Source: an uncultured bacterium (GTDB lineage: Bacteria; Bacillota_I; Bacilli_A; RFN20; CAG-826). From it: a stretch of DNA of 64,000 bases. Positions 1 to 64,000 of this stretch are shown here, piece by piece. The notes beneath the pieces were generated by a model. It was not told the origin of the DNA. It worked only from the letters and a program-made list of their open reading frames with translations, and did not search any database. The stretch spans positions 2,967-66,966 of the forward strand of contig CASEVI010000001.1 of assembly GCA_949291375.1 (NCBI GenBank), in the 5' to 3' direction. Made by a program: the position numbers and the translations under genes. Every line of letters starts with the position of its first letter. Position 1 is the first letter of the stretch.

Positions 1-2022
1 ATATTGAATTGAAGAAAAATTCGTTAAATCAACATTTTTAATAATATAAATGAATTCATTATCTAAAGCTGAATTTTTAATATCATCATTAATAACTTCG
101 CTAGTAGTCCCATTTGTTGTTAAAAATTTAGGATTTACTATATCTGTAATAGTATCGTCATTAATATGAATTACTTCACTTTTTCCTTTATAAACACCAT
201 GTGTTTGTTTAACCATTGAAGGAGAATTGTGATAATAAAAGTCAACTTGATTATTAATATTACCAGAAGAATCTAAACCAGTAACAAATTTAGCTTCAAG
301 AACTTTTTCGATACCGACAATAAAATACGATGAATTTTCATATTTATGATTAGCAGTACCTGTTGAAATTATTTCACAATTACATATTTGATAAAAAGCA
401 TTGCTTAAAATTTCGATATGTTTTCCACGTAATGAATTAAATGAATTTGAATTTTCAATTATGGTTTTAACATCGTTAAACCCACCAGAAAAATTAATAT
501 TACCAGAAGGGTAATTATTCAATAATGTTTTGTTAGTTAAGAAAATATATACATTGTATAAAGAATCTTCATCACCATATTTTTCAAAAAAATTATTGTT
601 ATTAAAATCGTATAATTTATGGGACCCACCTTCATAACGCCCATCACTAGTGTTATCAATAGCGGCCGCAGCACCTTCTATAATCGTAGAACCTTTACTT
701 TCTCCAAGAGTAACATTTTTAACCGACCCATATATAAATGGAACATCAATGCCATCTACATTAAGCATAATTTGTTCATCGTGATATAAAAAATTTTGTT
801 TTTTTCCGTTTATATTTAAGTCGATCGAGTCTTTGCCGCCGTTAACTGTTGTTTTGTCGTCAACCCAGCCATCATCACCACCATAATAATCGTAAGCTTT
901 TCCGCTACTAAAAATAGGAAATAATCTAATAACATTATTTTCGTCGGCATACTGATCTAAATTTCTCATTATATCGAATAAATCAATAACATCTTTACAA
1001 GTAAAAGAACCCGATTTAAGATCTTCATTATCTGCAACTATATGGACAGAAAAATTTTTACTATCATCAAAATAACCCCATGAAGCGAATGTATAATTAT
1101 AATAGGATTCGTTAGAATCAGGATAATCGTCACCCATTTCATTTTGAGGAGTTGGAATTAAATCATAAATACTTGTTGATAAAGTGTCTGTTACTGTTAA
1201 TTTTATAGGCAAATAGTTTGAACCGGCATCATCAACATTTTCCCAGTAACCAAGTCTTTTGCTTCTATCGTGTATTTTGCCATCTTCAGATTCATAACTA
1301 TAGCCAGGAACATTGTCATTATAGACTGAATCGTTATTCCACAAATCATCATCATTATCAATATAATCAAGTACTCCATCAGTCTCATTTTCATAAAACA
1401 AATCATTTATTACTGTTTGTTTATAAGAATAAGGATCTGTATTTAAACCACCAATATAATTCCGATAATAATATGATCCCCAATCATCCGATCCCCACCC
1501 ATGGTGCTCTACAGACGCAAAGTCAGATCGAATTAAAGTTAAATAAGCATTATCCCCAAAAGTATTATTATTTAATGTCTCTGAACTTTTTGCATTATAT
1601 TCGTTTTTCTCACTGGTTTTTTTTATAACATTTCCATCTTCATCAAAATTCCGCTCAACATAGCCGAAACAATCTTCAGGTAAAATAGTATCTAAAGTCA
1701 TTCTTTTATAATATATTAAATCATAAATATTTTGAGGGCGTTCTCCAGGATTTTGTACATTAGTAACTGGCTTTAAATATCTACTATATTGTTCAGTATA
1801 AAATGTAGAAGGAAAAAAATAGATTGTATATTCAGTTGAGGTATCACTACTATTAGCACTACTATCATAGTTTTCTTTAATATTATCGATTCCTCCAAAA
1901 TTAACACCTGTATCTTTTTTAACTGTTTCACTATTAAATACCCAATAAGAAAAACCAATAGTAGGTACTACTATTAATAATGCTAAAAATATTATAAAAA
2001 TAGATAATAATCTTTTTTTCAT
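1..2022 (-). CDS. Large secreted/surface protein (putative adhesin or fibre accessory subunit), >674 aa, runs off the window's left edge; not in ORF track
   Basis: ATG at 2022-2020; manual translation shows no stop down to position 1: MKKRLLSIFIIFLALLIVVPTIGFSYWVFNSETVKKDTG...; signal-peptide N-terminus; D/N/Y/G-rich body; YTFASWGY segment recalls Listeria-Bacteroides-type repeats. Confidence 0.85.
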   Translation of the reverse strand, partial: MKKRLLSIFIIFLALLIVVPTIGFSYWVFNSETVKKDTGVNFGGIDNIKENYDSSANSSDTSTEYTIYFFPSTFYTEQYSRYLKPVTNVQNPGERPQNIYDLIYYKRMTLDTILPEDCFGYVERNFDEDGNVIKKTSEKNEYNAKSSETLNNNTFGDNAYLTLIRSDFASVEHHGWGSDDWGSYYYRNYIGGLNTDPYSYKQTVINDLFYENETDGVLDYIDNDDDLWNNDSVYNDNVPGYSYESEDGKIHDRSKRLGYWENVDDAGSNYLPIKLTVTDTLSTSIYDLIPTPQNEMGDDYPDSNESYYNYTFASWGYFDDSKNFSVHIVADNEDLKSGSFTCKDVIDLFDIMRNLDQYADENNVIRLFPIFSSGKAYDYYGGDDGWVDDKTTVNGGKDSIDLNINGKKQNFLYHDEQIMLNVDGIDVPFIYGSVKNVTLGESKGSTIIEGAAAAIDNTSDGRYEGGSHKLYDFNNNNFFEKYGDEDSLYNVYIFLTNKTLLNNYPSGNINFSGGFNDVKTIIENSNSFNSLRGKHIEILSNAFYQICNCEIISTGTANHKYENSSYFIVGIEKVLEAKFVTGLDSSGNINNQVDFYYHNSPSMVKQTHGVYKGKSEVIHINDDTITDIVNPKFLTTNGTTSEVINDDIKNSALDNEFIYIIKNVDLTNFSSIQY

Positions 2023-2494
2023 TTCTTTAATTTCTTTTATATTTATAATCTTAAATATTTTAAATAAATTAATTATTTAAAATATGTATATTTTATTTTT
2101 AATAAAAATTATTATTTATTTTTTAAAAATTAAATATTTAAGATTATATATAAAATTACACTCCCTAAAATAATAAATATAATTTTTAAATAGATAAGTA
2201 ATAACAAATAATTAAATAATTATTAATCTTAAAATTATTTAATTAGTTCACTCTCTAATATTGACTAATTAAATAATTAATAGTTTTATGTTTTCAAATA
2301 ATAATCAAATAATGATTGATAGTCCTTAAAATAAGGGAAAGAAGAAATGAATTAATATATTTATTAAAATAAATATTAATTCGTTTTCTATCCCTTATTT
2401 TAATTATCTTATTTAATTATTATATTTTTATCTATCTTAAATATTAGGATATAAGATAGATTGATTTGATAGATTCATTGTTTAGATAGGTTGA

Positions 2495-3127
2495 TTAAGC
2501 ATTGACTAATTCTGCTGTAATTGTAACAGCGTTTTTATCTGCAATAGATTCAATTGCATTTTTCCAAGTTGTATATGCAGTACTTGATGTTGGTTTTCCA
2601 GTTGTTCCACTTCCAGCTGCTTGATAATCAATAAAATTATTTTCGGTTTTATCAGTTCCTAATGTTAATTCAGCAACATTAGAAGATAAAGAAACAGTTG
2701 TTGTAGCTTCATAATCACTTGTTCTTCCTGTTGCATCATTTGCAATTTTTAAATATGGTCTATAAGCCTCAGCAATTGTAATACTGAATTTAACACTATC
2801 AAAATTTGTTCCATCTGTTGCTGTACCATTTTTAGAAGCTGTTAATGTAGTAACGGCTGTATTAGTATCATTTGTAGTAGCAAAATATATACCTTTTGTT
2901 ACATCATCTTTATTGCTTGAGCCACCTTGATCTAAAACTAAAGTTAAATTGGAGTAATTTAAAGTAATAGAATAATTATTTGATGTCATATCTGTAATTG
3001 TAACACCTAAAGTATTTGTTGCTTTAGTATTAGATTCACTAAAACTCCAACTTGAAAATCCACTTCCTACTAAAACTCCGGCAGTTAAAAGTGGTAAAAC
3101 TGTCATTAATAATTTTCTTTTTAACAT
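2495..3127 (-). CDS. Secreted Thr/Ser/Ala/Asn-rich 210-aa protein, putative major fibre/pilin-like subunit with SipW-like signal peptide
   Basis: ORF track; MLKRKLLMTVLPLLTAGVLVGSGFSSWSF; strong SD (AAGGGGAG/AAGGA) just upstream; beta-rich composition; C-terminal VTITAELV strand. Function is inference. Confidence 0.8.
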   Translation of the reverse strand: MLKRKLLMTVLPLLTAGVLVGSGFSSWSFSESNTKATNTLGVTITDMTSNNYSITLNYSNLTLVLDQGGSSNKDDVTKGIYFATTNDTNTAVTTLTASKNGTATDGTNFDSVKFSITIAEAYRPYLKIANDATGRTSDYEATTTVSLSSNVAELTLGTDKTENNFIDYQAAGSGTTGKPTSSTAYTTWKNAIESIADKNAVTITAELVNA

Positions 3128-3133
3128 ATGTCC

Positions 3134-3693
3134 TTAACTCCCCTTAAGAATAATAAATTAGAAAATTTATATATAAAAAGACGACACCTATCCCAATGCC
3201 ACTTTAATTAAAGCAAAAATAAAAAAAAAAAAAATAGAACTATATTTTTTGACTATAAAGTCAATATAAAATATAGAGATAATTATCTATCTTTTTAATT
3301 GATAATATTGATTAAATTACTATTTATCTTATAAATTTATTTAAATTATGAAGATTTCTTGAATATCTTCATAATTAAAATTCTATTTATAAGTATAAAC
3401 AGTAATTATAATAAACAATAAAGACATAGTTAATAAGTAGGAAGTAGTAAATTTTATATTAAATACACCACAATATGTGCTTATTTAATACTTTTTATTT
3501 TTAAAATAATAATTAATAGTTAATAACAATAACATCTTTACTATTGCGCTTTTTTCTTATTATTAATTTAGATCTATCCCTTAATTATTTTTAATTTAGT
3601 TTAATTTAATATTTTTTTTACTTATTATTTTTTATTAATTATTAATTATTATTTTAGTTAATTATTTAATATAGTTTTCTTAAGGGGAGTTAA
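3134..3693. repeat. Perfect 17-bp inverted repeat pair (3134-3150 / 3677-3693) overlapping the RBS of the 210-aa gene
   Basis: TTAACTCCCCTTAAGAA at 3134-3150; exact reverse complement TTCTTAAGGGGAGTTAA at 3677-3693. Confidence 0.9.
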
Positions 3694-3875
3694 TAAAACT
3701 AACGTTAACCTTATAAATTAATTAAGAATATTAATGAATAAGTTTTTTTAAGTTAAAGAAAATAAAAATAACTTAAATTAATAAATAGATGAATAATAAT
3801 AGTTATTAAGTTAATTAATTACATTTAAATATTAAAAATATTAAATGTAATTAATTATAGAAGTAATAAAACGTA

Positions 3876-4010
3876 TTAATATTTCTTTACTTCGTTAAAA
3901 CTAACATTACTCTTTAAAAGTAAGAAATACCAAGCACAGAAGCTAACGCCTAAAGTTAATAAAGCGATAGCTAATATAAGAATAAATCTAGCTACTCTTC
4001 TTATTAGCAT
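3876..4010 (-). CDS. 44-aa micro-protein consisting mostly of a signal-peptide-like segment; not in ORF track
   Basis: AGAGGAAAAAGT-ATG; MLIRRVARFILILAIALLTLGVSFCAWYFLLLKSNVSFNEVKKY*; SFCAWYF matches the GFSSWSF/GFSYWVF motif of the two downstream genes. Confidence 0.7.
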   Translation of the reverse strand: MLIRRVARFILILAIALLTLGVSFCAWYFLLLKSNVSFNEVKKY

Positions 4011-4057
4011 ACTTTTTCCTCTGTTGCTTATTTATAATATTAACTATTTAAGAAGAT

Positions 4058-4446
4058 TTGTGAAGAAAGAAATTTCACATATCTTTACAAAAAAGAATAT
4101 AAAAATATAAATAAAATTTTGTGAAATTAAGTGAAAACATGATAAAAATAATGATAAAATTCTTATTTTTTCCGATTATTATCGAAAAAAATCTTCTTCA
4201 CAGAAATTCTAAATATTTTAATGAAAGTTTAAATTTTTGTCATTATTTTAACGAGTGTCGGATATTTTTAAACAATAAAAAAATAGTAATTTTTAATAAA
4301 AATTAACAAGTCGTTACAAATTTTTAATATATTTTTCAATAAATTTCACATGTTTTCACATTTTTTTAATTGACTTTATAGTTAATATTTTTTAGACAAC
4401 CCTCCTTTATATACAAGAATGCTAAAAAGAAGCGAAAATATTCACA
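4058..4446. promoter_or_regulatory. Cluster of TTTCACA-like boxes, several in 10-bp-period direct repeats (candidate OmpR-family operator sites)
   Basis: tttcaat/tttcaca/tttcaca at 4334/4344/4354; tgtgaaa/agtgaaa at 4120/4130; more copies at 4059, 4073, 4196, 4440; ttttgca/tttcaca at 6484/6494. Confidence 0.45.
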
Positions 4447-5211
4447 TTTTTTTAAAATTTTAAAGAATTTAAAGAAAGCAAATTAATTTCAATTATTATT
4501 TTGGCTTATAGAAGATTTTTGACATTGATAAGAAAAATCATCTTTGAAAACAAAGAAAAATAAAGTCATAAAAGCTAAACTTGAGATTTTAATGAGTTCT
4601 TCTTATTAATTTGTTTTCCTTTGTTTACACCGATATTTTGATACATTTGCATCGACATTTACAACGACATTAAAGATTAACAAGGTTAAAATTTTTCCTT
4701 ATAAGACACTAAAGTGCCAAACGTCCGTCACTTTAAAATTTCGACCCTTGCTAACTCGACATTTTTCGATTTTAATATATGTACGAATTTAAACCTTGTT
4801 GCTGCAGTTTTTGCACCAACCTCATTGCTATCACTTGTCGATACCAATTTATAACTTATTAATTTTTTAATCTAAACATCTATAACAATAACTACTACTC
4901 TTTCTAGTTAAAGAGAATTCAATAATAAAAAATTATATTCTTAAGGCAAAACTTTAATAAATATAATTTGTTCTTATTTAGGATAATTAAATTCTTCTTT
5001 CTTTATTTCCCTAGCACGGAGATAAGGATCATTTCTTTGACAACTATATTTTCTTTTTAATTTGACTTTTGACCTACTTCCTAAAAGTCTTATATTCTTT
5101 TATGAGGCTTTCTTAACTTTTAAAAATCAAAAATCAATAAAGTTTTTCTTTAGGAAAAGTAAAAACATTATATATTTTAGATATTCTAACTAATTTTAAA
5201 CTTGCTTAGAT

Positions 5212-5260
5212 AAAATAAAAAGCAACATTTCTTATAACACCAAGTTTTAGATATGTTGCT
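5212..5260 (-). terminator. Probable intrinsic terminator of the regulator gene
   Basis: AGCAACAT...ATGTTGCT stem (5221-5260) followed on the - strand by TTTTATTTT. Confidence 0.55.
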
Positions 5261-5264
5261 TAAT

Positions 5265-6308
5265 TTACTTATTATTTTTTACTAATTCGTTATAGATATC
5301 TCTAAATGTATCGCTTAAATTTTTATCCTGACCATTTAAATTAATAATTCTTCCAGGATTTTCAAGTTCTATAACTTCATCGTAATTTTCTTTATTTCCT
5401 AATGGATCAAAATAGTAGCCTTTTCCAAATATAATTTTAATATATTCTTTATTATTAACATTAATTTTTGCTCTAATTGTTGATAAATGTCTAGGAACAG
5501 ATGTTCTTTCACTCAAAGATGGTTCTTTCTATAATCTATCATAAATTTCATGAGCACTAAATACTCTATTTGGATTAGAAGCTAATAAGAAGAGAATCTT
5601 AAATTGAATTGGAGTAAATTTAGTTTTCTTATTATTAACTTTGACACTCTTTTTAACATTATTAATTTCAAGATCACTTGTTTTAATAATTTCTTTAACG
5701 ATTAATTTTAATCTTAATCTTATTTTAAGTTCATTGAGGAATGTTAAATATTCTTTAGTAAATATTGCTTCAACATTTTTATGTAAATTAGAATCGTCAT
5801 TAAAATCTTTATAATCAATATTTTCTAAATAAGAATAGTTAAAGTTATCAATGACAACTTTAATATAATTAGACATATAAATAAAATCAATAAATATATT
5901 ATCGTCTGAGAAAAGTTCAACAAATTTAGAATTGCCTTCTTTATTAAATAATTCATCATAAATTACAAGTTTATTAATTTCTTTAAACATGTTAACGATT
6001 TCTAAACAATCTTTATCGTTTAAAATATTTTTATAGAATGTTAAAGAAAGTAAAACTATATCGATTCTTTGATAGGTTGGATTATTTTTATCTGTTTCCA
6101 TCTCTTTTTTTAAAACTGTTAAAGCTTTATATCGAGTAGAAACTAAAAGTAAATTGAATTCGTTTTCTAAAAAGAGTGACAAATGAAAAAGAAAGGTTAA
6201 AGATTCATCTAATACTAAAACCTTTGGACGATATGATTTACTAATTGATAGTGGGAAATTGTTCCTTTTTTCTTTTTTTAATACTTCATTTTTCACATTC
6301 TTTTCCAT
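5265..6308 (-). pseudogene. OmpR/PhoB-family winged-helix regulator with degenerate receiver domain, interrupted by one in-frame TAG (5531-5529)
   Basis: The 259-aa and 83-aa ORFs are in the same frame: ...FTPIQFKILFLLASNPNRVFSAHEIYDRL*KEPSLSERTSVPRHLSTIRAKI...YIKIIFGKGYYF is a complete OmpR wHTH; receiver KVLVLDE...IDIVLLSL has Ser at the phospho-Asp position. Confidence 0.8.
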
Positions 6309-6656
6309 AAATTTTAATCTAACAACTTATAACGACGTGTTTTTAAAGAAAAGATTGATATTTGTAATTTTAATTTAAAAAGAGAATTGCCATATATAAA
6401 TTATTACTTTTTAAATCCTTAAAATATTCTCTTTTCTTACTTTTATAATTAAATTGACAAATAATTAAAGATATTAGGGTTATTTTTGCAAATTTTCACA
6501 CTTATTTATGAAAAAATCACCAAAAATTACTATTTTCATAGTTTTTTTGGCTTACTTTTAATAAATATTTATTACCTTTATTGATTTTATTATAAGATAG
6601 ATTTTTAAAAAATAAAGTAGAAATTTTTACAAATTTTCATCTTTTAAACTTAATTT

Positions 6657-7484
6657 TTATTTATAAAATACTTTATTTAAATATAATCCTTTAGCATCTA
6701 CTTGATAATTTATTATCTTTCTATTTTTTATATTATTTAAATAATTAACTATTTCTTCTTTACTTATTTTATTTTCATTATAGGCTAAAAAAGTTCCGAT
6801 TATTTTTCTAATTTCATAGCGCATAAATCCATCACCAATAAATGTTATTTTTATATATTTATTACTTATTTTTGATATTTTTATATTAAAAATAGTTCTT
6901 ATAAAGTTATCTTCATCTTCTTTTTTAGATGTAAAATTAATAAAATTATGTTTTCCAATAAATTCTTTAGCTATATCATTTAATTTATTTATATCAAGAC
7001 TTTTATTATAAAAAAGTTCATAGTTTCTTTTTAATGGATCATATTCTTTTATATTAATAAGATAAAAATATTCTTTTTTTAAGGAAGAAAAACGTGAAGA
7101 AAAAGATAAAGAAACTTTACTTATTTTTTTTATATAAATATCGGATGGTAAAAGTTTATTCATTTTATATTTAAAAAGTGATAAATCTTCAATTTTTTTA
7201 ATTGTAAAAAAGTTTGCAACTTGATTTAAAGCATGTACTCCTTTATCAGTTCTTCCACTACTATAAATTTTAGTCTCTTTTTGAAAGGTGATAATTTTAT
7301 TTAAAACTTTTTCAATTTCCTCTTGAACACTTCTTTCATTTCTTTGTTTTTGATAACCAAAAAAAGAGGTTCCATCATAAGAAAAAATAATTTTATAGTT
7401 ATAATTACCTAACTTTTCTTGAATTTCTTTAATTTTTATTTTTGTTTCTTCATTTCTTATATGCATATATAAATATTTTATCAA
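6657..7484 (-). CDS. truA: tRNA pseudouridine(38-40) synthase
   Basis: YDGTSFFGYQKQ, SSGRTDKGVHA, GDGFMRYEIR motifs; follows the ecf genes as usual in Bacillota. Confidence 0.95.
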   Translation of the reverse strand: MIKYLYMHIRNEETKIKIKEIQEKLGNYNYKIIFSYDGTSFFGYQKQRNERSVQEEIEKVLNKIITFQKETKIYSSGRTDKGVHALNQVANFFTIKKIEDLSLFKYKMNKLLPSDIYIKKISKVSLSFSSRFSSLKKEYFYLINIKEYDPLKRNYELFYNKSLDINKLNDIAKEFIGKHNFINFTSKKEDEDNFIRTIFNIKISKISNKYIKITFIGDGFMRYEIRKIIGTFLAYNENKISKEEIVNYLNNIKNRKIINYQVDAKGLYLNKVFYK

Positions 7485-7652
7485 CTATAAAGAATTATTA
7501 GTCATAAAATTTTAAATTTTATTTCAAAAAAAAGATAATAAAATAAAAAGTCGATAATTATCGTATATTTTATATTTTTCAAAAAAAATCGAACGAGTTT
7601 TTAATGATTTTGCAAATTTTCCAAGGGACTTTTATAAAAATTTAAGAACAAA

Positions 7653-8534
7653 TTACCAAGTAGGTATATTAAATATTGAGTTTAAAAAATCATCAAAACC
7701 TGGAACATATGAGGCAAAACATGATGCAGCAATCATAATTCCAGCTACTAAAAGAATAAAAAATATTGCTAATAAATCTCTATAGGTAAAATGTAGGGTT
7801 TTATAGTGACTTCTTTTTTTATAAGGATCATAACCTCTTGCTTCCATAGCAATAGCAAGTTCATCGCTTCTTGAAAAACAACTTACTAAAAGAGGAATAA
7901 TTAAAGTGGTTATTGATCTAATTTTACTCATTAAAAATCCACGATTATAATCAACACCTCTACTTTTTTGGGCATTCATAATTCTATTGGATTCATTTAA
8001 AAGAGTTGGAATAAATCTTAAAGCTAGTGAAATAGTTAAAGAAACTATTTGTGTAGGAAATTTAACAATTCTTAATGGGGTTAAATACCATTCAAGAGCA
8101 TATGTAATATCCATTGGTAGAGTTGTAGAAGTTAGAATAATAGTTAAAGCAACCATTAAAAGAAGTCTTAAAATGACATGACCAACATTTAAAAGTCCAT
8201 CATAATAAAGAGCATATCCATTTTCGAATTGATAAATCAAATATTTTCCTTCGTTAGGTAAGAAAAACATAAAAATAAGTAGGAAAATAAACATAACCCA
8301 CATTGAAGAAAGGCTTTTAAAGAATGATTTAAAAGAAACTTTCCCTATAATCATTATTAAAGAAATGATTATAGTTAAAAATCCTAAAACGATAAAACGA
8401 TTAGTATAATTCCCATAAGGTAAAAATGTAACAACCATTAATAAAATTAAACTAAATAATTTAAAACGTGGATCAAGACGATGAATAATCGTGTTATATG
8501 GAGAATATTTACCTAAAATATTGCTATTTGCCAT
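7653..8534 (-). CDS. ecfT: ECF transporter transmembrane component T
   Basis: HRLDPRFK, LALRFIPTL, AQKSRG, AMEARGY motifs. Confidence 0.95.
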   Translation of the reverse strand: MANSNILGKYSPYNTIIHRLDPRFKLFSLILLMVVTFLPYGNYTNRFIVLGFLTIIISLIMIIGKVSFKSFFKSLSSMWVMFIFLLIFMFFLPNEGKYLIYQFENGYALYYDGLLNVGHVILRLLLMVALTIILTSTTLPMDITYALEWYLTPLRIVKFPTQIVSLTISLALRFIPTLLNESNRIMNAQKSRGVDYNRGFLMSKIRSITTLIIPLLVSCFSRSDELAIAMEARGYDPYKKRSHYKTLHFTYRDLLAIFFILLVAGIMIAASCFASYVPGFDDFLNSIFNIPTW

Positions 8535-9423
8535 AACTTTCTCCTATTACATCAACTAATTCATCAATTGTATTAGCATTAGAAATATCTTTATTAAAAC
8601 CAAATTCATCTAAATATCTTTTAAATTTATAAAAAGAAGGTATTTCTAAAGAATAATTACTTAAATCTTTAGAATTAAATAATTCATTTGGAGTAACCAT
8701 TTTTATAAAACGAGAATCTTTTAAAACAACAACTTTTGTAGCATATTCCATTACTACATCCATGTCGTGTGTAACAATAATAATCGTTGTTCCTTTTTCA
8801 TGAATTTTTTTAATTAAACCTAAAACTTCTTTTTTTCCATTTGGATCAAGTCCAACAGTAGGTTCGTCTAAAACTAAAATTGAAGGAGATGAAGCAATAA
8901 TTCCAGCAATTGCTACTCTTCTTTTTTCTCCGCCACTTATTTCAAAAGGACTTTTTTCATAATAGCTTTCATCAATTCCAACTTCACTCAATGCTTCAAT
9001 CGCTTTATTTTTAGCTTCCTCTTCTTTCATTCCAAAATTTAAAGGACCAAACATTACATCTTTTAAAATTGTTTCACTAAAAAGTTGATATTCAGGAAAT
9101 TGGAAAACCATTCCAACTTCTTTTCTTAAACTTGCAAACTTTTTAAAATCTTTCTTTTTTAATCCCTTTTCTTTTCTTAATTTTTTAATAATTTCTTTAT
9201 CAGCAGTTACATAATAATCTAAAACTTTTGTATAACCACTAGTAGGAAGTAATAAGCCATTTAAAGTTTGAACTAAAGTAGATTTCCCACTTCCCGTATG
9301 ACCAACAAGAGCAATAAAATCACCTCTTTCAATATTAAAACTTACCTCTTTTAAGGCATCATAATGATTAGGATCTTTTTTGTTATAAATAAAAGATATG
9401 TTATCAAAATTAATTAACGACAT
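8524..9423 (-). CDS. ecfA2: ECF transporter ATPase EcfA2
   Basis: GHTGSGKST, VFQFPEYQLF, ISGGEKRR, LDEPT. Confidence 0.95.
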   Translation of the reverse strand: MSLINFDNISFIYNKKDPNHYDALKEVSFNIERGDFIALVGHTGSGKSTLVQTLNGLLLPTSGYTKVLDYYVTADKEIIKKLRKEKGLKKKDFKKFASLRKEVGMVFQFPEYQLFSETILKDVMFGPLNFGMKEEEAKNKAIEALSEVGIDESYYEKSPFEISGGEKRRVAIAGIIASSPSILVLDEPTVGLDPNGKKEVLGLIKKIHEKGTTIIIVTHDMDVVMEYATKVVVLKDSRFIKMVTPNELFNSKDLSNYSLEIPSFYKFKRYLDEFGFNKDISNANTIDELVDVIGESYGK

Positions 9424-10235
9424 ATATATCTTGCTAATTCCTCAATAGTTTTAATATTTTCATCGATAATTATCCCTTTTTCATGTAATTTATTTTTAAT
9501 TTTTAAAACAAAAGGAATATCTAAATTAATCTTTTTCATTTCTTCTTCATTAGAAAAAACATTTGAAGGAATATCATTTTTAAATACTTTTCCTTCATTT
9601 AAAATAATTACTCGATCACTTAAATAAGCTTCTTCGATATCGTGAGTTATTGAAATTAATGTTAATTCAGGGTTTTCTTTTTTCATTTTTAAGATTAAAT
9701 TTCTAATTTCTTCAACTCCTTCTGGATCTAACATTGAAGTTGCTTCATCAAATATCATAATTTTTAAATTTAAAGCTAAAATTCCAGCTATAGCTACTCT
9801 TTGTTTTTGCCCACCACTTAATTCTTCAGGTTCTTTAGTTAAAAATTTATCCATTCCTACCTTTTTAGAGTATTCTTTAACAATTTCTCTCATTTTCTTT
9901 TGTTCAATGTTTCTATTTTCTAATCCAAATGCAATATCATCTTCAACAGTTGAACCTATAAATTGATTATCTGGATTTTGGAAAACTATACCGATTTTAT
10001 TTCTTATATCTTTAATACTTTTTTCGTTTAATTCTTCATTTTCGATATAAATTTTTCCTTTTTGAGGTTCTAAAATATAAGATAAAAGTTTAGCTAGTGT
10101 TGATTTACCACTGCCATTATGACCGATAAGAGTTACATATTCTCCCTTATTAATATAAAAAGATACATCATCGAGTATCTTTTTATCTTTTCCATATCCA
10201 AATGTTATATTTTTAACTTCAATAATTTTTTCCAT
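9414..10235 (-). CDS. ecfA1: ECF transporter ATPase EcfA1
   Basis: GHNGSGKST, VFQNPDNQFIG, LSGGQKQR, DEATSMLDP. Confidence 0.95.
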   Translation of the reverse strand: MEKIIEVKNITFGYGKDKKILDDVSFYINKGEYVTLIGHNGSGKSTLAKLLSYILEPQKGKIYIENEELNEKSIKDIRNKIGIVFQNPDNQFIGSTVEDDIAFGLENRNIEQKKMREIVKEYSKKVGMDKFLTKEPEELSGGQKQRVAIAGILALNLKIMIFDEATSMLDPEGVEEIRNLILKMKKENPELTLISITHDIEEAYLSDRVIILNEGKVFKNDIPSNVFSNEEEMKKINLDIPFVLKIKNKLHEKGIIIDENIKTIEELARYICR

Positions 10236-10547
10236 TTTTAAAAACCAATTAATTTTTTAATTAATTAGATTATTATTATTACTTTATTTAGTATCAATTT
10301 CAACTAAATTAATAATATTAATATTATTAATAAAAAGTTACTTCTATGGTCACTTCAATTTAAACTTCTATAAACCTAGAAATTTTTCAAATCTATTCAA
10401 AACTAATACCAGTTTTAAATTAATATACTTTAATGTATTATACTTACGAATATATTAACAAATTAGTAATTACTATATTTTTATCTAAATAAAAAGAGGA
10501 ATTCGTTATTTTTAATTTCCTCTTATTATTAGTTAATTTGTTAAGTA

Positions 10548-11033
10548 TTATTCAATTAATTCAATTTCTTTATATCTACCTTTATATGGTTCATATTTCA
10601 CATCAGCAAGATCAAATAATTTTCTGCTTGCTCTAGTTTCTAAAGAATCATGATATTTATCTTCTAAATAAATTATCTTTTTTATTCCTACTTGAATAAT
10701 TGCTTTAGCACATTCATTACATGGAAAAAGAGTTACATATAAAGTGCATCCTTTTAATGACATATTGTTTTTTGTATTTAAAATGGCATTAAATTCAGCA
10801 TGACATACATAAAGATATTTACTATCTAAATCTTCATTTTTATCCCAACTTAATTTATTTTCATCTAATCCTTTAGGCATTCCATTATATCCAATTGAGA
10901 TAACTTTATTATCATCATCAACAATACAAGCTCCTACTTGAGTAGATGGGTCTTTACTTCTTTTTTTACTTAATAATGCTATTCCCATGAAATATTCATC
11001 CCATGAAATAATATCTTTTCTTCCTGAATGCAT
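10548..11033 (-). CDS. dCMP deaminase (ComEB/DCTD family)
   Basis: SWDEYFM, RSKDPSTQVGAC, HAEFNAI, PCNEC zinc motifs. Confidence 0.92.
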   Translation of the reverse strand: MHSGRKDIISWDEYFMGIALLSKKRSKDPSTQVGACIVDDDNKVISIGYNGMPKGLDENKLSWDKNEDLDSKYLYVCHAEFNAILNTKNNMSLKGCTLYVTLFPCNECAKAIIQVGIKKIIYLEDKYHDSLETRASRKLFDLADVKYEPYKGRYKEIELIE

Positions 11034-11041
11034 ATAAACAC

Positions 11042-12454
11042 CTAATTTTCTTCTTTATTTAAAGTTAATCTATCAAAATCTTTATCTTTTATTCTTTCAT
11101 CTTTTAAAAGAATAAAAGATACTAAAGAAATAAGTAACGAAACACCTTCTAAAATAACTACAAGTAAAGGATATAAATTAATAGTATATACATCATCTAA
11201 ATTAGAATAGTAGGTAGAAAGAGTAAATAAAACTAAGATTAATACTGACAAAATAAATCCAAAAATAGTAAAAATAAGATTATTTAAGCGATATGTATTA
11301 TATTTTCTAATCATTCTAAATGAGTAAAGAGTAGAAAGAGAAATAAATATCGCACATAAAATATAAATAAAATATCCAACAAATCCTAAATAAAAACTTA
11401 ATCCGTTATTAGAATCGGAAAAAGAAATTAAAAGTTCATTTAAATAAGTATGAATTGTTTCGTTATATGTAGGAGTAACAATAAAGCGATAAGAAAGTAA
11501 TACTAATGCTCCGATCCCTAAAAATGAAGAAACAGTAAGTAAAATTCTTCTAATAATTAAAATAGTTTCTTTAACAACTGAAGCTTTAAAAATATAATAT
11601 CCTCCAATTAAAGCTAAATAAATCAGCGAAACAATAACAAATATTAAAATGGTAGGAGAATACATCAATACACTAACATCTAAAGAAATAGAAATCATCG
11701 ATGCTAAACAAATTAATAAATCGATTAAAACTAAAACAAAATAATTATTTTTAATATCATGTCTATTAAGTTTATTTAATCCTTGAATTAAAACGATTAA
11801 AAAGAAAGTAATCGAACAAATCATGAAAGCTAAAACAAATAAAAATTGTAAGATAGGAGCTAAACCATGAGCTACCCCATTAGCGAAATAACCATAAGAA
11901 AAACCTTCAACAACATTTTTCCAATTATCAATTAAAAATGTATAAGGATAAACCAATGAATTACCATTATTTGAAATAATTAAAGGTAAAAATGAGAAAA
12001 TTGAACCGAGCAAAAGAATTAAAGCAGAAAAAATAAATGAAGTAAAATGAAAAACACGTTCAACTTTTAACATTTTTTCAGCATTAATTTTACTTTTACT
12101 AGAAGCAAAATCTTCACTATATTCTTTTATTTTTGCTTTTTTAATATTTTTATATTCATCTTCATTAAGTCTTCTGATCTTAGAATTAAAAACTCTTTGT
12201 TTGATTTCTTTTTGTTCTTTTAAATATTCTTCTTCATCAATAACATCAATATCAATTGTATTTATCGATTGAGTTTCACAATTACTTACACTTGTAAAAC
12301 GATATCCACATTTTGGGCAAATCTTTGAATTTGCACTAGTAACAGCATTACAACGAGGACATCTCAAATTATGATCGTTTAAAGAAGCGCCACAATCAAT
12401 GCAAAATTTCGCGTTATCGCTATTTTCTTTTCCGCAATTTGGACATTTTTTCAT
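11042..12454 (-). CDS. Double zinc-ribbon (DZR) domain multi-pass membrane protein
   Basis: CPNC/CIDC/CPRC/CPKC at the N-terminus, then about 8 hydrophobic segments. Confidence 0.8.
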   Translation of the reverse strand: MKKCPNCGKENSDNAKFCIDCGASLNDHNLRCPRCNAVTSANSKICPKCGYRFTSVSNCETQSINTIDIDVIDEEEYLKEQKEIKQRVFNSKIRRLNEDEYKNIKKAKIKEYSEDFASSKSKINAEKMLKVERVFHFTSFIFSALILLLGSIFSFLPLIISNNGNSLVYPYTFLIDNWKNVVEGFSYGYFANGVAHGLAPILQFLFVLAFMICSITFFLIVLIQGLNKLNRHDIKNNYFVLVLIDLLICLASMISISLDVSVLMYSPTILIFVIVSLIYLALIGGYYIFKASVVKETILIIRRILLTVSSFLGIGALVLLSYRFIVTPTYNETIHTYLNELLISFSDSNNGLSFYLGFVGYFIYILCAIFISLSTLYSFRMIRKYNTYRLNNLIFTIFGFILSVLILVLFTLSTYYSNLDDVYTINLYPLLVVILEGVSLLISLVSFILLKDERIKDKDFDRLTLNKEEN

Positions 12455-12479
12455 AATATTTTCATACCCCTTTCTTTTT

Positions 12480-15125
12480 TTATCTTAATAAAACATTAAC
12501 AAATTCAGATGTTGAAGAAACCATAATTTCATTAGAATATTTTCCTTTGATTCTTACTTCCATAATTATAAATTGCTGTCTTTCTGAAGAGTTTTCATGA
12601 CGTGTAACTATCAAATTATTATTAACAACTTTAGCATCGATTTGAGAAGATGAATCAATTACAACAAATTCAACATTATATTCATCACTTGAAATTACAT
12701 TTCCATTCTTATCTTGAAATAAATAATATAATGGGACATTAATTTCATTTCCTTCTAAAACAATTTCTCCAATTTGATTATCATCAAGTTCTACTTTATA
12801 TAAGTTAGGATCAAAATATCTTTCATAATGTAAACTCAAATTAATAGAAGAATGTCCTTGAACATTATATCGATAATTTGTATCACCAACATCACAAATA
12901 ATTGGCTCATCATTTTCATCAATATTATTTAAAATAACAGCTCGATAATTTTCTCTAGCAGTCATTGAAATATTTAATAAATCTTCACAGTTATAATAAA
13001 TTCCGCTAACACTTGTTCCGTTATCATAAGTAATCGTATATGGTCTTTCTTTAAAGCCTATTCGATGAGCTTCTTTATGAGATTCTTCATCATTGCTTCC
13101 AAAATCATAAGTATTATAGAATTCAACTAAGTTATCGGTATTAGCAAAAGCATTATCCCCAATTGTTTTAACGTTTCTAGGAAGTGCAAATGAAGTTAAT
13201 GATGAACATCCATCAAAAGCATTATTTCCAATTGTTTCAAGTTCACTTGGAGTATCTGAAAAAATAAAACTTTCTAAAGAAACACAACCTTTAAAACAAT
13301 TTTCAGGAATTTCCTTAATAAAATGAGGGAAATTGTTAACTTGAACAATACTTCTATTGTTTTGGAAGGCGGTAGGACAAATCTCTGTAACCGGAATTCC
13401 ATTTAATATATAAGCAAGAGTAATTCTATTTGAATAAGTAGGTGTTGGATCATAATCAACAATTGTATAGAATTCTCTATTTTCATCAGTTTCATATGTT
13501 ACACCATATTGATCGGTTATAACTAATGCCGAAAGGAAAATTGGTTTAGCTTCAATTGAATAATAACCCGAACAAGAGAAAGTAACTCCATCATTATCTT
13601 CATCAACATTTTTAAAATCTGTTGGATCTCCATTAATTTGATAGCCGGTAAAATCATAATCATCTTCGGTTGAAACTGGTAAAGTAATGTTATCCCAACA
13701 ATAATAAGTTAATTGATAATCGCTATCTTCAATAGTTAAAACTCTTGGGGTTAAACCAAGGTCTTCTTCATCAAATTCAACATTGGTTTCCTTTGTTAAA
13801 TTAATTAAGTTTGGTGTATTTAAAAATGCACCGCTTCCAATAGATGTTACAAATTGAGGAATAGTTAAAGTTTCTAAAGATGTGCAATCCTTAAATGCAT
13901 TTTCACCAATTTTTGATAAAACACTATTATCCGAGAAAGTAAATGTAGTTAAAAAATCACAACTTTCAAAAGTAGAAGCAGGAATTTCACTAATAAATTT
14001 AGGGAAATTTACGACTTGTTGAATTGATGAATCATAAAATACGTCACTTTCAATCATATTAACTGGCATTCCATCTATTTCATCTTCAAAAGTAATAATA
14101 GTGCTATCGGAATCATAGCCAATAATTGTTAAACCATTTCGATCATTTTTGGCGTAAGTAACACCATTTAAAGTAATTGGCGCATCATTAACACTAGCTC
14201 CAACTCCAACTCCAACAAAAATACAAATTAAAGATACGGCTAAAGAAGAAAGTGCAATAGTTAAGCCTTTTTTAGACATTTTTAACTCTTTTTTAATCTT
14301 TGGTCTAATTTCTTCAAGCAAATCATCAGCTTCATGATTTACATAAGTTGATTCTAAGAAATCTTTTATTTCTAATAACTTATCTTGATCAGTTGTATTA
14401 TCGATAATTTTCTTAAAAATAACTAAAAGATAAACTAAAACAGTTTTATGATCTTTAACACATTGAGCAATAATGTCTTTAATATCAGAAATATCATCAA
14501 AATGATAAAGAATATCCATATAATATTGGAAAGAAGATTCCATCTTACTTAAAATTGGAACAAAATTATCTTTTGATAAATTTTCATCGATATAATCAGT
14601 ATCAATATATCTAAAAGAACGATATAAAATACCTAAAATTAAGGAAATAGTATATGTATAATCTATTCCTTTATTTTTTTGAATTCTTAAATGTTTTAAA
14701 AGTTGTTCAACATCAGCATTGTCTAAATTTAATTCAAGTTCCTTATATTCAACTTCTTCAATTATTTGGTTTAAATCATCTTTTAATTTTTTATCACCAA
14801 GTTCATATGCAGCTTTAAAAAATGAAGATGAAATGATACTATTGCTAGCTTTTTTCTCTAAATCAGCATAGTTTTTAATATTAAATTTAATGTAAAGTTT
14901 TGCTAAATAAACATATGCATTATTTTCATCGAGTTCATAAGCTATTTCGATTTCTTTTTTAGCCTCTTCTTTTTTCCCACTAGAAAGTAAACTAAAAGCT
15001 TTATCACAGTGTGATTTTGCCATTAAAATGTTTTTAGCATTCATGGCATTATATATCGATTCATCGTTAATTGTAGTTTCATTAACATCATTAACTATGT
15101 TCTCTTTTTCTTCTTTTTTCTTCAT
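12480..15125 (-). CDS. Single-pass membrane protein: TPR-like helical N-terminus, TM helix, extracellular BspA-type leucine-rich repeats
   Basis: AKKEIEIAYELDENNAYVYLAKL (TPR-like); TM LTIALSSLAVSLICIFVGVGV; IGENAFKDCTSLETLTIP and IGNNAFDGCSSLTSFALP repeats in two blocks. Confidence 0.8.
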   Translation of the reverse strand: MKKKEEKENIVNDVNETTINDESIYNAMNAKNILMAKSHCDKAFSLLSSGKKEEAKKEIEIAYELDENNAYVYLAKLYIKFNIKNYADLEKKASNSIISSSFFKAAYELGDKKLKDDLNQIIEEVEYKELELNLDNADVEQLLKHLRIQKNKGIDYTYTISLILGILYRSFRYIDTDYIDENLSKDNFVPILSKMESSFQYYMDILYHFDDISDIKDIIAQCVKDHKTVLVYLLVIFKKIIDNTTDQDKLLEIKDFLESTYVNHEADDLLEEIRPKIKKELKMSKKGLTIALSSLAVSLICIFVGVGVGASVNDAPITLNGVTYAKNDRNGLTIIGYDSDSTIITFEDEIDGMPVNMIESDVFYDSSIQQVVNFPKFISEIPASTFESCDFLTTFTFSDNSVLSKIGENAFKDCTSLETLTIPQFVTSIGSGAFLNTPNLINLTKETNVEFDEEDLGLTPRVLTIEDSDYQLTYYCWDNITLPVSTEDDYDFTGYQINGDPTDFKNVDEDNDGVTFSCSGYYSIEAKPIFLSALVITDQYGVTYETDENREFYTIVDYDPTPTYSNRITLAYILNGIPVTEICPTAFQNNRSIVQVNNFPHFIKEIPENCFKGCVSLESFIFSDTPSELETIGNNAFDGCSSLTSFALPRNVKTIGDNAFANTDNLVEFYNTYDFGSNDEESHKEAHRIGFKERPYTITYDNGTSVSGIYYNCEDLLNISMTARENYRAVILNNIDENDEPIICDVGDTNYRYNVQGHSSINLSLHYERYFDPNLYKVELDDNQIGEIVLEGNEINVPLYYLFQDKNGNVISSDEYNVEFVVIDSSSQIDAKVVNNNLIVTRHENSSERQQFIIMEVRIKGKYSNEIMVSSTSEFVNVLLR

Positions 15126-15126
15126 T

Positions 15127-16323
15127 TTATTTAAATAATTCTTTTAAAATTTCTACCATTGTATTCATTTGATTAATTGAAACAACTTCAAATCTTCCAT
15201 GAGGTGAAAAATCTCCAACTCCTAAATTTGGGCAAGGTAATCCTAAATAAGTAATAGTTGCTCCATCAGTTCCACCTCTAATTGGATCATAATTAATTCT
15301 AATCTTAGAAGAAATATAAGCTTTATTAATTAAATTAATAGCACTCATATCCTCTTTAAAATAATCAAACATATTACGATATTCATTGTGTATTTTTAAT
15401 TCTAATTTAGCTCTTGGATATTCGTTTTGAATAGTTTCTAGAGCCTTTTTTAAAATATTTTTCTTTTCTTCTAATAAATCTTTATCATGGTCTCTTAAAA
15501 TAAATGATAGGTGAGCTTCTTCAACATCTCCTTTTATATCAGTAAGATGAATAAATCCTTCTCTCCCTTCTGTTTTCTCAGGAACCATTTCGCTAGGCAA
15601 AAGATTAACAAATTTTGTAGCTAATAATGCAGCATTTACCATGATATTTTTAGCGCTTCCTGGATGTACTCCTACTCCATAAATTGAAACATTTGCGCTT
15701 GCTGCATTAAAATTTTCATAACTTGCTTCATAAATTGATCCACCATCAAGAGTATAAGCAACGTCAGCATTCATTTTTTTAACATCAAAATGAAGTGCTC
15801 CTTGGCCGATTTCTTCATCAGGAGTAAAAGAAATTGCTAAATTATAATTAAATTCATCTTTATGTTTTAAATAATAAGATAAAAAAGTAAGAATAATTGC
15901 AATTCCAGCTTTATCATCTCCGCCTAAAAGGTGTTCGCCATCAGTTACAATAATATCATCGCCGGTAATTTCTTTTAAAAATGGGAATTCTTGTGAATCC
16001 ATCGTATATTTTTCATTTAATTTAAGAGGTGAACCGTCATATTTTTCGATAATTCTTGGATTTTTTATCCCTCCTTTTAAAGCAGGTGAAGTATCCATAT
16101 GAGCAATTAATCCAATAGTTTTTTCTTTATTGTTATCAACACGAGCATAAACAAGTCCGAATTCATCTCTATATGCATCATTAACTCCTTCTTCTTTTAA
16201 AATATCAACAAGTTTAGAAGCAAATTCTAATTCACTCGCGCTTGAAGGATATGTGGTTGAAGATTCATCACTCATTGTGTCAAAACTAATTAAATCTTTA
16301 AATAAATCAACAATATTTTTCAT
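15127..16323 (-). CDS. pepT: Peptidase T (tripeptide aminopeptidase, M20B)
   Basis: AHMDTSP, LLGGDDKAG, FTPDEEIG, IRGGTDGA motifs. Confidence 0.93.
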   Translation of the reverse strand: MKNIVDLFKDLISFDTMSDESSTTYPSSASELEFASKLVDILKEEGVNDAYRDEFGLVYARVDNNKEKTIGLIAHMDTSPALKGGIKNPRIIEKYDGSPLKLNEKYTMDSQEFPFLKEITGDDIIVTDGEHLLGGDDKAGIAIILTFLSYYLKHKDEFNYNLAISFTPDEEIGQGALHFDVKKMNADVAYTLDGGSIYEASYENFNAASANVSIYGVGVHPGSAKNIMVNAALLATKFVNLLPSEMVPEKTEGREGFIHLTDIKGDVEEAHLSFILRDHDKDLLEEKKNILKKALETIQNEYPRAKLELKIHNEYRNMFDYFKEDMSAINLINKAYISSKIRINYDPIRGGTDGATITYLGLPCPNLGVGDFSPHGRFEVVSINQMNTMVEILKELFK

Positions 16324-16347
16324 AATTTTTATTTCCTTTGTTAATAC

Positions 16348-16992
16348 TCATTCAGCAAAAAATTCAAGATCAATTCTTGAAACGTTAAAATCATACGTTT
16401 TGTTTTCTCCGCTATTAGTTAAAGTTTCAAAACTTCCTTCACTAATAACATTAATATATCCATCAGTTAATTTATCTTTATTAAAATTTCCTAACTCAAA
16501 TTCTTCAAACTCTAATGTAGTTGAAAAAGGAATTAATCCTAATGATGAAGTTTTTACTTCTTTTTCATTTGTATTAAGAGAAAGATAAATCCCTGGATAA
16601 GCGGAAATTTTTTCTAGTCCAGCGTTAATGTTATTAACAAATTGTTCGTTATACTCAAAATTGAAAGTTATATTTAGGGAAACTTTTCTACCTTCTTCAT
16701 TAAAATTCGAATCATAAATAGAAGAAATATTTATTTTAGAAACTATATTTTCTTCTTCATTTGATAATAAAAAATAATCTTTTTCCTCATAATTTAAAGT
16801 TGAGTATACAGTTTTTAAATATTCTTCTTCATTTGAAGCTAAAGAATATTGATTAGTAACATTTTCTCCATTTTTATACATTAAATATTTAGGTGTAGTT
16901 AAAGAAGGGATTAAAACAAGTAATAATCCAACAAGAATAAAAGTAATCCCTGCGCCAATACAACTATATTTAACAATCTTTGATTTTTCCAT
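16348..16992 (-). CDS. Hypothetical membrane-anchored/secreted protein
   Basis: 214-aa ORF, N-terminal hydrophobic helix, co-oriented with pepT. Confidence 0.65.
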   Translation of the reverse strand: MEKSKIVKYSCIGAGITFILVGLLLVLIPSLTTPKYLMYKNGENVTNQYSLASNEEEYLKTVYSTLNYEEKDYFLLSNEEENIVSKINISSIYDSNFNEEGRKVSLNITFNFEYNEQFVNNINAGLEKISAYPGIYLSLNTNEKEVKTSSLGLIPFSTTLEFEEFELGNFNKDKLTDGYINVISEGSFETLTNSGENKTYDFNVSRIDLEFFAE

Positions 16993-17146
16993 TTTTAAAA
17001 AGTAATTATTTATAATTACTTTAACTATTATATAATAGTTTCGTTTTCATAAAAAGAAATTATCATTTTTAAGATATCTTCTTGATATTTTAATAAAATA
17101 AATAAAATATAGAACTATTTAATTAAATTAATACTATAATAAACAT

Positions 17147-17959
17147 ATGTTTAAGCCAACTTATTTAATAGATGCGCACACTCATCTTGGATGGTGGGGG
17201 TCTTTAAAAGAATGTGAAAATAATCTTCTTTATTCATTTAATAATTATGATTTATCGTTTATTTTAATTTCTTATGATAATGGTGAATATGATTATAAAG
17301 TTAATGAGCATATTTCTTTTGAAAAATCTTTAACATATTTAAAAAATTTTGTTTCCAGATTTAAAGGAATGGGGATGTTAATTTGGATTCCTTTTGGTAA
17401 AACTAAAATTAATGTCTCTCAACTCGAAAAATTTATCGCTCAAAATAGTTCAATAATTTATGGACTTAAATTTCATCCATTTTTATCAAAAAAGAAAGTT
17501 ACTTCTAAAAAAATGAATCCATATTTATCATTAGCAAGAAAATATAATCTTCCTATTTTAATTCATACTGCTTTAGATGAATATTCTTATATTGATAGTA
17601 TAAAAGAACTAGCATTAAATAATAAAGATTTAACTTTTATAGCCGCTCACTTAGAGTTAGGGAGTGATCATTTGCACGCTTTAGAAGTTTTAAAAGAAGC
17701 GCCAAATTTATATGGAGATACGGCTTGGGTTGAACCATCTCTACTAAAAAATATAATTAAAGGAGGATTAATTGATAAAATTTGTTTTGGAAGTGATACT
17801 CCAATTGATGGAAAAGATACTTTAAATGAAGATATTTATCAAAAATATATAAAAAATTATTACAAATTAAAAAAGAGCGATTATGATAAAATCATGTATT
17901 TAAACGCTCTTAAGATTTATAAAATTAAAAAAGAAGACTTATTAAATCGCAATTTATAG
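17147..17959 (+). CDS. Amidohydrolase-superfamily (TatD/Amidohydro_2-like) metallohydrolase
   Basis: IDAHTH, GLKFHP, ILIHT, AAHL, YGDTAW, FGSDTP motifs. Confidence 0.85.
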   Translation: MFKPTYLIDAHTHLGWWGSLKECENNLLYSFNNYDLSFILISYDNGEYDYKVNEHISFEKSLTYLKNFVSRFKGMGMLIWIPFGKTKINVSQLEKFIAQNSSIIYGLKFHPFLSKKKVTSKKMNPYLSLARKYNLPILIHTALDEYSYIDSIKELALNNKDLTFIAAHLELGSDHLHALEVLKEAPNLYGDTAWVEPSLLKNIIKGGLIDKICFGSDTPIDGKDTLNEDIYQKYIKNYYKLKKSDYDKIMYLNALKIYKIKKEDLLNRNL

Positions 17960-18158
17960 GACAAGTTCCACTCCTGCAATCATTTCCTCCACTAGATGAA
18001 GGATTTAATCCGTTTATAATTGCGATTCCGATAATTAAACCAATTACTATTATAAAAAGAATGATTATAAAAATAATTAATCCCTTTTTATGTTTTTTAT
18101 TTTTTAAATCATCTTCTTTATTTTCTTCAACTAGATGAGATTTTTCATTTTCTAACAT
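17925..18158 (-). CDS. Small single-TM protein with Cys-rich C-terminal tail
   Basis: ATG overlaps upstream TAA (translational coupling); basic stretch, TM helix, GGNDCRSGTCPINCDLISLLF. Confidence 0.6.
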   Translation of the reverse strand: MLENEKSHLVEENKEDDLKNKKHKKGLIIFIIILFIIVIGLIIGIAIINGLNPSSSGGNDCRSGTCPINCDLISLLF

Positions 18159-18988
18159 TATTTATTTTCTCCTTCTTTTACTACTTCTTTCTCTTCAAAT
18201 ATCAAATTTTTTGGTAAAAGAGCTCCTTTGACTCCGCTTTTAAGTGAAACATTGAGTGCTACGACAACAATAATATAGTGTACAAAAGCAGTTAAAAATC
18301 CAGTTAATCCCCTAACTCCAAAAATAACTTCGAATGAATAATTTAGTCTATAAACAAAAATAAGTGATGAAACTGGTATTTTAAAGAAAAAGTATGTAAT
18401 AAACATCGATGCAGCAATTAAATATAGATTGTAATATTTATTAATTTTTCTATCTTTATATTTTCTTTTAAATAGGATAATTCCAACATAAAAAATAATT
18501 GATAGAACAAAAAAAACTAATGGAATTACAATTTTTAATGTTGGAGTAAATTCATAAACTTTAGATGTTGTTGTATATGAGAAAGTATCATGAGTTAATA
18601 CAAATACTAAAACAAAAACATCGAGTAAAAGCATTATAATTCCTAAAATTATTGGGTATTTTCGATCAACCTTAACCTTTTCTAAGACTTTATATACAAA
18701 ATAAGGAATAAAACCTTGAATTATTGCTGGTATAGAAAATAAAAAATCATATGGTCCTCCTTGAGGAAAAAGCAAGGCTCCAAAAAAATCAACAGCAAAT
18801 GAAACAATTGTTCCATATAAAGGTCCTAAATAGAATGTAGCGAAAAATATAACACTCATCGCAAAAGAAATCTTTAAAAATGGAAGACCAAAAAGATAAG
18901 GTAATGAAAAAAATCTAGATAAAATAATACCTAAAGCAATAAATAACGCACTAAATGCTATTTTATATAAAACGGTCATTTTTCTCAT
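18158..18988 (-). CDS. ECF transporter S component, folate (FolT)-like
   Basis: IAFSALFIALGIILSRF, LKISF, LGPLYG, DFFGALLFPQGGPY. Confidence 0.75.
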   Translation of the reverse strand: MRKMTVLYKIAFSALFIALGIILSRFFSLPYLFGLPFLKISFAMSVIFFATFYLGPLYGTIVSFAVDFFGALLFPQGGPYDFLFSIPAIIQGFIPYFVYKVLEKVKVDRKYPIILGIIMLLLDVFVLVFVLTHDTFSYTTTSKVYEFTPTLKIVIPLVFFVLSIIFYVGIILFKRKYKDRKINKYYNLYLIAASMFITYFFFKIPVSSLIFVYRLNYSFEVIFGVRGLTGFLTAFVHYIIVVVALNVSLKSGVKGALLPKNLIFEEKEVVKEGENK

Positions 18989-18994
18989 AGTTAT

Positions 18995-19453
18995 CTATCT
19001 TTTTAAAGCTTTGGCGATGTTTCTATCAACATCTCTTTTCTTAATTGTTTCTCTTTTATCGTATAGTTTTTTACCTTTAGCAAGGGCAATTTCGATTTTA
19101 CATTTTCCCTTTTTTAAATAGACTTTAGTTGGAACAATTGTGTAGCCATCTCTTTCAATACGATTTCTAAGTTTTAGGATTTCTTTTTTATGTAAAAGCA
19201 ATCTTCTACTTCTTAAAGGGTCATGATTAAAAACACTACTTTTTTCATAAATAGCGATATTCATGTTTATAACAAAGGCTTCATTATTTCTTATAATTAC
19301 ATAAGCATCGTCAATATTAACTTTATTATTTCTAATTGATTTTATTTCGCTTCCTTTAAGTTCAATTCCGCATTCTAAAAAATCACTTAAAAAATAATTA
19401 AAGCGGGCCTTACGGTTATTACTTATTATTTTAATTCCTTCTTTATTTTCCAC
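18995..19453 (-). CDS. smpB: SsrA-binding protein
   Basis: NRKARFNY, GIELKGSEIKSIR, HDPLRSRRLLLHKKEI, KGKKLYDKRE; likely GTG start at 19453 with GAGGA upstream (track starts at 19483). Confidence 0.95.
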   Translation of the reverse strand: MENKEGIKIISNNRKARFNYFLSDFLECGIELKGSEIKSIRNNKVNIDDAYVIIRNNEAFVINMNIAIYEKSSVFNHDPLRSRRLLLHKKEILKLRNRIERDGYTIVPTKVYLKKGKCKIEIALAKGKKLYDKRETIKKRDVDRNIAKALKR

Positions 19454-19460
19454 GTGAAAT

Positions 19461-20408
19461 CTATTTTCCTCGATAAAAATCAATAGTTAGGTCTAAAGCA
19501 TATTCAAAATCATAGTCATGGCGGTAACCTAACTCATTTTCAATTTTACTTGTATCAACTGCATATTTACGGTCGTGAATCTTACGATCTTCAACAAATC
19601 TAATTAAAGATTCTTTTTTTCTCATTTTTTGTAAGATAAATTTAATTAATTCTAAATTTTGATGAGGTTCATGAGATGAAACATTATATGCTTCACCACT
19701 TTTTCCATTTTTAATAATCAAATCGATAGCTTTGCAATGATCTAAAACATAAATCCAATCTCTAACATTTTTGCCATCACCGAAAACAGGTATTTCCATA
19801 TTATTTAAAGCTCGATTAATAACAAGAGGGATAAGTTTATCACTTGCTTGATATTTTCCAAAGTTATTTGTTGATCTAGAAATTGTTACGTTTAATCCAT
19901 GAACTTTGTGATACATCATTAAAAATTCTTCAGCTTGAGCTTTGCTTAAAGCATATGGATTTTTTGGATTAAATGGATCAGTTTCTTTAAAATGATAATC
20001 ACTATTTATATTTAAATCACCATAAACTTCATCAGTAGATACTTGATGAAATCTTTTAACATTATATTTTAAAGATAAAGTTGCTAAATTAATTACGCCT
20101 AAAACATTGGTTTCAAAAAAAGTTGCCTCATCCATAAAAGATTTATCAACGCTTGTTTCAGCAGCAAAATTAATTACATAATCAAATTTTTCTTTTCTAA
20201 AAACCTTTTCTAAAAATGAATAATCTGAAATATCGCCCTTATAAAATGAAAACGCTGAAAAATTCTTGAATTGATCGAGCATTTTTTTATTTGCAGCATA
20301 AGTTAATTTATCAACAATAACTAACTCATCATTTTTATATTTTCCTAAAAAGAATTTAGTAAAGTTTACACCTATAAATCCTAATCCACCTGTGATTAAT
20401 ACTTTCAT
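19461..20408 (-). CDS. rfbB: dTDP-glucose 4,6-dehydratase
   Basis: TGGLGFIG, DKLTYA, NFAAETSVD, VSTDEVYG, YALSK, VRDWIYVLDH. Confidence 0.9.
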   Translation of the reverse strand: MKVLITGGLGFIGVNFTKFFLGKYKNDELVIVDKLTYAANKKMLDQFKNFSAFSFYKGDISDYSFLEKVFRKEKFDYVINFAAETSVDKSFMDEATFFETNVLGVINLATLSLKYNVKRFHQVSTDEVYGDLNINSDYHFKETDPFNPKNPYALSKAQAEEFLMMYHKVHGLNVTISRSTNNFGKYQASDKLIPLVINRALNNMEIPVFGDGKNVRDWIYVLDHCKAIDLIIKNGKSGEAYNVSSHEPHQNLELIKFILQKMRKKESLIRFVEDRKIHDRKYAVDTSKIENELGYRHDYDFEYALDLTIDFYRGK

Positions 20409-20585
20409 TTAATTAAACCTCATATTTCAATTTCTTGCTTACTAATTATAAACCACTTCTTTCTTTAAAGATACCTTAATGAAAATGAAGTTTATTTAAA
20501 AAGAGACAAGAAGTGTAATAATTAGATAATCTTATATATTTTTTAACCAAAAAAATAAATTCGTTGATTAATTTTTTTGATTTTT

Positions 20586-20859
20586 CACGTCTTGTTATAG
20601 TGAGGGAAACTTTTTTTATCGATGTTCGACAACCCCTTTTATGAATACCTCTGCCTCTTGTTAATCTTATTTTTCCAAAAAAGCAATAAAGGAAAGTCTC
20701 ATGTATGAAAGTGAAAAAAAGAGGAAGTCGGATTGTGACTTTTGAAGTTACAATCAACCTTTTCCTCATCAACTTCAAATTCATTATAACTAAGGAAATC
20801 TAAGATGAGAAGAGACATGTCCTCGCTCCCCTATTATAATCAATCATTAAGATCCCGTG
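20586..20859 (-). ncRNA. Candidate ~275-nt structured RNA of unknown family
   Basis: Nested long-range stems with several G-U pairs on the - strand (see findings); GC-richer than flanks. Confidence 0.45.
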
Positions 20860-20861
20860 TG

Positions 20862-23135
20862 TTAATTTCTTTTTATAAATAATGTTAAGGCGTTTAAACA
20901 AACTGTAACGCTAGATAAAGCCATTAACATTGAGCAATACATTGGTTCTAATACAAATCCTAATTTAGCAAACACCCCAGCAGCTACTGGAATAAATATA
21001 ACATTATAAATAAATGCCCAAAAAAGATTAAAAGAGATATTATTTCTTATTCTTTTAGATATATTTAAAATTTTAAATATATCTGTCAATGAAGATCTCA
21101 TTAATATAAATTCAGCACTCGCTAAAGCAATATCACTTCCTTTAGCTACAGCTACTCCAACATCACTTCTAGTTAAAGCAATTGAATCATTAACTCCGTC
21201 TCCAACCATCATAACTTTATATCCTTCATTTTGAAGACGAATTATTTCTTTATCTTTTTCGGTTGGTTTAACTTCACTAATTACTTCTTCAATCCCTACT
21301 TCTTTAGCAATAAAGGATGCAATATTTTTATTATCCCCAGTTAATAAAACCATCTTTTTAAATCTTTTTTTAGCTTGTTTTATAAATTCTTTACTTTCTT
21401 TTTTTAATTTATCTTTCAAATAATAGAATCCATAAATTTCACCGGCCTTATTATAAACACAAATAGGAATTTCACCTTTAAATGATCTATCTTCTATTTC
21501 TTTTAAAATATCTTCATTTAATGAAACTATATCTTTGGCAAATGATAAATTAGTAACATAAATAACTTCATCTTTAAATGTGGCTTTTATTCCAGCCCCA
21601 GGTAAAGTTTCATTCATCATAAATTTATCATTTAATGAATTTACTTCATTTTTTAAATATAAAGTTATTGCTTTAGCGATAGGATGCTCACTATAAGATT
21701 CCATCGTATAAATTTTTTCTTTTAATTCATCTGTTAATTCTTTTTTAAAAACGGTAAATGAAACAGTTAATTCTCCTTCTGTAATTGTATTTGTTTTATC
21801 TAAAACTAAACAATCAATATCTTTTACTTTTTCAATTCCTTCACTTTTTTGAACTAAAACATAGTTTTTACTAAATACTGATGAACCAACTAGTAAAGAA
21901 ATAGGAGTAGCTAAACCTAAAGCACAAGGACAAGAAATAACTAAAACTCCTACTGCAAAAGTAAATGCTTCATCAAATCCATTTATAAAATGAGATGAAG
22001 TTATAATTACGCAGTTTTGATTACCGATTGTATAACCTAAACTTATCCAAATAATAAATACAATGACTGATAAAATCATGACTGTTGGAACAAATATTTT
22101 AGCAACTTTATCGACCTTTTTAGTTAAAGGAGTTTTCATATTGCTAGCTTCGCTAACTAAAGAAGCAATCTTATTTAATAAATTATCTTTTTTATCCTTA
22201 TTAACTAATATTTTTAAAGAAGATTCTTTATTAACACTTCCTCCAACCACTAAATCATCTTCTTTCTTAAATATAGGAAGTGATTCTCCACTAATAATTG
22301 ATTCATCAACACTACTTTTTCCACTTAATACTATACCATCACAAGGTATTGTTTCTCCTGGTTTGACAATTAAAACATCATGTAATTTAACAAGTTTTGT
22401 AGGTGTATCAACTATTTCATTATTAATTAAGACATGAGCTGTTTTTGGACGTAATGCTAAAAGAGCTCTAATTGTTGATTTAGCTTTATTTTTAGATAAA
22501 TCTTCAATATATTTTCCTAAAGATACAACGACTAATACCATTGCAGCACTATCTAAATATAAATGGAAATGCGAAAAAGGATAAATTCCTGGATTAACTA
22601 TTACATTAAATGTTAAATATATTGAATAAATAAAAGAAAAGAAACTACCTAAAAATACTAATGAATCCATATTAAAAGATAATTTTATAATCGATAAGAA
22701 TCCACTTTTATAATAATCAAAAAACATTATTACAATAATAATAGTTATTATATATTGAACAACATTAGAAATAATAAAAGGACTTTCTTTTATTATTTCT
22801 GGAAATATATCACTATACATTCCTCCCATTCCAAAAAATAAAAGAGGAATAAGAAGAATAAATCCAACAATTATTTTAATTAATCTTTTATAATCTTTTT
22901 TATTTTCATAGACGCTTTCTTCGTCAAAATCATCTACTAACTCATATCCTGCATCTTTAACTGCTTTAATTAATTTTTCTTTATCAAGTTTTTTATCATC
23001 AAAAGAGATTTTTGCACTATTAGTCATTAAATTTACTTCACAAGAAGTAACTCCATCAACCTTTTTAGCAGCATTTTCTACATTAATTTTACATGCTGCG
23101 CAATGCATATTTTTAACGCTATATTCTTTTTCCAT
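20862..23135 (-). CDS. copA: Cu(I)-exporting P1B-1 ATPase
   Basis: N-terminal MHCAAC HMA domain, CPCALGLA, SEHPIA, GDGVND, YN and MALSS motifs; phosphorylation motif reads DKTNT. Confidence 0.88.
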   Translation of the reverse strand: MEKEYSVKNMHCAACKINVENAAKKVDGVTSCEVNLMTNSAKISFDDKKLDKEKLIKAVKDAGYELVDDFDEESVYENKKDYKRLIKIIVGFILLIPLLFFGMGGMYSDIFPEIIKESPFIISNVVQYIITIIIVIMFFDYYKSGFLSIIKLSFNMDSLVFLGSFFSFIYSIYLTFNVIVNPGIYPFSHFHLYLDSAAMVLVVVSLGKYIEDLSKNKAKSTIRALLALRPKTAHVLINNEIVDTPTKLVKLHDVLIVKPGETIPCDGIVLSGKSSVDESIISGESLPIFKKEDDLVVGGSVNKESSLKILVNKDKKDNLLNKIASLVSEASNMKTPLTKKVDKVAKIFVPTVMILSVIVFIIWISLGYTIGNQNCVIITSSHFINGFDEAFTFAVGVLVISCPCALGLATPISLLVGSSVFSKNYVLVQKSEGIEKVKDIDCLVLDKTNTITEGELTVSFTVFKKELTDELKEKIYTMESYSEHPIAKAITLYLKNEVNSLNDKFMMNETLPGAGIKATFKDEVIYVTNLSFAKDIVSLNEDILKEIEDRSFKGEIPICVYNKAGEIYGFYYLKDKLKKESKEFIKQAKKRFKKMVLLTGDNKNIASFIAKEVGIEEVISEVKPTEKDKEIIRLQNEGYKVMMVGDGVNDSIALTRSDVGVAVAKGSDIALASAEFILMRSSLTDIFKILNISKRIRNNISFNLFWAFIYNVIFIPVAAGVFAKLGFVLEPMYCSMLMALSSVTVCLNALTLFIKRN

Positions 23136-23180
23136 AAATTATTTTTTTAGAATAAATAGCTTTTAAAATTAAATAAATAC

Positions 23181-23714
23181 TTAATTCTTTTTATTAATTT
23201 TTAAACGATGATAAACATCTAACATTTTATCAAGTTTCGAAATATCAGTTAAATCCATTGGTGTAGTTAATCTTGCGCTTATTTGATCTAAAGGTAAATT
23301 TTGCTTTTTAGCAGCAGCTTCTAAACCAATCTTCATCATTTTTTGCATGATTTTACCCATTTTTGAATAATCCATACCTCCTGGAAGAAGATAGAGTCTA
23401 ACATGATAATAATTTAATCCATTCGAAGTTATAACTATATCTTTCTTTTCATCAGTTATAGGTTCAATTCCAGTACAAAAAACGAATATATTTTTATCTT
23501 TAAACTTTTCATAATGTTTTAAAAATTTATCTAAACCAAGTATTTTGCTATTTCTTAACGGCCCTCCAAAAAATATAAAATCGACATCTTTTATCATTTT
23601 TACCTTAAATTTTTTAATATCAACCACTTCTGATTCTGGTAATCTTCTTTCTAAAGAATCGACGTATTTTTTAGTAAAACCAGTATCACTTCTATAAACA
23701 ATTAAATTTTCCAT
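23181..23714 (-). CDS. Flavodoxin-domain protein (HemG/Flavodoxin_5-like)
   Basis: IVYRSDTGFTKKY, FFGG, LPGGMDYSKM. Confidence 0.75.
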   Translation of the reverse strand: MENLIVYRSDTGFTKKYVDSLERRLPESEVVDIKKFKVKMIKDVDFIFFGGPLRNSKILGLDKFLKHYEKFKDKNIFVFCTGIEPITDEKKDIVITSNGLNYYHVRLYLLPGGMDYSKMGKIMQKMMKIGLEAAAKKQNLPLDQISARLTTPMDLTDISKLDKMLDVYHRLKINKKN

Positions 23715-23837
23715 AATAACCTTATTATATATAAGAAAATCATGAAAACAAGCAGGTCAATTTTTAAAAATTTAAGAATTAACTATTTTGAATTTAAATC
23801 AACAAATAAATATTTTCAAGAAATATGCATTTAAAAC

Positions 23838-23870
23838 TTGACAGTTGAACGGTTGTTCAACTATTATATT
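23838..23870 (+). promoter_or_regulatory. sigmaA promoter with overlapping ArsR/SmtB operator
   Basis: TTGACA 23838-23843; inverted repeat AGTTGAAC-ggtt-GTTCAACT 23843-23862; TATTAT/TATATT just after; directly upstream of the ArsR gene. Confidence 0.8.
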
Positions 23871-23896
23871 AATGATAAAGCGAGGGGGCGTTAATA

Positions 23897-24226
23897 ATGG
23901 ATGAAAAAATAATACCTGTAAATAAGCTAACTAGAAAAATAAAAGATGAAGAAATTTATGATTTATCTGATTTTTTTAAAGTTCTTGGTGATTCTACTCG
24001 TTTAAAAATACTTTGGGCACTTGATAGAAACGAAATGACTGTTACTGAATTATGTTCTCTTTTAGGAATGACAAAAAGTGCAATTTCTCATCAACTTAAA
24101 GTATTAAAAGATAATAAATTAGTAAATTATCGAAAGGTTGGAAAAAATGTGATTTATGAACTTGATGATTTACATATTTCTACAATTATAGAAACAGCTC
24201 AAATTCATTTAAAAGAGGGGAGATAA
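23897..24226 (+). CDS. ArsR/SmtB-family metalloregulator (CadC/CzrA-like)
   Basis: LSDFFKVLGDSTRLKIL, SAISHQL, DDLH...HLKE alpha5 metal site. Confidence 0.92.
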   Translation: MDEKIIPVNKLTRKIKDEEIYDLSDFFKVLGDSTRLKILWALDRNEMTVTELCSLLGMTKSAISHQLKVLKDNKLVNYRKVGKNVIYELDDLHISTIIETAQIHLKEGR

Positions 24227-24235
24227 AACAGTTTT

Positions 24236-24448
24236 ATGGAAAGAATTTATATTGTAAAAGGTTTAGATTGTGCTAATTGTGCAAGAGAATTTGAAGAAAA
24301 AATAAATAAAGTTATTGGAGTAAATAAAGCTATCGTCAATTTTATGACTTTAAAACTTATTGTTGATTTATCTAATGATTGTGAAGAAGAAATTTTAAAA
24401 ATCGCTAATAATTTTGAAGATGGTTTAACTCTAAAAAGAATCAAATAA
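24236..24448 (+). CDS. Heavy-metal-associated (HMA) domain protein
   Basis: GLDCANCA motif; stand-alone metal-binding domain before the ATPase. Confidence 0.88.
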   Translation: MERIYIVKGLDCANCAREFEEKINKVIGVNKAIVNFMTLKLIVDLSNDCEEEILKIANNFEDGLTLKRIK

Positions 24449-24475
24449 TATCTTTTAATAAATGGGGGTGTTTTT

Positions 24476-26389
24476 ATGTCTAAAAAAGAAAAATATGATA
24501 TTTTTGCAATAATTTTTGGAATTATAATCACAATTCCAATGTTAATTTTATCCTTTACAATTGGTGATAATCTTTTAGGACCAAGCGATATTAAAACATT
24601 GATTATTTTACCTTTATCACTTCTTGCTTATTTATTATTAATTTATGATTTTTTAATTAAAACAGTTAAAAATTTTAAGAAAAAAAGATTTTTTGATGAA
24701 ATAACTTTAACATTAATAGCTTCAATCGTTGCTTTTATTGTTGGAGAATACGTTGAAGGTTTAGCAGTCGTTGTATTTTTCCAAATCGGCGAAAAATTCG
24801 AAGATTATGCCGTTAATAAATCTAGAAAATCTATTAAAGAAGTTTTAGATATTAGATCAGATAAAGCTACTTTATATATAAATGGCGAAGAAAAAGTCGT
24901 TGATCCATATGATGTAAATGTTGATGATTTAATTATTGTTAAAAATGGAGAAAGGATTCCTCTTGATGGTATAGTTTATAAAGGCGAATCTTTTTTAGAT
25001 ACTTCTTCTTTAACTGGTGAACCTGTCCCTAAAAGAGCTAAAGAAGGCGATGTTGTTTTAAGTGGAGTTATAAATAAAGGGTCTCCTTTAATTATCAAAG
25101 TTAATAAGCCATTTTATGATTCCACCGTTTCAAAAATCATGGATATGGTCGAAAATGCTACAAATACAAAAACAAAAAACGAAAGATTTATTACAAAATT
25201 TTCAAAATATTACACTCCAATTGTTTTAATTATAGCTTTACTCATTGCTGTTATTACCCCATTTTTTGGAGATTTTAGAGTCTTAAACACTTGGAGTAAT
25301 TCATTTTTTAATGCCGCTTCACTTTTAGTTGTGTCTTGCCCTTGTGCACTTGTTCTTTCTGTACCTATGGCTTATTTTGTTGGGATTGGAGAGGCTAGTA
25401 AAATTAAAATGCTTATTAAAGGCAGCGCATATTTAGAAGATTTATCTAAACTTGATACTGTAATTCTTGATAAGACCGGAACAATTACTAAGGGAAACTT
25501 TGTTTTAACAGATATTATTCCTGCTTCAAATGATATATCTAAAGAAGAAATATTATCTTTAGCAAAAATTGCTGAATATAACTCACTCCATCCTATTGCT
25601 TTATCAATAATAGGCGATGATAAGTCAAATATTGATATAAGCGAACGGAAAAATGATAAAACTATTGAAGGGGAAGGAATTGAAGGATTATATAAAAATA
25701 AACTTCTTCTTGCTGGAAATACTAAATTATTAAAAAGATATAACATTGAATTTACTTTAAATAAAGAAGTAGGAACAATTGTTTATATTGCTTACGACAA
25801 TAAATTCTTAGGGTCAATGGTTATTAAAGATGAAATTAAAGAAGATAGTAAGAATGCTTTAACTGAATTTAAGAAAATCGGTATTAAAAATACCTATATG
25901 TTGACTGGTGATAATTTAGAAACCGCTAATTATGTAGCAAGTATATGCCATATCGATAATGTTAAAGCTAATCTTTTACCTTTAGATAAGGTTGAAGAGG
26001 TTAAAAAAATTGAAAATGACAAAAATAATAAAAAAGTTGCTTTTTGTGGAGATGGAGTCAATGATGCTCCTTCAATGGGAATTGTTGATTTAGGAATTTC
26101 AATGGGTGGAATTGGTAGCGATGCTGCTATTGAAGCTAGTGATATTGTTATAATGGATGATAAATTATCAACTTTAGTAAAAGGAAAACATATTGCTAAA
26201 CGAACATTAAATGCAGTTTATATCAATATAGTTTTCGCTATTTTAATAAAATTAATCGCTGTAATAATTGCTACTCTTAACCTTATCCCTGCTTATATTA
26301 TGTGGATTGCAATTTTTGCAGACGTAGGAGTTACTTTTCTTTGTGTTTGCCACTCATTGACATTAATGATTCATAAAAAATACAAATAA
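24476..26389 (+). CDS. cadA: Cd/Zn/Pb-exporting P1B-2 ATPase
   Basis: LTGEP, SCPCALVLS, DKTGT, GDGVNDAP, K and FADVG motifs. Confidence 0.92.
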   Translation: MSKKEKYDIFAIIFGIIITIPMLILSFTIGDNLLGPSDIKTLIILPLSLLAYLLLIYDFLIKTVKNFKKKRFFDEITLTLIASIVAFIVGEYVEGLAVVVFFQIGEKFEDYAVNKSRKSIKEVLDIRSDKATLYINGEEKVVDPYDVNVDDLIIVKNGERIPLDGIVYKGESFLDTSSLTGEPVPKRAKEGDVVLSGVINKGSPLIIKVNKPFYDSTVSKIMDMVENATNTKTKNERFITKFSKYYTPIVLIIALLIAVITPFFGDFRVLNTWSNSFFNAASLLVVSCPCALVLSVPMAYFVGIGEASKIKMLIKGSAYLEDLSKLDTVILDKTGTITKGNFVLTDIIPASNDISKEEILSLAKIAEYNSLHPIALSIIGDDKSNIDISERKNDKTIEGEGIEGLYKNKLLLAGNTKLLKRYNIEFTLNKEVGTIVYIAYDNKFLGSMVIKDEIKEDSKNALTEFKKIGIKNTYMLTGDNLETANYVASICHIDNVKANLLPLDKVEEVKKIENDKNNKKVAFCGDGVNDAPSMGIVDLGISMGGIGSDAAIEASDIVIMDDKLSTLVKGKHIAKRTLNAVYINIVFAILIKLIAVIIATLNLIPAYIMWIAIFADVGVTFLCVCHSLTLMIHKKYK

Positions 26390-26454
26390 ATTAATAGTTT
26401 TAAGTTATATTTTAAAAACTATGGAATCTAGTATTTAAAACTAGAAAATTGAAT

Positions 26455-26482
26455 AAAGCCTTAATTTAGGGCTTTTTTCTTT
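26455..26482 (+). terminator. Intrinsic terminator of the arsR-HMA-cadA operon
   Basis: AAAGCC-ttaatttag-GGCTTT followed by TTTCTTT. Confidence 0.65.
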
Positions 26483-26510
26483 TGACATAACAAAATAATA
26501 AGTATATATT
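26482..26510 (+). promoter_or_regulatory. sigmaA promoter for the giant lipoprotein gene
   Basis: TTGACA 26482-26487, 17 bp spacer, TATATT 26505-26510. Confidence 0.6.
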
Positions 26511-26553
26511 TTATTCGTGACGAATTAATTAAAAGTTTAACTTTAAAAGGTAT

Positions 26554-29500
26554 TTGATATATATGAAACTTAAAAGAACAAAACTTATCTTTTGCTCGCT
26601 TTTTATTGCTTTGGCTACATTAACAAGTTGTGGTGAAAATATAGCAAATGAAAATACATCCTCTTCAAACAATACTAATAAAGGGGAAATTTTAATAAAT
26701 GAAAAAGATGATGAAAAAATAGTCAAAGAAAAATTTAATGAATCATTGAAAGAAAATTATACATATAAACTCGATGATTCATCTTTTCTTTCGTTAAAAA
26801 ATAGAAATAGTAATGAAAAATATACCTTAAATATTAATTATGGAAATTTGTCTTTTAAAAACGGCACTACTTCTTCTTACAACATTTCTTTTGAAAATAA
26901 AGATAATACATCAGATTTGCTTTTAAATAATACAAGTGCAGTTTTTTCTTCAATAAAAAATAAAGATGATTTAGCATACATCAAGCAAAATAATGAATTA
27001 TCATCACTCTTTTCATTGGCAAATAATAAGAAAATTACATTTAATAATGAAAACACATCAATTTCATCCTTATTTAACGAGGTTTTTTCTTCAATCGAAG
27101 AATCTACAATTATTAAAAACTCTGCTACTAACGAATATAAATTTGTTTCACCTTCTTATGAACTAATAGCCGATTCATCATCATTCAAATTAAAAGAAAT
27201 CAAAACTAATAAACAAAATAATAAGTCATTAAATTATGAAATGGATTTAAAATTTAATGAAGTAAACAAGGTTGAAGAAAGAAAGTTAATAAATGAAGAT
27301 AATCCAACAGATTTTTTAACAACTTTAACTAAATTATTTAATAATTCTAATTTTAAAACAATTTTTGATATAAATATTGAACCTATAAAAGAAGTTAAAT
27401 TAGGTAATATTAATACAAAAGGTATCGATTTAAATGAAAAATCTTATCATTTTAAAGGAGATATAAATTTTGATTTAAGAAATAGTGATTTACTTGATAA
27501 TTCAAAAATTGAACTTAATTTAACTCACTATACTTCTAAAGATTTATCTAACGAAATTTCTTTACAATATAAAAATACTAATGTTTATTTTAGAAGCGGA
27601 AATTTAATAAAAGGGAAAATTAAAGAAAGTAGTGTTTCTTCGTTAATTGATACAATCTCTTTAATTGGTGATGACACTTCTTTTTCTTCTCTTTTAGCAA
27701 ACCCACTTAATAATATTTTTAATAATGATTCATTTTTAAAGATAAGTGAAGGAAATATTTCTTCAATTAATAGTATTAACGATTATATAAAGGAATTAAA
27801 AATTAGAAACAATGTAATTTCTTTAAAATTAGATACTAAATTATTTTCTCTTCCTTCATCAATTCTTTCTTTAAAAATCGGTCTTAACAATTTAAAACTT
27901 AAAACTATTGAAATAGATAATTTTAAAATTAATGATGAAGCTATACTAAGTGGATCATTACGTTTTATAGAAAACTCTTCTTTTTCATCTATTGATGAAA
28001 AAGAATATCCTTCATATGATTTTTTACCTTCTTTTATTAATTCACTATATAAAATAGTTGATGAAAAAAGATTTGGTGGAAATTTATCTTTTGCTATTAC
28101 TAATAAAAAAGATAAATCTTTATTATCTTTAAATACTAAATTAAATGCTTATTTACCTTCATTTGATGATTTAACCACTTCTTCATTTGTTTTAAATTCT
28201 CCTTCCTTTTCAAGTGTTGATAGTAATGGTAATAATAATTTTCCTTTACCATTAAAGATAGAAAAACTATCTTATCAAAAAGATAAAAATAATAAAAAGA
28301 GCATCTTTTTTAATGGAGAAATCGGTAAAAATGGATTTTTACCACTAAAATTAAAAATGAATGAAGATTTACTTAAAGATGAAACCTTAACTGATTTTAT
28401 ATCCTCTTTTTCATCTAATAATAACAATAATAATTTTTTAGATTCTCTAATTGATCCTTCTTATATCAATTTAATTAATACTTATATAGATAAAATAATG
28501 AATAATAACTCATTAAAAAATGATTTAAATAAAGTTATTAATGATTTTTCTTTATCTAACTTAGAAAGTTTAATTTCTATTTATAATAACGAAGATATTT
28601 TAGAAATTAGATTAAATACTTCTTATTTATTTAATGACGATCTAACAAACAAAGGAATAAAAAAAGAAAGTAATGATATAAACGATGAAATTTCTTTATT
28701 TTATAATATAAAACTTAATAAATTATCTGGTATATATCTATCTTTAAACGAAGATGATACTAATATTACTTTATCTTATGGATATAATTATTATTCATCT
28801 TTAGAATTTATTTCTAAAGATGAAGAAAAAGATTATTTAGATGCTTCTAAAGTTATTGAAACTGTCTCTAATATAAACTCTTTTACCCCTTCTTTTTCAA
28901 TAAATAATATTTACGATATCGATGTTAGAAATTTTGCGGATGGAATAAATATTAATAATGCAAGAGTAGGAATAAATAGAAATAATGAAGGTGATATTTA
29001 TAGTGAAGGAATGTTTAATTTAAACATTAATAATTCGACAAACTTAGATTTTAAATTCATTTATGATGATAAAGAATTTAACGATGAATCTTTTTCTCTT
29101 GGATATAATGATGGAAATATTATTTTTAATGATCCTAGCAACGGAATAATTTTTCCAGAAGGTCAATTACAAGCCGAAATTAAATTAAATAATATGGTTA
29201 GTCCGCTTCATTTAATCACTAAAACTTCTTCCCCTTTTAACTGTTTATCAGAGTTTTTATCTATAAGCGATGAAAATGTTTTAGCAACATTTAGAGATTC
29301 TTTTGCTTCTATTTTAGATGAATTATTTAATCAAGATTTACCATTATTTACCTTAATTTCTAATAAAGAATATTTAGAGTTATTAGATAAAAATATTTTT
29401 AAAGATTATTCATTTACTTTAAAAGAAAACATGGATAAATCTAAAGATATTGAAGTTAAGTTATTGATAAATCCAGCATATTTAAATAATGAAGAAGAAA

Positions 29501-31116
29501 AAACATATTCAAAAGATATCGAAATTTATTTAAGTGCTAATTTAGATCAAAATAATGTTATTAGTTTAAATAATTTAAAAATTGATGCAACCGATTCAAG
29601 TGCATTTAATTTAGAAAATTTTTATATTGAACTTAAAAATAATGGCAAATTTATTGAAGAAAACACCACTTCTTCTTTATATTTGTTAGATTCTTTTGAA
29701 AAATACGATAAAAATACTAATTCTTCTGATTTTGTTAATTTAGATGATTGTGTAAATTTAATTAATATTGGTATTTCTACAACCGAACAACATTATTTTG
29801 AATTAGAAGGTGTTTTAAAAATTAATTTATCAATTCTTGGAATTGATTATGATTTATCTTCGGCAATTCCAGATAAATTTGTAAATGCAAAAATAGAATT
29901 AATTAAACCAGAAGGAAGTAATTTATATTCTCAAACTAGAGCTCATCTTACTTTAAGAAACTATGGCCAAAACAGCATTATTGATTCTAGCGATAATTTT
30001 GTTGAATATTTTACTGAAAGATTAGATTTAGGAGCTCAAGGATATCAAGAAATTTGTTATATTGTTAAAACAAGTGGAACATATGTACCAGAAAAAATTA
30101 ATATCATTAAAGAACAAGAATTAATTGAAACAGTTTACACTACAGATTCTAATAAAATTAAAGAACTTGAACAAAAATATGCAGAAGAAAATTATATTAT
30201 AAACGGGAAAGAACAATTAAAGGCTAAAAAAGAAAGTTGGGGAAGAGATAGAAATGGCGCATATAATAGACAAAAAGAATTAAACGAAACTTACAAAGAT
30301 AGTAATTTAGCTAAAGTAAATGAACATAAAGTTCTTTTTTGGACAACTTATGAAGTAGTAATTGGTCCTCGTTATGATTTAACGGTTTATTCTAAACCTA
30401 TAACCGAAACTATCCCTTCACATAACGAATTTAATCAAACAATCTATAAAGTTACCCAAGAAGAATTATTAGGTAACGGCGGATTAAATATAGTTTATTA
30501 TTTATTAGATTTAGGAATAATTGAGAAGCTTAATACTACTTTAGTTAAAGCATCACACGAATCTTTAATGGCAGTAATCTATAACTCTATTCTAAACTCA
30601 GATTCATCTAGCAGTGAATCAAAACCTTTAGATTTATTTGGTTGCATGCAAAACTTCGAAACAAGTTCATCAAACTTCTCTATGATTTTTGATTTAGGAA
30701 ACTTAGCAAATATGGATGAACTTTTAGGCGCTAAAATTAGTTTAAGTTATTCCGATAACAAATTAACTTCGCTGTTAATTACAGGAAGTGGTAACGATAA
30801 TTTAATCATTGATGGATTAGCCGGATTAATCGATGTTAGCTTCTCTTTAGATATAAAACTTATTGAAAAACCATCTTCTATGGAAAGATATGATAATTTT
30901 ATAAATTCAATTCATAATTATGAAAAAAATAATTCAATTGAGTATTATCAGCTAACTGGTTATACATATTATCAATCTGAATTTACAATTTTAGGTTTTA
31001 TTCCTATTAAACAAGATGGGCAAACCCCTACCTCTAATAATGCTTCCATTTCAATTACAATTTCAGATATAGAAAAAGATGAAACTTTATTAGGATTAAT
31101 TTATGGTTTAAATTAA
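26554..31116 (+). CDS. Giant (~1520 aa) lipoprotein of unknown function
   Basis: MKLKRTKLIFCSLFIALATLTSC lipobox (probable start 26563); N/S/K/L-rich with apparent internal ~250-300-aa modules. Confidence 0.8.
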   Translation: MIYMKLKRTKLIFCSLFIALATLTSCGENIANENTSSSNNTNKGEILINEKDDEKIVKEKFNESLKENYTYKLDDSSFLSLKNRNSNEKYTLNINYGNLSFKNGTTSSYNISFENKDNTSDLLLNNTSAVFSSIKNKDDLAYIKQNNELSSLFSLANNKKITFNNENTSISSLFNEVFSSIEESTIIKNSATNEYKFVSPSYELIADSSSFKLKEIKTNKQNNKSLNYEMDLKFNEVNKVEERKLINEDNPTDFLTTLTKLFNNSNFKTIFDINIEPIKEVKLGNINTKGIDLNEKSYHFKGDINFDLRNSDLLDNSKIELNLTHYTSKDLSNEISLQYKNTNVYFRSGNLIKGKIKESSVSSLIDTISLIGDDTSFSSLLANPLNNIFNNDSFLKISEGNISSINSINDYIKELKIRNNVISLKLDTKLFSLPSSILSLKIGLNNLKLKTIEIDNFKINDEAILSGSLRFIENSSFSSIDEKEYPSYDFLPSFINSLYKIVDEKRFGGNLSFAITNKKDKSLLSLNTKLNAYLPSFDDLTTSSFVLNSPSFSSVDSNGNNNFPLPLKIEKLSYQKDKNNKKSIFFNGEIGKNGFLPLKLKMNEDLLKDETLTDFISSFSSNNNNNNFLDSLIDPSYINLINTYIDKIMNNNSLKNDLNKVINDFSLSNLESLISIYNNEDILEIRLNTSYLFNDDLTNKGIKKESNDINDEISLFYNIKLNKLSGIYLSLNEDDTNITLSYGYNYYSSLEFISKDEEKDYLDASKVIETVSNINSFTPSFSINNIYDIDVRNFADGININNARVGINRNNEGDIYSEGMFNLNINNSTNLDFKFIYDDKEFNDESFSLGYNDGNIIFNDPSNGIIFPEGQLQAEIKLNNMVSPLHLITKTSSPFNCLSEFLSISDENVLATFRDSFASILDELFNQDLPLFTLISNKEYLELLDKNIFKDYSFTLKENMDKSKDIEVKLLINPAYLNNEEEKTYSKDIEIYLSANLDQNNVISLNNLKIDATDSSAFNLENFYIELKNNGKFIEENTTSSLYLLDSFEKYDKNTNSSDFVNLDDCVNLINIGISTTEQHYFELEGVLKINLSILGIDYDLSSAIPDKFVNAKIELIKPEGSNLYSQTRAHLTLRNYGQNSIIDSSDNFVEYFTERLDLGAQGYQEICYIVKTSGTYVPEKINIIKEQELIETVYTTDSNKIKELEQKYAEENYIINGKEQLKAKKESWGRDRNGAYNRQKELNETYKDSNLAKVNEHKVLFWTTYEVVIGPRYDLTVYSKPITETIPSHNEFNQTIYKVTQEELLGNGGLNIVYYLLDLGIIEKLNTTLVKASHESLMAVIYNSILNSDSSSSESKPLDLFGCMQNFETSSSNFSMIFDLGNLANMDELLGAKISLSYSDNKLTSLLITGSGNDNLIIDGLAGLIDVSFSLDIKLIEKPSSMERYDNFINSIHNYEKNNSIEYYQLTGYTYYQSEFTILGFIPIKQDGQTPTSNNASISITISDIEKDETLLGLIYGLN

Positions 31117-31125
31117 GTATTTCAT

Positions 31126-31162
31126 AAAAATAGCCTATTTTCTATAAATATAGGCTATTTTT
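31126..31162. terminator. Bidirectional intrinsic terminator
   Basis: AAAAATAGCCTAT...ATAGGCTATTTTT between convergent genes. Confidence 0.8.
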
Positions 31163-31457
31163 ATTTAATAAGAATTCTTCATCAAGAACAGAAAATGCTA
31201 ATTAAATATAAAATTTTTTAAATGATTTAATACAAACAAAGTTCAGCTTTTAATTGTTTTTTTATTATTTTTCCATTTAAATTATGTTCATTAATTTCAA
31301 CAACTCCTACTTTCAGATTAAATCCACGATAAATTAACCCATTATAAATAATGTTTTCCATTAAATGAATTTCCTTAAAATGTCTAAAATTTAATTTTTG
31401 CATTTTTTATACTTGTTATCATATTTACAATATGTTGTTCTTTTCGATAATAAAAAT

Positions 31458-32726
31458 TTATTCAATAATTTTAGCTAATCCACCTTCACTAGTCTCTTTA
31501 TATTCTGGATTTAAATCATCTCCAGTTTGTTTCATAGCTTTTAAAACATCATCAAAAGAGACTTTGTTTTTTCTTAATGGAGCAATATTTTTTGCATATA
31601 AATATGCTGCTTCGCTTCTTAAAACACCAATTCCATTTCTTTCAATACAAGGAATTTGAACATATCCTTTAACAGGATCACAAGTTAACCCTAAAAAGTG
31701 TTCTAAAGCAGCTTCGCTAGCATATTCTATTTGATAAATACTTAAATCATTTAAATAAGCTAAAATAGCTGCACCCATGGAACTAGCTACTCCTATTTCA
31801 GCTTGACATCCACTAACCGCTCCACTAATTGAAGCGTTTTCCTTTGCTAATGATGCAAATAAAGCACCTACCTTTAAAGAGTCTATTAATTTTCTATCAT
31901 CAAATTTTAAAATATTTTTATAATAATACATTATTGAAGGGATAATTCCTGCGCTTCCACAAGTAGGAGCTGTAACAATCATTTTTCCACTCGCATTTTC
32001 TTCAGCAACACTATATGCAAAGCTAGTTAAAAGCATCTCTTTCTTTTCACCATCATTTGTAATATTAATAGTGTTTTTATATAACTCTTTAGCTACTCTT
32101 TTTAAATGTAATGAACCTGGAAGATAATCTTCTTTACTATTTAAACCATTATCTACACTATTAATCATTTGATCTAATATTCCTTTAAGATAAATATTTA
32201 TATCTTTTTCTTCATATTTATCGATTAATTCATTAATCGATAAATTATTATCTTTTAGATAAGATTTAACTTCATTAAATGAAGAAAAAGGATAAATATA
32301 TTCATTATTTTTATTATTTTCATTATTAATAGTTAAACTATTTTTTCTTAATTCTCCTCCACCAATAGAAAAATATAAATCTTGTTTAATTAAATTATTA
32401 TCTTTATCAAATGATTCAAATTTCATCGTATTAGGATGAATTAATTTTTCTATTGGTGTAGCAATATCAAAAATAACCTTATTATTCTTATTATCTAAAG
32501 AAAAATCTTTAAATACTTTAATAATTATTTTATCGGTTAAATGTCCTTTACCAGTTAATGCTAAAGAGCCATATAAAGTAACATGAAAATATGATATTTT
32601 ATCGCGTAAAAAAGTATCATTTTTTAGCGATAAAATAAAATCAGTTGCTGCTTTAAAAGGAGCAATAGTATGAGATGATGAAGGTCCTGGACCAACTATA
32701 TAAACATTTTTAATAGACTTTAACAT
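31458..32726 (-). CDS. sdaA: L-serine dehydratase, Fe-S dependent, single chain
   Basis: GPGPSSSHT, LYGSLALTGKGH, VTAPTCGSAG, GCQAEIG, LGLTCDPV, PCIERN, YKETSEGGLA. Confidence 0.93.
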   Translation of the reverse strand: MLKSIKNVYIVGPGPSSSHTIAPFKAATDFILSLKNDTFLRDKISYFHVTLYGSLALTGKGHLTDKIIIKVFKDFSLDNKNNKVIFDIATPIEKLIHPNTMKFESFDKDNNLIKQDLYFSIGGGELRKNSLTINNENNKNNEYIYPFSSFNEVKSYLKDNNLSINELIDKYEEKDINIYLKGILDQMINSVDNGLNSKEDYLPGSLHLKRVAKELYKNTINITNDGEKKEMLLTSFAYSVAEENASGKMIVTAPTCGSAGIIPSIMYYYKNILKFDDRKLIDSLKVGALFASLAKENASISGAVSGCQAEIGVASSMGAAILAYLNDLSIYQIEYASEAALEHFLGLTCDPVKGYVQIPCIERNGIGVLRSEAAYLYAKNIAPLRKNKVSFDDVLKAMKQTGDDLNPEYKETSEGGLAKIIE

Positions 32727-32743
32727 ATAAGAATATTTTTATT

Positions 32744-32974
32744 TTAAAAATTCATTAATTCTTCTAAAGAAACATCATATCCTTCACTAAGCTTATATAA
32801 AACTTTTAACGAGGGATTTTTTCTTCCATTTTCTAAATCAGATAAATAATGTTGATTTAACTCACATAAAAGCGCAGCTTTTTCTTGAGTTAAATAATTA
32901 TTTATCCTTATTTCTTTAATATGTTTTCCAAATTTTTTTAATAATATCGTTTCAAAATAAATATCTCTTTCCAT
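32744..32974 (-). CDS. XRE-family HTH protein
   Basis: LTQEKAA...YLSDLENGRKNPSL. Confidence 0.85.
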   Translation of the reverse strand: MERDIYFETILLKKFGKHIKEIRINNYLTQEKAALLCELNQHYLSDLENGRKNPSLKVLYKLSEGYDVSLEELMNF

Positions 32975-32995
32975 AACTAAATATATTTTAATACA

Positions 32996-33979
32996 TTAAT
33001 CTTTAAATTTTTCGCCCATTTCTCTAATTTTAATAACTAAATGATTAATATTAGATTTAGAGATTGGTTTAGATAGTTTTTCACTTAAAAGCATGGCTAA
33101 ATCACTATAAGAACTTTCAGGATTTTCTTTTCTTAAATAACAAAGCTCTCTTAGTTTTTCATTATTGATGTTTTTTATACCTAATTTTTTATCGATTAAA
33201 TTAATTATATTAATTAATTCTTCACTATTTTTAATTACTTTTTTATAGTTATAAATATCTAAATTCTCTTGACGATTAACATTATTTTTTACATCTCTAT
33301 CTAATCTATAACCTTCATAAATTAAAGAAGATTGATTAGCATCCATATATGCTAAAAAAGATGCTATTTGATCACTTCTTTTTAAATATAAAACATAGTT
33401 ATTTCGTCTTTTTATCATTTTAAAATCAAAAGGATATACTTTTATCTTATTTTTTATTAAAGATAATATATTTTTTGAATATTTTTCATCATGAGTATAA
33501 ATTTCGAAATGATAATTACTTGATTTAGGATTAGAACAACTTCCACTAACTAAAAATAATCCAACAATATATCCTCTTATTTTCTTTTCACTATTAGTTA
33601 ATAAATAAGGTATTTTATCATCTAAATTAAATATCGATAATTCATTAATCACTTCATCTATAGAAGAAAGAATATTAATAATATATTCATAAGATTTATT
33701 AAATCTCATATTTTTTCGATATGAAAAAGAAAGTTTTATATTAAAAGAAGAGAATACTTCTTTTAATAACTTATATATAAATTTAGCTATTTTAGCATTT
33801 TCTGTTTTAACTATTATTCTTTCTTCATTTTTACTTAAGATTAATTCTCCATTACATCTTAAAAATGAAGAAAGAAGGGAAGTAGCAACTTCTTTAGAAT
33901 ATTCTAAAGAAGTTAATTCTTCCTTTATTTCTTTAGAAAAAGATTCTTTTTTAATATTTTCTATTTTATTTTCTTCCAT
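32996..33979 (-). CDS. whiA: DNA-binding protein WhiA
   Basis: SFSKEIKEEL, GLFLVSGSCSNPKSSNYHFEI, YLKRSDQIASFL, NNVNRQEN, C-terminal ISKSNINH. Confidence 0.9.
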   Translation of the reverse strand: MEENKIENIKKESFSKEIKEELTSLEYSKEVATSLLSSFLRCNGELILSKNEERIIVKTENAKIAKFIYKLLKEVFSSFNIKLSFSYRKNMRFNKSYEYIINILSSIDEVINELSIFNLDDKIPYLLTNSEKKIRGYIVGLFLVSGSCSNPKSSNYHFEIYTHDEKYSKNILSLIKNKIKVYPFDFKMIKRRNNYVLYLKRSDQIASFLAYMDANQSSLIYEGYRLDRDVKNNVNRQENLDIYNYKKVIKNSEELINIINLIDKKLGIKNINNEKLRELCYLRKENPESSYSDLAMLLSEKLSKPISKSNINHLVIKIREMGEKFKD

Positions 33980-34008
33980 ATATATAACTATTAATTATTA
34001 TTATTTTA

Positions 34009-34674
34009 TTATTTTATAGATAAATAATAAGAATAAAAATCATCCCAATCTTTAGCTTTATATACATAAGAAATATTATCTATATTTATTCTTTTATGCA
34101 TAGTAAATATTACTCCTTTAATAGAAGCATTTTTACTTCCTAAAGCATCATAAGAAGTATCTCCAATCATCATCATCTCTTCATTTTTTAACTTATATTT
34201 ATCTTTTAAATAAAATATAGCTTCTGGAGATGGTTTAGGAGGGAAAATAGAATCACATGTAATTAAATCTTTAAAATATTTTCTTAAATGAAACCTTTTT
34301 AAACAAAATTCAGTCATTTCTAGTGTTTTAGAAGTTAAAACACATAAAATAACTCCATCTTCATATAATTTTTTTATTACCTTTTTAGAATGCTTAAAAA
34401 TTGAAAGATCATAATCATAATATTTTTTAGTTCTTTTTCGATATTCTTTTCTTATAAATTCTTTATCTTCATAATCTTTAAAAGCATCATTAATCGCATA
34501 AGAAAGAGGAGGTCCACTATATTCAGCAATTTTTTCTCTATCAAATTTTTCATTATTTTTATATAAAGAAAAAAGTTCTTCCCAAGTTTTAATAAGAATT
34601 AAATCGGTATCGATTATCGTACCATCCATGTCAAAAATCATTAATTTAATCATTTCTTTTCTCTTTAGTTTCAT
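34009..34674 (-). CDS. HAD-family phosphatase (PpaX-like)
   Basis: FDMDGT, TSK, KPSP, IGDTSYD; sits after lgt as in Bacilli. Confidence 0.85.
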   Translation of the reverse strand: MKLKRKEMIKLMIFDMDGTIIDTDLILIKTWEELFSLYKNNEKFDREKIAEYSGPPLSYAINDAFKDYEDKEFIRKEYRKRTKKYYDYDLSIFKHSKKVIKKLYEDGVILCVLTSKTLEMTEFCLKRFHLRKYFKDLITCDSIFPPKPSPEAIFYLKDKYKLKNEEMMMIGDTSYDALGSKNASIKGVIFTMHKRINIDNISYVYKAKDWDDFYSYYLSIK

Positions 34675-36130
34675 CTAGATTAATTGGCAAATTTTTATAC
34701 CATAAAAGTCTTTTTGTTTTTATTACATATTTATTAATATAAGCTAAAATTACGATTAAAGCTCCTCCACTAATCATTACATAAGAGGTAATTTCACTAG
34801 TTCCATAATAATCAGCCGAAGTTCTTAAAGGTTCTAAAATTGCTCTTGTAATTCCATACCAAATTAAATATCCACCTAAAAGTGAACCTTCAGCATGATA
34901 TTTCCCAAGTAATTTTCTAATTCCATATTCTAAAATAAAATATCCAACTAAATTAGATAAAAATTCTATAAAAAATAAAGGCATATAGAATTTTCCATTT
35001 TCTAAATAATAATTTAACGCTTCACTTCCGGAAATTACCATTCCACTATCAAGTTTATAAGATAAAATTTCTCCATGTTGGAAATACATATTATTTTTAA
35101 TCCAAGTAGGTAAAAATTCCCAGCTAGAAATATCAACTAATCCTCCATAAACTTCATTATTAAAGAAATTTCCAATTCTTCCAATTGCTTGAGCAAATAA
35201 AATACATGGGATAATAATATCAATGGCAGTTAACATATTAAAATGTTTATAACGAGGTGATTTCATCGCATATTTAACAATTAATACTTGGCTAACACCA
35301 GCAATAATTCCTAAAATTGCGCCACCCATAATTCCTAAACCACCATCTCTAAAATTAAAGATATTAGTCCAATTACTTCCTAAAAAATAATCACTTCCAG
35401 TGGAAATATCTAAAACAACATACCAAAGTCTTGCACCAATAATTCCAAAAGGAAAACCAATGAGGAAAGTATTTGTAATTAAATCATGACTTCCATAAAT
35501 TTTATATAACTTATAATCACAAACATATAAAACTAAGCATGCTCCAAAAAGAATAAATATTGCATATAAATAAATTGATAAGCCATCTTGATAAAGCTTG
35601 CCATATTCATAAACATTAATTAATTTTATTCCTTGAGCCCCAAAATAAATCGCATTTGCTAAAGGATATTCTAAATAAGGTGCATTTCCTTCTCCCCATA
35701 AAAAGAAAAAGACAATAGTTAAAGCTAAACTTATTCCAACTGAATAAGAAAATATTTTTTGATTTACTTCTATTTTTTCAATATATAACTTAACAAATAA
35801 AGAATAAATGAATGTAGTTAAAGCTAAAGTAAAAAGCGGACCAAAAATATATACCATTGCCTGATGATAATTTTTAATTGTTATATTTGCTTCTTCTAAA
35901 AAACTAGATGTATATGGATCAATATAAAAAGCGAGATTTAAGAAAACTAAACCCAAAGTGAAAGCGATAGTTGAAACCATCAATTTAATCCAATTTTTCT
36001 TTAAAATATTTTTTAAAGAACTATAATTTTTCTCTTTCTTTTTAATTAAATACAAAAAGACAAAATTTGCGATAATTCCGCCTAAAAGTAATACTAATCC
36101 TATATAATAAATAATTTCATGTGCAATCAT
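34646..36130 (-). CDS. lgt: Prolipoprotein diacylglyceryl transferase with extra N-terminal TM region
   Basis: GIIGARLWYV, GGLGIMGG, AQAIGRIGNFFNNEVYG, YGITRAILEPLR. Confidence 0.9.
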   Translation of the reverse strand: MIAHEIIYYIGLVLLLGGIIANFVFLYLIKKKEKNYSSLKNILKKNWIKLMVSTIAFTLGLVFLNLAFYIDPYTSSFLEEANITIKNYHQAMVYIFGPLFTLALTTFIYSLFVKLYIEKIEVNQKIFSYSVGISLALTIVFFFLWGEGNAPYLEYPLANAIYFGAQGIKLINVYEYGKLYQDGLSIYLYAIFILFGACLVLYVCDYKLYKIYGSHDLITNTFLIGFPFGIIGARLWYVVLDISTGSDYFLGSNWTNIFNFRDGGLGIMGGAILGIIAGVSQVLIVKYAMKSPRYKHFNMLTAIDIIIPCILFAQAIGRIGNFFNNEVYGGLVDISSWEFLPTWIKNNMYFQHGEILSYKLDSGMVISGSEALNYYLENGKFYMPLFFIEFLSNLVGYFILEYGIRKLLGKYHAEGSLLGGYLIWYGITRAILEPLRTSADYYGTSEITSYVMISGGALIVILAYINKYVIKTKRLLWYKNLPINLDETKEKRND

Positions 36131-36171
36131 ACTTTTTATTCCTTATTTCATTGCTAATTTTATAATAAAAA

Positions 36172-39009
36172 CTATTTTTTGTCTCTTTCTAAAATTGGCT
36201 TTAAATATTCTCCAGTATAAGAGATTTTAGATTTAACAATTTCTTCAGGAGTTCCTTTTGCAATAATTTTTCCCCCCTTATCTCCCCCATCTGGACCAAT
36301 ATCGATAATATAATCAGCCATTTTAATAACATCCAAATTATGTTCAATAACTAAAACTGTATCACCATTATCAACAATTCCTTCTAATACTTTTAAAAGA
36401 CGAGCAACATCATCAGTATGTAATCCAGTTGTAGGTTCATCAAGAATATATAAAGTTTTTCCGGTAGGTTTTTTCTCTAAATAATAAGCAAGTTTAACTC
36501 TTTGAGCTTCTCCTCCTGAAAGAGTAACTGCACTTTGTCCTAATTTAATATAGCCTAACCCTACATCACATAAAGTTTTTAATTTTAATGCTAATTGAGT
36601 ATGGTTTTTAAAGAAATTATAAGCTTCTTCAGCTCTCATTTCTAAAATGTCGTATATATTTTTTCCCTTATATAAACATGACAAAGTTTCAGCATTATAT
36701 CTTTTACCATCACATTCATCACATTTTACATAAACATCAGGTAAGAAATTCATTGGAATTCTTGTTACACCTGCTCCTTGACAATGTTCACATCTTCCTC
36801 CTGGAAGATTAAATGAAAATCTAGATTTATTAAATCCTCTAGCTTTAGCTTCAACAGTTTGAGCAAAAATATCTCTAATATCATCAAAAGCTTTAATATA
36901 GGTAGCTGGATTAGATCTAGGTGTTTTTCCAATTGGTTCTTGAGAAATATTGATAATTTTATCAATATTTTCAACTCCATTTAATTCTTTATAAGGACCT
37001 GGATAAGTTTCAATATTTGATATTTTTTTATAAATTGCTCGATATAAAGTTTCATTAATTAAAGAAGATTTACCACTTCCACTAACTCCTGTAACGCAAA
37101 CAAAACAACCTAAAGGAACTTTAATATCAACATTTTTTAGGTTATTTAAACTTGCTCCTTTAAGTTCAACAAATTTTCCATTACCTTTTCTTCTTTTTTC
37201 TGGTACTAAAATCTTTTTTCTTCCTGAAAGATAAGCTCCAGTAATAGAAGAAGGATTATCTTCAATATCTTTTAAACTTCCAGAAGCAACAACTTCTCCT
37301 CCATGGACTCCAGCTCCTGGACCAATATCTACAATATAATCAGCTGCTTTAATCATTTCATCATCATGTTCAACGACGATTAAAGTATTACCTAAATCTC
37401 TCATTTCTTTTAAAGAGGCGATAAGTTTAGCGCTATCTTTTTGATGTAAACCAATTGAAGGTTCATCTAAAACATATAAAACTCCACTTAATTTTGATCC
37501 AATTTGAGTAGCTAGTCTAATTCTTTGAGCCTCTCCTCCAGAAAGAGTCATCGCATAACGAGAAAGAGTTAAATATTCTAATCCTACATCAATTAAAAAT
37601 TGACTTCTATTTAATATTTCATTAATAACTAATGTTGCAATATTTAATTCATATTCACTTAATTTAGTTTTTAAAGATAAAACCCATTCATGTAATTTAT
37701 CTAAAGTTAAACAGCAAACATCATAAATATTTTTCCCATCAATTAAAACACTTAAAACTTCTTTATTTAATCTAGCTCCATTACATTCGCTGCAAATTCT
37801 ATCTTTTAAAAATTTAGCGTAATAAGCTCTATTAAATTCACTAGTTGTTTCATTATAAAGTCGTTCAATTCTTTCTTTTACACCTTCAATATGCCCGTTT
37901 TTCTTTTGAACATTTCCACTTATTGAAGTTAAAGTATAAGAAATGTTTTCTTTTGAACCATTTAAAATAATATCAACTTGTTCTTTATTTAAATCTTTAA
38001 AAGGAATGTTAGTAGGAATATGATAGTAATCTAAAAGAGCTTTAAAACTAAGCCAATCTAAATTTGTCGAATTAACGGTATTTTTATAATAAAGAATTGC
38101 TCCTTCATCGATTGATAAAGAAGGATCTGGAACCAATAAATCTAAACTAACTTCTTGTTTAATCCCTAGTCCATTACATGAATGGCAACAACCTAAAGGA
38201 TTATTAAAAGAAAATAATCTTGGTTCTAATTTTGGAATAGTAAATCCACAAATTGGACAAGCATTTTTTTCACTATATAATTTTTCAACTCCATTTATAT
38301 CAACACTAACAAATCCATTAGACCAGTTAGTAGCAAGTTCAACATCTTCAAAAAGTCTGGAATCAATTCCTTCTTTTCTAACAATTCTATCAATAACTAT
38401 ATCGATATTGTGTTTATTATTTTTAATAAGTTCTCCTACTTCCTCAATTCTTTTAATTTCTCCATCAACTCTAACACGAATAAAACCATTTTTAGCGATT
38501 TTCTCTAAAATAGCTTTGTGAGTACCTTTTTCATTTTTAACTATTGGAGAAAAAATAATTATTTTACTTCCAATTTCACTTTTTAAAATAATATCAACGA
38601 TTTTAGTAATTGAAAAAGCAACGATTGGTTCATGATGATGCGGACAATAAGGAACCCCAACTCTTGAAAAAAGCAATCTTAAATAATCATAAATTTCCGT
38701 AACTGTTCCAACAGTTGATCTAGGGTTATGAGATGTTGATTTTTGATCAATTGAAATCGAAGGAGATAATCCTTCAATTGATTCAACATCTGGTTTTTCA
38801 TAATTACCTAAAAATTGACGAGCATATGAAGATAATGACTCAACATATCTTCTTTGACCTTCAGCAAAAATAGTATCAAAAGCAAGGGTAGATTTACCAC
38901 TTCCACTAACGCCACTAAAAACAATTAATTTATTTTTTGGTAAATTTAAATCTATATTTTTAAGGTTGTTTTCTTTAGCCCCTTTTATTCTAATTTCATC
39001 GTTTTGCAT
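36172..39009 (-). CDS. uvrA: Excinuclease ABC subunit A
   Basis: Two ABC cassettes (GVSGSGKS, LSGGEAQR, LDEP) and zinc fingers. Confidence 0.97.
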   Translation of the reverse strand: MQNDEIRIKGAKENNLKNIDLNLPKNKLIVFSGVSGSGKSTLAFDTIFAEGQRRYVESLSSYARQFLGNYEKPDVESIEGLSPSISIDQKSTSHNPRSTVGTVTEIYDYLRLLFSRVGVPYCPHHHEPIVAFSITKIVDIILKSEIGSKIIIFSPIVKNEKGTHKAILEKIAKNGFIRVRVDGEIKRIEEVGELIKNNKHNIDIVIDRIVRKEGIDSRLFEDVELATNWSNGFVSVDINGVEKLYSEKNACPICGFTIPKLEPRLFSFNNPLGCCHSCNGLGIKQEVSLDLLVPDPSLSIDEGAILYYKNTVNSTNLDWLSFKALLDYYHIPTNIPFKDLNKEQVDIILNGSKENISYTLTSISGNVQKKNGHIEGVKERIERLYNETTSEFNRAYYAKFLKDRICSECNGARLNKEVLSVLIDGKNIYDVCCLTLDKLHEWVLSLKTKLSEYELNIATLVINEILNRSQFLIDVGLEYLTLSRYAMTLSGGEAQRIRLATQIGSKLSGVLYVLDEPSIGLHQKDSAKLIASLKEMRDLGNTLIVVEHDDEMIKAADYIVDIGPGAGVHGGEVVASGSLKDIEDNPSSITGAYLSGRKKILVPEKRRKGNGKFVELKGASLNNLKNVDIKVPLGCFVCVTGVSGSGKSSLINETLYRAIYKKISNIETYPGPYKELNGVENIDKIINISQEPIGKTPRSNPATYIKAFDDIRDIFAQTVEAKARGFNKSRFSFNLPGGRCEHCQGAGVTRIPMNFLPDVYVKCDECDGKRYNAETLSCLYKGKNIYDILEMRAEEAYNFFKNHTQLALKLKTLCDVGLGYIKLGQSAVTLSGGEAQRVKLAYYLEKKPTGKTLYILDEPTTGLHTDDVARLLKVLEGIVDNGDTVLVIEHNLDVIKMADYIIDIGPDGGDKGGKIIAKGTPEEIVKSKISYTGEYLKPILERDKK

Positions 39010-39117
39010 ACAAGATAAAATTATACATTTTTTTAAGTCTTTTAAAAGTAATACGAATATAAAATATAAAATTAAGATAAATAAAAAATTTTAATAAGAA
39101 TTAACATTTAATTAACG

Positions 39118-39440
39118 TTAATTTTTTAAACAAACTAGTGGAACAACACAAACACCATCTTCTCTTTTATGGGCAAACTTCGCTATTGTAATAACCATTT
39201 TAAATACTGACTTTATATCTAAATCATTACTTAAAGTATTTAATTTATCGGAAGCTTCCTTTATAGAATCATCGTTTCCTAATTTTATTTCAATTAAACC
39301 AAAGTTTTTATTTTAAAAAACAACAATAACAACATCTACTTCTCATCTCTATAGTGAAAAATCTTAGCTCCAATAGTTCAGCGTAGACTTTTAAATCTCT
39401 TATTCTCAACGATTCAAATAAAAAGTAAAAAAGTTTTGAA
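39118..39440 (-). pseudogene. Remnant C-terminus of an AAA ATPase/DUF4143 protein
   Basis: Manual translation across frameshifts and a stop: FLFESLRIRDLKVYAEL..HYRDE..VDVIVV..FGLIEIKLG..KREDGVCVVPLVCLKN*. Confidence 0.65.
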
Positions 39441-39844
39441 ATATAATCTTTTTCCATGATTCAATTTTAACGATAATTATCGAAAATATTAACAATAATC
39501 GATAATTTGGAATTCTTTAAACTTAGCGGGGATAAGAAAAAATTATAAAAATTGCAATTCCCCCTTTTTATTTAAAGTTTATTAAAATTTTAAAAAGATT
39601 AATAAAGTTATGAAAATAACTAAAATTGTAATTTATGGTTGTTGAAAGATATTGATAATGAAAAAGGAAGTATTGTAATTGGGGAAAAAGAAAATTAATA
39701 TTATTTTAACAGAGTCATTATTTTAACAACTTAATTGATAATGTATCGTATTGATATACTAAAAATTTTACGAATTTTAAGCAAAATATAAGATTAGATA
39801 TATAATGTAAAAAAATGTTAATATTCCTTTAAATTCATTTTTTA

Positions 39845-40636
39845 ATGGAAATCACGCGTTATAATTTTTTATATATGAAAAAAATATTGTTAATATTTTC
39901 TTTATCATTATCTTATGCTGTTAAAATTAACAAACAAGAAAATAATAACGATTTTATCCTAGCTAAATTTACACCAATTCAGCAAAGTATTTCTTTTATG
40001 GCTGATAATATTTCTGAATCTAAACCTATCTCTTTGTTTTATACTAATGAATTATTGATTTTTGAGGGAGATAAGGTTATTGAAAGAAGAATTAACTACA
40101 ATCCTTTTAAAGAAGATAAGTTTAAAGAATCGAGTGGTTTCATTTATTTTGAAACATATATTTACTATATTACCGAGTCAAATAATCAAAAATATTTTAG
40201 AGTTTTTATTAGAGCAACAACTCAAAAAACTTTTTGGCAACTCAGTAATGATTATTTCGGCGTGTCGACTTCATCAAATGCGATTTATAATGATAAATAT
40301 TTAGAACCAGGCTTAAACGTTCATCATATGACATACGATTTTAAAGTTCAGCACTCTTTTTATAATATAAAACCAACAGTTTATAGCAATTATGGTATAG
40401 TTACGAAATTTGATGTCACGTATCATAGAATATGCACTTTATTTAAAGTCGAACAAGTTTACTCCTTCTCGGCAAACAATGATTTTAATATTCTTTCCTG
40501 CTATATGCATGATAATAGAATGTTCCCAACAAATGTAAGTATTTGTATTGGGCCATTATCTTTCACAATTCCAAATGGAACTGTTACTCCTTATACAAGT
40601 AAGCCTATTTTTGTTGATTATGAAGAAGTCGTATAA
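39845..40636 (+). CDS. Hypothetical secreted beta-rich protein
   Basis: 263-aa ORF; likely start at MKKILLIFSLSLSYA (signal-like). Confidence 0.65.
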   Translation: MEITRYNFLYMKKILLIFSLSLSYAVKINKQENNNDFILAKFTPIQQSISFMADNISESKPISLFYTNELLIFEGDKVIERRINYNPFKEDKFKESSGFIYFETYIYYITESNNQKYFRVFIRATTQKTFWQLSNDYFGVSTSSNAIYNDKYLEPGLNVHHMTYDFKVQHSFYNIKPTVYSNYGIVTKFDVTYHRICTLFKVEQVYSFSANNDFNILSCYMHDNRMFPTNVSICIGPLSFTIPNGTVTPYTSKPIFVDYEEVV

Positions 40637-41102
40637 AATAGTTTTTTTAGTGTCCTTTTTTGTTTTAGTATCCTTTTCTTTTTTCTATCCTTTTTATTAT
40701 TTAAAAATCTCTTCTTTAGAAGATAATTCGACTTTTTATTTAACAATGCTTGGGATAATATATGTTAAAGGGCCGAATTAAGAAATTTTAAATTACAATC
40801 AAGTTATAGTTACTTCTTTAACGTTATTCCACATTTTATTCTCTTATTTCTTTATATATGCAGGTATAAAAAGTATCGTAAAAAAAGAAAAATTTGCTTT
40901 TGTTTATTTTGTTATAGACTATTTATTCTATCTTTTAATTCAATATGTTGAAGTATATAAAGCAATTGATTTTTCTTCTATAGCCACTGATATAGGTTTT
41001 TCGATTTCACAGTCTTTTACTTATCTCAATATTTTTGTTTTAATCGACTTATTTATTACATATTGTGTTTGTTATTTTACAAATAAGAAAAAAGATTTTT
41101 AA
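40620..41102 (+). pseudogene. ~160-aa, about 4-TM membrane protein interrupted by one in-frame TAA (40779-40781)
   Basis: MKKSYKIVFLVSFF...YVKGPN*EILNYNQVIVTSLTLFHILFSY...CYFTNKKKDF*; same frame stays open 106 codons past the TAA. Confidence 0.65.
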
Positions 41103-41357
41103 ATGGATATAAAAAGATTTGGAATTATTTATAATCCTTTCCAAAAAGAAACTAATGAATTTTTTATAAAGAATTCTAATTATAAAGAGATTTCATCTAA
41201 TTTAGATTACGAGATTCAAACAAAAGTAATTGCGCTAATTACAAAGGAACCGGGTTGTCAAAAGACGACTTATTTAAGAAAACACATTCGAGATTTGTCA
41301 AAACATCTATATAAATTCATTTATATTTCATCCTTAATCATCCTCTGTTTTATTTAA
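41103..41357 (+). pseudogene. Truncated ExeA-like AAA ATPase (transposon-associated type)
   Basis: FGIIYNPFQK, degenerate Walker A ITKEPGCQKTT, LYKFIYIS; ends early. Confidence 0.6.
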
Positions 41358-41475
41358 AATTTTTAAGCTCTTATTTTTCACATCCCCTATCATCCGGGAA
41401 ATTTAAAGAGCCTAATTTGGAAGGTTTTCAATCGAAAGTTTGGCAGTTTTATAATCGATAATTTGGAAAAAAAGA

Positions 41476-41502
41476 AAAGATGAGGATTTAAGTCCTCATC
41501 TT
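41476..41502 (-). terminator. Intrinsic terminator after adh
   Basis: AAAGATGAGGA-tttaag-TCCTCATCTTT stem with flanking A-tract. Confidence 0.75.
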
Positions 41503-41526
41503 TAGATTATAAATTTTATTATTTAA

Positions 41527-42711
41527 TTAGAATTTATAAGGAGTGTTGTAGTAGCAGCATTTGAAGAGTTCTTCCATAGTCTTATCATCGATAGGATTTG
41601 GATTAGTTCCTGTACATGCATCGCCGACTGCTTCGTGTGAAATGAAGGATAATTTTTCTAAGAATTCATCTTCTTTAACACCGAATTCTTTCATTGAATG
41701 TGGGATGTTTAAAAGAGTATTTAATTCATGGATTCTATTGATTAATCCTTGTGTTTGTTCACGAGCATCATGTCCTTGGATACCTAATGCTGTAGCAATT
41801 TGAGCATATCTTTCAAGAGCTGTTTTGTTATTTGCATTGTATTCAATGACGTGTGGTAAATACATAGCATTAGCACAACCATGTGGGATGTGTCCTGTTG
41901 AGAATGCAGCACCACTCTTGTGAGCCATTGAGTGAACGATACCAAGTAAAGCATTTGAGAATGCCATACCTGCTAAACATTGAGCATAGTGCATTTCTTC
42001 TCTGCCTTTTCCTTCTGGATTATTGTAAGAATCGACAAGGTATGTGTTGACCATTTGAATTGCTTTTAATGATAAGCATTCTGTGAATGGTGTAGCAATA
42101 GTACCGACATATGATTCAACTGCGTGAGTTAAAGCATCCATTCCGGTATATGCAACTTGAACTTTTGGTAATCCTCTAACGATATCTGGATCAACGATTG
42201 CGACATCTGGAGTAATTTCGAAGTCTGCTAATGGATATTTAATACCTTTAGCATAGTCTGTAATAACTGAGAAAGCTGTAACTTCGGTAGCCGTACCACT
42301 TGTTGAAGGAATAGCACAGAATTTTGCTTTTTCTCTTAAGTGTGGGAAGTTAAATGGTGTAACTAAAGCTTCAAATGTTGTTTCTGGGTGTTCATAGAAT
42401 GCCCACATAGCTTTAGCAGCATCAATTGGAGAACCACCACCGATTGCAACGATCCAATCTGGTTCAAATTTTCTCATTGCTTCTGCGCCTCTCATAACAG
42501 TTTCGATTGATGGATCTGGTTCGACACCTTCAAATAATTCAACTTCGAATCCTGCTTCTTTTAAATAATTGACAGTTTTGTCTAAGAAACCGCTAGCTCT
42601 CATTGAGTGACCGCCGGTAACAACGATAGCTCTTTTACCTTTAAGTGTCTTTAATTCTGCTAAAGAACCACTTCCGTAGTAAACGTCTCTTGGTAATGTA
42701 AATCTTGACAT
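41527..42711 (-). CDS. Iron-containing alcohol dehydrogenase (NADPH-dependent butanol dehydrogenase-like)
   Basis: GGGSPIDAAK, PSTSGTATE, MDALTHAVE, GIVHSMAH, IPHG. Confidence 0.93.
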   Translation of the reverse strand: MSRFTLPRDVYYGSGSLAELKTLKGKRAIVVTGGHSMRASGFLDKTVNYLKEAGFEVELFEGVEPDPSIETVMRGAEAMRKFEPDWIVAIGGGSPIDAAKAMWAFYEHPETTFEALVTPFNFPHLREKAKFCAIPSTSGTATEVTAFSVITDYAKGIKYPLADFEITPDVAIVDPDIVRGLPKVQVAYTGMDALTHAVESYVGTIATPFTECLSLKAIQMVNTYLVDSYNNPEGKGREEMHYAQCLAGMAFSNALLGIVHSMAHKSGAAFSTGHIPHGCANAMYLPHVIEYNANNKTALERYAQIATALGIQGHDAREQTQGLINRIHELNTLLNIPHSMKEFGVKEDEFLEKLSFISHEAVGDACTGTNPNPIDDKTMEELFKCCYYNTPYKF

Positions 42712-42897
42712 AATTTCCTCCTATTTGTCTGAAATACATATCTATTCTAGCATTAATTTTTTGAATGTAAAATAAAATATCAAAAAAATAAAAATGCGGT
42801 ATTTTTTAACCAAATTCGGTTATTTTTTACCACATTTTATTAATTTTATTAATAAGTTTTCGAATTCGAACTTTATGACTTTCTTTTAAAAATTATG

Positions 42898-43854
42898 TTA
42901 AAACAACTTTTTTGAAAGTGTTTCTAATCCATGGAAGAATAAACAATCATTGATTTGCAAAACATCAAAAATTTTCTTATCAACATAATATTGAACAACG
43001 AGTTCATACATTGAGTTTTTGCCAAATCCATAACCTTGTTTAGCTAATAAATAAGCAATATCTTTAGTGCTTAATTCAAAAGCCACACCTAAAGATAAAA
43101 GCATATTTTTAGTAGGGATGAACGTTGGTTCTTCAAAAAGTCTATCTAAATAAGTTTTATCCCGATTAGCTTTTAATGTAAGAGTGTTTTTATCAATGTT
43201 TTTAGCTTTCATTAATTTCTTTATCTCATTTACAACATCGACATTAGTGTCCTTTAAAAGTTGTTTTGGAGATTTTGTTTCGAAATGGGCATTAACATAT
43301 TGAGAAAGATTTTCTTTGAAGTCATCATCAAAAATATCAAATGGTTGCTTAAATAAAACAACATAAATATCAGAATCAATATGGTTTGATAAATATTTTA
43401 TAATTTCGTCCTTTTCAATATCATAACATTCTCTTAAAGGATAATTAAAATCACTTGAAATAACTGGGAATGCAGCACTCTTAAAATTATTTTCGTCAAT
43501 AATATTAAAAACAGATTTATAAGCATTTCTTAAATTTTTTTCTTCGCCATGTTTACCATTTATATAATTAGGACCGACAGCATGAATAATTGCTTTGCAA
43601 TTTGTTATATTAAAGGAAGGTGTCATAACAGCTTTTCCTACATCACAGTGGCCTATCTTTCTACATGCATCTTGTAATAATAAATCTCCTGCACGATGAA
43701 AAATAGCTCGACTTACGCCTTCAACCATCTTTAAATTAACATTTGCATTTGCAATAATAGCATCGACATCCATGCTAACTAAATCACCACGAACTAAATA
43801 AAGCGCCATATTTTTCCCCTGCATAATTATAGTAAAATAACACTCTATTTTCAA
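42898..43854 (-). CDS. Macro domain (ADP-ribose binding/hydrolase) fused to an HTH-like C-terminal domain
   Basis: GDLVSMDVDAIIANAN, GVSRAIFHRAG, IIHAVGP, AFPVISS; likely start MALYLV. Confidence 0.85.
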   Translation of the reverse strand: MKIECYFTIIMQGKNMALYLVRGDLVSMDVDAIIANANVNLKMVEGVSRAIFHRAGDLLLQDACRKIGHCDVGKAVMTPSFNITNCKAIIHAVGPNYINGKHGEEKNLRNAYKSVFNIIDENNFKSAAFPVISSDFNYPLRECYDIEKDEIIKYLSNHIDSDIYVVLFKQPFDIFDDDFKENLSQYVNAHFETKSPKQLLKDTNVDVVNEIKKLMKAKNIDKNTLTLKANRDKTYLDRLFEEPTFIPTKNMLLSLGVAFELSTKDIAYLLAKQGYGFGKNSMYELVVQYYVDKKIFDVLQINDCLFFHGLETLSKKLF

Positions 43855-44013
43855 ACTAATATAGAATATTAAAAATAGAATTTTTATTGAATTTTACTTA
43901 ATTTAAAAGACGTTAAAAATAACATAGAATTTGAAACTAGATAATCTAATTTCATACCATATAATCTAGTAATAAGTATCACATTTTAAAAAAATGCCTA
44001 AAATGTTAAAATT

Positions 44014-44919
44014 TTGAATGTTTTAAGGGGTAAAATTATTTTTATGAAAATTTGTGTTACAAGTGATGATACTGCTCAATTTACAAAAGAAGAAATTGCA
44101 GAAGCCGGTAATTTATATATAGTTAGAGTTCCAATTATTATTAATGGAGAAGCTTATTTCCAAAACGAGACAATCGATGATGCTACTTTTTTCAAACGTT
44201 TAGCATCTGATGACGACATCCAAACTTCTCAACCTTCACCAGGTGAATTAATGGAATTGTGGACAAGACTTTTAAAAGAATATGATGCAATTATTCATAT
44301 TCCTCTTTCAAGTGGTTTATCTGAAGCATGTAATAGTGCAAAAATGATTTCTCAAGACGATGAATTTAAAGGAAAAGTTTTTGTTTGTGATAATCATAGA
44401 GTTGAACCAACTTTAAGAGAAAGCGTTAGAGATGCATTAAAATTAATTAAAGCAGGTTATACTCCTGAAGAAATTCAAAAAGAACTTGTTGAAGAAGGAC
44501 CAAATTCTTCAATTTATCTTATGGTAGATACATTAAAATATCTTAAAAAAGGTGGAAGAGTTACTCATGCTGCTGCTTTATTAGGTGGAGCACTTCATGT
44601 TAAACCTATTTTAGCTATTTTTGGTGGCAAACTCGATGCTTATCAAAAAGTTATCGGATCTAAAAAAGGAAGAAAAGTTTTAATCGATGCTATTAGAAAA
44701 GATTTAAATGAAAAATTTAAAGGTATTGATAAACAAGATTTATATTTTGGAGCTGCTTATACAAATAATAAAGAAGAAGCTGAAGAATTTATTAAAGAAG
44801 CTGCAAAAGAATTAGATGTTGATTCATTTGAACTTAGACCATTATCACTTGTTGTTTCAACTCATACTGGTCCAGGTGTTTTAGCTTTAACAGTTACAAA
44901 AAAAGCACCTATAAAATAA
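44014..44919 (+). CDS. DegV/FakB fatty-acid-binding protein
   Basis: TSQPSPG, IPLSSGLS, LKYLKKGGR, STHTGPG; likely start 44044. Confidence 0.92.
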   Translation: MNVLRGKIIFMKICVTSDDTAQFTKEEIAEAGNLYIVRVPIIINGEAYFQNETIDDATFFKRLASDDDIQTSQPSPGELMELWTRLLKEYDAIIHIPLSSGLSEACNSAKMISQDDEFKGKVFVCDNHRVEPTLRESVRDALKLIKAGYTPEEIQKELVEEGPNSSIYLMVDTLKYLKKGGRVTHAAALLGGALHVKPILAIFGGKLDAYQKVIGSKKGRKVLIDAIRKDLNEKFKGIDKQDLYFGAAYTNNKEEAEEFIKEAAKELDVDSFELRPLSLVVSTHTGPGVLALTVTKKAPIK

Positions 44920-46402
44920 ATTCATAATAATTATAAGTTTCATCACTCTTTAAAAATTTAAAATCTAATCGAGCGATAAGTTTATCGCTCTTTTTATTTT
45001 CTTTATAACATTTCATTCTTACTTTATTTATACCTATTTCTTCTTTTAAATATTTTAAAAGATAAGAAATAACATTATATGCTATATTTTTATTTTCCAT
45101 ATCTTTAATTAATCTAATACCTATTTCAACACTATTATCATTTAAATAATCATAAATTATTACTTCACCTGCATAGTTAGATTTATATTCAATCATTAAA
45201 CTTAAGTTCTCTTTATTAATAAAATCATTTATTACCATATTAAAGAAATAATCACTAGATATAATTTCATTTTCTTTTAAATCTTTTTTATAATCATATC
45301 CCCAATATTTATTTCTTACTTCGTCAATTGATAATAAATAATAATTTTTCTTATTTTTTAAATCTAACTTTTTTAAAACTATATCTTCATTTACTTTAAT
45401 AAAAGGAAATGAAGATAATAAACTCATATTATTTAATACTTTAAAAGCATATTTATGAATTAAAGAGAATGGATGATAATCTTCTTTTGATTTTCTTAAT
45501 CCTTCATCTCCACTATCATCTTCACGATTAAAATATTTAATTTTATCTTTATAATAATTAGCTAGAAAGTTAACAAAATAAGGAACAATTCCAATATATT
45601 CTTTATTACATTTTTCTAAATGGTCAAAAAGAATATCATTAATAATTTCAACTAAAGATAGTCCAATAATTTTATCGTTATCAAACATAATAAATAAATC
45701 TAAAGATAACTCACTAAAAACTTTTAATATATTTTTAGAAAACTCTTCTTCTTTTATTCCTATTTCTATTTCATTATTATTATCATTATTATTTAAAACA
45801 AATTTATCTTTTTTAAATTCATCAATAAACTCAAAACATTTTAAAAGTAAATCATTATCTATCTTTTTATCATATTTAACTATTTTAATATTATGTTTAT
45901 TAATACCATTACTATCTTCATTTAAAATATATAATTTTTTAAATCGTGATACAAAATGTCGTTTATTTTGATATTTTTTACCTTTAAACTCAATAAAATC
46001 TTCATTTTTATATAAATAATCACTCCATATCCTATCAAAATGAAAATAATATTCTTTATAAATACCTTTTAATTTTTCAATATTTTCTAAATTTAAACAG
46101 GTATATTCAAGATTAAATATTTTATTTTTTAAAGCATAATCATTTATTAAATCAATACTTTTTCTAATGTCATTAGAAAAAGGAAAATAAAACATATCTT
46201 TATTATTTTTTAAATCATATCGAGCTTTTAATATAAAAGATTCTTTATTTTCATCTATAAATGCGATTTTTATCTTATAAAAATCTTTCCACATATATAA
46301 AACTCCTAAAGTATAATCACACATATAAGAGTTATTTATATATAATTTATCTTTAATTTTCTTTAAAATATCTAAATCTAAATCAATAAAATTTAAGTCC
46401 AT
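44909..46402 (-). CDS. DUF2156 (aminoacyl-transferase-like) domain fused to a GNAT domain
   Basis: DYLY...KGKKYQNKRH, HLEK, NREDDSGDEGLRKSKEDYHP; C-terminal EIGIRL, ENKKS, RLDF. Confidence 0.8.
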   Translation of the reverse strand: MDLNFIDLDLDILKKIKDKLYINNSYMCDYTLGVLYMWKDFYKIKIAFIDENKESFILKARYDLKNNKDMFYFPFSNDIRKSIDLINDYALKNKIFNLEYTCLNLENIEKLKGIYKEYYFHFDRIWSDYLYKNEDFIEFKGKKYQNKRHFVSRFKKLYILNEDSNGINKHNIKIVKYDKKIDNDLLLKCFEFIDEFKKDKFVLNNNDNNNEIEIGIKEEEFSKNILKVFSELSLDLFIMFDNDKIIGLSLVEIINDILFDHLEKCNKEYIGIVPYFVNFLANYYKDKIKYFNREDDSGDEGLRKSKEDYHPFSLIHKYAFKVLNNMSLLSSFPFIKVNEDIVLKKLDLKNKKNYYLLSIDEVRNKYWGYDYKKDLKENEIISSDYFFNMVINDFINKENLSLMIEYKSNYAGEVIIYDYLNDNSVEIGIRLIKDMENKNIAYNVISYLLKYLKEEIGINKVRMKCYKENKKSDKLIARLDFKFLKSDETYNYYEFIL

Positions 46403-46470
46403 ATAATAGTCACTATTTTAAACTAAATTAAATATAAATCGTTAGTTAAATGCGCTAAAATAAATTAGTT

Positions 46471-46800
46471 ATGGCAGATAGAGGAATGAAAAAGTGGCTC
46501 CCTTTTGCTTCACTTGTCGAACAAGGGGAATATCTATCAAAAATGATGTATGAAAAATATAAGGTTGAAAAACCTATTATTTTAGATGATACATCAGAAA
46601 TAATTAATAAAACTCTTAAAGAGTATGGTTTTATTAATCCTTTATCTTTAAAAATATATTTTGATGGATATATTTATAAAATAGTTGATAAGATAATTTT
46701 TATTGATAAAAATAAAAAGTTAGTGTATTTCACTAACTTTTATATCCCAATATCAAATATATTAAGTATTGAAGATGATATTTTTACATCACTTAATTAA
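46471..46800 (+). CDS. YolD-like protein
   Basis: DRGMKKWLPFASL N-terminal motif. Confidence 0.75.
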   Translation: MADRGMKKWLPFASLVEQGEYLSKMMYEKYKVEKPIILDDTSEIINKTLKEYGFINPLSLKIYFDGYIYKIVDKIIFIDKNKKLVYFTNFYIPISNILSIEDDIFTSLN

Positions 46801-47406
46801 TAAAAGAGGGAAAGATGCAAAAATAATTGAGAATCCAAAATTAACTATTACAGTTAATAAATATAATATTTCACTAGCAAGTACCCCAATACTTAAAGAA
46901 GTAAAATTATTAATTAATAAAGATATATCATTCCATAAAGTATTAATTAAACTAGAAAGCCCACTAATTAAAAGAATAATTCCTAAAATAATTAATATAA
47001 TTACATAAGCTTTTTTATGCCCTCTACTTTCTAAAATAAGAATAATCGCATAAATAATTCCTGCAATTAAAGAAATAGAAAGAATCATCACATCGAAAGA
47101 TAAAGTTAATATTCCTGTAATAATCTGCATTATAAAAGGAATCAAATAAGTAGCTAATGCAAGACAAAGCATTGCATAGTAAGCACTTCCTCCATTTCCA
47201 CTTCTTGCTCTATAAAAATAAAGTGCAACAATACAATAAAAACAAATATTAATTGCCAAAGAAATAATATCTAAAGAATCAATATTTGATTTTGTTGTAA
47301 TTAGTGTAACTAATAAAGTAACAATATTTAATAAGATATAAACTAAACAAATTGCCGCTGCACCAACAGCAAATGTAGTTAAAAAATTTCCACGTCTTTT
47401 TGCCAT
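46789..47406 (-). CDS. Hypothetical multi-pass membrane protein
   Basis: 205-aa ORF, about 6 hydrophobic segments. Confidence 0.7.
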   Translation of the reverse strand: MAKRRGNFLTTFAVGAAAICLVYILLNIVTLLVTLITTKSNIDSLDIISLAINICFYCIVALYFYRARSGNGGSAYYAMLCLALATYLIPFIMQIITGILTLSFDVMILSISLIAGIIYAIILILESRGHKKAYVIILIILGIILLISGLSSLINTLWNDISLLINNFTSLSIGVLASEILYLLTVIVNFGFSIIFASFPLLLIK

Positions 47407-47620
47407 AACTTTAATATATTATCATAATTTTTAATTTTGTTAGAAAAAATAACATAATTTATGTCTATAAAATAGAGATATTCGATTCAAAAATTAAAAT
47501 TTCATTAAATACAATCAAAAAGTGAATATTTTTAACTTTTAGAAAGGTTCTTGACTAATAAAAGTCGTTGTGGGGAAGGCATAATTACATTTATTCCCAT
47601 CTTATAGAAAACATTTTAAA

Positions 47621-47648
47621 AAGCGAGACTTATTTAAAATCTCGCTTA
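47621..47648 (-). terminator. Intrinsic terminator after eno
   Basis: AAGCGAGA...TCTCGCTT stem with flanking A-tract. Confidence 0.65.
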
Positions 47649-47672
47649 ACTGATTTAATTTTTACTTAAGAA

Positions 47673-49010
<1,338 letters not shown>

Positions 49011-49100
49011 TCAAAATTATTATATAAAAAAAGAGATAAAAGTTAAACAAAAAGAAACTAGTTTTAAAACTAGTTTCCTCATTATTAATTTATAAATAAA

Positions 49101-49997
49101 TTAACGCGTAAGGGTCATCATTCTATATAACTCTTCTTTATATAATCTATAAACATCATTATCCTTGTCAACAAATTCAACGTTAGAGCCTAAAGAGAGT
49201 AACAACGAAACGACTTCTCGATATGATCTAGTTTTTATTTCAACATCGGTATAAGTTGAATCGTAATTTAATTCAACTAAATCTTTAAAAGATTTTTTAA
49301 AACGATTATATGCAATTTTATAAACTCTTACTTTAAATGTACACGGAATATCAGAGCCATAAATTTCATGATTTGGAAGCTTCTTAATATGTTCAAGGTC
49401 ATCTTTTTTAATTGAATATTGTCTTTCTTGATAATCCTTAAAATCAACCTTTCTTAAATCATAAACTCTAATTGAATCACGATAATATGCAAATAAATAA
49501 ACAACGCCATCGTAATTTTTAAAACAAATTGGGCAAACATAAGCATCAAAATAATTTCCCTTTTTTTCATATGTTATTTTAATACTTCTTTTTAAATAAA
49601 TCGCCTCAGTGATTTTTGTCATTTTCTCAATATCTTCTTGAGCGATATTGCTATTTGAAAAAATCAGATCTTTAGATAAATCAATTCCCGATTTATTAAT
49701 TTCGTTAATTTTATCAATTACATATTCAGAATTAATCGACAAGTTTAATCTGTAAAGATCATCAACATTAGTTAGATTAAAAGGAAAAGCATCTTTCCCC
49801 CCATAATAAAAACCACCATCTCTACCTCTAGCAGACTCAACCCCAACAGCTTCTAATTTTTTACCATATCTTGTAATCGACCTAACAGAACAATCTAAGT
49901 ATTCAGAAAGTTTTTTCCTAGATATTGCCATTGGAGAATGGTTTTGCAAATAACCCAGCATCTTAACTGCGTTTAAAATATCATTTGAATCACTCAT
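49101..49997 (-). CDS. WYL-domain transcriptional regulator (HTH-WYL-WCX)
   Basis: LSEYLDCSVRSITR HTH, RGRDGGFY wing, VCP..VYLFAY..RVYDLRKV WYL core, LLSLGSNVE WCX-like. Confidence 0.85.
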   Translation of the reverse strand: MSDSNDILNAVKMLGYLQNHSPMAISRKKLSEYLDCSVRSITRYGKKLEAVGVESARGRDGGFYYGGKDAFPFNLTNVDDLYRLNLSINSEYVIDKINEINKSGIDLSKDLIFSNSNIAQEDIEKMTKITEAIYLKRSIKITYEKKGNYFDAYVCPICFKNYDGVVYLFAYYRDSIRVYDLRKVDFKDYQERQYSIKKDDLEHIKKLPNHEIYGSDIPCTFKVRVYKIAYNRFKKSFKDLVELNYDSTYTDVEIKTRSYREVVSLLLSLGSNVEFVDKDNDVYRLYKEELYRMMTLTR

Positions 49998-50372
49998 AAG
50001 CCTTACCCCATATTAAGATGTAACTGAAATTCATTTTAAAGGGTAAATGATTCTTTATCTATAAAAATCTCATTAAATTCAACCAATAAATGACACATTT
50101 TAAGATTTGTTGCGCAACTTTGTCACTATTATTATTTTTTAGCATTTGTTCATTTTTTTAACATAAGAATATTTATTTCCACGTGAAAACAAATTAACGA
50201 CATAAAATTAAAACAGCAAACAATTTTTAAACAAACGGGAAAATATCTGAAACATTTTATAAAAATTAATTTCAAAATATATCATAAATGCCGTGGTTAC
50301 TTCTATTCGATACTTTGTAACACCCTTATACTCTTACACGACACCCTAGCAAGTGCGCATTTTTCGATATTT

Positions 50373-50891
50373 TCAATGTTTATACCAAATAAGTGCATCT
50401 CGCTCGAGTTGCCTAACAAACTCTTCTTTCCCATCACAATACATATCGATGTCATAAGGATATCTAAGAGCTAGTTTTCCTTTAAGTTCTCCATATTCAT
50501 TTGCGATATCTTCATGAGCAATCAAATAATCTCTAACCGCTAAATGCCTAACTAAATTTTCTTTATCATCTTTATAGAAGATATGAATTTGATAAGTCCT
50601 TTCATCTCCACCTTTTCTTAAATATCTTCTACCTTTAATTCCAAATTCACCTAGGTATTCATATCCGATATTTTCAAATTCTCTTTGTTTTTTATCTACT
50701 TCTTCTAATGAATCAACACTTATCATGATATCAATAATGGGTTTGGATTTAAGACCTGGTACCGCGGTTGAACCAATATGAAAGATGCCCACTAAATTTT
50801 CTTTTAGTATTGAGATTATTAATTTCTTTTCCTTTTCAAACATCAAAGGATAATTTGGATTATATTCTTTAACTACTATATGTTGTGCCAT
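50373..50891 (-). CDS. GrpB family protein
   Basis: HIGSTAVPGLKSKPIIDI, GEFGIKGRRY, YCDGKEEF. Confidence 0.9.
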   Translation of the reverse strand: MAQHIVVKEYNPNYPLMFEKEKKLIISILKENLVGIFHIGSTAVPGLKSKPIIDIMISVDSLEEVDKKQREFENIGYEYLGEFGIKGRRYLRKGGDERTYQIHIFYKDDKENLVRHLAVRDYLIAHEDIANEYGELKGKLALRYPYDIDMYCDGKEEFVRQLERDALIWYKH

Positions 50892-50936
50892 AAAACCACC
50901 TATCTATTATGATCTAGTGGTATTTAATGTTTTAAT

Positions 50937-52283
50937 TTAATCTTCTTTACCGTTTTCTACGATTTCCCAATGGCCATTTTTATCTGAGCCGACACGCACC
51001 AAGATGCCTTTAGATTTTAAAGAATTAATAATTGTTTGGACTGTTCGGCGTGATAAGTTTACCTTAGAAGTCATTTCATTTATCGTTACTTTACTATTTT
51101 CGTTTATTAGATTTAGGATCTTTGCTTCATTTACAGTGCAATTTACAGTGCAATTTACAATGCAATCGTCCTTCGCATTAAATCCTTTTTTATCAAAAGT
51201 TATGGTAACCATTATCCCGACACCAAGGAATCTGAAAGCTTCTCTGCCATAGGCTTTGACAACCTTAGGAACGCCATGTCCAGAACGATCGACGATGTCG
51301 CATTGAACGAAGACGTCCATGAGTTCTTTATTAACCGGATCGCTTACTCCTTCAAAGAAATCTTCTTTTGATAAACCCTCCTTTAATCCTCCATAAGACA
51401 TGATTTCCATTCTATCTTCATACCAATAAATCGAAGGAGGATTTCCATGAATCCAATCATTATGTACTAAAGCATTAACCCGAGCTTCCTCGAAAGCCTC
51501 ATTATCGAACATCTTCTTCGTTCTTCTTGGAAGAGTACTATCATCTATGTAAGTGTCATTCAAAGCTTCACAATAATGTTTAACATCTTCATACGCTTGT
51601 AAAATTGACTGCTGACCAAAATTGTTTCTCTTAGAATAGGAAAGTTTGTCTTTACCGTTGAATACACAAACTTGAATTGAATAGAAATTTTTGTCCGCTA
51701 AAAGTTCAGCCAAGAGATTATATTTGCCTTCTTTTGTAAGAAGTCAAAAACTACGTTCAAAGGTCTTTTCGTTAATCTCAACGCCCTTACTTCTTAGCTT
51801 TATCTTAAGAATGTCGAAAGTATAGCCGTCCCCATGGCTTTGAATGTCAACCAAGCCTAATTTATCTTCTTGTAGGGCTACGATTTGGCACTTATCAATT
51901 TCTTCTTCACTCATAGGAGTTGAGGAAGTTCCGTCTCTATAAAAACAACCAGTCGCACTTCTTCCCTCTTTCTTAATGTAATAAAGTTTGGTCCCTTTAG
52001 TTACTTTAACAACAATGATTGTTTTATCATCTTCTAATAAGGAACCTATTTCACATAAGCCTTCTGTAGAGGGAAGAATCTGATCTCGAATAATGTCTCT
52101 GATTTCCCTCATTATTTTATCGACATTAGAAACACCTAAAACATCACCATTATCATCAACACCAATATAGATAGTTCCATTTCTAGTATTAAGAAAAGCG
52201 ACGACTTCTTTTGCAAAGTCTTTGTTCAATGTTCTTTTAAGTTCTATATTTTCAGATTCTTGAAATTTCATTATAAAAAACAC
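50937..52283 (-). pseudogene. AlbA_2/Schlafen-like + HATPase_c_4-like + wHTH protein interrupted by one in-frame TGA (51746-51744)
   Basis: The 179-aa and 258-aa ORFs are in frame: ESENIELK...AFLNTRNGTIYIGV...FERSF*LLTKEGKYNLLAELLADKN...NALVHNDW...RVGSDKNGHWEI. Confidence 0.8.
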
Positions 52284-52383
52284 CCGCTTTCTTAGCTAGT
52301 TAATTATAACTAAAAACTAACTATTTTTCTATATCTTAGACAAATTTAAAATTATAAAAAGGCAAAGGATCTGTTATGATATC

Positions 52384-52780
52384 TTACTCCCCAACCTCTA
52401 CTTTTATTTCTATATCCGATAAGAATATAAACGTTATGGATTTGTCTTTATGAACCACTGCTTTTTCGAGCGTGAAGTTGAATATCCTTTCATCCCATTC
52501 CTGGATATAATCGCTTTTCTTGAATAGTTCCATAAAGGCTTCAATTTCTTTAGATTTTGCTATTTTAATATCTTTTTCGCCAATTAAGTTATTGTATTCT
52601 TTTCCCTTATTTTTATATTTTTCCTCGAGTTCTACATACTTTTTCTCCCAAATGTCCTGGTCTTGGACGGTCTTGGTATTTGCATCGATCAATAGCCTGA
52701 ACTCTTTTGCATATTCTTTCAAAATTTCTTTAGCACTGTTGATTTTAGCTTCCAATTTCGAGGTATCGGTAAGAATGAAA
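52384..52780 (-). pseudogene. C-terminal remnant of a large serine recombinase
   Basis: LIDANTKTVQDQDIWEKKY coiled coil and IQEWDERIFNFTLEKAVVHKDKSITFIF tail; no catalytic domain; N-terminal part of the track ORF looks spurious. Confidence 0.65.
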
Positions 52781-53030
52781 AAAGGTAAAAAATATTTTTG
52801 AGACAAATAAAAGCCCATCCCTACTAAAGAATCAATCTTCAATAAGAATGGGCTGAAACGATAAAATGATATTAAATTTCTAGAGGTGTGCAAAGTACCG
52901 TGTAAGAGTTTCAAAGCGTGTAAGAGTGCACATCCATCGTATATGAGCATCTTAAAAATTTAACTATTACACGGCAAATTGGCTATACACTTACACGGCG
53001 CAAAATCCGAAAAACTGCGATATATCGTAT

Positions 53031-53073
53031 AAAAGAAAATATGTCTGAACACCCCTTTCGGAGTATCAGACAT
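53031..53073 (-). terminator. Intrinsic terminator downstream of ssrA
   Basis: ATGTCTGA...TCAGACAT stem (53041-53073) followed on the - strand by TTTTCTTTT. Confidence 0.7.
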
Positions 53074-53085
53074 GAATTACCATTA

Positions 53086-53454
53086 TGGTGGAGATGCGGA
53101 GATTCGAACTCCGGTCCAAGAAATATTTCCCACTACTTCTACAGTTTAGTTAAGATTTAAATTTCATGACTTATCAACCTTAACGAACTTAACAGTCACT
53201 AGATTATATTAATTTAATTTAAACTTATAATCATCATTTAAACGAGTTTCTTAACTATCACAGAATAAAATTCAAAAAGAAGAAACGAAGAATTTTATTC
53301 CGGCATTCTTTTAAAATTAAAGTTGATTAACTGCTACTAAGCAGCGAATGCTAATCTTTGATTTCTGTTGCCAGATATTTGTTTTTAGTCTTTAAGGCGA
53401 CAACCCCACTGCAAATAGTGATAAATCAATCCCTGTCGAAACCAAGACATCCCC
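53086..53454 (-). ncRNA. ssrA: tmRNA; tag peptide (A)GNRNQRLAFAA
   Basis: 5' GGGGATGTCTTGGTTTCGAC; 3' CGGAGTTCGAATCTCCGCATCTCCACCA; tag frame GGC AAC AGA AAT CAA AGA TTA GCA TTC GCT GCT TAG TAG (53372-53334). Confidence 0.97.
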
Positions 53455-53530
53455 AATTTCAATTAAATTTTTCAAAGATTTTTTGAATTATAATGATAAA
53501 ACACAGTTTTATCAAGATAAACAATATATT

Positions 53531-53929
53531 TTAAGCTTTATCAATAAGTTCAAATAACTCTAGAAAGTCATCACTTAATGGATATTTAGTAATATCTTTT
53601 TTATTAATCCAAAATATTTCACCTTCTTTTGAAGAATGAAGCGAACCACTAAAATCATCACTTTTAAATAAAAAACCTAAATAACGGTTATTTTCTTCCC
53701 ATTTCCACTCTTTAATTGCACATAATTTAATACTATGTAATATTAATCCAGTTTCTTCTTTAATCTCTCGATAAACACTCTCTTCAATGCTTTCATTCTT
53801 TTCAACATGTCCCCCAGGAAAAGATAACCCTGGCCAATCACTCTTTTTACGGTTAATTACAAGTATTTCATTACCCCTATAAACCATAACCATATTGGTT
53901 AATATACATTTTTGATATTTTTTATCCAT
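53531..53929 (-). CDS. NUDIX hydrolase (MutT/8-oxo-dGTPase-like)
   Basis: GGHVEKNESIEESVYREIKEETGL Nudix box. Confidence 0.92.
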   Translation of the reverse strand: MDKKYQKCILTNMVMVYRGNEILVINRKKSDWPGLSFPGGHVEKNESIEESVYREIKEETGLILHSIKLCAIKEWKWEENNRYLGFLFKSDDFSGSLHSSKEGEIFWINKKDITKYPLSDDFLELFELIDKA

Positions 53930-53994
53930 ACAATTTTTATATATCTTCTTTTCCTTAAATAGTATATACTATTTAAGCGTTGAGGTAAAAATTA

Positions 53995-54984
53995 ATGGCA
54001 AGTAAAAATATAAAGGCAAAAAAAGTTAGTAAGAATAAATTAAATCTAAATAAAGTTTTATTTTATCTTAAATCATTAATCAACAATGGAATTGTAAAAG
54101 AAATCGGTATTAGACATTGGATTTCATCTATTTTCGTTTTCCTACTTTCTGTCTTCATTTCTGTTATTCCTGTTTTAACTACAGAAGCGACAAGAAATGG
54201 TTCATCATCAATCAATAATCAATATAACGATGTATTAGTCGAATCTTTATATAATTATGTTACAAGCGATGAAACGTTAGATTTTGAAATTAAAGACCAT
54301 AAAGCAAATTTGCTTTTAGGAAGCACAGAAAATGCTCTTTATACTTATGAAAGAGGGACTTCAAGAATTGATTATTATTTCTTTAATACAACTGAAGGAA
54401 TGCCTTCATTAAATGAACAAGCTAATTCTTTATTAGAAAATAATCCTAATATTCAATCTTATTTCTTTATTTCAACTTCTTCCTTCCAAGTTCAAATTAT
54501 TAACCCATCAACTAGTCAAACTGTTGGAATGGTAAATGGCGGATATAATCATATTGATGATATCGCATCATTTAAAAATTATATTAAAGAAGGTGTTGAT
54601 GAAACTCTTACTATAAATGAAATAAAAACAGCTTATGCAAATAAAATTTTTGAATTCTTTGACTTAGGTTATTTAGATTTAAGAGGCCAACAAATTGGAA
54701 TGACTGTTGGAATTTGTTTAGGAATTAATGCAGGAATCACAATTATTGTTGTACCAATTCTCTTCTTAATGACAAGAGGTAAAAATAATCCAAATAGAAA
54801 TATTAAATTCTACCAAATCATGGGTGTTGGATTCCATGCAACACTTTCTCCTGCTATTTTATCATTAATCATTGGTTATATTATGGGTGGATCTTTCCAA
54901 TATATGTCGATGCTCTTTGTAATGTGTTATGGCTTTAGAGCAATGTGGCTAGCAATGAAATATTTACGCCCACCAGTTGAATAA
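53995..54984 (+). CDS. Membrane protein (YvdJ/DUF1189-like topology)
   Basis: One N-terminal TM, large loop, three C-terminal TMs; GAGG RBS; family call tentative. Confidence 0.65.
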   Translation: MASKNIKAKKVSKNKLNLNKVLFYLKSLINNGIVKEIGIRHWISSIFVFLLSVFISVIPVLTTEATRNGSSSINNQYNDVLVESLYNYVTSDETLDFEIKDHKANLLLGSTENALYTYERGTSRIDYYFFNTTEGMPSLNEQANSLLENNPNIQSYFFISTSSFQVQIINPSTSQTVGMVNGGYNHIDDIASFKNYIKEGVDETLTINEIKTAYANKIFEFFDLGYLDLRGQQIGMTVGICLGINAGITIIVVPILFLMTRGKNNPNRNIKFYQIMGVGFHATLSPAILSLIIGYIMGGSFQYMSMLFVMCYGFRAMWLAMKYLRPPVE

Positions 54985-55007
54985 AATAAATATTAAAATA
55001 TTAAATT

Positions 55008-55040
55008 AAAGATAGTTACTAGCTGGAACTATCTTTTTTT
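55008..55040 (+). terminator. Intrinsic terminator
   Basis: AAAGATAGTT...AACTATCTTT followed by a T-tract. Confidence 0.7.
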
Positions 55041-55094
55041 AATAGTAAAAAAGTTGCCTATATAAGACAACCCTTTTATACAACTCTCTATTTA

Positions 55095-55406
55095 TTAAAA
55101 TAAGAAATTGGTAATTAAATTAATTGCTGTTGTAACGCTATCATCAGCAGTTACTCCGCTTGAATCGCTTCCTCCACCAACTCCTAATACAGAAGAAAGT
55201 AATGCTAAGAATAAGAATACAATACCGAATCCAAGAGTTAAATATGAAACAATAAGTTCACTTCCTCTTTCTTTTGTTTTAACGAAGACATTTAATCCTC
55301 CGCCAGTAATAGCACCGGAAGCACCTTCACTCTTACCACCTTGGAGTAAACTTAAAACAATGATAATTACACATATTACCCAGAATATCCAATCATACCA
55401 CTGCAT
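55095..55406 (-). CDS. secG: Preprotein translocase subunit SecG with C-terminal extension
   Basis: LLQGGKSEGASGAITGG...KTKERGSE with two TMs; AGGAGG RBS. Confidence 0.88.
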   Translation of the reverse strand: MQWYDWIFWVICVIIIVLSLLQGGKSEGASGAITGGGLNVFVKTKERGSELIVSYLTLGFGIVFLFLALLSSVLGVGGGSDSSGVTADDSVTTAINLITNFLF

Positions 55407-55475
55407 AAATTAATCCTCCTTTTAAAAATTTGCTTAATTATTTTATGATAAATATCACTTAAAGTCTATATAGAT

Positions 55476-57455
55476 TTACTTTAGGCTATCTTTTAAAGTA
55501 AATAATATTTCTCTTAATTCAATAGCTTTTTCAAAATCAAAAACCTTGGCAGCTTTTTTCATTTCACTTTCGACTTGTTTAATCTTTAATTCAATTTCTT
55601 TCTTAGTTAATTTAGTATCTTTTTCATTAATATCCAATTTATTATCTTCATGAGTAATTGCATGAATTGGTGAAACAATAGGCTTAATAATAGTTTGAGG
55701 AATAATACCGTTTTCTTCATTATATTTTTCTTGAATTTCTCTTCTTCTATTAGTTTCATCAATACATTTTTGCATTGATTCAGTCATAGTATCTGCATAC
55801 ATTATTGCTTCGCCATGTTCATTTCTAGCAGCTCTACCTACTACTTGAATTAAACTCCTTTCACTTCTTAAGAATCCTTCTTTATCAGCATCTAAAATAG
55901 CAATTAATGAGACTTCAGGAATATCCAAACCTTCTCTTAAAAGGTTTATTCCGACTAAAACATCATACTTTCCCTTTCTTAATTGATAAATAATTTCGCT
56001 TCTTTCTAATGTTTTGCATTCGCTATGTAAATAAACAGTTTTTATTCCTTTTTCTTTTAAAAATTTAGTTAAATCTTCTGCCATTCTTATAGTTAAAGTA
56101 ACAACCATGACTCTTTCACTTTTCTTAATTCTTTCTTCAATTTCATAAACCAAATCATCAATTTGTCCCAAAGATGGTCGAACAAAAATTTGGGGATCTA
56201 AAAGCCCTGTAGGTCTAATAATTTGTTCAACGAATTTATGATGAGTTTTTTCTAATTCATAATCTCCTGGGGTTGCACTTGTAAAAATAACTTGATTAAA
56301 TTCATTTTGGAACTCATCAAAATTTAATGGTCTATTATCTAAGGCACTAGGTAGACGAAATCCATATTCCACCAAGGTCATTTTCCTACTTCTATCACCA
56401 TTAAACATACCTCTAACTTGTGGAATTGTCGCATGAGATTCATCAATAATCATCAAATAATCTTTAGGAAAATAATCCATTAAGCAGAAAGGTTTTTCGC
56501 CCTTTTTTCTTCCATCGATATGACGTGAATAATTTTCAATTCCAGGGCACATTCCAAATTCTTTTAAAGATTCAACATCTTGTCTTGTTCTAAGTTCAAT
56601 TCTTTCAGCTTCTAATAGCTTACCTTCACTTTTAAAATAAGCAATTCTTTCGTCTAATTCCTTTAAAATTCTTTCACAAGCTATATTGATTCTTTCTTTT
56701 GTTGAGGCGTGATCATAGGCTGGATAAAAATTATAAACTTTATAAGATTCTAAAATTTCACCTGTTAAATAAGTAACTTTATAGATTCCTTCAACATTAT
56801 CGCCAAACATCTCAATACGAATATAACTGTCTTTATCATCAGCTCCCATAACTGAAATCGTATCACCACTAACTCTAAATCTACCTGGAGCAAGGTCGAT
56901 ATCGTTTCTTTTATATTGAGAATCAATTAATTTTTTATAAAAAGTTTTAACATCAATGTCTTCATCAACTCTTACTTCAAAAATTAACTTCTTATATTCT
57001 TCAGGATCTGTTAATCCATAAATTGAAGCAACAGAAGCAACAACAATTGTATCTCTTCTAGAAACAATTGAATTGACAGCACTAACTCTCATCATTTCGA
57101 TTTCTTCATTCATCATTGCAGATTTTTCAATATATGTGTCACTAGCAACAACATAAGCTTCAGGTTGATAAAAATCAAAGTTTGAAACAAAATATTCAAC
57201 TCTATTATTAGGAAATAATTCTTTCATTTCTTGATATAGTTGACCTGCTAAAGTTTTATTATGGACTAAAATTAAAGTAGGTTTTTGAGTTTTTAATATA
57301 ACATTAGCCATTGTAAAAGTTTTGCCGGTGCCAGTTGCACCTAATAAAACTTGAAACTTCTTTCCTTCTTCTACCCCTTCGACAAGTTCTTTTATTGCGG
57401 TTGGTTGATCTCCAGTAGGTTTAAATTTAGATACAAGTTCAAACTCTTTATTCAT
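55476..57455 (-). CDS. uvrB: Excinuclease ABC subunit B
   Basis: GATGTGKT, YQPEAY, DESH, GINLLREGLD, GRAARN. Confidence 0.97.
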   Translation of the reverse strand: MNKEFELVSKFKPTGDQPTAIKELVEGVEEGKKFQVLLGATGTGKTFTMANVILKTQKPTLILVHNKTLAGQLYQEMKELFPNNRVEYFVSNFDFYQPEAYVVASDTYIEKSAMMNEEIEMMRVSAVNSIVSRRDTIVVASVASIYGLTDPEEYKKLIFEVRVDEDIDVKTFYKKLIDSQYKRNDIDLAPGRFRVSGDTISVMGADDKDSYIRIEMFGDNVEGIYKVTYLTGEILESYKVYNFYPAYDHASTKERINIACERILKELDERIAYFKSEGKLLEAERIELRTRQDVESLKEFGMCPGIENYSRHIDGRKKGEKPFCLMDYFPKDYLMIIDESHATIPQVRGMFNGDRSRKMTLVEYGFRLPSALDNRPLNFDEFQNEFNQVIFTSATPGDYELEKTHHKFVEQIIRPTGLLDPQIFVRPSLGQIDDLVYEIEERIKKSERVMVVTLTIRMAEDLTKFLKEKGIKTVYLHSECKTLERSEIIYQLRKGKYDVLVGINLLREGLDIPEVSLIAILDADKEGFLRSERSLIQVVGRAARNEHGEAIMYADTMTESMQKCIDETNRRREIQEKYNEENGIIPQTIIKPIVSPIHAITHEDNKLDINEKDTKLTKKEIELKIKQVESEMKKAAKVFDFEKAIELREILFTLKDSLK

Positions 57456-58485
57456 CCTTTTTGTTCTTCTTTCCTATCTTTTTTAATTTTGAAATGCTGT
57501 TTTCTTTACTTGAATGTAAGGGAGAGAAACCTTCACCATTAACGGTTTGACATTCTCCAATAGTCATAAAAGCATCTTTATCAATCTCAGCAATCATATC
57601 TTTTACTTTTAATAATTCATCGCGAGAAAAAATAATTCTTACACAAATTTTTTCTTCGTTTGTATATCCACCAGTAACGTTATAAATAGTAACACTTCTA
57701 TTAAGTTCATTTATTACTCTTTCTTTAATTTCATCGCTTTTTGTAGTTATTATATCTGCAAAATATGCTCCAGATTGACGATCATAAATAAATTCAATCA
57801 TCATAGCACATAAAACAGCTGCAAAAATACCGATTAATCCAGCGATGAATCCTATTGAACTATATTTAATAGCATTAATTATTAAACCAACAATAACAAC
57901 ACTTCCATCTAATAAAAATGCTGAAATAGATGTTTTTAAGCCCGTATATTTATTTAAAATAAAGGTTAATATATCAAATCCACCAGTAGAGCCTCCGCCA
58001 ATAAAAGTGATACCACATCCTAAACCAGTGAACGCTCCACCAATAAGTCCACAAATTATCATTCTTCCAGCTTCTAAATTTTCTAAATTTATTAACTCTA
58101 AAACACTGCTATTAGAATTAATTTCTACTCCTTTATTTATCAAAAGGGAAACTAAATATTCTCCAATACCACTTCTTAAAACTAAAGAAACAAAAAGCGG
58201 ATAAAAAATTGAAGATATTAAAGTTTTTAAAGAAAATTTCCATCCTAAAAAGATGAGTCCAATAATATATAATCCCCAAGTAAAAATCATGACAATAACA
58301 TCAATGTCTAAAGGTATAAATTCAGCAATAATTAAAGAAAAACCGCTTAATCCACCACTAACTATTCCAAAAGGAAGAAGAAAAACCGAAGCACCAAAAG
58401 CAACAATAAAAGTTCCTAAAAGAACTAAAAAAACATTGTAAATTAATTTTATAATTTTCTTAGTTTTCTCATTAATTTTTATCAT
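57448..58485 (-). CDS. YitT family membrane protein
   Basis: GGLSG, GGSTGGFDI, RSVTIYNVTGGYT, IDKDAFM. Confidence 0.88.
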   Translation of the reverse strand: MIKINEKTKKIIKLIYNVFLVLLGTFIVAFGASVFLLPFGIVSGGLSGFSLIIAEFIPLDIDVIVMIFTWGLYIIGLIFLGWKFSLKTLISSIFYPLFVSLVLRSGIGEYLVSLLINKGVEINSNSSVLELINLENLEAGRMIICGLIGGAFTGLGCGITFIGGGSTGGFDILTFILNKYTGLKTSISAFLLDGSVVIVGLIINAIKYSSIGFIAGLIGIFAAVLCAMMIEFIYDRQSGAYFADIITTKSDEIKERVINELNRSVTIYNVTGGYTNEEKICVRIIFSRDELLKVKDMIAEIDKDAFMTIGECQTVNGEGFSPLHSSKENSISKLKKIGKKNKKDE

Positions 58486-59585
58486 TTTGTTTAGCCCTCC
58501 TTTCTAAATATGAATCGATAAAATCGTCTAAATCTCCATCCATAACATCATCAATTTGAGTTGTTTCATAATTTGTTCGGTTATCTTTTACTAAAGTGTA
58601 TGGGCAAAAAACATAGGAACGAATTTGCGAGCCCCATTCAATATTTTTTTGCTCCCCAATAATTCCATTTAATTTATCTTTTTTCTTTTTTTCTTCAAGT
58701 TCAAAAAGTTTAGATTTAAGCATATTCATCGCAATTTCTCTGTTTTTTAATTGAGTTCTTTCAATTTGAGAAGATACGACTATTCCTGTAGGAATATGAG
58801 TGATTCTTACTGCCGTTTCAACTTTATTAACGTTTTGACCGCCAGCACCACTACTTCTAAAAGTATCAACTTTTAAATCAGTAGGGTTAATATCAATTTT
58901 TAAATTATCATCGAATTCAGGCGTAATATTTACACTAGCAAAAGAAGTATGCCTTCTTTTATTTGAATCGAACGGAGAAATTCTAACTAAACGGTGAACA
59001 CCTTTTTCTCCGCTTAATAAGCCATATGCATTTTTTCCTTCAATTAGCATCGTAACAGATTTAACTCCAACTTCTTCTCCAGGTAAAAAATCAATAATTG
59101 AATATTTAAAATGATGCCTTTCACAATATCTTTCATACATCCTTAAAAGCATTTGAGCCCAATCGCAAGCTTCAGTCCCTCCGGCTCCAGGATGTATTTC
59201 TAAAATCGCAGGCAAAGAATCGTATTCTCCATTAAATAAAACTTTCTTCCTTAATCCATCAATGGATGAAAAAATGGCCGTAGTCTCACTATTTATGAGT
59301 TCGGCCATATCAAAATCATCAACACTTATAGAAAATGCTAATTGTTTTAAATCAGTAATTTGTTTTAATAATGAAAGATATTGTTCTTTATTTTCAATAA
59401 GTTCATTTCTTTCATCAATTAATTTTTTTGCTTCTCTTTGATTTGAATAAAAATTTTCTTTTAAAGATAATTCATCAATTTCTTTTATACGTTCATTAAT
59501 CTTTGCGTTGTCAAAGTGAGTCACCAAGAGACTTTAGTAACTCTTCCTTTTCAACAATGTTATTACGTAATAAAAGTAAATCCAT
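58472..59585 (-). CDS. prfB: Peptide chain release factor 2 with programmed +1 frameshift
   Basis: ATG at 59585; MDLLLLRNNIVEKEELLKSLGDSL, then CTT TGA C at 59516-59510 preceded by internal SD-like GGTGA; SPF and GGQ motifs. Confidence 0.95.
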
Positions 59586-59594
59586 AAATTATAA

Positions 59595-62339
59595 TTAATT
59601 TGTGTGAATATCTTCGTATTCATGTTCTTCAGCTGCTTTTTTATCTTTATCGATATCAGAAATATTTAAGGCAGCATGATCAATGTTTTCGTTTTCTTTA
59701 TTCTTATCTTTATTTTCTATATTTTCGGCTTTTGCTTCTTTTACTTCTTCCTTTGCCTCTTCAACTATTGTTTGAGATTGAGCAATTTCACTGTTTACTA
59801 AAGATGTAACATTAGAAACAATTGGCTCGTCTTTCTTTTCAACATTAACTGATAACCCTTCAGTTTTAGTTTGTTCTGCAACTTTTGCAGCTTCAACTTG
59901 AGCAGAATTATCAATTGTTGGAGTAAATTCTTCTTTAGGAGTTTCTTTCTTAACAATTCTCATATTCATAAGATTTAAAACTACTTCAAGAGAGATAACT
60001 TCAAGCATTTCTCTAAATAATGCCCAGCCTTCATTAACATAATCTTGTAATGGGTTTGTTTGAGCATAACTTCTTAATGTAACAGATTCTCTAAATCTTG
60101 ACATATTATCAATTTGTTGAGTCCAGTTTCTATCAATAACTCTAAGAGTAATTTGTCTTTCGAGTTTTTCAACAGTTTCAGGATCATCCCATGCTTTCTT
60201 TTTATTTAAATATGCATCAATTAAAAGATCAGTTAAATCTTGTGCACAATCCTCAACGTTAGCATCATCCCGTGCAGATGGTTTAATTGTTCCTTCTGGC
60301 AAGAAACGAGGTTGAACAATTTTTGCTAATAATGTTCCATCAATAGCACCATTTTTATCAGCATTTGTAGCACGTTTTGCCAATGCTTTTCCACAATCAT
60401 TAAATGTTTCATCTAGTAATTCAGTGATATCTTTTGCATAAAGAATTTGATCTCTTTTTGCATACATAATATGTCTTTGTTTTGATAAAACATCATCATA
60501 ATCAAGAAGTGTTTTACGAACATCAAAATTTTGGCCTTCAATACGTTTTTGAGCACTAGTTATAGCATTAGTCATCATTCTCATATCAATTGGTTCATCA
60601 CCAAATCCTTCGAATAATTTTCTTAAATTATCACTAGCAAATCTAACCATTAATTCATCATCTAAAGAAACAAAGAATCTAGATGTGCCTGGATCTCCTT
60701 GACGTCCGCTTCTACCTCTAAGTTGGTTATCAATTCTTCTTGATTCATGTCTTTCAAAACCGAAAACATATAATCCGCCTAAAGCTTTTGTTTCAGGAGT
60801 AAGTTTAATATCGGTACCTCTACCCGCCATATTAGTAGCAAGGGTAATTTGATTCTTTTGACCAGCTTTTGCAACAATTTCAGCTTCTCTAGCATGGTTT
60901 TTAGCATTAATCATTTCATATTTAAGACCTGATTTATCAAGTTCACGAGCAACTTCTTCACTTGCTTCAACTGATGGAGTACCAATTAAAATAGGTTGAC
61001 CAGTTGCATGAACTTTTTTAACTTCAGAAACTAAAGCTTTCATTTTTGCTGCTTTATTAGCAAAAACTAAATCATTTAAGTCTTTTCTTATAACAGGTCT
61101 ATTTGTTGGAATACAAACAACTTTCATGTTATAAATTTTATTAAATTCTTCTTCTTCAGTTTTAGCAGTACCAGTCATACCAGATAACTTTTTGAATAAA
61201 CGGAAGAAATTTTGATATGTAATTGTTGCTAAAGTTGTTGTTTCTTCTTTTATTTCAACATTTTCTTTAGCTTGGATAGCTTGTTGTAATCCATCACTAT
61301 ATTCTCTTCCTTTTAAAACACGGCCAGTAAATTGGTCGATGAGTTGAATTTCACGATTTTCATCAACAAGATATTCAACGTCTCTAGTCATAATATAATT
61401 AGCTTTTAAAGCTTGATGAATTCTATGGACTAATTCTTGATATTGAGGAGCGTAAAGATTTTTAATTCCAAACATTCTTTCTGCTTTATCAACACCTTTA
61501 TCAGTTAAATTTACTGATTTTGATTTAACATCGATTTCATAGTCTCCATCAGGAACATAGTCAGGGTGTTTTCTTTTATATTCATCATCAACAGGAGTTG
61601 ATGCTTTTAACATTTTTACAAATCTATCAGCAACTTGATATTGAGACGCACTAGCTTTAGCACCACCAGAAATAATTAATGGTGTACGAGATTCATCGAT
61701 TAAAACAGAGTCAGCTTCATCAACGATAACGTAATTTAGTCCTCTTAAAACTCGTTGTTCAACAGTTGGAGCCATATTATCACGAAGATAATCAAAACCT
61801 AACTCGGAGTTAATTGTATAAGTAACATCACATGCGTGAGCTGCTTTTTTCTCTTGGTTTGTTAAAGCATGTAAATTAACGCCGGTTGTTAAACCAAGCC
61901 AACGATAAATTTGACCCATTTCTTGAGCATCTCTTTGTGCTAAGTATTCGTTAACAGTAACAATATGAACACCTTTGCCTTCAAGAGCGTTTAAATATGT
62001 TGGCATTGTTTCAGTTAAAGTTTTACCTTCACCAGTTTTCATTTCAGCGATTTCACCATCATGAAGAACTAATCCGCCAATAATTTGAACTTCAAAGGGA
62101 TACATTCCTAAAACTCTTTTTGCAGCTTCTCTACAGACAGCAAAAGCCTCATATTTTATATCTTCTAAAGTTTGACCTTTTTTAAGTCTTTCTTTAAATT
62201 CAACGGTTTTATGTTTAAGTTGGTCATCAGTTAAAGCAGCCATTTCATCAGCATAACTTTCGACTTTCTTAGCTTGTTTTCTATATTTATTTAAAATTCT
62301 TTGATCAACTCTAAAGATTTTATCAACAATATTTCCCAT
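59595..62339 (-). CDS. secA: Protein translocase subunit SecA
   Basis: MKTGEGKT, DEAD, ATNMAGRGTDI, QLRGRSGRQGDPG; likely start MGNIV at 62339 after AAGGA. Confidence 0.97.
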   Translation of the reverse strand: MGNIVDKIFRVDQRILNKYRKQAKKVESYADEMAALTDDQLKHKTVEFKERLKKGQTLEDIKYEAFAVCREAAKRVLGMYPFEVQIIGGLVLHDGEIAEMKTGEGKTLTETMPTYLNALEGKGVHIVTVNEYLAQRDAQEMGQIYRWLGLTTGVNLHALTNQEKKAAHACDVTYTINSELGFDYLRDNMAPTVEQRVLRGLNYVIVDEADSVLIDESRTPLIISGGAKASASQYQVADRFVKMLKASTPVDDEYKRKHPDYVPDGDYEIDVKSKSVNLTDKGVDKAERMFGIKNLYAPQYQELVHRIHQALKANYIMTRDVEYLVDENREIQLIDQFTGRVLKGREYSDGLQQAIQAKENVEIKEETTTLATITYQNFFRLFKKLSGMTGTAKTEEEEFNKIYNMKVVCIPTNRPVIRKDLNDLVFANKAAKMKALVSEVKKVHATGQPILIGTPSVEASEEVARELDKSGLKYEMINAKNHAREAEIVAKAGQKNQITLATNMAGRGTDIKLTPETKALGGLYVFGFERHESRRIDNQLRGRSGRQGDPGTSRFFVSLDDELMVRFASDNLRKLFEGFGDEPIDMRMMTNAITSAQKRIEGQNFDVRKTLLDYDDVLSKQRHIMYAKRDQILYAKDITELLDETFNDCGKALAKRATNADKNGAIDGTLLAKIVQPRFLPEGTIKPSARDDANVEDCAQDLTDLLIDAYLNKKKAWDDPETVEKLERQITLRVIDRNWTQQIDNMSRFRESVTLRSYAQTNPLQDYVNEGWALFREMLEVISLEVVLNLMNMRIVKKETPKEEFTPTIDNSAQVEAAKVAEQTKTEGLSVNVEKKDEPIVSNVTSLVNSEIAQSQTIVEEAKEEVKEAKAENIENKDKNKENENIDHAALNISDIDKDKKAAEEHEYEDIHTN

Positions 62340-62405
62340 TTCTTTGTTCCTTACCTTAAAAATCCTAAATATTTTACCATTATAAATAATGGTATTCAAA
62401 TAAAC

Positions 62406-63077
62406 TTAATTGAGGACAAATGAAGGGTCTTCCAAGTGTTCCAACTCTTTTTTGGTGAAGTCCCTTTTAGCAATTACGAGGATTTTCATTTTTTTAACAT
62501 TAGCTTCTTTTAATAAATTTACCACCGCTTTTAAAGTTGAACCAGTTGTACAAATATCATCAACGATTAAAATATTTTTATTTTTAACAATTTCTTTATT
62601 AACTAAAATTAAATTTTCTTTTACTTTTAATCGTTCTAAATATGTTTTATCAGATTGCTTTTCATCTTTAATTTTCTCGATTGGCTCGATGATTTTTAAT
62701 CCTAAAGACTTAAACATTTCAAGGCAATGATTAAATCCTCTTTCTTTAATTTTTTCCTTGCTAGAAGGGACTACTAACATGTAATAATTTTTATATAAAA
62801 TTTTTAATTCGTTTAAATAAGGAGTTATAAAAACGTCTTTAAGTTCGTAATCTAAACAACCTTTATATTGAAAGATTAATTTCCTTAAATATTCGTTATA
62901 GTGATAAATTGCTAATGCTTTTACTTTATCTATTTCAAAACTTTTAAATATTGGATTCATTTGTTTTATACATGAATAACAAACACATAAATTATTTGTT
63001 AAGTTATGAAAACTATTAAACTCTATCGGTTCAAAACATATCTTACAAATCTTTGTTATATTCATTAATTGTTTCAA
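62406..63077 (-). CDS. comFC: Competence protein ComFC (phosphoribosyltransferase-like)
   Basis: CKIC/CYSC zinc ribbon, ERGFNH, IVDDICTTGST. Confidence 0.9.
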   Translation of the reverse strand: MKQLMNITKICKICFEPIEFNSFHNLTNNLCVCYSCIKQMNPIFKSFEIDKVKALAIYHYNEYLRKLIFQYKGCLDYELKDVFITPYLNELKILYKNYYMLVVPSSKEKIKERGFNHCLEMFKSLGLKIIEPIEKIKDEKQSDKTYLERLKVKENLILVNKEIVKNKNILIVDDICTTGSTLKAVVNLLKEANVKKMKILVIAKRDFTKKELEHLEDPSFVLN

Positions 63078-64000
63078 TTGAATCCTCCATCTCTTTAGTT
63101 TTTTTACTCGCTATATAAATAATTTCGCCTTTAGGATATTCTTTTACTCTTCCTACTCTTCCAGAAATTTGAATTAGAGCGCTTGAAGTATATAAATAAT
63201 GATCACTATGGAAAATAATTACCTGTAAATTTGGAAGAGTAACACCTCTTTCTAAAACTGATGTTGTGATTAAATATTTATATTTATGTTCTCTAAAATC
63301 ATTAATAATTTCTGCTCTATCTTCTTTTTTAGAATGAACAACATTTCCATTTTTTAAGAATATACGCACTAAAGAAAATAAACTTTCACTTTCTTTAATA
63401 GTAGGTACAAAAACTAAAATCGGTTTATTTTCTTTAATAAATTCCTTCATTTTTTTAATTAGAAACAAATATTTAAAAATTAATAGTTCGATTTTAATTT
63501 TTGGTAGAGGTAAGGGATTTTTATGATAACGATGAAAAAGTTTTAATATTTGATGAGATGGGGAGTTAAATTCATCAATAATTCTTTTTGATGGCGTAGC
63601 CGACATCATCACGTAATTTCCTTTAATACTTCTTTTAAATAATGCTTCTAATGTAGGATTATCTTTATATGGAAAAGCATCTATTTCATCTAAAATTAAT
63701 AAATTGAAATGATGATCATAACGATATAATTGGTGAGTTGTTAAAACAATAATATCACCAATTAGCTCATTATTATGCCCTCCATATAAAGCGATGACTT
63801 TATTTTTATCAAAAGTTTTTGCAAGTCTTTCTTTTAATTCAATAACAACATCTTTACGAGGAATTGCAAATCCTACATGACCTCCTTTTTTTAATGCGTA
63901 TTCAATTACTTTAAAAACTAACTCTGTCTTACCCGCTCCGCAAACTGCATAAACTAAAGTGTTTATCTTCTTTTTATAACCATCTAATATTTTTAATGAA
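63043..64000 (-). CDS. comFA: Competence helicase ComFA (start beyond the window's right edge)
   Basis: Frame open to 64000: AVCGAGKTE, DEIDAFPY, SATP, LERGVT, QISGRVGR. Confidence 0.92.
   Translation of the reverse strand, partial: SLKILDGYKKKINTLVYAVCGAGKTELVFKVIEYALKKGGHVGFAIPRKDVVIELKERLAKTFDKNKVIALYGGHNNELIGDIIVLTTHQLYRYDHHFNLLILDEIDAFPYKDNPTLEALFKRSIKGNYVMMSATPSKRIIDEFNSPSHQILKLFHRYHKNPLPLPKIKIELLIFKYLFLIKKMKEFIKENKPILVFVPTIKESESLFSLVRIFLKNGNVVHSKKEDRAEIINDFREHKYKYLITTSVLERGVTLPNLQVIIFHSDHYLYTSSALIQISGRVGRVKEYPKGEIIYIASKKTKEMEDSIETINEYNKDL

Follow-up and report, generated by a model that had tools for sequence, protein, structure and literature searches.

CGG codons in the window

The stretch of DNA analysed here (64,000 nucleotides, referred to below as the window) raises the question of which amino acid is inserted at the codon CGG, which a preliminary description of the sequence had proposed to be read as tryptophan instead of arginine. 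A simple ORF call, in which ORFs of at least 80 amino acids were accepted greedily without overlap, yields 52 ORFs in the window, with 18,663 codons in total. CGG occurs in frame exactly six times among them, in five ORFs:

1462..1464, minus strand, CGG codon in the context SYYY[CGG]NY, in a 907-amino-acid ORF that runs off the start of the window
1651..1653, minus strand, CGG codon in the context GYVE[CGG]NF, in the same 907-amino-acid ORF
25646..25648, plus strand, CGG codon in the context DISE[CGG]KN, in a heavy-metal P-type ATPase of the CadA type
43162..43164, minus strand, CGG codon in the context KAN[CGG]DK, in a macro-domain protein
51480..51482, minus strand, CGG codon in the context EAFEEA[CGG]VNALVHN, in a 258-amino-acid protein with HATPase_c_4 and winged-helix regions
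60270..60272, minus strand, CGG codon in the context PSA[CGG]DD, in SecA, near residue 710

The number, positions and quoted peptide contexts of these codons are the same as those given in the preliminary description. The genes that it listed as lacking CGG (uvrA, uvrB, eno, prfB and adh) are among the other ORFs of the window in which the codon is absent, and not one of the six falls on a conserved arginine, as it had also claimed. Its gene labels hold for SecA (NF009538, 1010.9 bits) and for the CadA-type ATPase (TIGR01525 and TIGR01512, both above cut-off in a profile search). The macro-domain label corresponds to a clear match that lies below the equivalog cut-offs, and the adhesin label finds no family behind it: the 907-amino-acid ORF, a fast-evolving surface protein, has no match in Pfam or NCBIfam and no informative homologues.

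In the closest relatives, TGG is present at four of the six sites, even where the proteins are 93–96% identical. At the CadA site, TGG is found in G204 (94% identical), G008 (93%) and G238 (78%), isoleucine or proline in remoter congeners, and valine and leucine in the two standard-code reference genomes introduced below. The macro-domain site has TGG in G008 (95%) and G204 (86%), and phenylalanine, isoleucine or leucine in remoter congeners. The 258-amino-acid protein belongs to a multi-copy family with members of about 450 residues, of which it is a short copy; its site, put forward at the outset as the best case, is indeed tryptophan (TGG) in 7 of 23 homologues, including the two closest, and valine (9), isoleucine (4), leucine (2) or phenylalanine (1) in the others, with arginine in none. 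At the SecA site, 11 of 58 aligned rows have TGG; these represent eight distinct genomes after removal of three duplicate loci, and include every relative that is at least 77% identical. The remaining rows have tyrosine (38), phenylalanine (7), isoleucine (1) or leucine (1), and again arginine is absent. The two sites in the 907-amino-acid ORF are uninformative by themselves, the relatives being just 31–33% identical: leucine or histidine occurs at 1462..1464, and valine, valine and tyrosine, which are hydrophobic or aromatic without being conserved, at 1651..1653. Six codons are a small sample, as the preliminary description had cautioned, and the weight of the case is therefore carried by the whole genome.

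Alignment of CGG across the genome

The genome contains 94 CGG codons in 86 of 1106 ORFs, or 2.5 per 10,000 codons (94 of 382,105). In a test similar to Codetta, the 1106 ORFs were compared by tblastn with two whole genomes of standard-code relatives, namely G162 (GC content 0.41), which has a tRNA-UCG and an arginine-type tRNA-CCG with A20, and G043 (GC content 0.38), which also has an arginine-type tRNA-CCG. CGG faces tryptophan in 20 of 41 columns with G162 and in 12 of 25 with G043, and arginine in one and two, respectively; 48 of the 94 CGG sites could be aligned to neither reference. Thus, genome-wide, CGG does not fall mostly at conserved arginine columns, the pooled counts being 32 of 66 for tryptophan and 3 of 66 for arginine. 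Where both references agree (13 columns), the residue is tryptophan in 10, phenylalanine in two, tyrosine in one and arginine in none. Because the query ORFs were translated with arginine at CGG, the alignment is biased against tryptophan.

The log-likelihoods calculated for CGG over 65 residues (tryptophan, −132.3; tyrosine, −229.9; arginine, −298.9) favour tryptophan by 98 units over tyrosine and by 166 over arginine. For each of the remaining 60 sense codons, the standard residue is the top match, and the five other arginine codons, which serve as a control, face tryptophan in 15 of 6908 and 17 of 6052 columns (about 0.25%). Alignment to solved structures places CGG at the tryptophan of the thioredoxin motif WCGPC and at that of QWGDEGKGK in the N-terminal part of adenylosuccinate synthetase (PurA).

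Other changes of the code were considered with the same data. Reassignment of CGG to glutamine, as in the Peptacetobacter code, was rejected, glutamine facing CGG in 1 of 41 columns with G162 and in 0 of 25 with G043 and being outside the four best log-likelihoods. Reassignment of AGG to methionine, as in a sister lineage, was likewise rejected, since AGG faces arginine in 86% of conserved columns. CGA remains an arginine codon (arginine in 85% of conserved columns). TGA is a stop codon; the ORFs lack in-frame TGA by construction, and tRNA-UCA is absent.

The tRNA with anticodon CCG

ARAGORN detects 41 tRNAs in the genome, in which the arginine set consists of tRNAs with anticodons ACG, TCT and CCT, plus a single tRNA with anticodon CCG, encoded outside the window:

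G000:C7:49261-49335 (G000 being this genome), tRNA with anticodon CCG, the sole CCG tRNA of the genome

This tRNA combines G73 with A1:U72 and has U20 in place of A20, as read from its D-loop, AATTGGTA. Arginine identity marked by A20, named in the preliminary description as the feature that would speak against tryptophan, is thus not what this tRNA carries, whereas A20 is found in each of the three tRNA-Arg genes of the genome. According to the Methods of Shulgina and Eddy, G73 and the absence of A20 mark a tRNA-CCG as specific for tryptophan, and A or G at position 1 paired with U72 is supportive (PMC8629427). G73, A1:U72 and the lack of A20 are shared by all 28 CCG tRNAs found in the genus.

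Among 201 genomes of the order, the best matches of this tRNA outside its genus are tRNA-Trp(CCA) genes. Its identity with the tRNA-Trp genes of the references is 70.8% and 68.5%, compared with 63.5% at most for any tRNA-Arg; its likeness to tRNA-Trp exceeds that to other tRNAs by a modest 5 to 10 percentage points or so. For 26 of the 28 CCG tRNAs in the genus, tRNA-Trp is the closest match. The possibility that it evolved in place from an old tRNA-Arg(CCG) was set aside, since sequence similarity favours an origin from tRNA-Trp; identities of 65–73% provide a weak basis for a tree. A 29-nucleotide pattern match in G268, considered as a second outlying tRNA of the tryptophan type, has A20 and A73 and is hence of the arginine type.

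No tRNA-UCG was found in the genome, either by ARAGORN or by a pattern scan allowing one mismatch; as the assembly (12 contigs) is 96.7% complete, a missed gene is unlikely but possible. A TadA-like gene is present, with TadA as its best match at 128.9 bits, under the cut-off of 150. The gene for TrpRS (trpS, G000:C1:346586-347575) is single-copy, without a paralogue. No adaptation of TrpRS was evident in a comparison of six genomes that have the tryptophan-type tRNA with six that do not, these being related sequences that are separated by three columns (169, 228 and 323).

The nucleotides C35 and G36 contribute to recognition of tRNA-Arg by ArgRS, and A36 is an identity nucleotide for TrpRS, which is altered by a change of A36 to G. 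The tRNA-CCG retains C35 and G36, so that some mischarging with arginine is possible.

Reading of CGG and its exchange with TGG

Taken together, the genome-wide alignment, the pairing of CGG with TGG in congeners described below and the features of tRNA-CCG support the original proposal: CGG is very probably a tryptophan codon in this genome, served by a dedicated tRNA-CCG that resembles tRNA-Trp, as judged from sequence. The tRNA-CCG probably descended from tRNA-Trp(CCA) through a change of A36 to G, and it keeps the tryptophan identity set (G73 and A1:U72) while lacking A20, the main determinant for ArgRS. It would then be charged by the single TrpRS and rejected by ArgRS, and would read CGG by Watson–Crick pairing, presumably with insertion of tryptophan in vivo. 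Because tRNA-UCG is absent, CGG would be read by no other tRNA. CGU, CGC and CGA stay arginine codons and would be read by tRNA-Arg(ACG), in which the TadA-like enzyme is presumed to turn the anticodon into ICG by deamination.

If CGG and TGG are synonymous, sites should flip between them through T-to-C and C-to-T mutation. In a comparison of 295 kb of the congener G006 with this genome (proteins about 71% identical), 9 of 11 CGG sites of this genome have TGG in G006, and 13 of 16 CGG sites of G006 have TGG in this genome; in neither direction is CGG paired with an arginine codon, and none of the 27 alignable CGG sites is common to both genomes. CGG makes up 4.6% of tryptophan codons, and the corresponding shares, those of CTG and CTA with respect to TTG and TTA, are 5.6% and 5.1%. 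CGG is thus as rare as CTG and CTA, so that its scarcity calls for no additional counterselection, and AT-biased mutation may be what holds CGG at this level. In such clades, CGG has been suggested to be at an "early stage" of reassignment and yet to rebound in frequency (PMC8629427). Another view, to which we would give slightly less than even weight, is that CGG is already a fully synonymous tryptophan codon with fast turnover at an AT-biased mutational equilibrium, and that the set of reassigned genomes is wider and patchier than one tidy clade.

The host is a small AT-rich gut bacterium. Under the standard bacterial table, arginine would be wrongly given for tryptophan at about 94 codons in 86 of its proteins, including the active-site tryptophan of thioredoxin and the P-loop tryptophan of adenylosuccinate synthetase, and wrong residues of this kind spoil database entries, structure predictions and heterologous expression. 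Reassignments of sense codons in bacteria are very few, and each well-documented genome helps to test how they originate; the factors open to such a test are low GC content, loss of tRNA-UCG and duplication of tRNA-Trp with a one-base change in the anticodon.

Alternative readings of CGG

Some of these data could also arise from ambiguous decoding, in which TrpRS and ArgRS share the charging of tRNA-CCG and a mixture of tryptophan and arginine is inserted at CGG. Arginine lies opposite 3 of 66 aligned CGG residues, compared with 14 of 1776 for TGG; however, the three sites concerned (C1:309349, C2:105074 and C2:174017), each opposite arginine in one reference, fall in poorly conserved stretches, in alignments that are 37–49% identical. 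Retention of C35 and G36 in the anticodon, two nucleotides used by ArgRS, is compatible with partial charging by that enzyme, but A20 is missing from the tRNA-CCG of this genome and from all 28 of the genus. Similarly, the low share of CGG among tryptophan codons might reflect avoidance of an ambiguous codon, yet CTG and CTA are equally rare, and catalytic or invariant tryptophans (thioredoxin WCGPC and the P-loop of PurA) are among the positions at which CGG is tolerated. Shulgina and Eddy note that methods of this kind are unable to exclude ambiguity (PMC8629427). We regard a mixture at CGG as improbable.

Retention of the standard code would require the tryptophan-facing sites to be chance matches or true substitutions of arginine for tryptophan, and the tRNA-CCG to be an odd tRNA-Arg. 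Apart from the facts that the frames are open under table 11 and that the window holds few CGG codons, nothing speaks for this explanation. It conflicts with the frequency of tryptophan opposite CGG (32 of 66 residues, against about 0.25% for other arginine codons), with the absence of arginine codons from the pairings between congeners and with a tRNA that lacks A20 and resembles tRNA-Trp; the gap of 166 log-likelihood units effectively refutes it, and we give it almost no credence. A single C/T change separates each informative CGG from the TGG of relatives, as would be the case if CGG were not translated as such, being either edited to UGG by C-to-U conversion in RNA or an assembly or sequencing error for TGG. 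However, a dedicated tRNA-CCG is conserved in no fewer than 28 genomes of the genus, and probably in 35, out of 60, which would be pointless if editing or error were the cause, and an independently assembled congener has the same pattern at different sites, so that this explanation is also exceedingly unlikely. Reading of CGG as tryptophan by tRNA-CCG is therefore preferred.

Relation to other changes of the code

Capture of UGA for tryptophan in Mycoplasmatales and other groups involves a copy of tRNA-Trp with a changed anticodon. The likeness to the present genome is that a one-nucleotide change in the anticodon captures a codon depleted by AT bias and that one TrpRS charges both tRNAs. In Mycoplasmatales, position 34 changes from C to U and a stop codon is captured, whereas in this genome position 36 would have changed from A to G and a sense codon is captured.

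Reassignment of CGG to tryptophan has been described in uncultivated Bacilli of the GTDB order RFN20 (Shulgina and Eddy, 2021, eLife, PMC8629427), and more recent papers give this lineage the name Candidatus Onthovivens (PMC13092985; bioRxiv 10.64898/2026.05.03.722492). The present call appears correct, but the reassignment itself was already known, being in print for Candidatus Onthovivens. That lineage and this genome share the codon and its new meaning, low GC content, rarity of CGG, lack of tRNA-UCG, retention of tRNA-ACG and a tRNA-CCG with G73 and without A20, and there is no essential difference between them. The GC content of this genome (0.26; contigs, 0.23–0.27) and its CGG frequency fit the profile given for reassigned clades, which is a GC content of 0.26–0.38 and fewer than six CGG per 10,000 codons (PMC8629427). 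The published cases of CGG-to-tryptophan are likewise purely computational (PMC8629427).

Anaerococcus, described in the same work, also belongs to the low-GC Bacillota and has the same codon, the same new amino acid, a tryptophan-like tRNA-CCG and rare CGG (PMC8629427); it is an unrelated genus of the Clostridia type, in which the change was an independent event. The account of Anaerococcus in that paper gives no supporting examples in conserved columns, CGG being extremely rare there (PMC8629427), whereas such examples are many in this genome. In Absconditabacteria, codons of the arginine box have likewise moved to tryptophan at low GC content, and both CGA and CGG are affected (PMC8629427); in this genome, CGA stays with arginine and TGA is a stop codon. 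Mycoplasma capricolum, in which CGG is unassigned (Oba et al., 1991, cited in PMC8629427), shares with this genome the near-absence of CGG through low GC content, presumed to be an intermediate stage. An unassigned CGG of that type was rejected here, given the presence of tRNA-CCG and of 94 CGG codons in 86 ORFs, conserved sites included.

Attribution of the genome to the clade found in the Codetta screen, as first proposed, is probably right, given that its genus includes a Candidatus Onthovivens sp.: in contig, coordinates and sequence, the genus-mate G220 is identical to the genome of locus L247, which is recorded as Candidatus Onthovivens sp. A tryptophan-type tRNA-CCG is also present in G160, a genome from another genus. 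The congeners G012 and G241 have a tRNA-UCG-like gene instead of the tryptophan-type tRNA-CCG, which suggests that the genus contains standard-code members or that reversion has occurred within it.

CGG codons in the window and in the whole genome

The assembly of the analysed genome (G000; uncultured bacterium, GCA_949291375.1) comprises 1.288 Mb in 12 contigs (contig GC 0.23-0.27; 96.7% complete), and the 1106 non-overlapping ORFs of at least 80 aa called in it cover 89% of the genome. The 52 such ORFs of the window (C1:2967-66966; 18,663 codons) contain exactly six in-frame CGG codons, distributed over five ORFs, with the coordinates and peptide contexts given in the preliminary description. 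Across the whole genome, 86 ORFs together hold 94 CGG codons, a frequency of 2.5 per 10,000; for scale, AGA occurs 8264 times, CGT 1615 times and TGG 1967 times.

ORFs of the window that contain CGG
CGG at 60272: SecA, label confirmed
CGG at 25646: CadA-type P-type ATPase, profile match
CGG at 43164: macro-domain protein, matches below curated cut-offs
50937-51713, minus strand, CGG at 51482: HATPase_c_4 and winged-helix protein, 258 aa, multi-copy family
Two CGG codons: 907-aa surface-protein ORF, no family match

Because family searches with the 907-aa ORF gave no match, the earlier label "adhesin" for it is unverified. The HATPase_c_4 and winged-helix family has six matches in the genome, the others including C7:50359-50802, C5:2-415 and C8:26173-26585; the open frames of full-length relatives span about 435-530 aa, against which the copy in the window is short. 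Copies are located at the end of contig C7 and at the start of C5, and therefore probably break the assembly. The window also harbors an ordinary-looking tmRNA gene (53086-53454, minus strand) with the tag peptide GNRNQRLAFAA, as predicted by ARAGORN.

Alignment of CGG with standard-code relatives

In a Codetta-like test, the 1106 ORFs, translated by table 11 with CGG read as R, were compared by tblastn with each of two standard-code reference genomes: G162 (same family, different genus; single contig of 1,061,998 bp, GC 0.41) and G043 (different family; single contig of 1,011,443 bp, GC 0.38). Both encode a 77-nt tRNA-Arg(CCG) of the ordinary Arg type, and G162 additionally has tRNA-Arg(UCG).

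Residues opposite CGG in the reference genomes
G162: 41 columns; W 20, R 1, Y 4, F 3, T 3, M 2, A 2, and L, I, V, K, Q and stop 1 each
G043: 25 columns; W 12, R 2, L 3, F 3, Y 2, and I, V and S 1 each
Columns where both agree: 13; W 10, R 0, F 2, Y 1

For the other 60 sense codons, the commonest partner was the standard residue in every case (60/60). In columns where both references agree, R was found opposite AGA in 87%, CGT in 90%, CGA in 85% and AGG in 86%, and W opposite TGG in 89%; as a control, W was opposite the other Arg codons in just 15 of 6908 and 17 of 6052 columns for the two references. A BLOSUM62-based log-likelihood over 65 residues was -132.3 for W, -229.9 for Y, -234.8 for F and -298.9 for R. 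The preliminary description had proposed that CGG is decoded as Trp and had named a predominance of conserved Arg columns as the sign of the opposite; among the 46 of 94 CGG sites alignable to at least one reference, W was present in at least one at 22 and R in one reference at 3. Together with the Trp-type CCG tRNA and the TGG codons of congeners described below, these alignments support the proposal, and CGG very probably means Trp in this genome.

Individual proteins conform to this assignment. In thioredoxin (AT[CGG]CGPC) and adenylosuccinate synthetase (GAQ[CGG]GDEGKG), W falls exactly at the CGG codon in alignments to solved structures. W is also opposite CGG in both references for the motif RQRY[CGG]GEP, and in G162 for RHGETE[CGG]N of a histidine-phosphatase family member (match below cut-offs), for which G043 gave no alignment; both are presumably classic invariant Trp positions.

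The three R-facing CGG codons (C1:309349, C2:105074 and C2:174017) each face R in one reference, in alignments of 37-49% identity, and could be due to chance, be relics or hint at ambiguous decoding. One of them sits 7 codons from a CGG with W in both references. The CGG at C3:151493, in a 207-aa ORF, is opposite a stop in the six-frame translation of G162 (52% identity), which probably reflects a broken or shifted gene in G162.

Exchange of CGG and TGG among congeners

The congener G006 was compared over 295 kb (loci L200-L214), giving 56,538 aligned codon columns in proteins that are about 71% identical. CGG of the analysed genome was opposite TGG of G006 at 9 of 11 sites (the rest GAA and AAT), and CGG of G006 was opposite TGG at 13 of 16 sites (the rest TTT twice and GAA once); within these 295 kb, CGG was never opposite an Arg codon, and none of the 27 sites had CGG in both genomes.

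Of the Trp codons in the analysed genome, 4.56% are CGG, a proportion near the shares of CTG/(CTG+TTG), 5.58%, and CTA/(CTA+TTA), 5.10%, so that AT-biased mutation alone can be enough to explain the rarity of CGG. Because no CGG site is common to the two genomes, 22 of the 27 sites are opposite TGG, and the CGG share of 4.6% resembles those of CTG and CTA, fast neutral turnover is suggested rather than an early stage from which CGG usage has not rebounded.

The same exchange is seen at sites of the window. At the SecA site (60272), TGG occurs in 11 of 58 aligned rows, representing 8 distinct genomes and including all relatives of at least 77% identity, and the other rows have Y, F, I or L. TGG is found at the CadA site (25646) in G204, G008 and G238, and at the macro-domain site (43164) in G008 and G204; at site 51482, W (TGG) is shared by 7 of 23 homologues, the two closest among them, and the others have V, I, L or F. 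The two surface-protein sites are uninformative because relatives are just 31-33% identical. Among the secA genes of relatives, those at loci L237 and L239 have CGG at a column with W in 46 others, and that at L241 has CGG where E (39 cases) and W (14 cases) occur. In secA of L262, a distant genome with the standard code, CGG occupies an all-Arg column as well as other columns of polar character.

Features and ancestry of the CCG tRNA

ARAGORN detected 41 tRNAs and one tmRNA in the genome. The arginine-box tRNAs have the anticodons ACG, TCT and CCT, plus a single CCG; none of the 41 tRNAs has the anticodon TCG or TCA, and tRNA-UCG was also not found by an anticodon pattern scan.

G000:C7:49261-49335: CCG tRNA, 75 nt (ARAGORN)

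The sole tRNA able to read CGG bears the identity marks of Trp and not those of Arg. It has A1:U72 and the discriminator G73, and its D-loop, AATTGGTA, places U at position 20; A20, which the preliminary description had named as the Arg mark, is present in all three ordinary tRNA-Arg genes of this genome. In PMC8629427, Shulgina and Eddy define the Trp type by the presence of G73 and the absence of A20, and count a purine at position 1 (A or G) that pairs with U72 as supportive. The anticodon stem is of the 5-bp form with a terminal U31-G39 wobble; PMC13092985 discusses stems of 4 bp for certain CCG tRNAs from this genus and from Anaerococcus. One HATPase_c_4 and winged-helix copy lies about 1 kb from this tRNA gene.

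In a BLAST search of 201 genomes of the order, the CCG tRNA was identical in two congeners (G008 and G204) and 83-84% identical, with the anticodon CCG kept, in G006 and G186; a Trp-like CCG tRNA was also present in G160, which belongs to a different genus. The remaining loci were tRNA-Trp(CCA) genes, not tRNA-Arg, at 22 of 24 inspected; the other two (L053 and L055) contained tRNA-Arg(TCT), tRNA-Arg(ACG) and tRNA-Ala. When compared with all tRNAs of the two reference genomes, the CCG tRNA was 70.8% and 68.5% identical to tRNA-Trp, at most 63.5% identical to any tRNA-Arg, and 59.7% and 52.7% identical to tRNA-Arg(CCG). Its anticodon arm differs from that of G043 tRNA-Trp solely by A36G and A39G.

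Decoding of CGG and relation to the known reassignment

The genome has a single trpS gene, tRNA-Arg(ACG) and a TadA-like gene (128.9 bits; cut-off 150). TrpRS would charge the CCG tRNA in spite of G36, and ArgRS would reject it because A20 is absent. CGU, CGC and CGA may be read by ICG, and, with a dedicated CCG tRNA, CGG would therefore be a private codon, free to change its meaning without affecting neighbouring codons, a scenario set out in PMC8629427.

PMC8629427 describes the reassignment of CGG to Trp for an uncultivated clade within the Bacilli order RFN20. Genomes of that clade have low GC and use CGG fewer than 6 times per 10,000 codons; they lack tRNA-UCG and carry a tRNA-CCG that is Trp-like. 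The lineage is named Onthovivens in the accessible portions of PMC13092985 (2026) and of a 2026 bioRxiv preprint. Relatives of the SecA of the analysed genome include Candidatus Onthovivens sp., one of them in its own genus. Because every testable defining feature of the RFN20/Onthovivens reassignment is found in this genome, it is very probably a member of the already described reassignment. A literature search for later experimental confirmation yielded those two 2026 texts only, the available parts of which contain no proteomic proof for the lineage. What the analysis contributes is a correct annotation, together with further detail on how the tRNA arose, how its codon turns over and how patchily the trait is distributed in the genus.

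Distribution of the CCG tRNA

Among 60 genomes of the genus, the analysed one counted, 29 had an exact match to the CCG-anticodon tRNA pattern, and 28 of these were confirmed by ARAGORN. All 28 are 74-75 nt long with G73 and U20, and 26 are nearest to tRNA-Trp(CCA); the 1:72 pair in the 20 distinct sequences is A:U in 16, G:U in 2 and G:C in 2. With one mismatch allowed, at least 7 more genomes were among the matches listed (G013, G139, G218, G224, G228, G232 and G235).

The genus pattern scan gave no CCG tRNA match in the congeners G012 and G241. In the one-mismatch scan, CTTCGAA anticodon loops turned up at G012:C38:33487-33516 and G241:C39:3989-4018, each together with a variable loop and T-arm of the Arg type, a combination that suggests tRNA-Arg(UCG); TrpRS of G012 groups with outgroups at three clade-specific columns. 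Within the genus, these two genomes may either have kept the standard code or have reverted to it.

Most other matches in the family are 30 nt long with the variable loop RGGTC, as in the A20-bearing tRNA of G162, and would on that shared loop be Arg-type; a few more are of odd length. A 29-nt outlier in G268 was rejected as Trp-type, because it has A20 and A73 and is thus Arg-type. Trp-type matches recognized among the 251 genomes of the family were confined to this genus and to G160, a member of a different genus, in which the Trp-like CCG tRNA (L038, G160:C2:1514-1587) has A1:U72, G73, no A20, and GA in place of GG in the D-loop.

Follow-up and report, generated by a model that had tools for sequence, protein, structure and literature searches.

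A perfect 17-bp inverted repeat over the ribosome-binding site of a surface-fibre operon in an uncultured gut Bacilli bacterium: invertible switch, RNA lock or static copy?

Does a perfect inverted repeat in front of a surface-fibre operon bound DNA that is flipped, shape an RNA that hides a ribosome-binding site, or do nothing at all? The locus that raises this question lies at 3134-3693 of the window, which is here the whole stretch of 64,000 nucleotides analysed, taken from an uncultured bacterium. A preliminary description of this stretch had offered two answers: that the segment between the two copies of the repeat is a phase-variation element inverted by a recombinase acting in trans, and that the leader of the operon mRNA folds so that the distal copy sequesters the ribosome-binding site. 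Our analysis suggests that flipping is less probable than either the silencing of stray long transcripts or no effect at all.

The repeat and the operon behind it

The left (proximal) arm occupies 3134-3150 and reads TTAACTCCCCTTAAGAA on the plus strand; its reverse complement recurs exactly at 3677-3693, the right (distal) arm, with 526 bp between the two. Read on the minus strand, the left arm is TTCTTAAGGGGAGTTAA and contains the Shine-Dalgarno (SD) site of a 210-aa gene (2495-3127, minus strand), the core GGGGAG lying at 3143-3138, 10 nt before the ATG at 3127, and in minus-strand RNA the right arm is an anti-SD (..CUCCCC..). On the plus strand, the right arm is not followed by a start codon. 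The interior, 3151-3676, is AT-rich and non-coding, and the local G+C around the repeat is 0.14 in a genome of 26% G+C. The exact repeat with its 526-bp spacing, the SD within its left arm and the placement of this G/C-bearing patch in nearly all-AT surroundings had all been claimed in the preliminary description and are borne out here, as is an internal hairpin at 3344-3355/3365-3376, which is real and forms the centre of a 108-nt palindrome (3308-3415, 82% self-complementary).

The repeat is unique in the genome and beyond chance. At up to two mismatches, the only copies of the 17-mer among the 12 contigs (1,288,206 bases) are the two arms. When exact 17-nt inverted repeats with at least six G/C and a spacing of 50-2000 bp were sought in 10 block-shuffled genomes, none of the 10 contained one, and for five G/C the mean was 0.1. 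The genome itself holds 279 maximal exact inverted repeats of at least 14 nt at 50-2000 bp spacing. A family of similar switches was considered and rejected, as the other exact G/C-bearing inverted repeats have other contexts: those that are real belong to divergently transcribed pairs of collagen-like lipoprotein paralogs on another contig, C2, and weaker ones are intragenic. Palindromes in front of six collagen-like lipoprotein genes vary in sequence between the genes and do not match the 17-mer, and so lend no support to an invertase site shared with the present locus. The 26-mer 3125-3150 had no match in metagenome contigs and none in genome contigs; the 17-mer alone had 34 single-copy matches in metagenome contigs, none of them related to the window by blastn.

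Repeat-finding extends the arms to 34 nt at 85% identity, which is no better than chance. The inner flanks of the arms score 23, compared with 24.4 ± 2.8 for shuffled sequence (368 of 500 shuffles as good), and the outer flanks score 14, compared with 13.3 ± 1.8 (200 of 500 as good). Because flank similarity equals the shuffle level, the repeat is 17 nt long with sharp edges, and this points to a copied patch rather than to a decayed duplication.

The operon on the minus strand consists of the 210-aa gene followed by genes for 907-aa, 344-aa and 232-aa proteins. The 210-aa protein carries a SipW-cognate-type signal peptide (GSGFSSWSF) ahead of a beta-sandwich body, and the three operon proteins that are not the putative peptidase have in common a signal helix followed by GF(S/A)xWxF. 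In all 11 aligned subunit homologs the motif G-x-G-F-S-x-W-x-F after the signal helix is invariant, with a mature part that is 21-48% identical. The 344-aa protein, a putative SipW-type signal peptidase I, matches the SipW model NF046067 at E 2e-13 with 50.4 bits, below the curated cut-off of 190, and TIGR02228 with 50.3 bits, below the curated cut-off of 51.85. For the subunits, searches of Pfam and NCBIfam gave no match; the nearest ESM Atlas cluster is labelled "putative SipW-cognate class signal peptide" (score 0.96). A structural model of the 210-aa protein (pLDDT 71.9) is a beta sandwich, and a PDB fold search with it gave no match at E <= 0.001, the best being generic beta-sandwich matches (Z up to 5.4).

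Metagenomic contigs from two sequencing runs, X2 and X4, depart from the window at 3047 into the gene, right after the GSGFSSW codons, and the divergent ends appear to stay in frame. These strains thus share the signal peptide and the upstream region with the window, but their mature subunits differ. The genome reads with the standard genetic code. Relatives found through the peptidase gene are gut metagenome-assembled genomes with record titles such as Candidatus Onthovivens sp., "uncultured Mollicutes bacterium" and "uncultured Bacilli bacterium".

Ancestry and predicted transcription of the upstream region

The closest species that bear the operon, represented by genomes G008 and G062, have a 907-aa protein 44-45% identical to that of the window, and their upstream regions are colinear with 3038-3487 in the same orientation. 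The gene-proximal 340 bp of the interior are thereby colinear in two related species. On this alignment the left arm is the ancestral one and the right arm lies in sequence absent from the two species, falling within 3487-5022, a stretch for which the nearest species offer no colinear match. Within that stretch, a 44-aa ORF on the minus strand (3876-4010) is the remnant of a paralogous subunit of which only the signal peptide is left (LGVSFCAWYF; tblastn E 1.4e-4), and in the strains of runs X2 and X4 it is shortened further to 29 aa. Beyond it, a gene for an OmpR-type winged-helix regulator (5265-6308, minus strand) is broken by an in-frame TAG at 5529-5531. With the right arm placed amid remnants and unmatched sequence, the distal arm sits in decaying, lineage-specific DNA.

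Two origins for the repeat were considered and rejected. A miniature transposon, with terminal repeats of 13-17 bp and a TTAA target duplication, is contradicted by the left arm and the adjoining 340 bp, which are orthologous in the relatives; that the genome holds no other copies is a further point against it. A decayed divergent paralog that left its ribosome-binding site behind as the right arm does not fit the flanks, which are without similarity. When 3128-5264 was searched by tblastn with all 11 subunit homologs, the plus strand gave no match, and the sole match was the minus-strand 44-aa remnant.

In a three-species alignment of the upstream region, two blocks are conserved, the palindrome TTGACTTTATAGTCAA (3249-3264) and a -35/-10 block. 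The latter is a predicted minus-strand promoter at 3196-3168, with a -35 box TTGGGA (3196-3191), a 17-nt spacer and a -10 box TATATA (3173-3168). At the same position in genomes G006, G060 and G066, TTGCGG is followed by 8-10 consecutive G and then by a -10 box, and in G010 the arrangement recurs with an interrupted G-run; the -10 boxes of the relatives are located 40-66 nt before the ATG. Since the conserved block occupies the position of the relatives' poly-G promoters, transcription in the window probably starts near 3161, and the predicted leader, about 34 nt long, would be without the distal arm. This placement is a consensus-level inference from conservation; a plain scan for the promoter consensus is powerless in such DNA (36 promoter-like sites, 33.4 expected).

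Other elements of the region could affect RNA that arrives from farther upstream. A minus-strand hairpin of 15 pairs at 3276-3240 (-11.4 kcal/mol, z -3.0) holds TTGACTTTATAGTCAA and is followed by UUCUA and U14; it looks like an intrinsic terminator for minus-strand RNA, and is predicted as such. At 4470-4400 on the minus strand lies a promoter- and ribosome-site-like module with an orphan SD, AAAGGAGGG, at 4408-4400; the module is repeated at five other genome loci, two of which have an ATG 5-6 nt after the SD. It is a candidate source of upstream-initiated RNA. An Rfam search of 1800-6800 at E <= 1 gave only a chance miRNA match, outside the region.

The T run behind the hairpin is of interest in its own right. 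This poly-T14 tract (3221-3234, minus strand; A14 on the plus strand) lies 94 nt before the ATG. The genome contains only three A/T runs of at least 10 (14, 16 and 14), five runs of 9 and none of 10-13, and each of the three long runs precedes the start of a surface-protein gene by 85-94 nt, with poly-T on the coding strand. Among 13 operon loci, the window counted, three have poly-G8-10 in the promoter spacer, the window has T14, one has G10 in the regulator gene and one has T8 in its SD-ATG interval. The read comparison skipped 3206-3247 as a repeat and left out one gap row of run X4, and the contigs of run X1 seem to be cut there. The arrangement resembles the classical slipped-strand design, and the tract at 3221-3234 is a likelier candidate for a phase-variation device than the inverted repeat.

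Candidate readings of the repeat: inversion, RNA pairing and a static copy

In an invertible promoter switch, a site-specific recombinase encoded elsewhere would flip 3151-3676. The predicted promoter at 3196-3168, directed at the operon as assembled (ON), would point away from it once flipped (OFF). As the SD lies inside the repeat, it would stay before the gene in both states. The anatomy fits: exact and unique 17-bp inverted repeats surround 526 non-coding bp, the predicted promoter sits immediately inward of the left arm and is directed at the gene, and that gene opens a surface-fibre operon and varies in its mature part between strains. The genome also encodes five tyrosine recombinases, all on contigs other than the 488-kb C1 and none tied to the site; three have phage- or element-like neighbours, and the other two, of about 300 aa, we label Xer-sized. 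No recombinase was found on C1, in keeping with the preliminary remark that the window holds no intact invertase, and a search for serine recombinases in the 96.7%-complete genome found none.

Other observations weigh against inversion. Reads were examined as assembled contigs from the four best (X1-X4) of eight DNA runs from two studies, the other four (X5-X8) having a word share of 0.05-0.06; the search for runs listed no RNA run. Contigs that span both arms came from two of the four runs, and both are in the window orientation: that of X2 covers 3047-4500 (depth 180.6; 19 other letters, 5 gaps) and that of X4 covers 3047-4449 (depth 23.5; 12 other letters, 4 gaps). For run X1, which may be the source sample, and for run X3, the pieces listed on the stretch are 20-32 nt long. 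Beyond the listing there are 69 more pieces and 72 more loose ends. The three joints listed are "skips" with sides of 21-22 nt, none of which changes strand. For the orientation check across strains that the preliminary description had proposed, the contigs show one orientation in these two samples; contigs drop rare variants, and a minority in the inverted orientation may persist alongside it. Neither arm is touched in the 24 rows of substitutions and the 6 rows of indels; the three strains differ by 1.1-1.7% here, with about 0.9 changes expected in 34 nt over both strains, so the unchanged arms carry no weight.

Comparison with relatives gives inversion no help either. In 12 related loci, repeats involving the SD are absent, and so are G/C-bearing repeats around the promoter; the genome has no second pair of like repeats elsewhere, the assembled orientation is the ancestral one, and the operon family already owns another candidate phase-variation device in its homopolymer tracts. 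As PMC11602134 notes, inverted repeats also flank many promoters that cannot be inverted. Flipping of the DNA between the arms is therefore not supported, nothing shows it, and we consider an invertible switch unlikely. Genomes G006 and G060 have in common a repeat of 20 nt whose copies are 96 bp apart; it is located 1.2-1.3 kb upstream and is unrelated to the ribosome site.

The second proposal, that the leader hides the ribosome-binding site, holds for the pairing. The minimum-energy fold of minus-strand RNA from 3720 to 3100 pairs the arms, with internal hairpins bringing them together, and each of 20 shuffles folds less well (z -5.4); as palindromic DNA would fold to the same degree on both strands, this z-score is no proof of RNA function. 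With the 5' end set at 3720, 3875 or 4010, the arm pairs form at probabilities of 0.62-1.0 (13 of the 17 at 1.0) and the SD is never free, and with 5' ends at 3230-3660 it is only partly paired, by local partners. The arm duplex by itself amounts to -25.4 kcal/mol, with 17 of 17 Watson-Crick pairs and no G-U pair or mismatch. As modelled, pairing is physically certain when both arms are on one RNA, or when the distal arm is on a nearby RNA.

It is the predicted position of the normal start that speaks against the proposal. The preliminary description had named a transcription start downstream of 3677 as evidence against a hidden site, and the predicted, comparison-based start near 3161 lies downstream of that position. 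The promoter at 3196-3168 would give the normal leader no distal arm, which disfavours occlusion by the operon's own leader, and SD-hiding survives only for RNAs started farther upstream. A riboregulator in which the normal mRNA starts upstream of 3693, and a leader of at least 560 nt hides the SD until a signal arrives, is very unlikely. It would account for the favourable fold, the internal hairpins and the pair probabilities near 1, but it has to contend with the conserved predicted promoter and its short leader, with the terminator-like hairpin and U14 between the arms, and with a perfect helix for which no means of opening is evident. Moreover, the distal arm lies in lineage-specific sequence. 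In 11 relatives, the longest inverted match to the SD region is 9-11 nt with at most two G/C, mostly 0-1, and a twelfth related locus offered only 156 nt of upstream sequence for the search; an SD-complementary repeat was found in 0 of the 12, so the pairing is not kept in relatives and the comparison lends no support to a function.

The arms could also be a pair of operators for one regulator, one of them overlapping the ribosome-binding site, with DNA looping over the 526 bp; the candidates would be the OmpR-type protein encoded upstream or a factor that binds the conserved palindrome. The 17-mer has TTAAC and TTAAG one helical turn apart, together with the palindrome CTTAAG, and in genome G064 the regulator gene directly adjoins the subunit gene. 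In the present genome, however, that gene is broken by its in-frame TAG; there is no third copy of the site, no relative has the site, and TTAA is common in DNA of 14% G+C. We regard the operator pair as very unlikely.

The explanation that we prefer, tentatively and at slightly under an even chance, is a static, lineage-specific repeat in the remnant of a decayed paralog, whose only predictable effect is an SD block on upstream-initiated RNA and which may be neutral. A 17-nt ribosome-binding patch would have been copied in inverted orientation at the DNA level, in a short event such as a template switch, and the copy would have landed inside the decayed remnant of the upstream paralog, with no flipping involved. 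The perfect Watson-Crick identity and the sharp edges argue for such a DNA copy event, and a recent-looking one, rather than for an RNA helix shaped by selection. Transcribed from its own promoter at 3196-3168, the operon would have a leader of about 34 nt that is without the distal arm and therefore translatable. Minus-strand RNA begun upstream of 3693 would carry the anti-SD, and on read-through RNA the SD would be held, in cis, in a 17-bp helix; in trans, an upstream transcript that ends at the hairpin and U14 could pair with the operon mRNA. Stray upstream transcription would then yield no fibre subunit, and the OFF state of a promoter controlled by poly-T14 would be kept tight.

The existence of such upstream transcripts is itself a prediction. 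The module at 4470-4400 and the terminator-like hairpin with its T tract (3276-3221) point opposite ways on whether the arms share one transcript, and if the latter stops upstream RNA before the SD, as it may, occlusion in cis would be rare. Within the static reading, a neutral by-product is moderately favoured, and retention of the copy by selection is somewhat less probable. With the SD among the few G/C-bearing patches nearby and the copy lying in junk DNA, a neutral origin is plausible. A functional RNA would predict involvement of the SD directly, and an invertible promoter would predict the promoter-inside anatomy. That the repeat functions in one way or the other, as SD-carrying inversion sites over a homopolymer promoter or as a selected anti-SD "insulator" acting over 526 nt, is somewhat less likely than not.

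Significance and comparison with known systems

If the repeat acts, it would allow a small genome, at little cost, to tighten or to double-layer the on-off switching of a surface fibre that is exposed to the host immune system and to phages. Were inversion true, the locus would be a two-layer phase switch on a SipW/TasA-like fibre in uncultured Mollicutes-like gut Bacilli; were the insulator true, transcripts started upstream would be silenced as insertion sequences protect their transposase, but on a cellular surface operon. If the repeat is neutral, it is a warning for calls of invertible promoters made from sequence only, since a statistically solid, perfect inverted repeat around a promoter by a surface operon would then be insufficient. 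Independent of the repeat, homopolymer tracts occur at the promoter of this operon in several species of the genus, which makes phase variation directly testable in metagenomic reads.

The operon resembles that of TasA and SipW, the biofilm fibre of Bacillus subtilis, and camelysin, in that here likewise a gene for a putative SipW-like peptidase lies amid genes for proteins with SipW-cognate-type signal peptides. It differs in its subunits, which are without a Pfam or NCBIfam match and whose fold matches are to generic beta sandwiches only.

The E. coli fimS switch, the Clostridioides difficile flgB and cwpV switches (RecV) and the Bacteroides invertible promoters have short inverted repeats around a few hundred non-coding bp, as here. 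They also have, like this locus, where it is predicted, a promoter inside the segment, and a surface-structure operon beside it. The differences are that here one orientation was seen, no recombinase is nearby and there are no sister sites, and that the repeat covers the SD itself and is not conserved in relatives. In these systems the recombinase need not adjoin the invertible segment (PMC5903667; PMC5386303; PMC7446863).

There is also a likeness to the switches of Mollicutes: the host here belongs to reduced-genome, Mollicutes-like Bacilli, and the site lies right before a variable surface-protein gene. The vpma and mba/UU376 switches have their recombination sites in the 5' untranslated region, need an oppositely oriented partner gene behind a second site, and have an adjacent Xer-like recombinase. 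Here, in contrast, there is nothing coding rightward of the distal arm, nor a recombinase in the vicinity. Such surface-antigen switches are described for Mycoplasma agalactiae vpma with Xer1 (PMC2268961) and for Ureaplasma mba/UU376 (PMC3047005).

Promoters that vary by slipped-strand mispairing share with this locus a homopolymer tract, the poly-T14 by the promoter here and the poly-G8-10 in the spacer of the same promoter in three relatives. The vlp genes of Mycoplasma hyorhinis have a promoter made phase-variable by a poly-A tract. The T14 of the window is upstream of the -35 box and not in the spacer, and the likeness concerns 3221-3234, not the inverted repeat. Slipped-strand phase variation at repeats is described for Neisseria (PMC5084427).

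For SD-hiding by an inverted repeat, the systems to compare are insertion sequences. The stems of IS200 and IS10 are local, with arms tens of nt apart, whereas the arms here are 526 nt apart; and those stems protect transposase genes, whereas here the gene belongs to a cellular fibre operon and SD-hiding is a predicted function. Davis, Simons and Kleckner are said to have described in 1985, for IS10, a "fold-back inhibition" in which occlusion occurs only on transcripts that start outside the element. The same restriction to RNA begun upstream is what the static reading predicts for the fibre operon. At the left end of IS200, according to PMC4513863, an inverted repeat gives an SD-hiding RNA stem, together with a terminator against impinging transcription. 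Like both insertion sequences, the locus described here has an inverted repeat in DNA that would give an RNA stem hiding an SD and, like IS200, a terminator, which is here predicted.

Homopolymer tracts at surface-protein genes

Only three A/T homopolymers of at least 10 nt occur in the whole genome of the uncultured CAG-826 bacterium, at window positions 3221-3234 (14 nt) and, on contig C2, at C2:108566-108581 (16 nt) and C2:117889-117902 (14 nt). Each is situated 85-94 nt upstream of a surface-protein gene. In three related species, the fibre-operon promoter upstream of the subunit gene contains a poly-G tract of 8-10 residues within its spacer (loci L019, L020, and L023). The long A/T tracts and the poly-G tracts of the relatives are likely to represent slipped-strand phase-variable promoters.

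The genome also possesses G/C homopolymers. Runs of nine C, eight G, and ten C residues are found inside 2 kb at C3:23096-25010, and contigs C2 and C4 add one run each, a C10 (C2:227447) and a C8 (C4:91879); these are possible contingency loci.

Strain variation and disrupted genes around the subunit

Assembled contigs from sequencing runs of two other samples (X2 and X4) agree with the window upstream of the subunit gene and over its signal-peptide codons but diverge from position 3047 on, into the gene (2495-3127, minus strand; compared stretch, window 2300-3046), indicating that the mature fibre subunits differ between strains and that the 5' end is common to them. A 44-aa ORF at 3876-4010 is the remnant of a subunit paralog, of which the signal peptide is left (LGVSFCAWYF), and it is shortened to 29 aa in the X2 and X4 strains.

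The gene encoding an OmpR-type winged-helix regulator (5265-6308) is split by a single in-frame TAG (5529-5531) into ORFs of 259 and 83 aa; this leaves two possibilities, a pseudogene or a gene whose stop codon is read through. In the related species G064, the ortholog has Phe at the position of the TAG, directly adjoins the subunit gene, and contains a G10 run close to its 3' end.

Repeated and palindromic non-coding elements

A non-coding 250-nt element at 4929-5178 (wider extent, 4710-5179) shares 91% identity with C2:82507-82760 and 89% with C8:1643-1826; the syntenic position in the related species G008 shows approximately 80% conservation. The 31-nt core of the element (5030-5060), which includes TTGACA, has copies at two further loci, on contigs C2 and C6, one of them exact and the other with 94% identity. 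The element is followed by a hairpin at about 5220-5258 and has no Rfam match; a small RNA gene and a promoter cassette are possible identities. A promoter/ribosome-site-like module of 60-70 nt at 4400-4470 has copies at five other loci in the genome (82-89% identity), two of which place an ATG 5-6 nt after GGAGG; the SD of the window copy is orphaned.

Palindromes or hairpins are present 35-55 nt upstream of the collagen-like lipoprotein genes of this genome (C2:83215, 97416, 98188, 108481, 108998, and 117804), in every leader. Their sequences vary from gene to gene, suggesting that structure rather than sequence is kept. Among the relatives, G006 and G060 have in common an inverted repeat with exact 20-nt arms, separated by 96 bp (L019 2053-2188; L023, reverse-complemented, 2496-2631), 1.2-1.3 kb upstream of the respective subunit genes.
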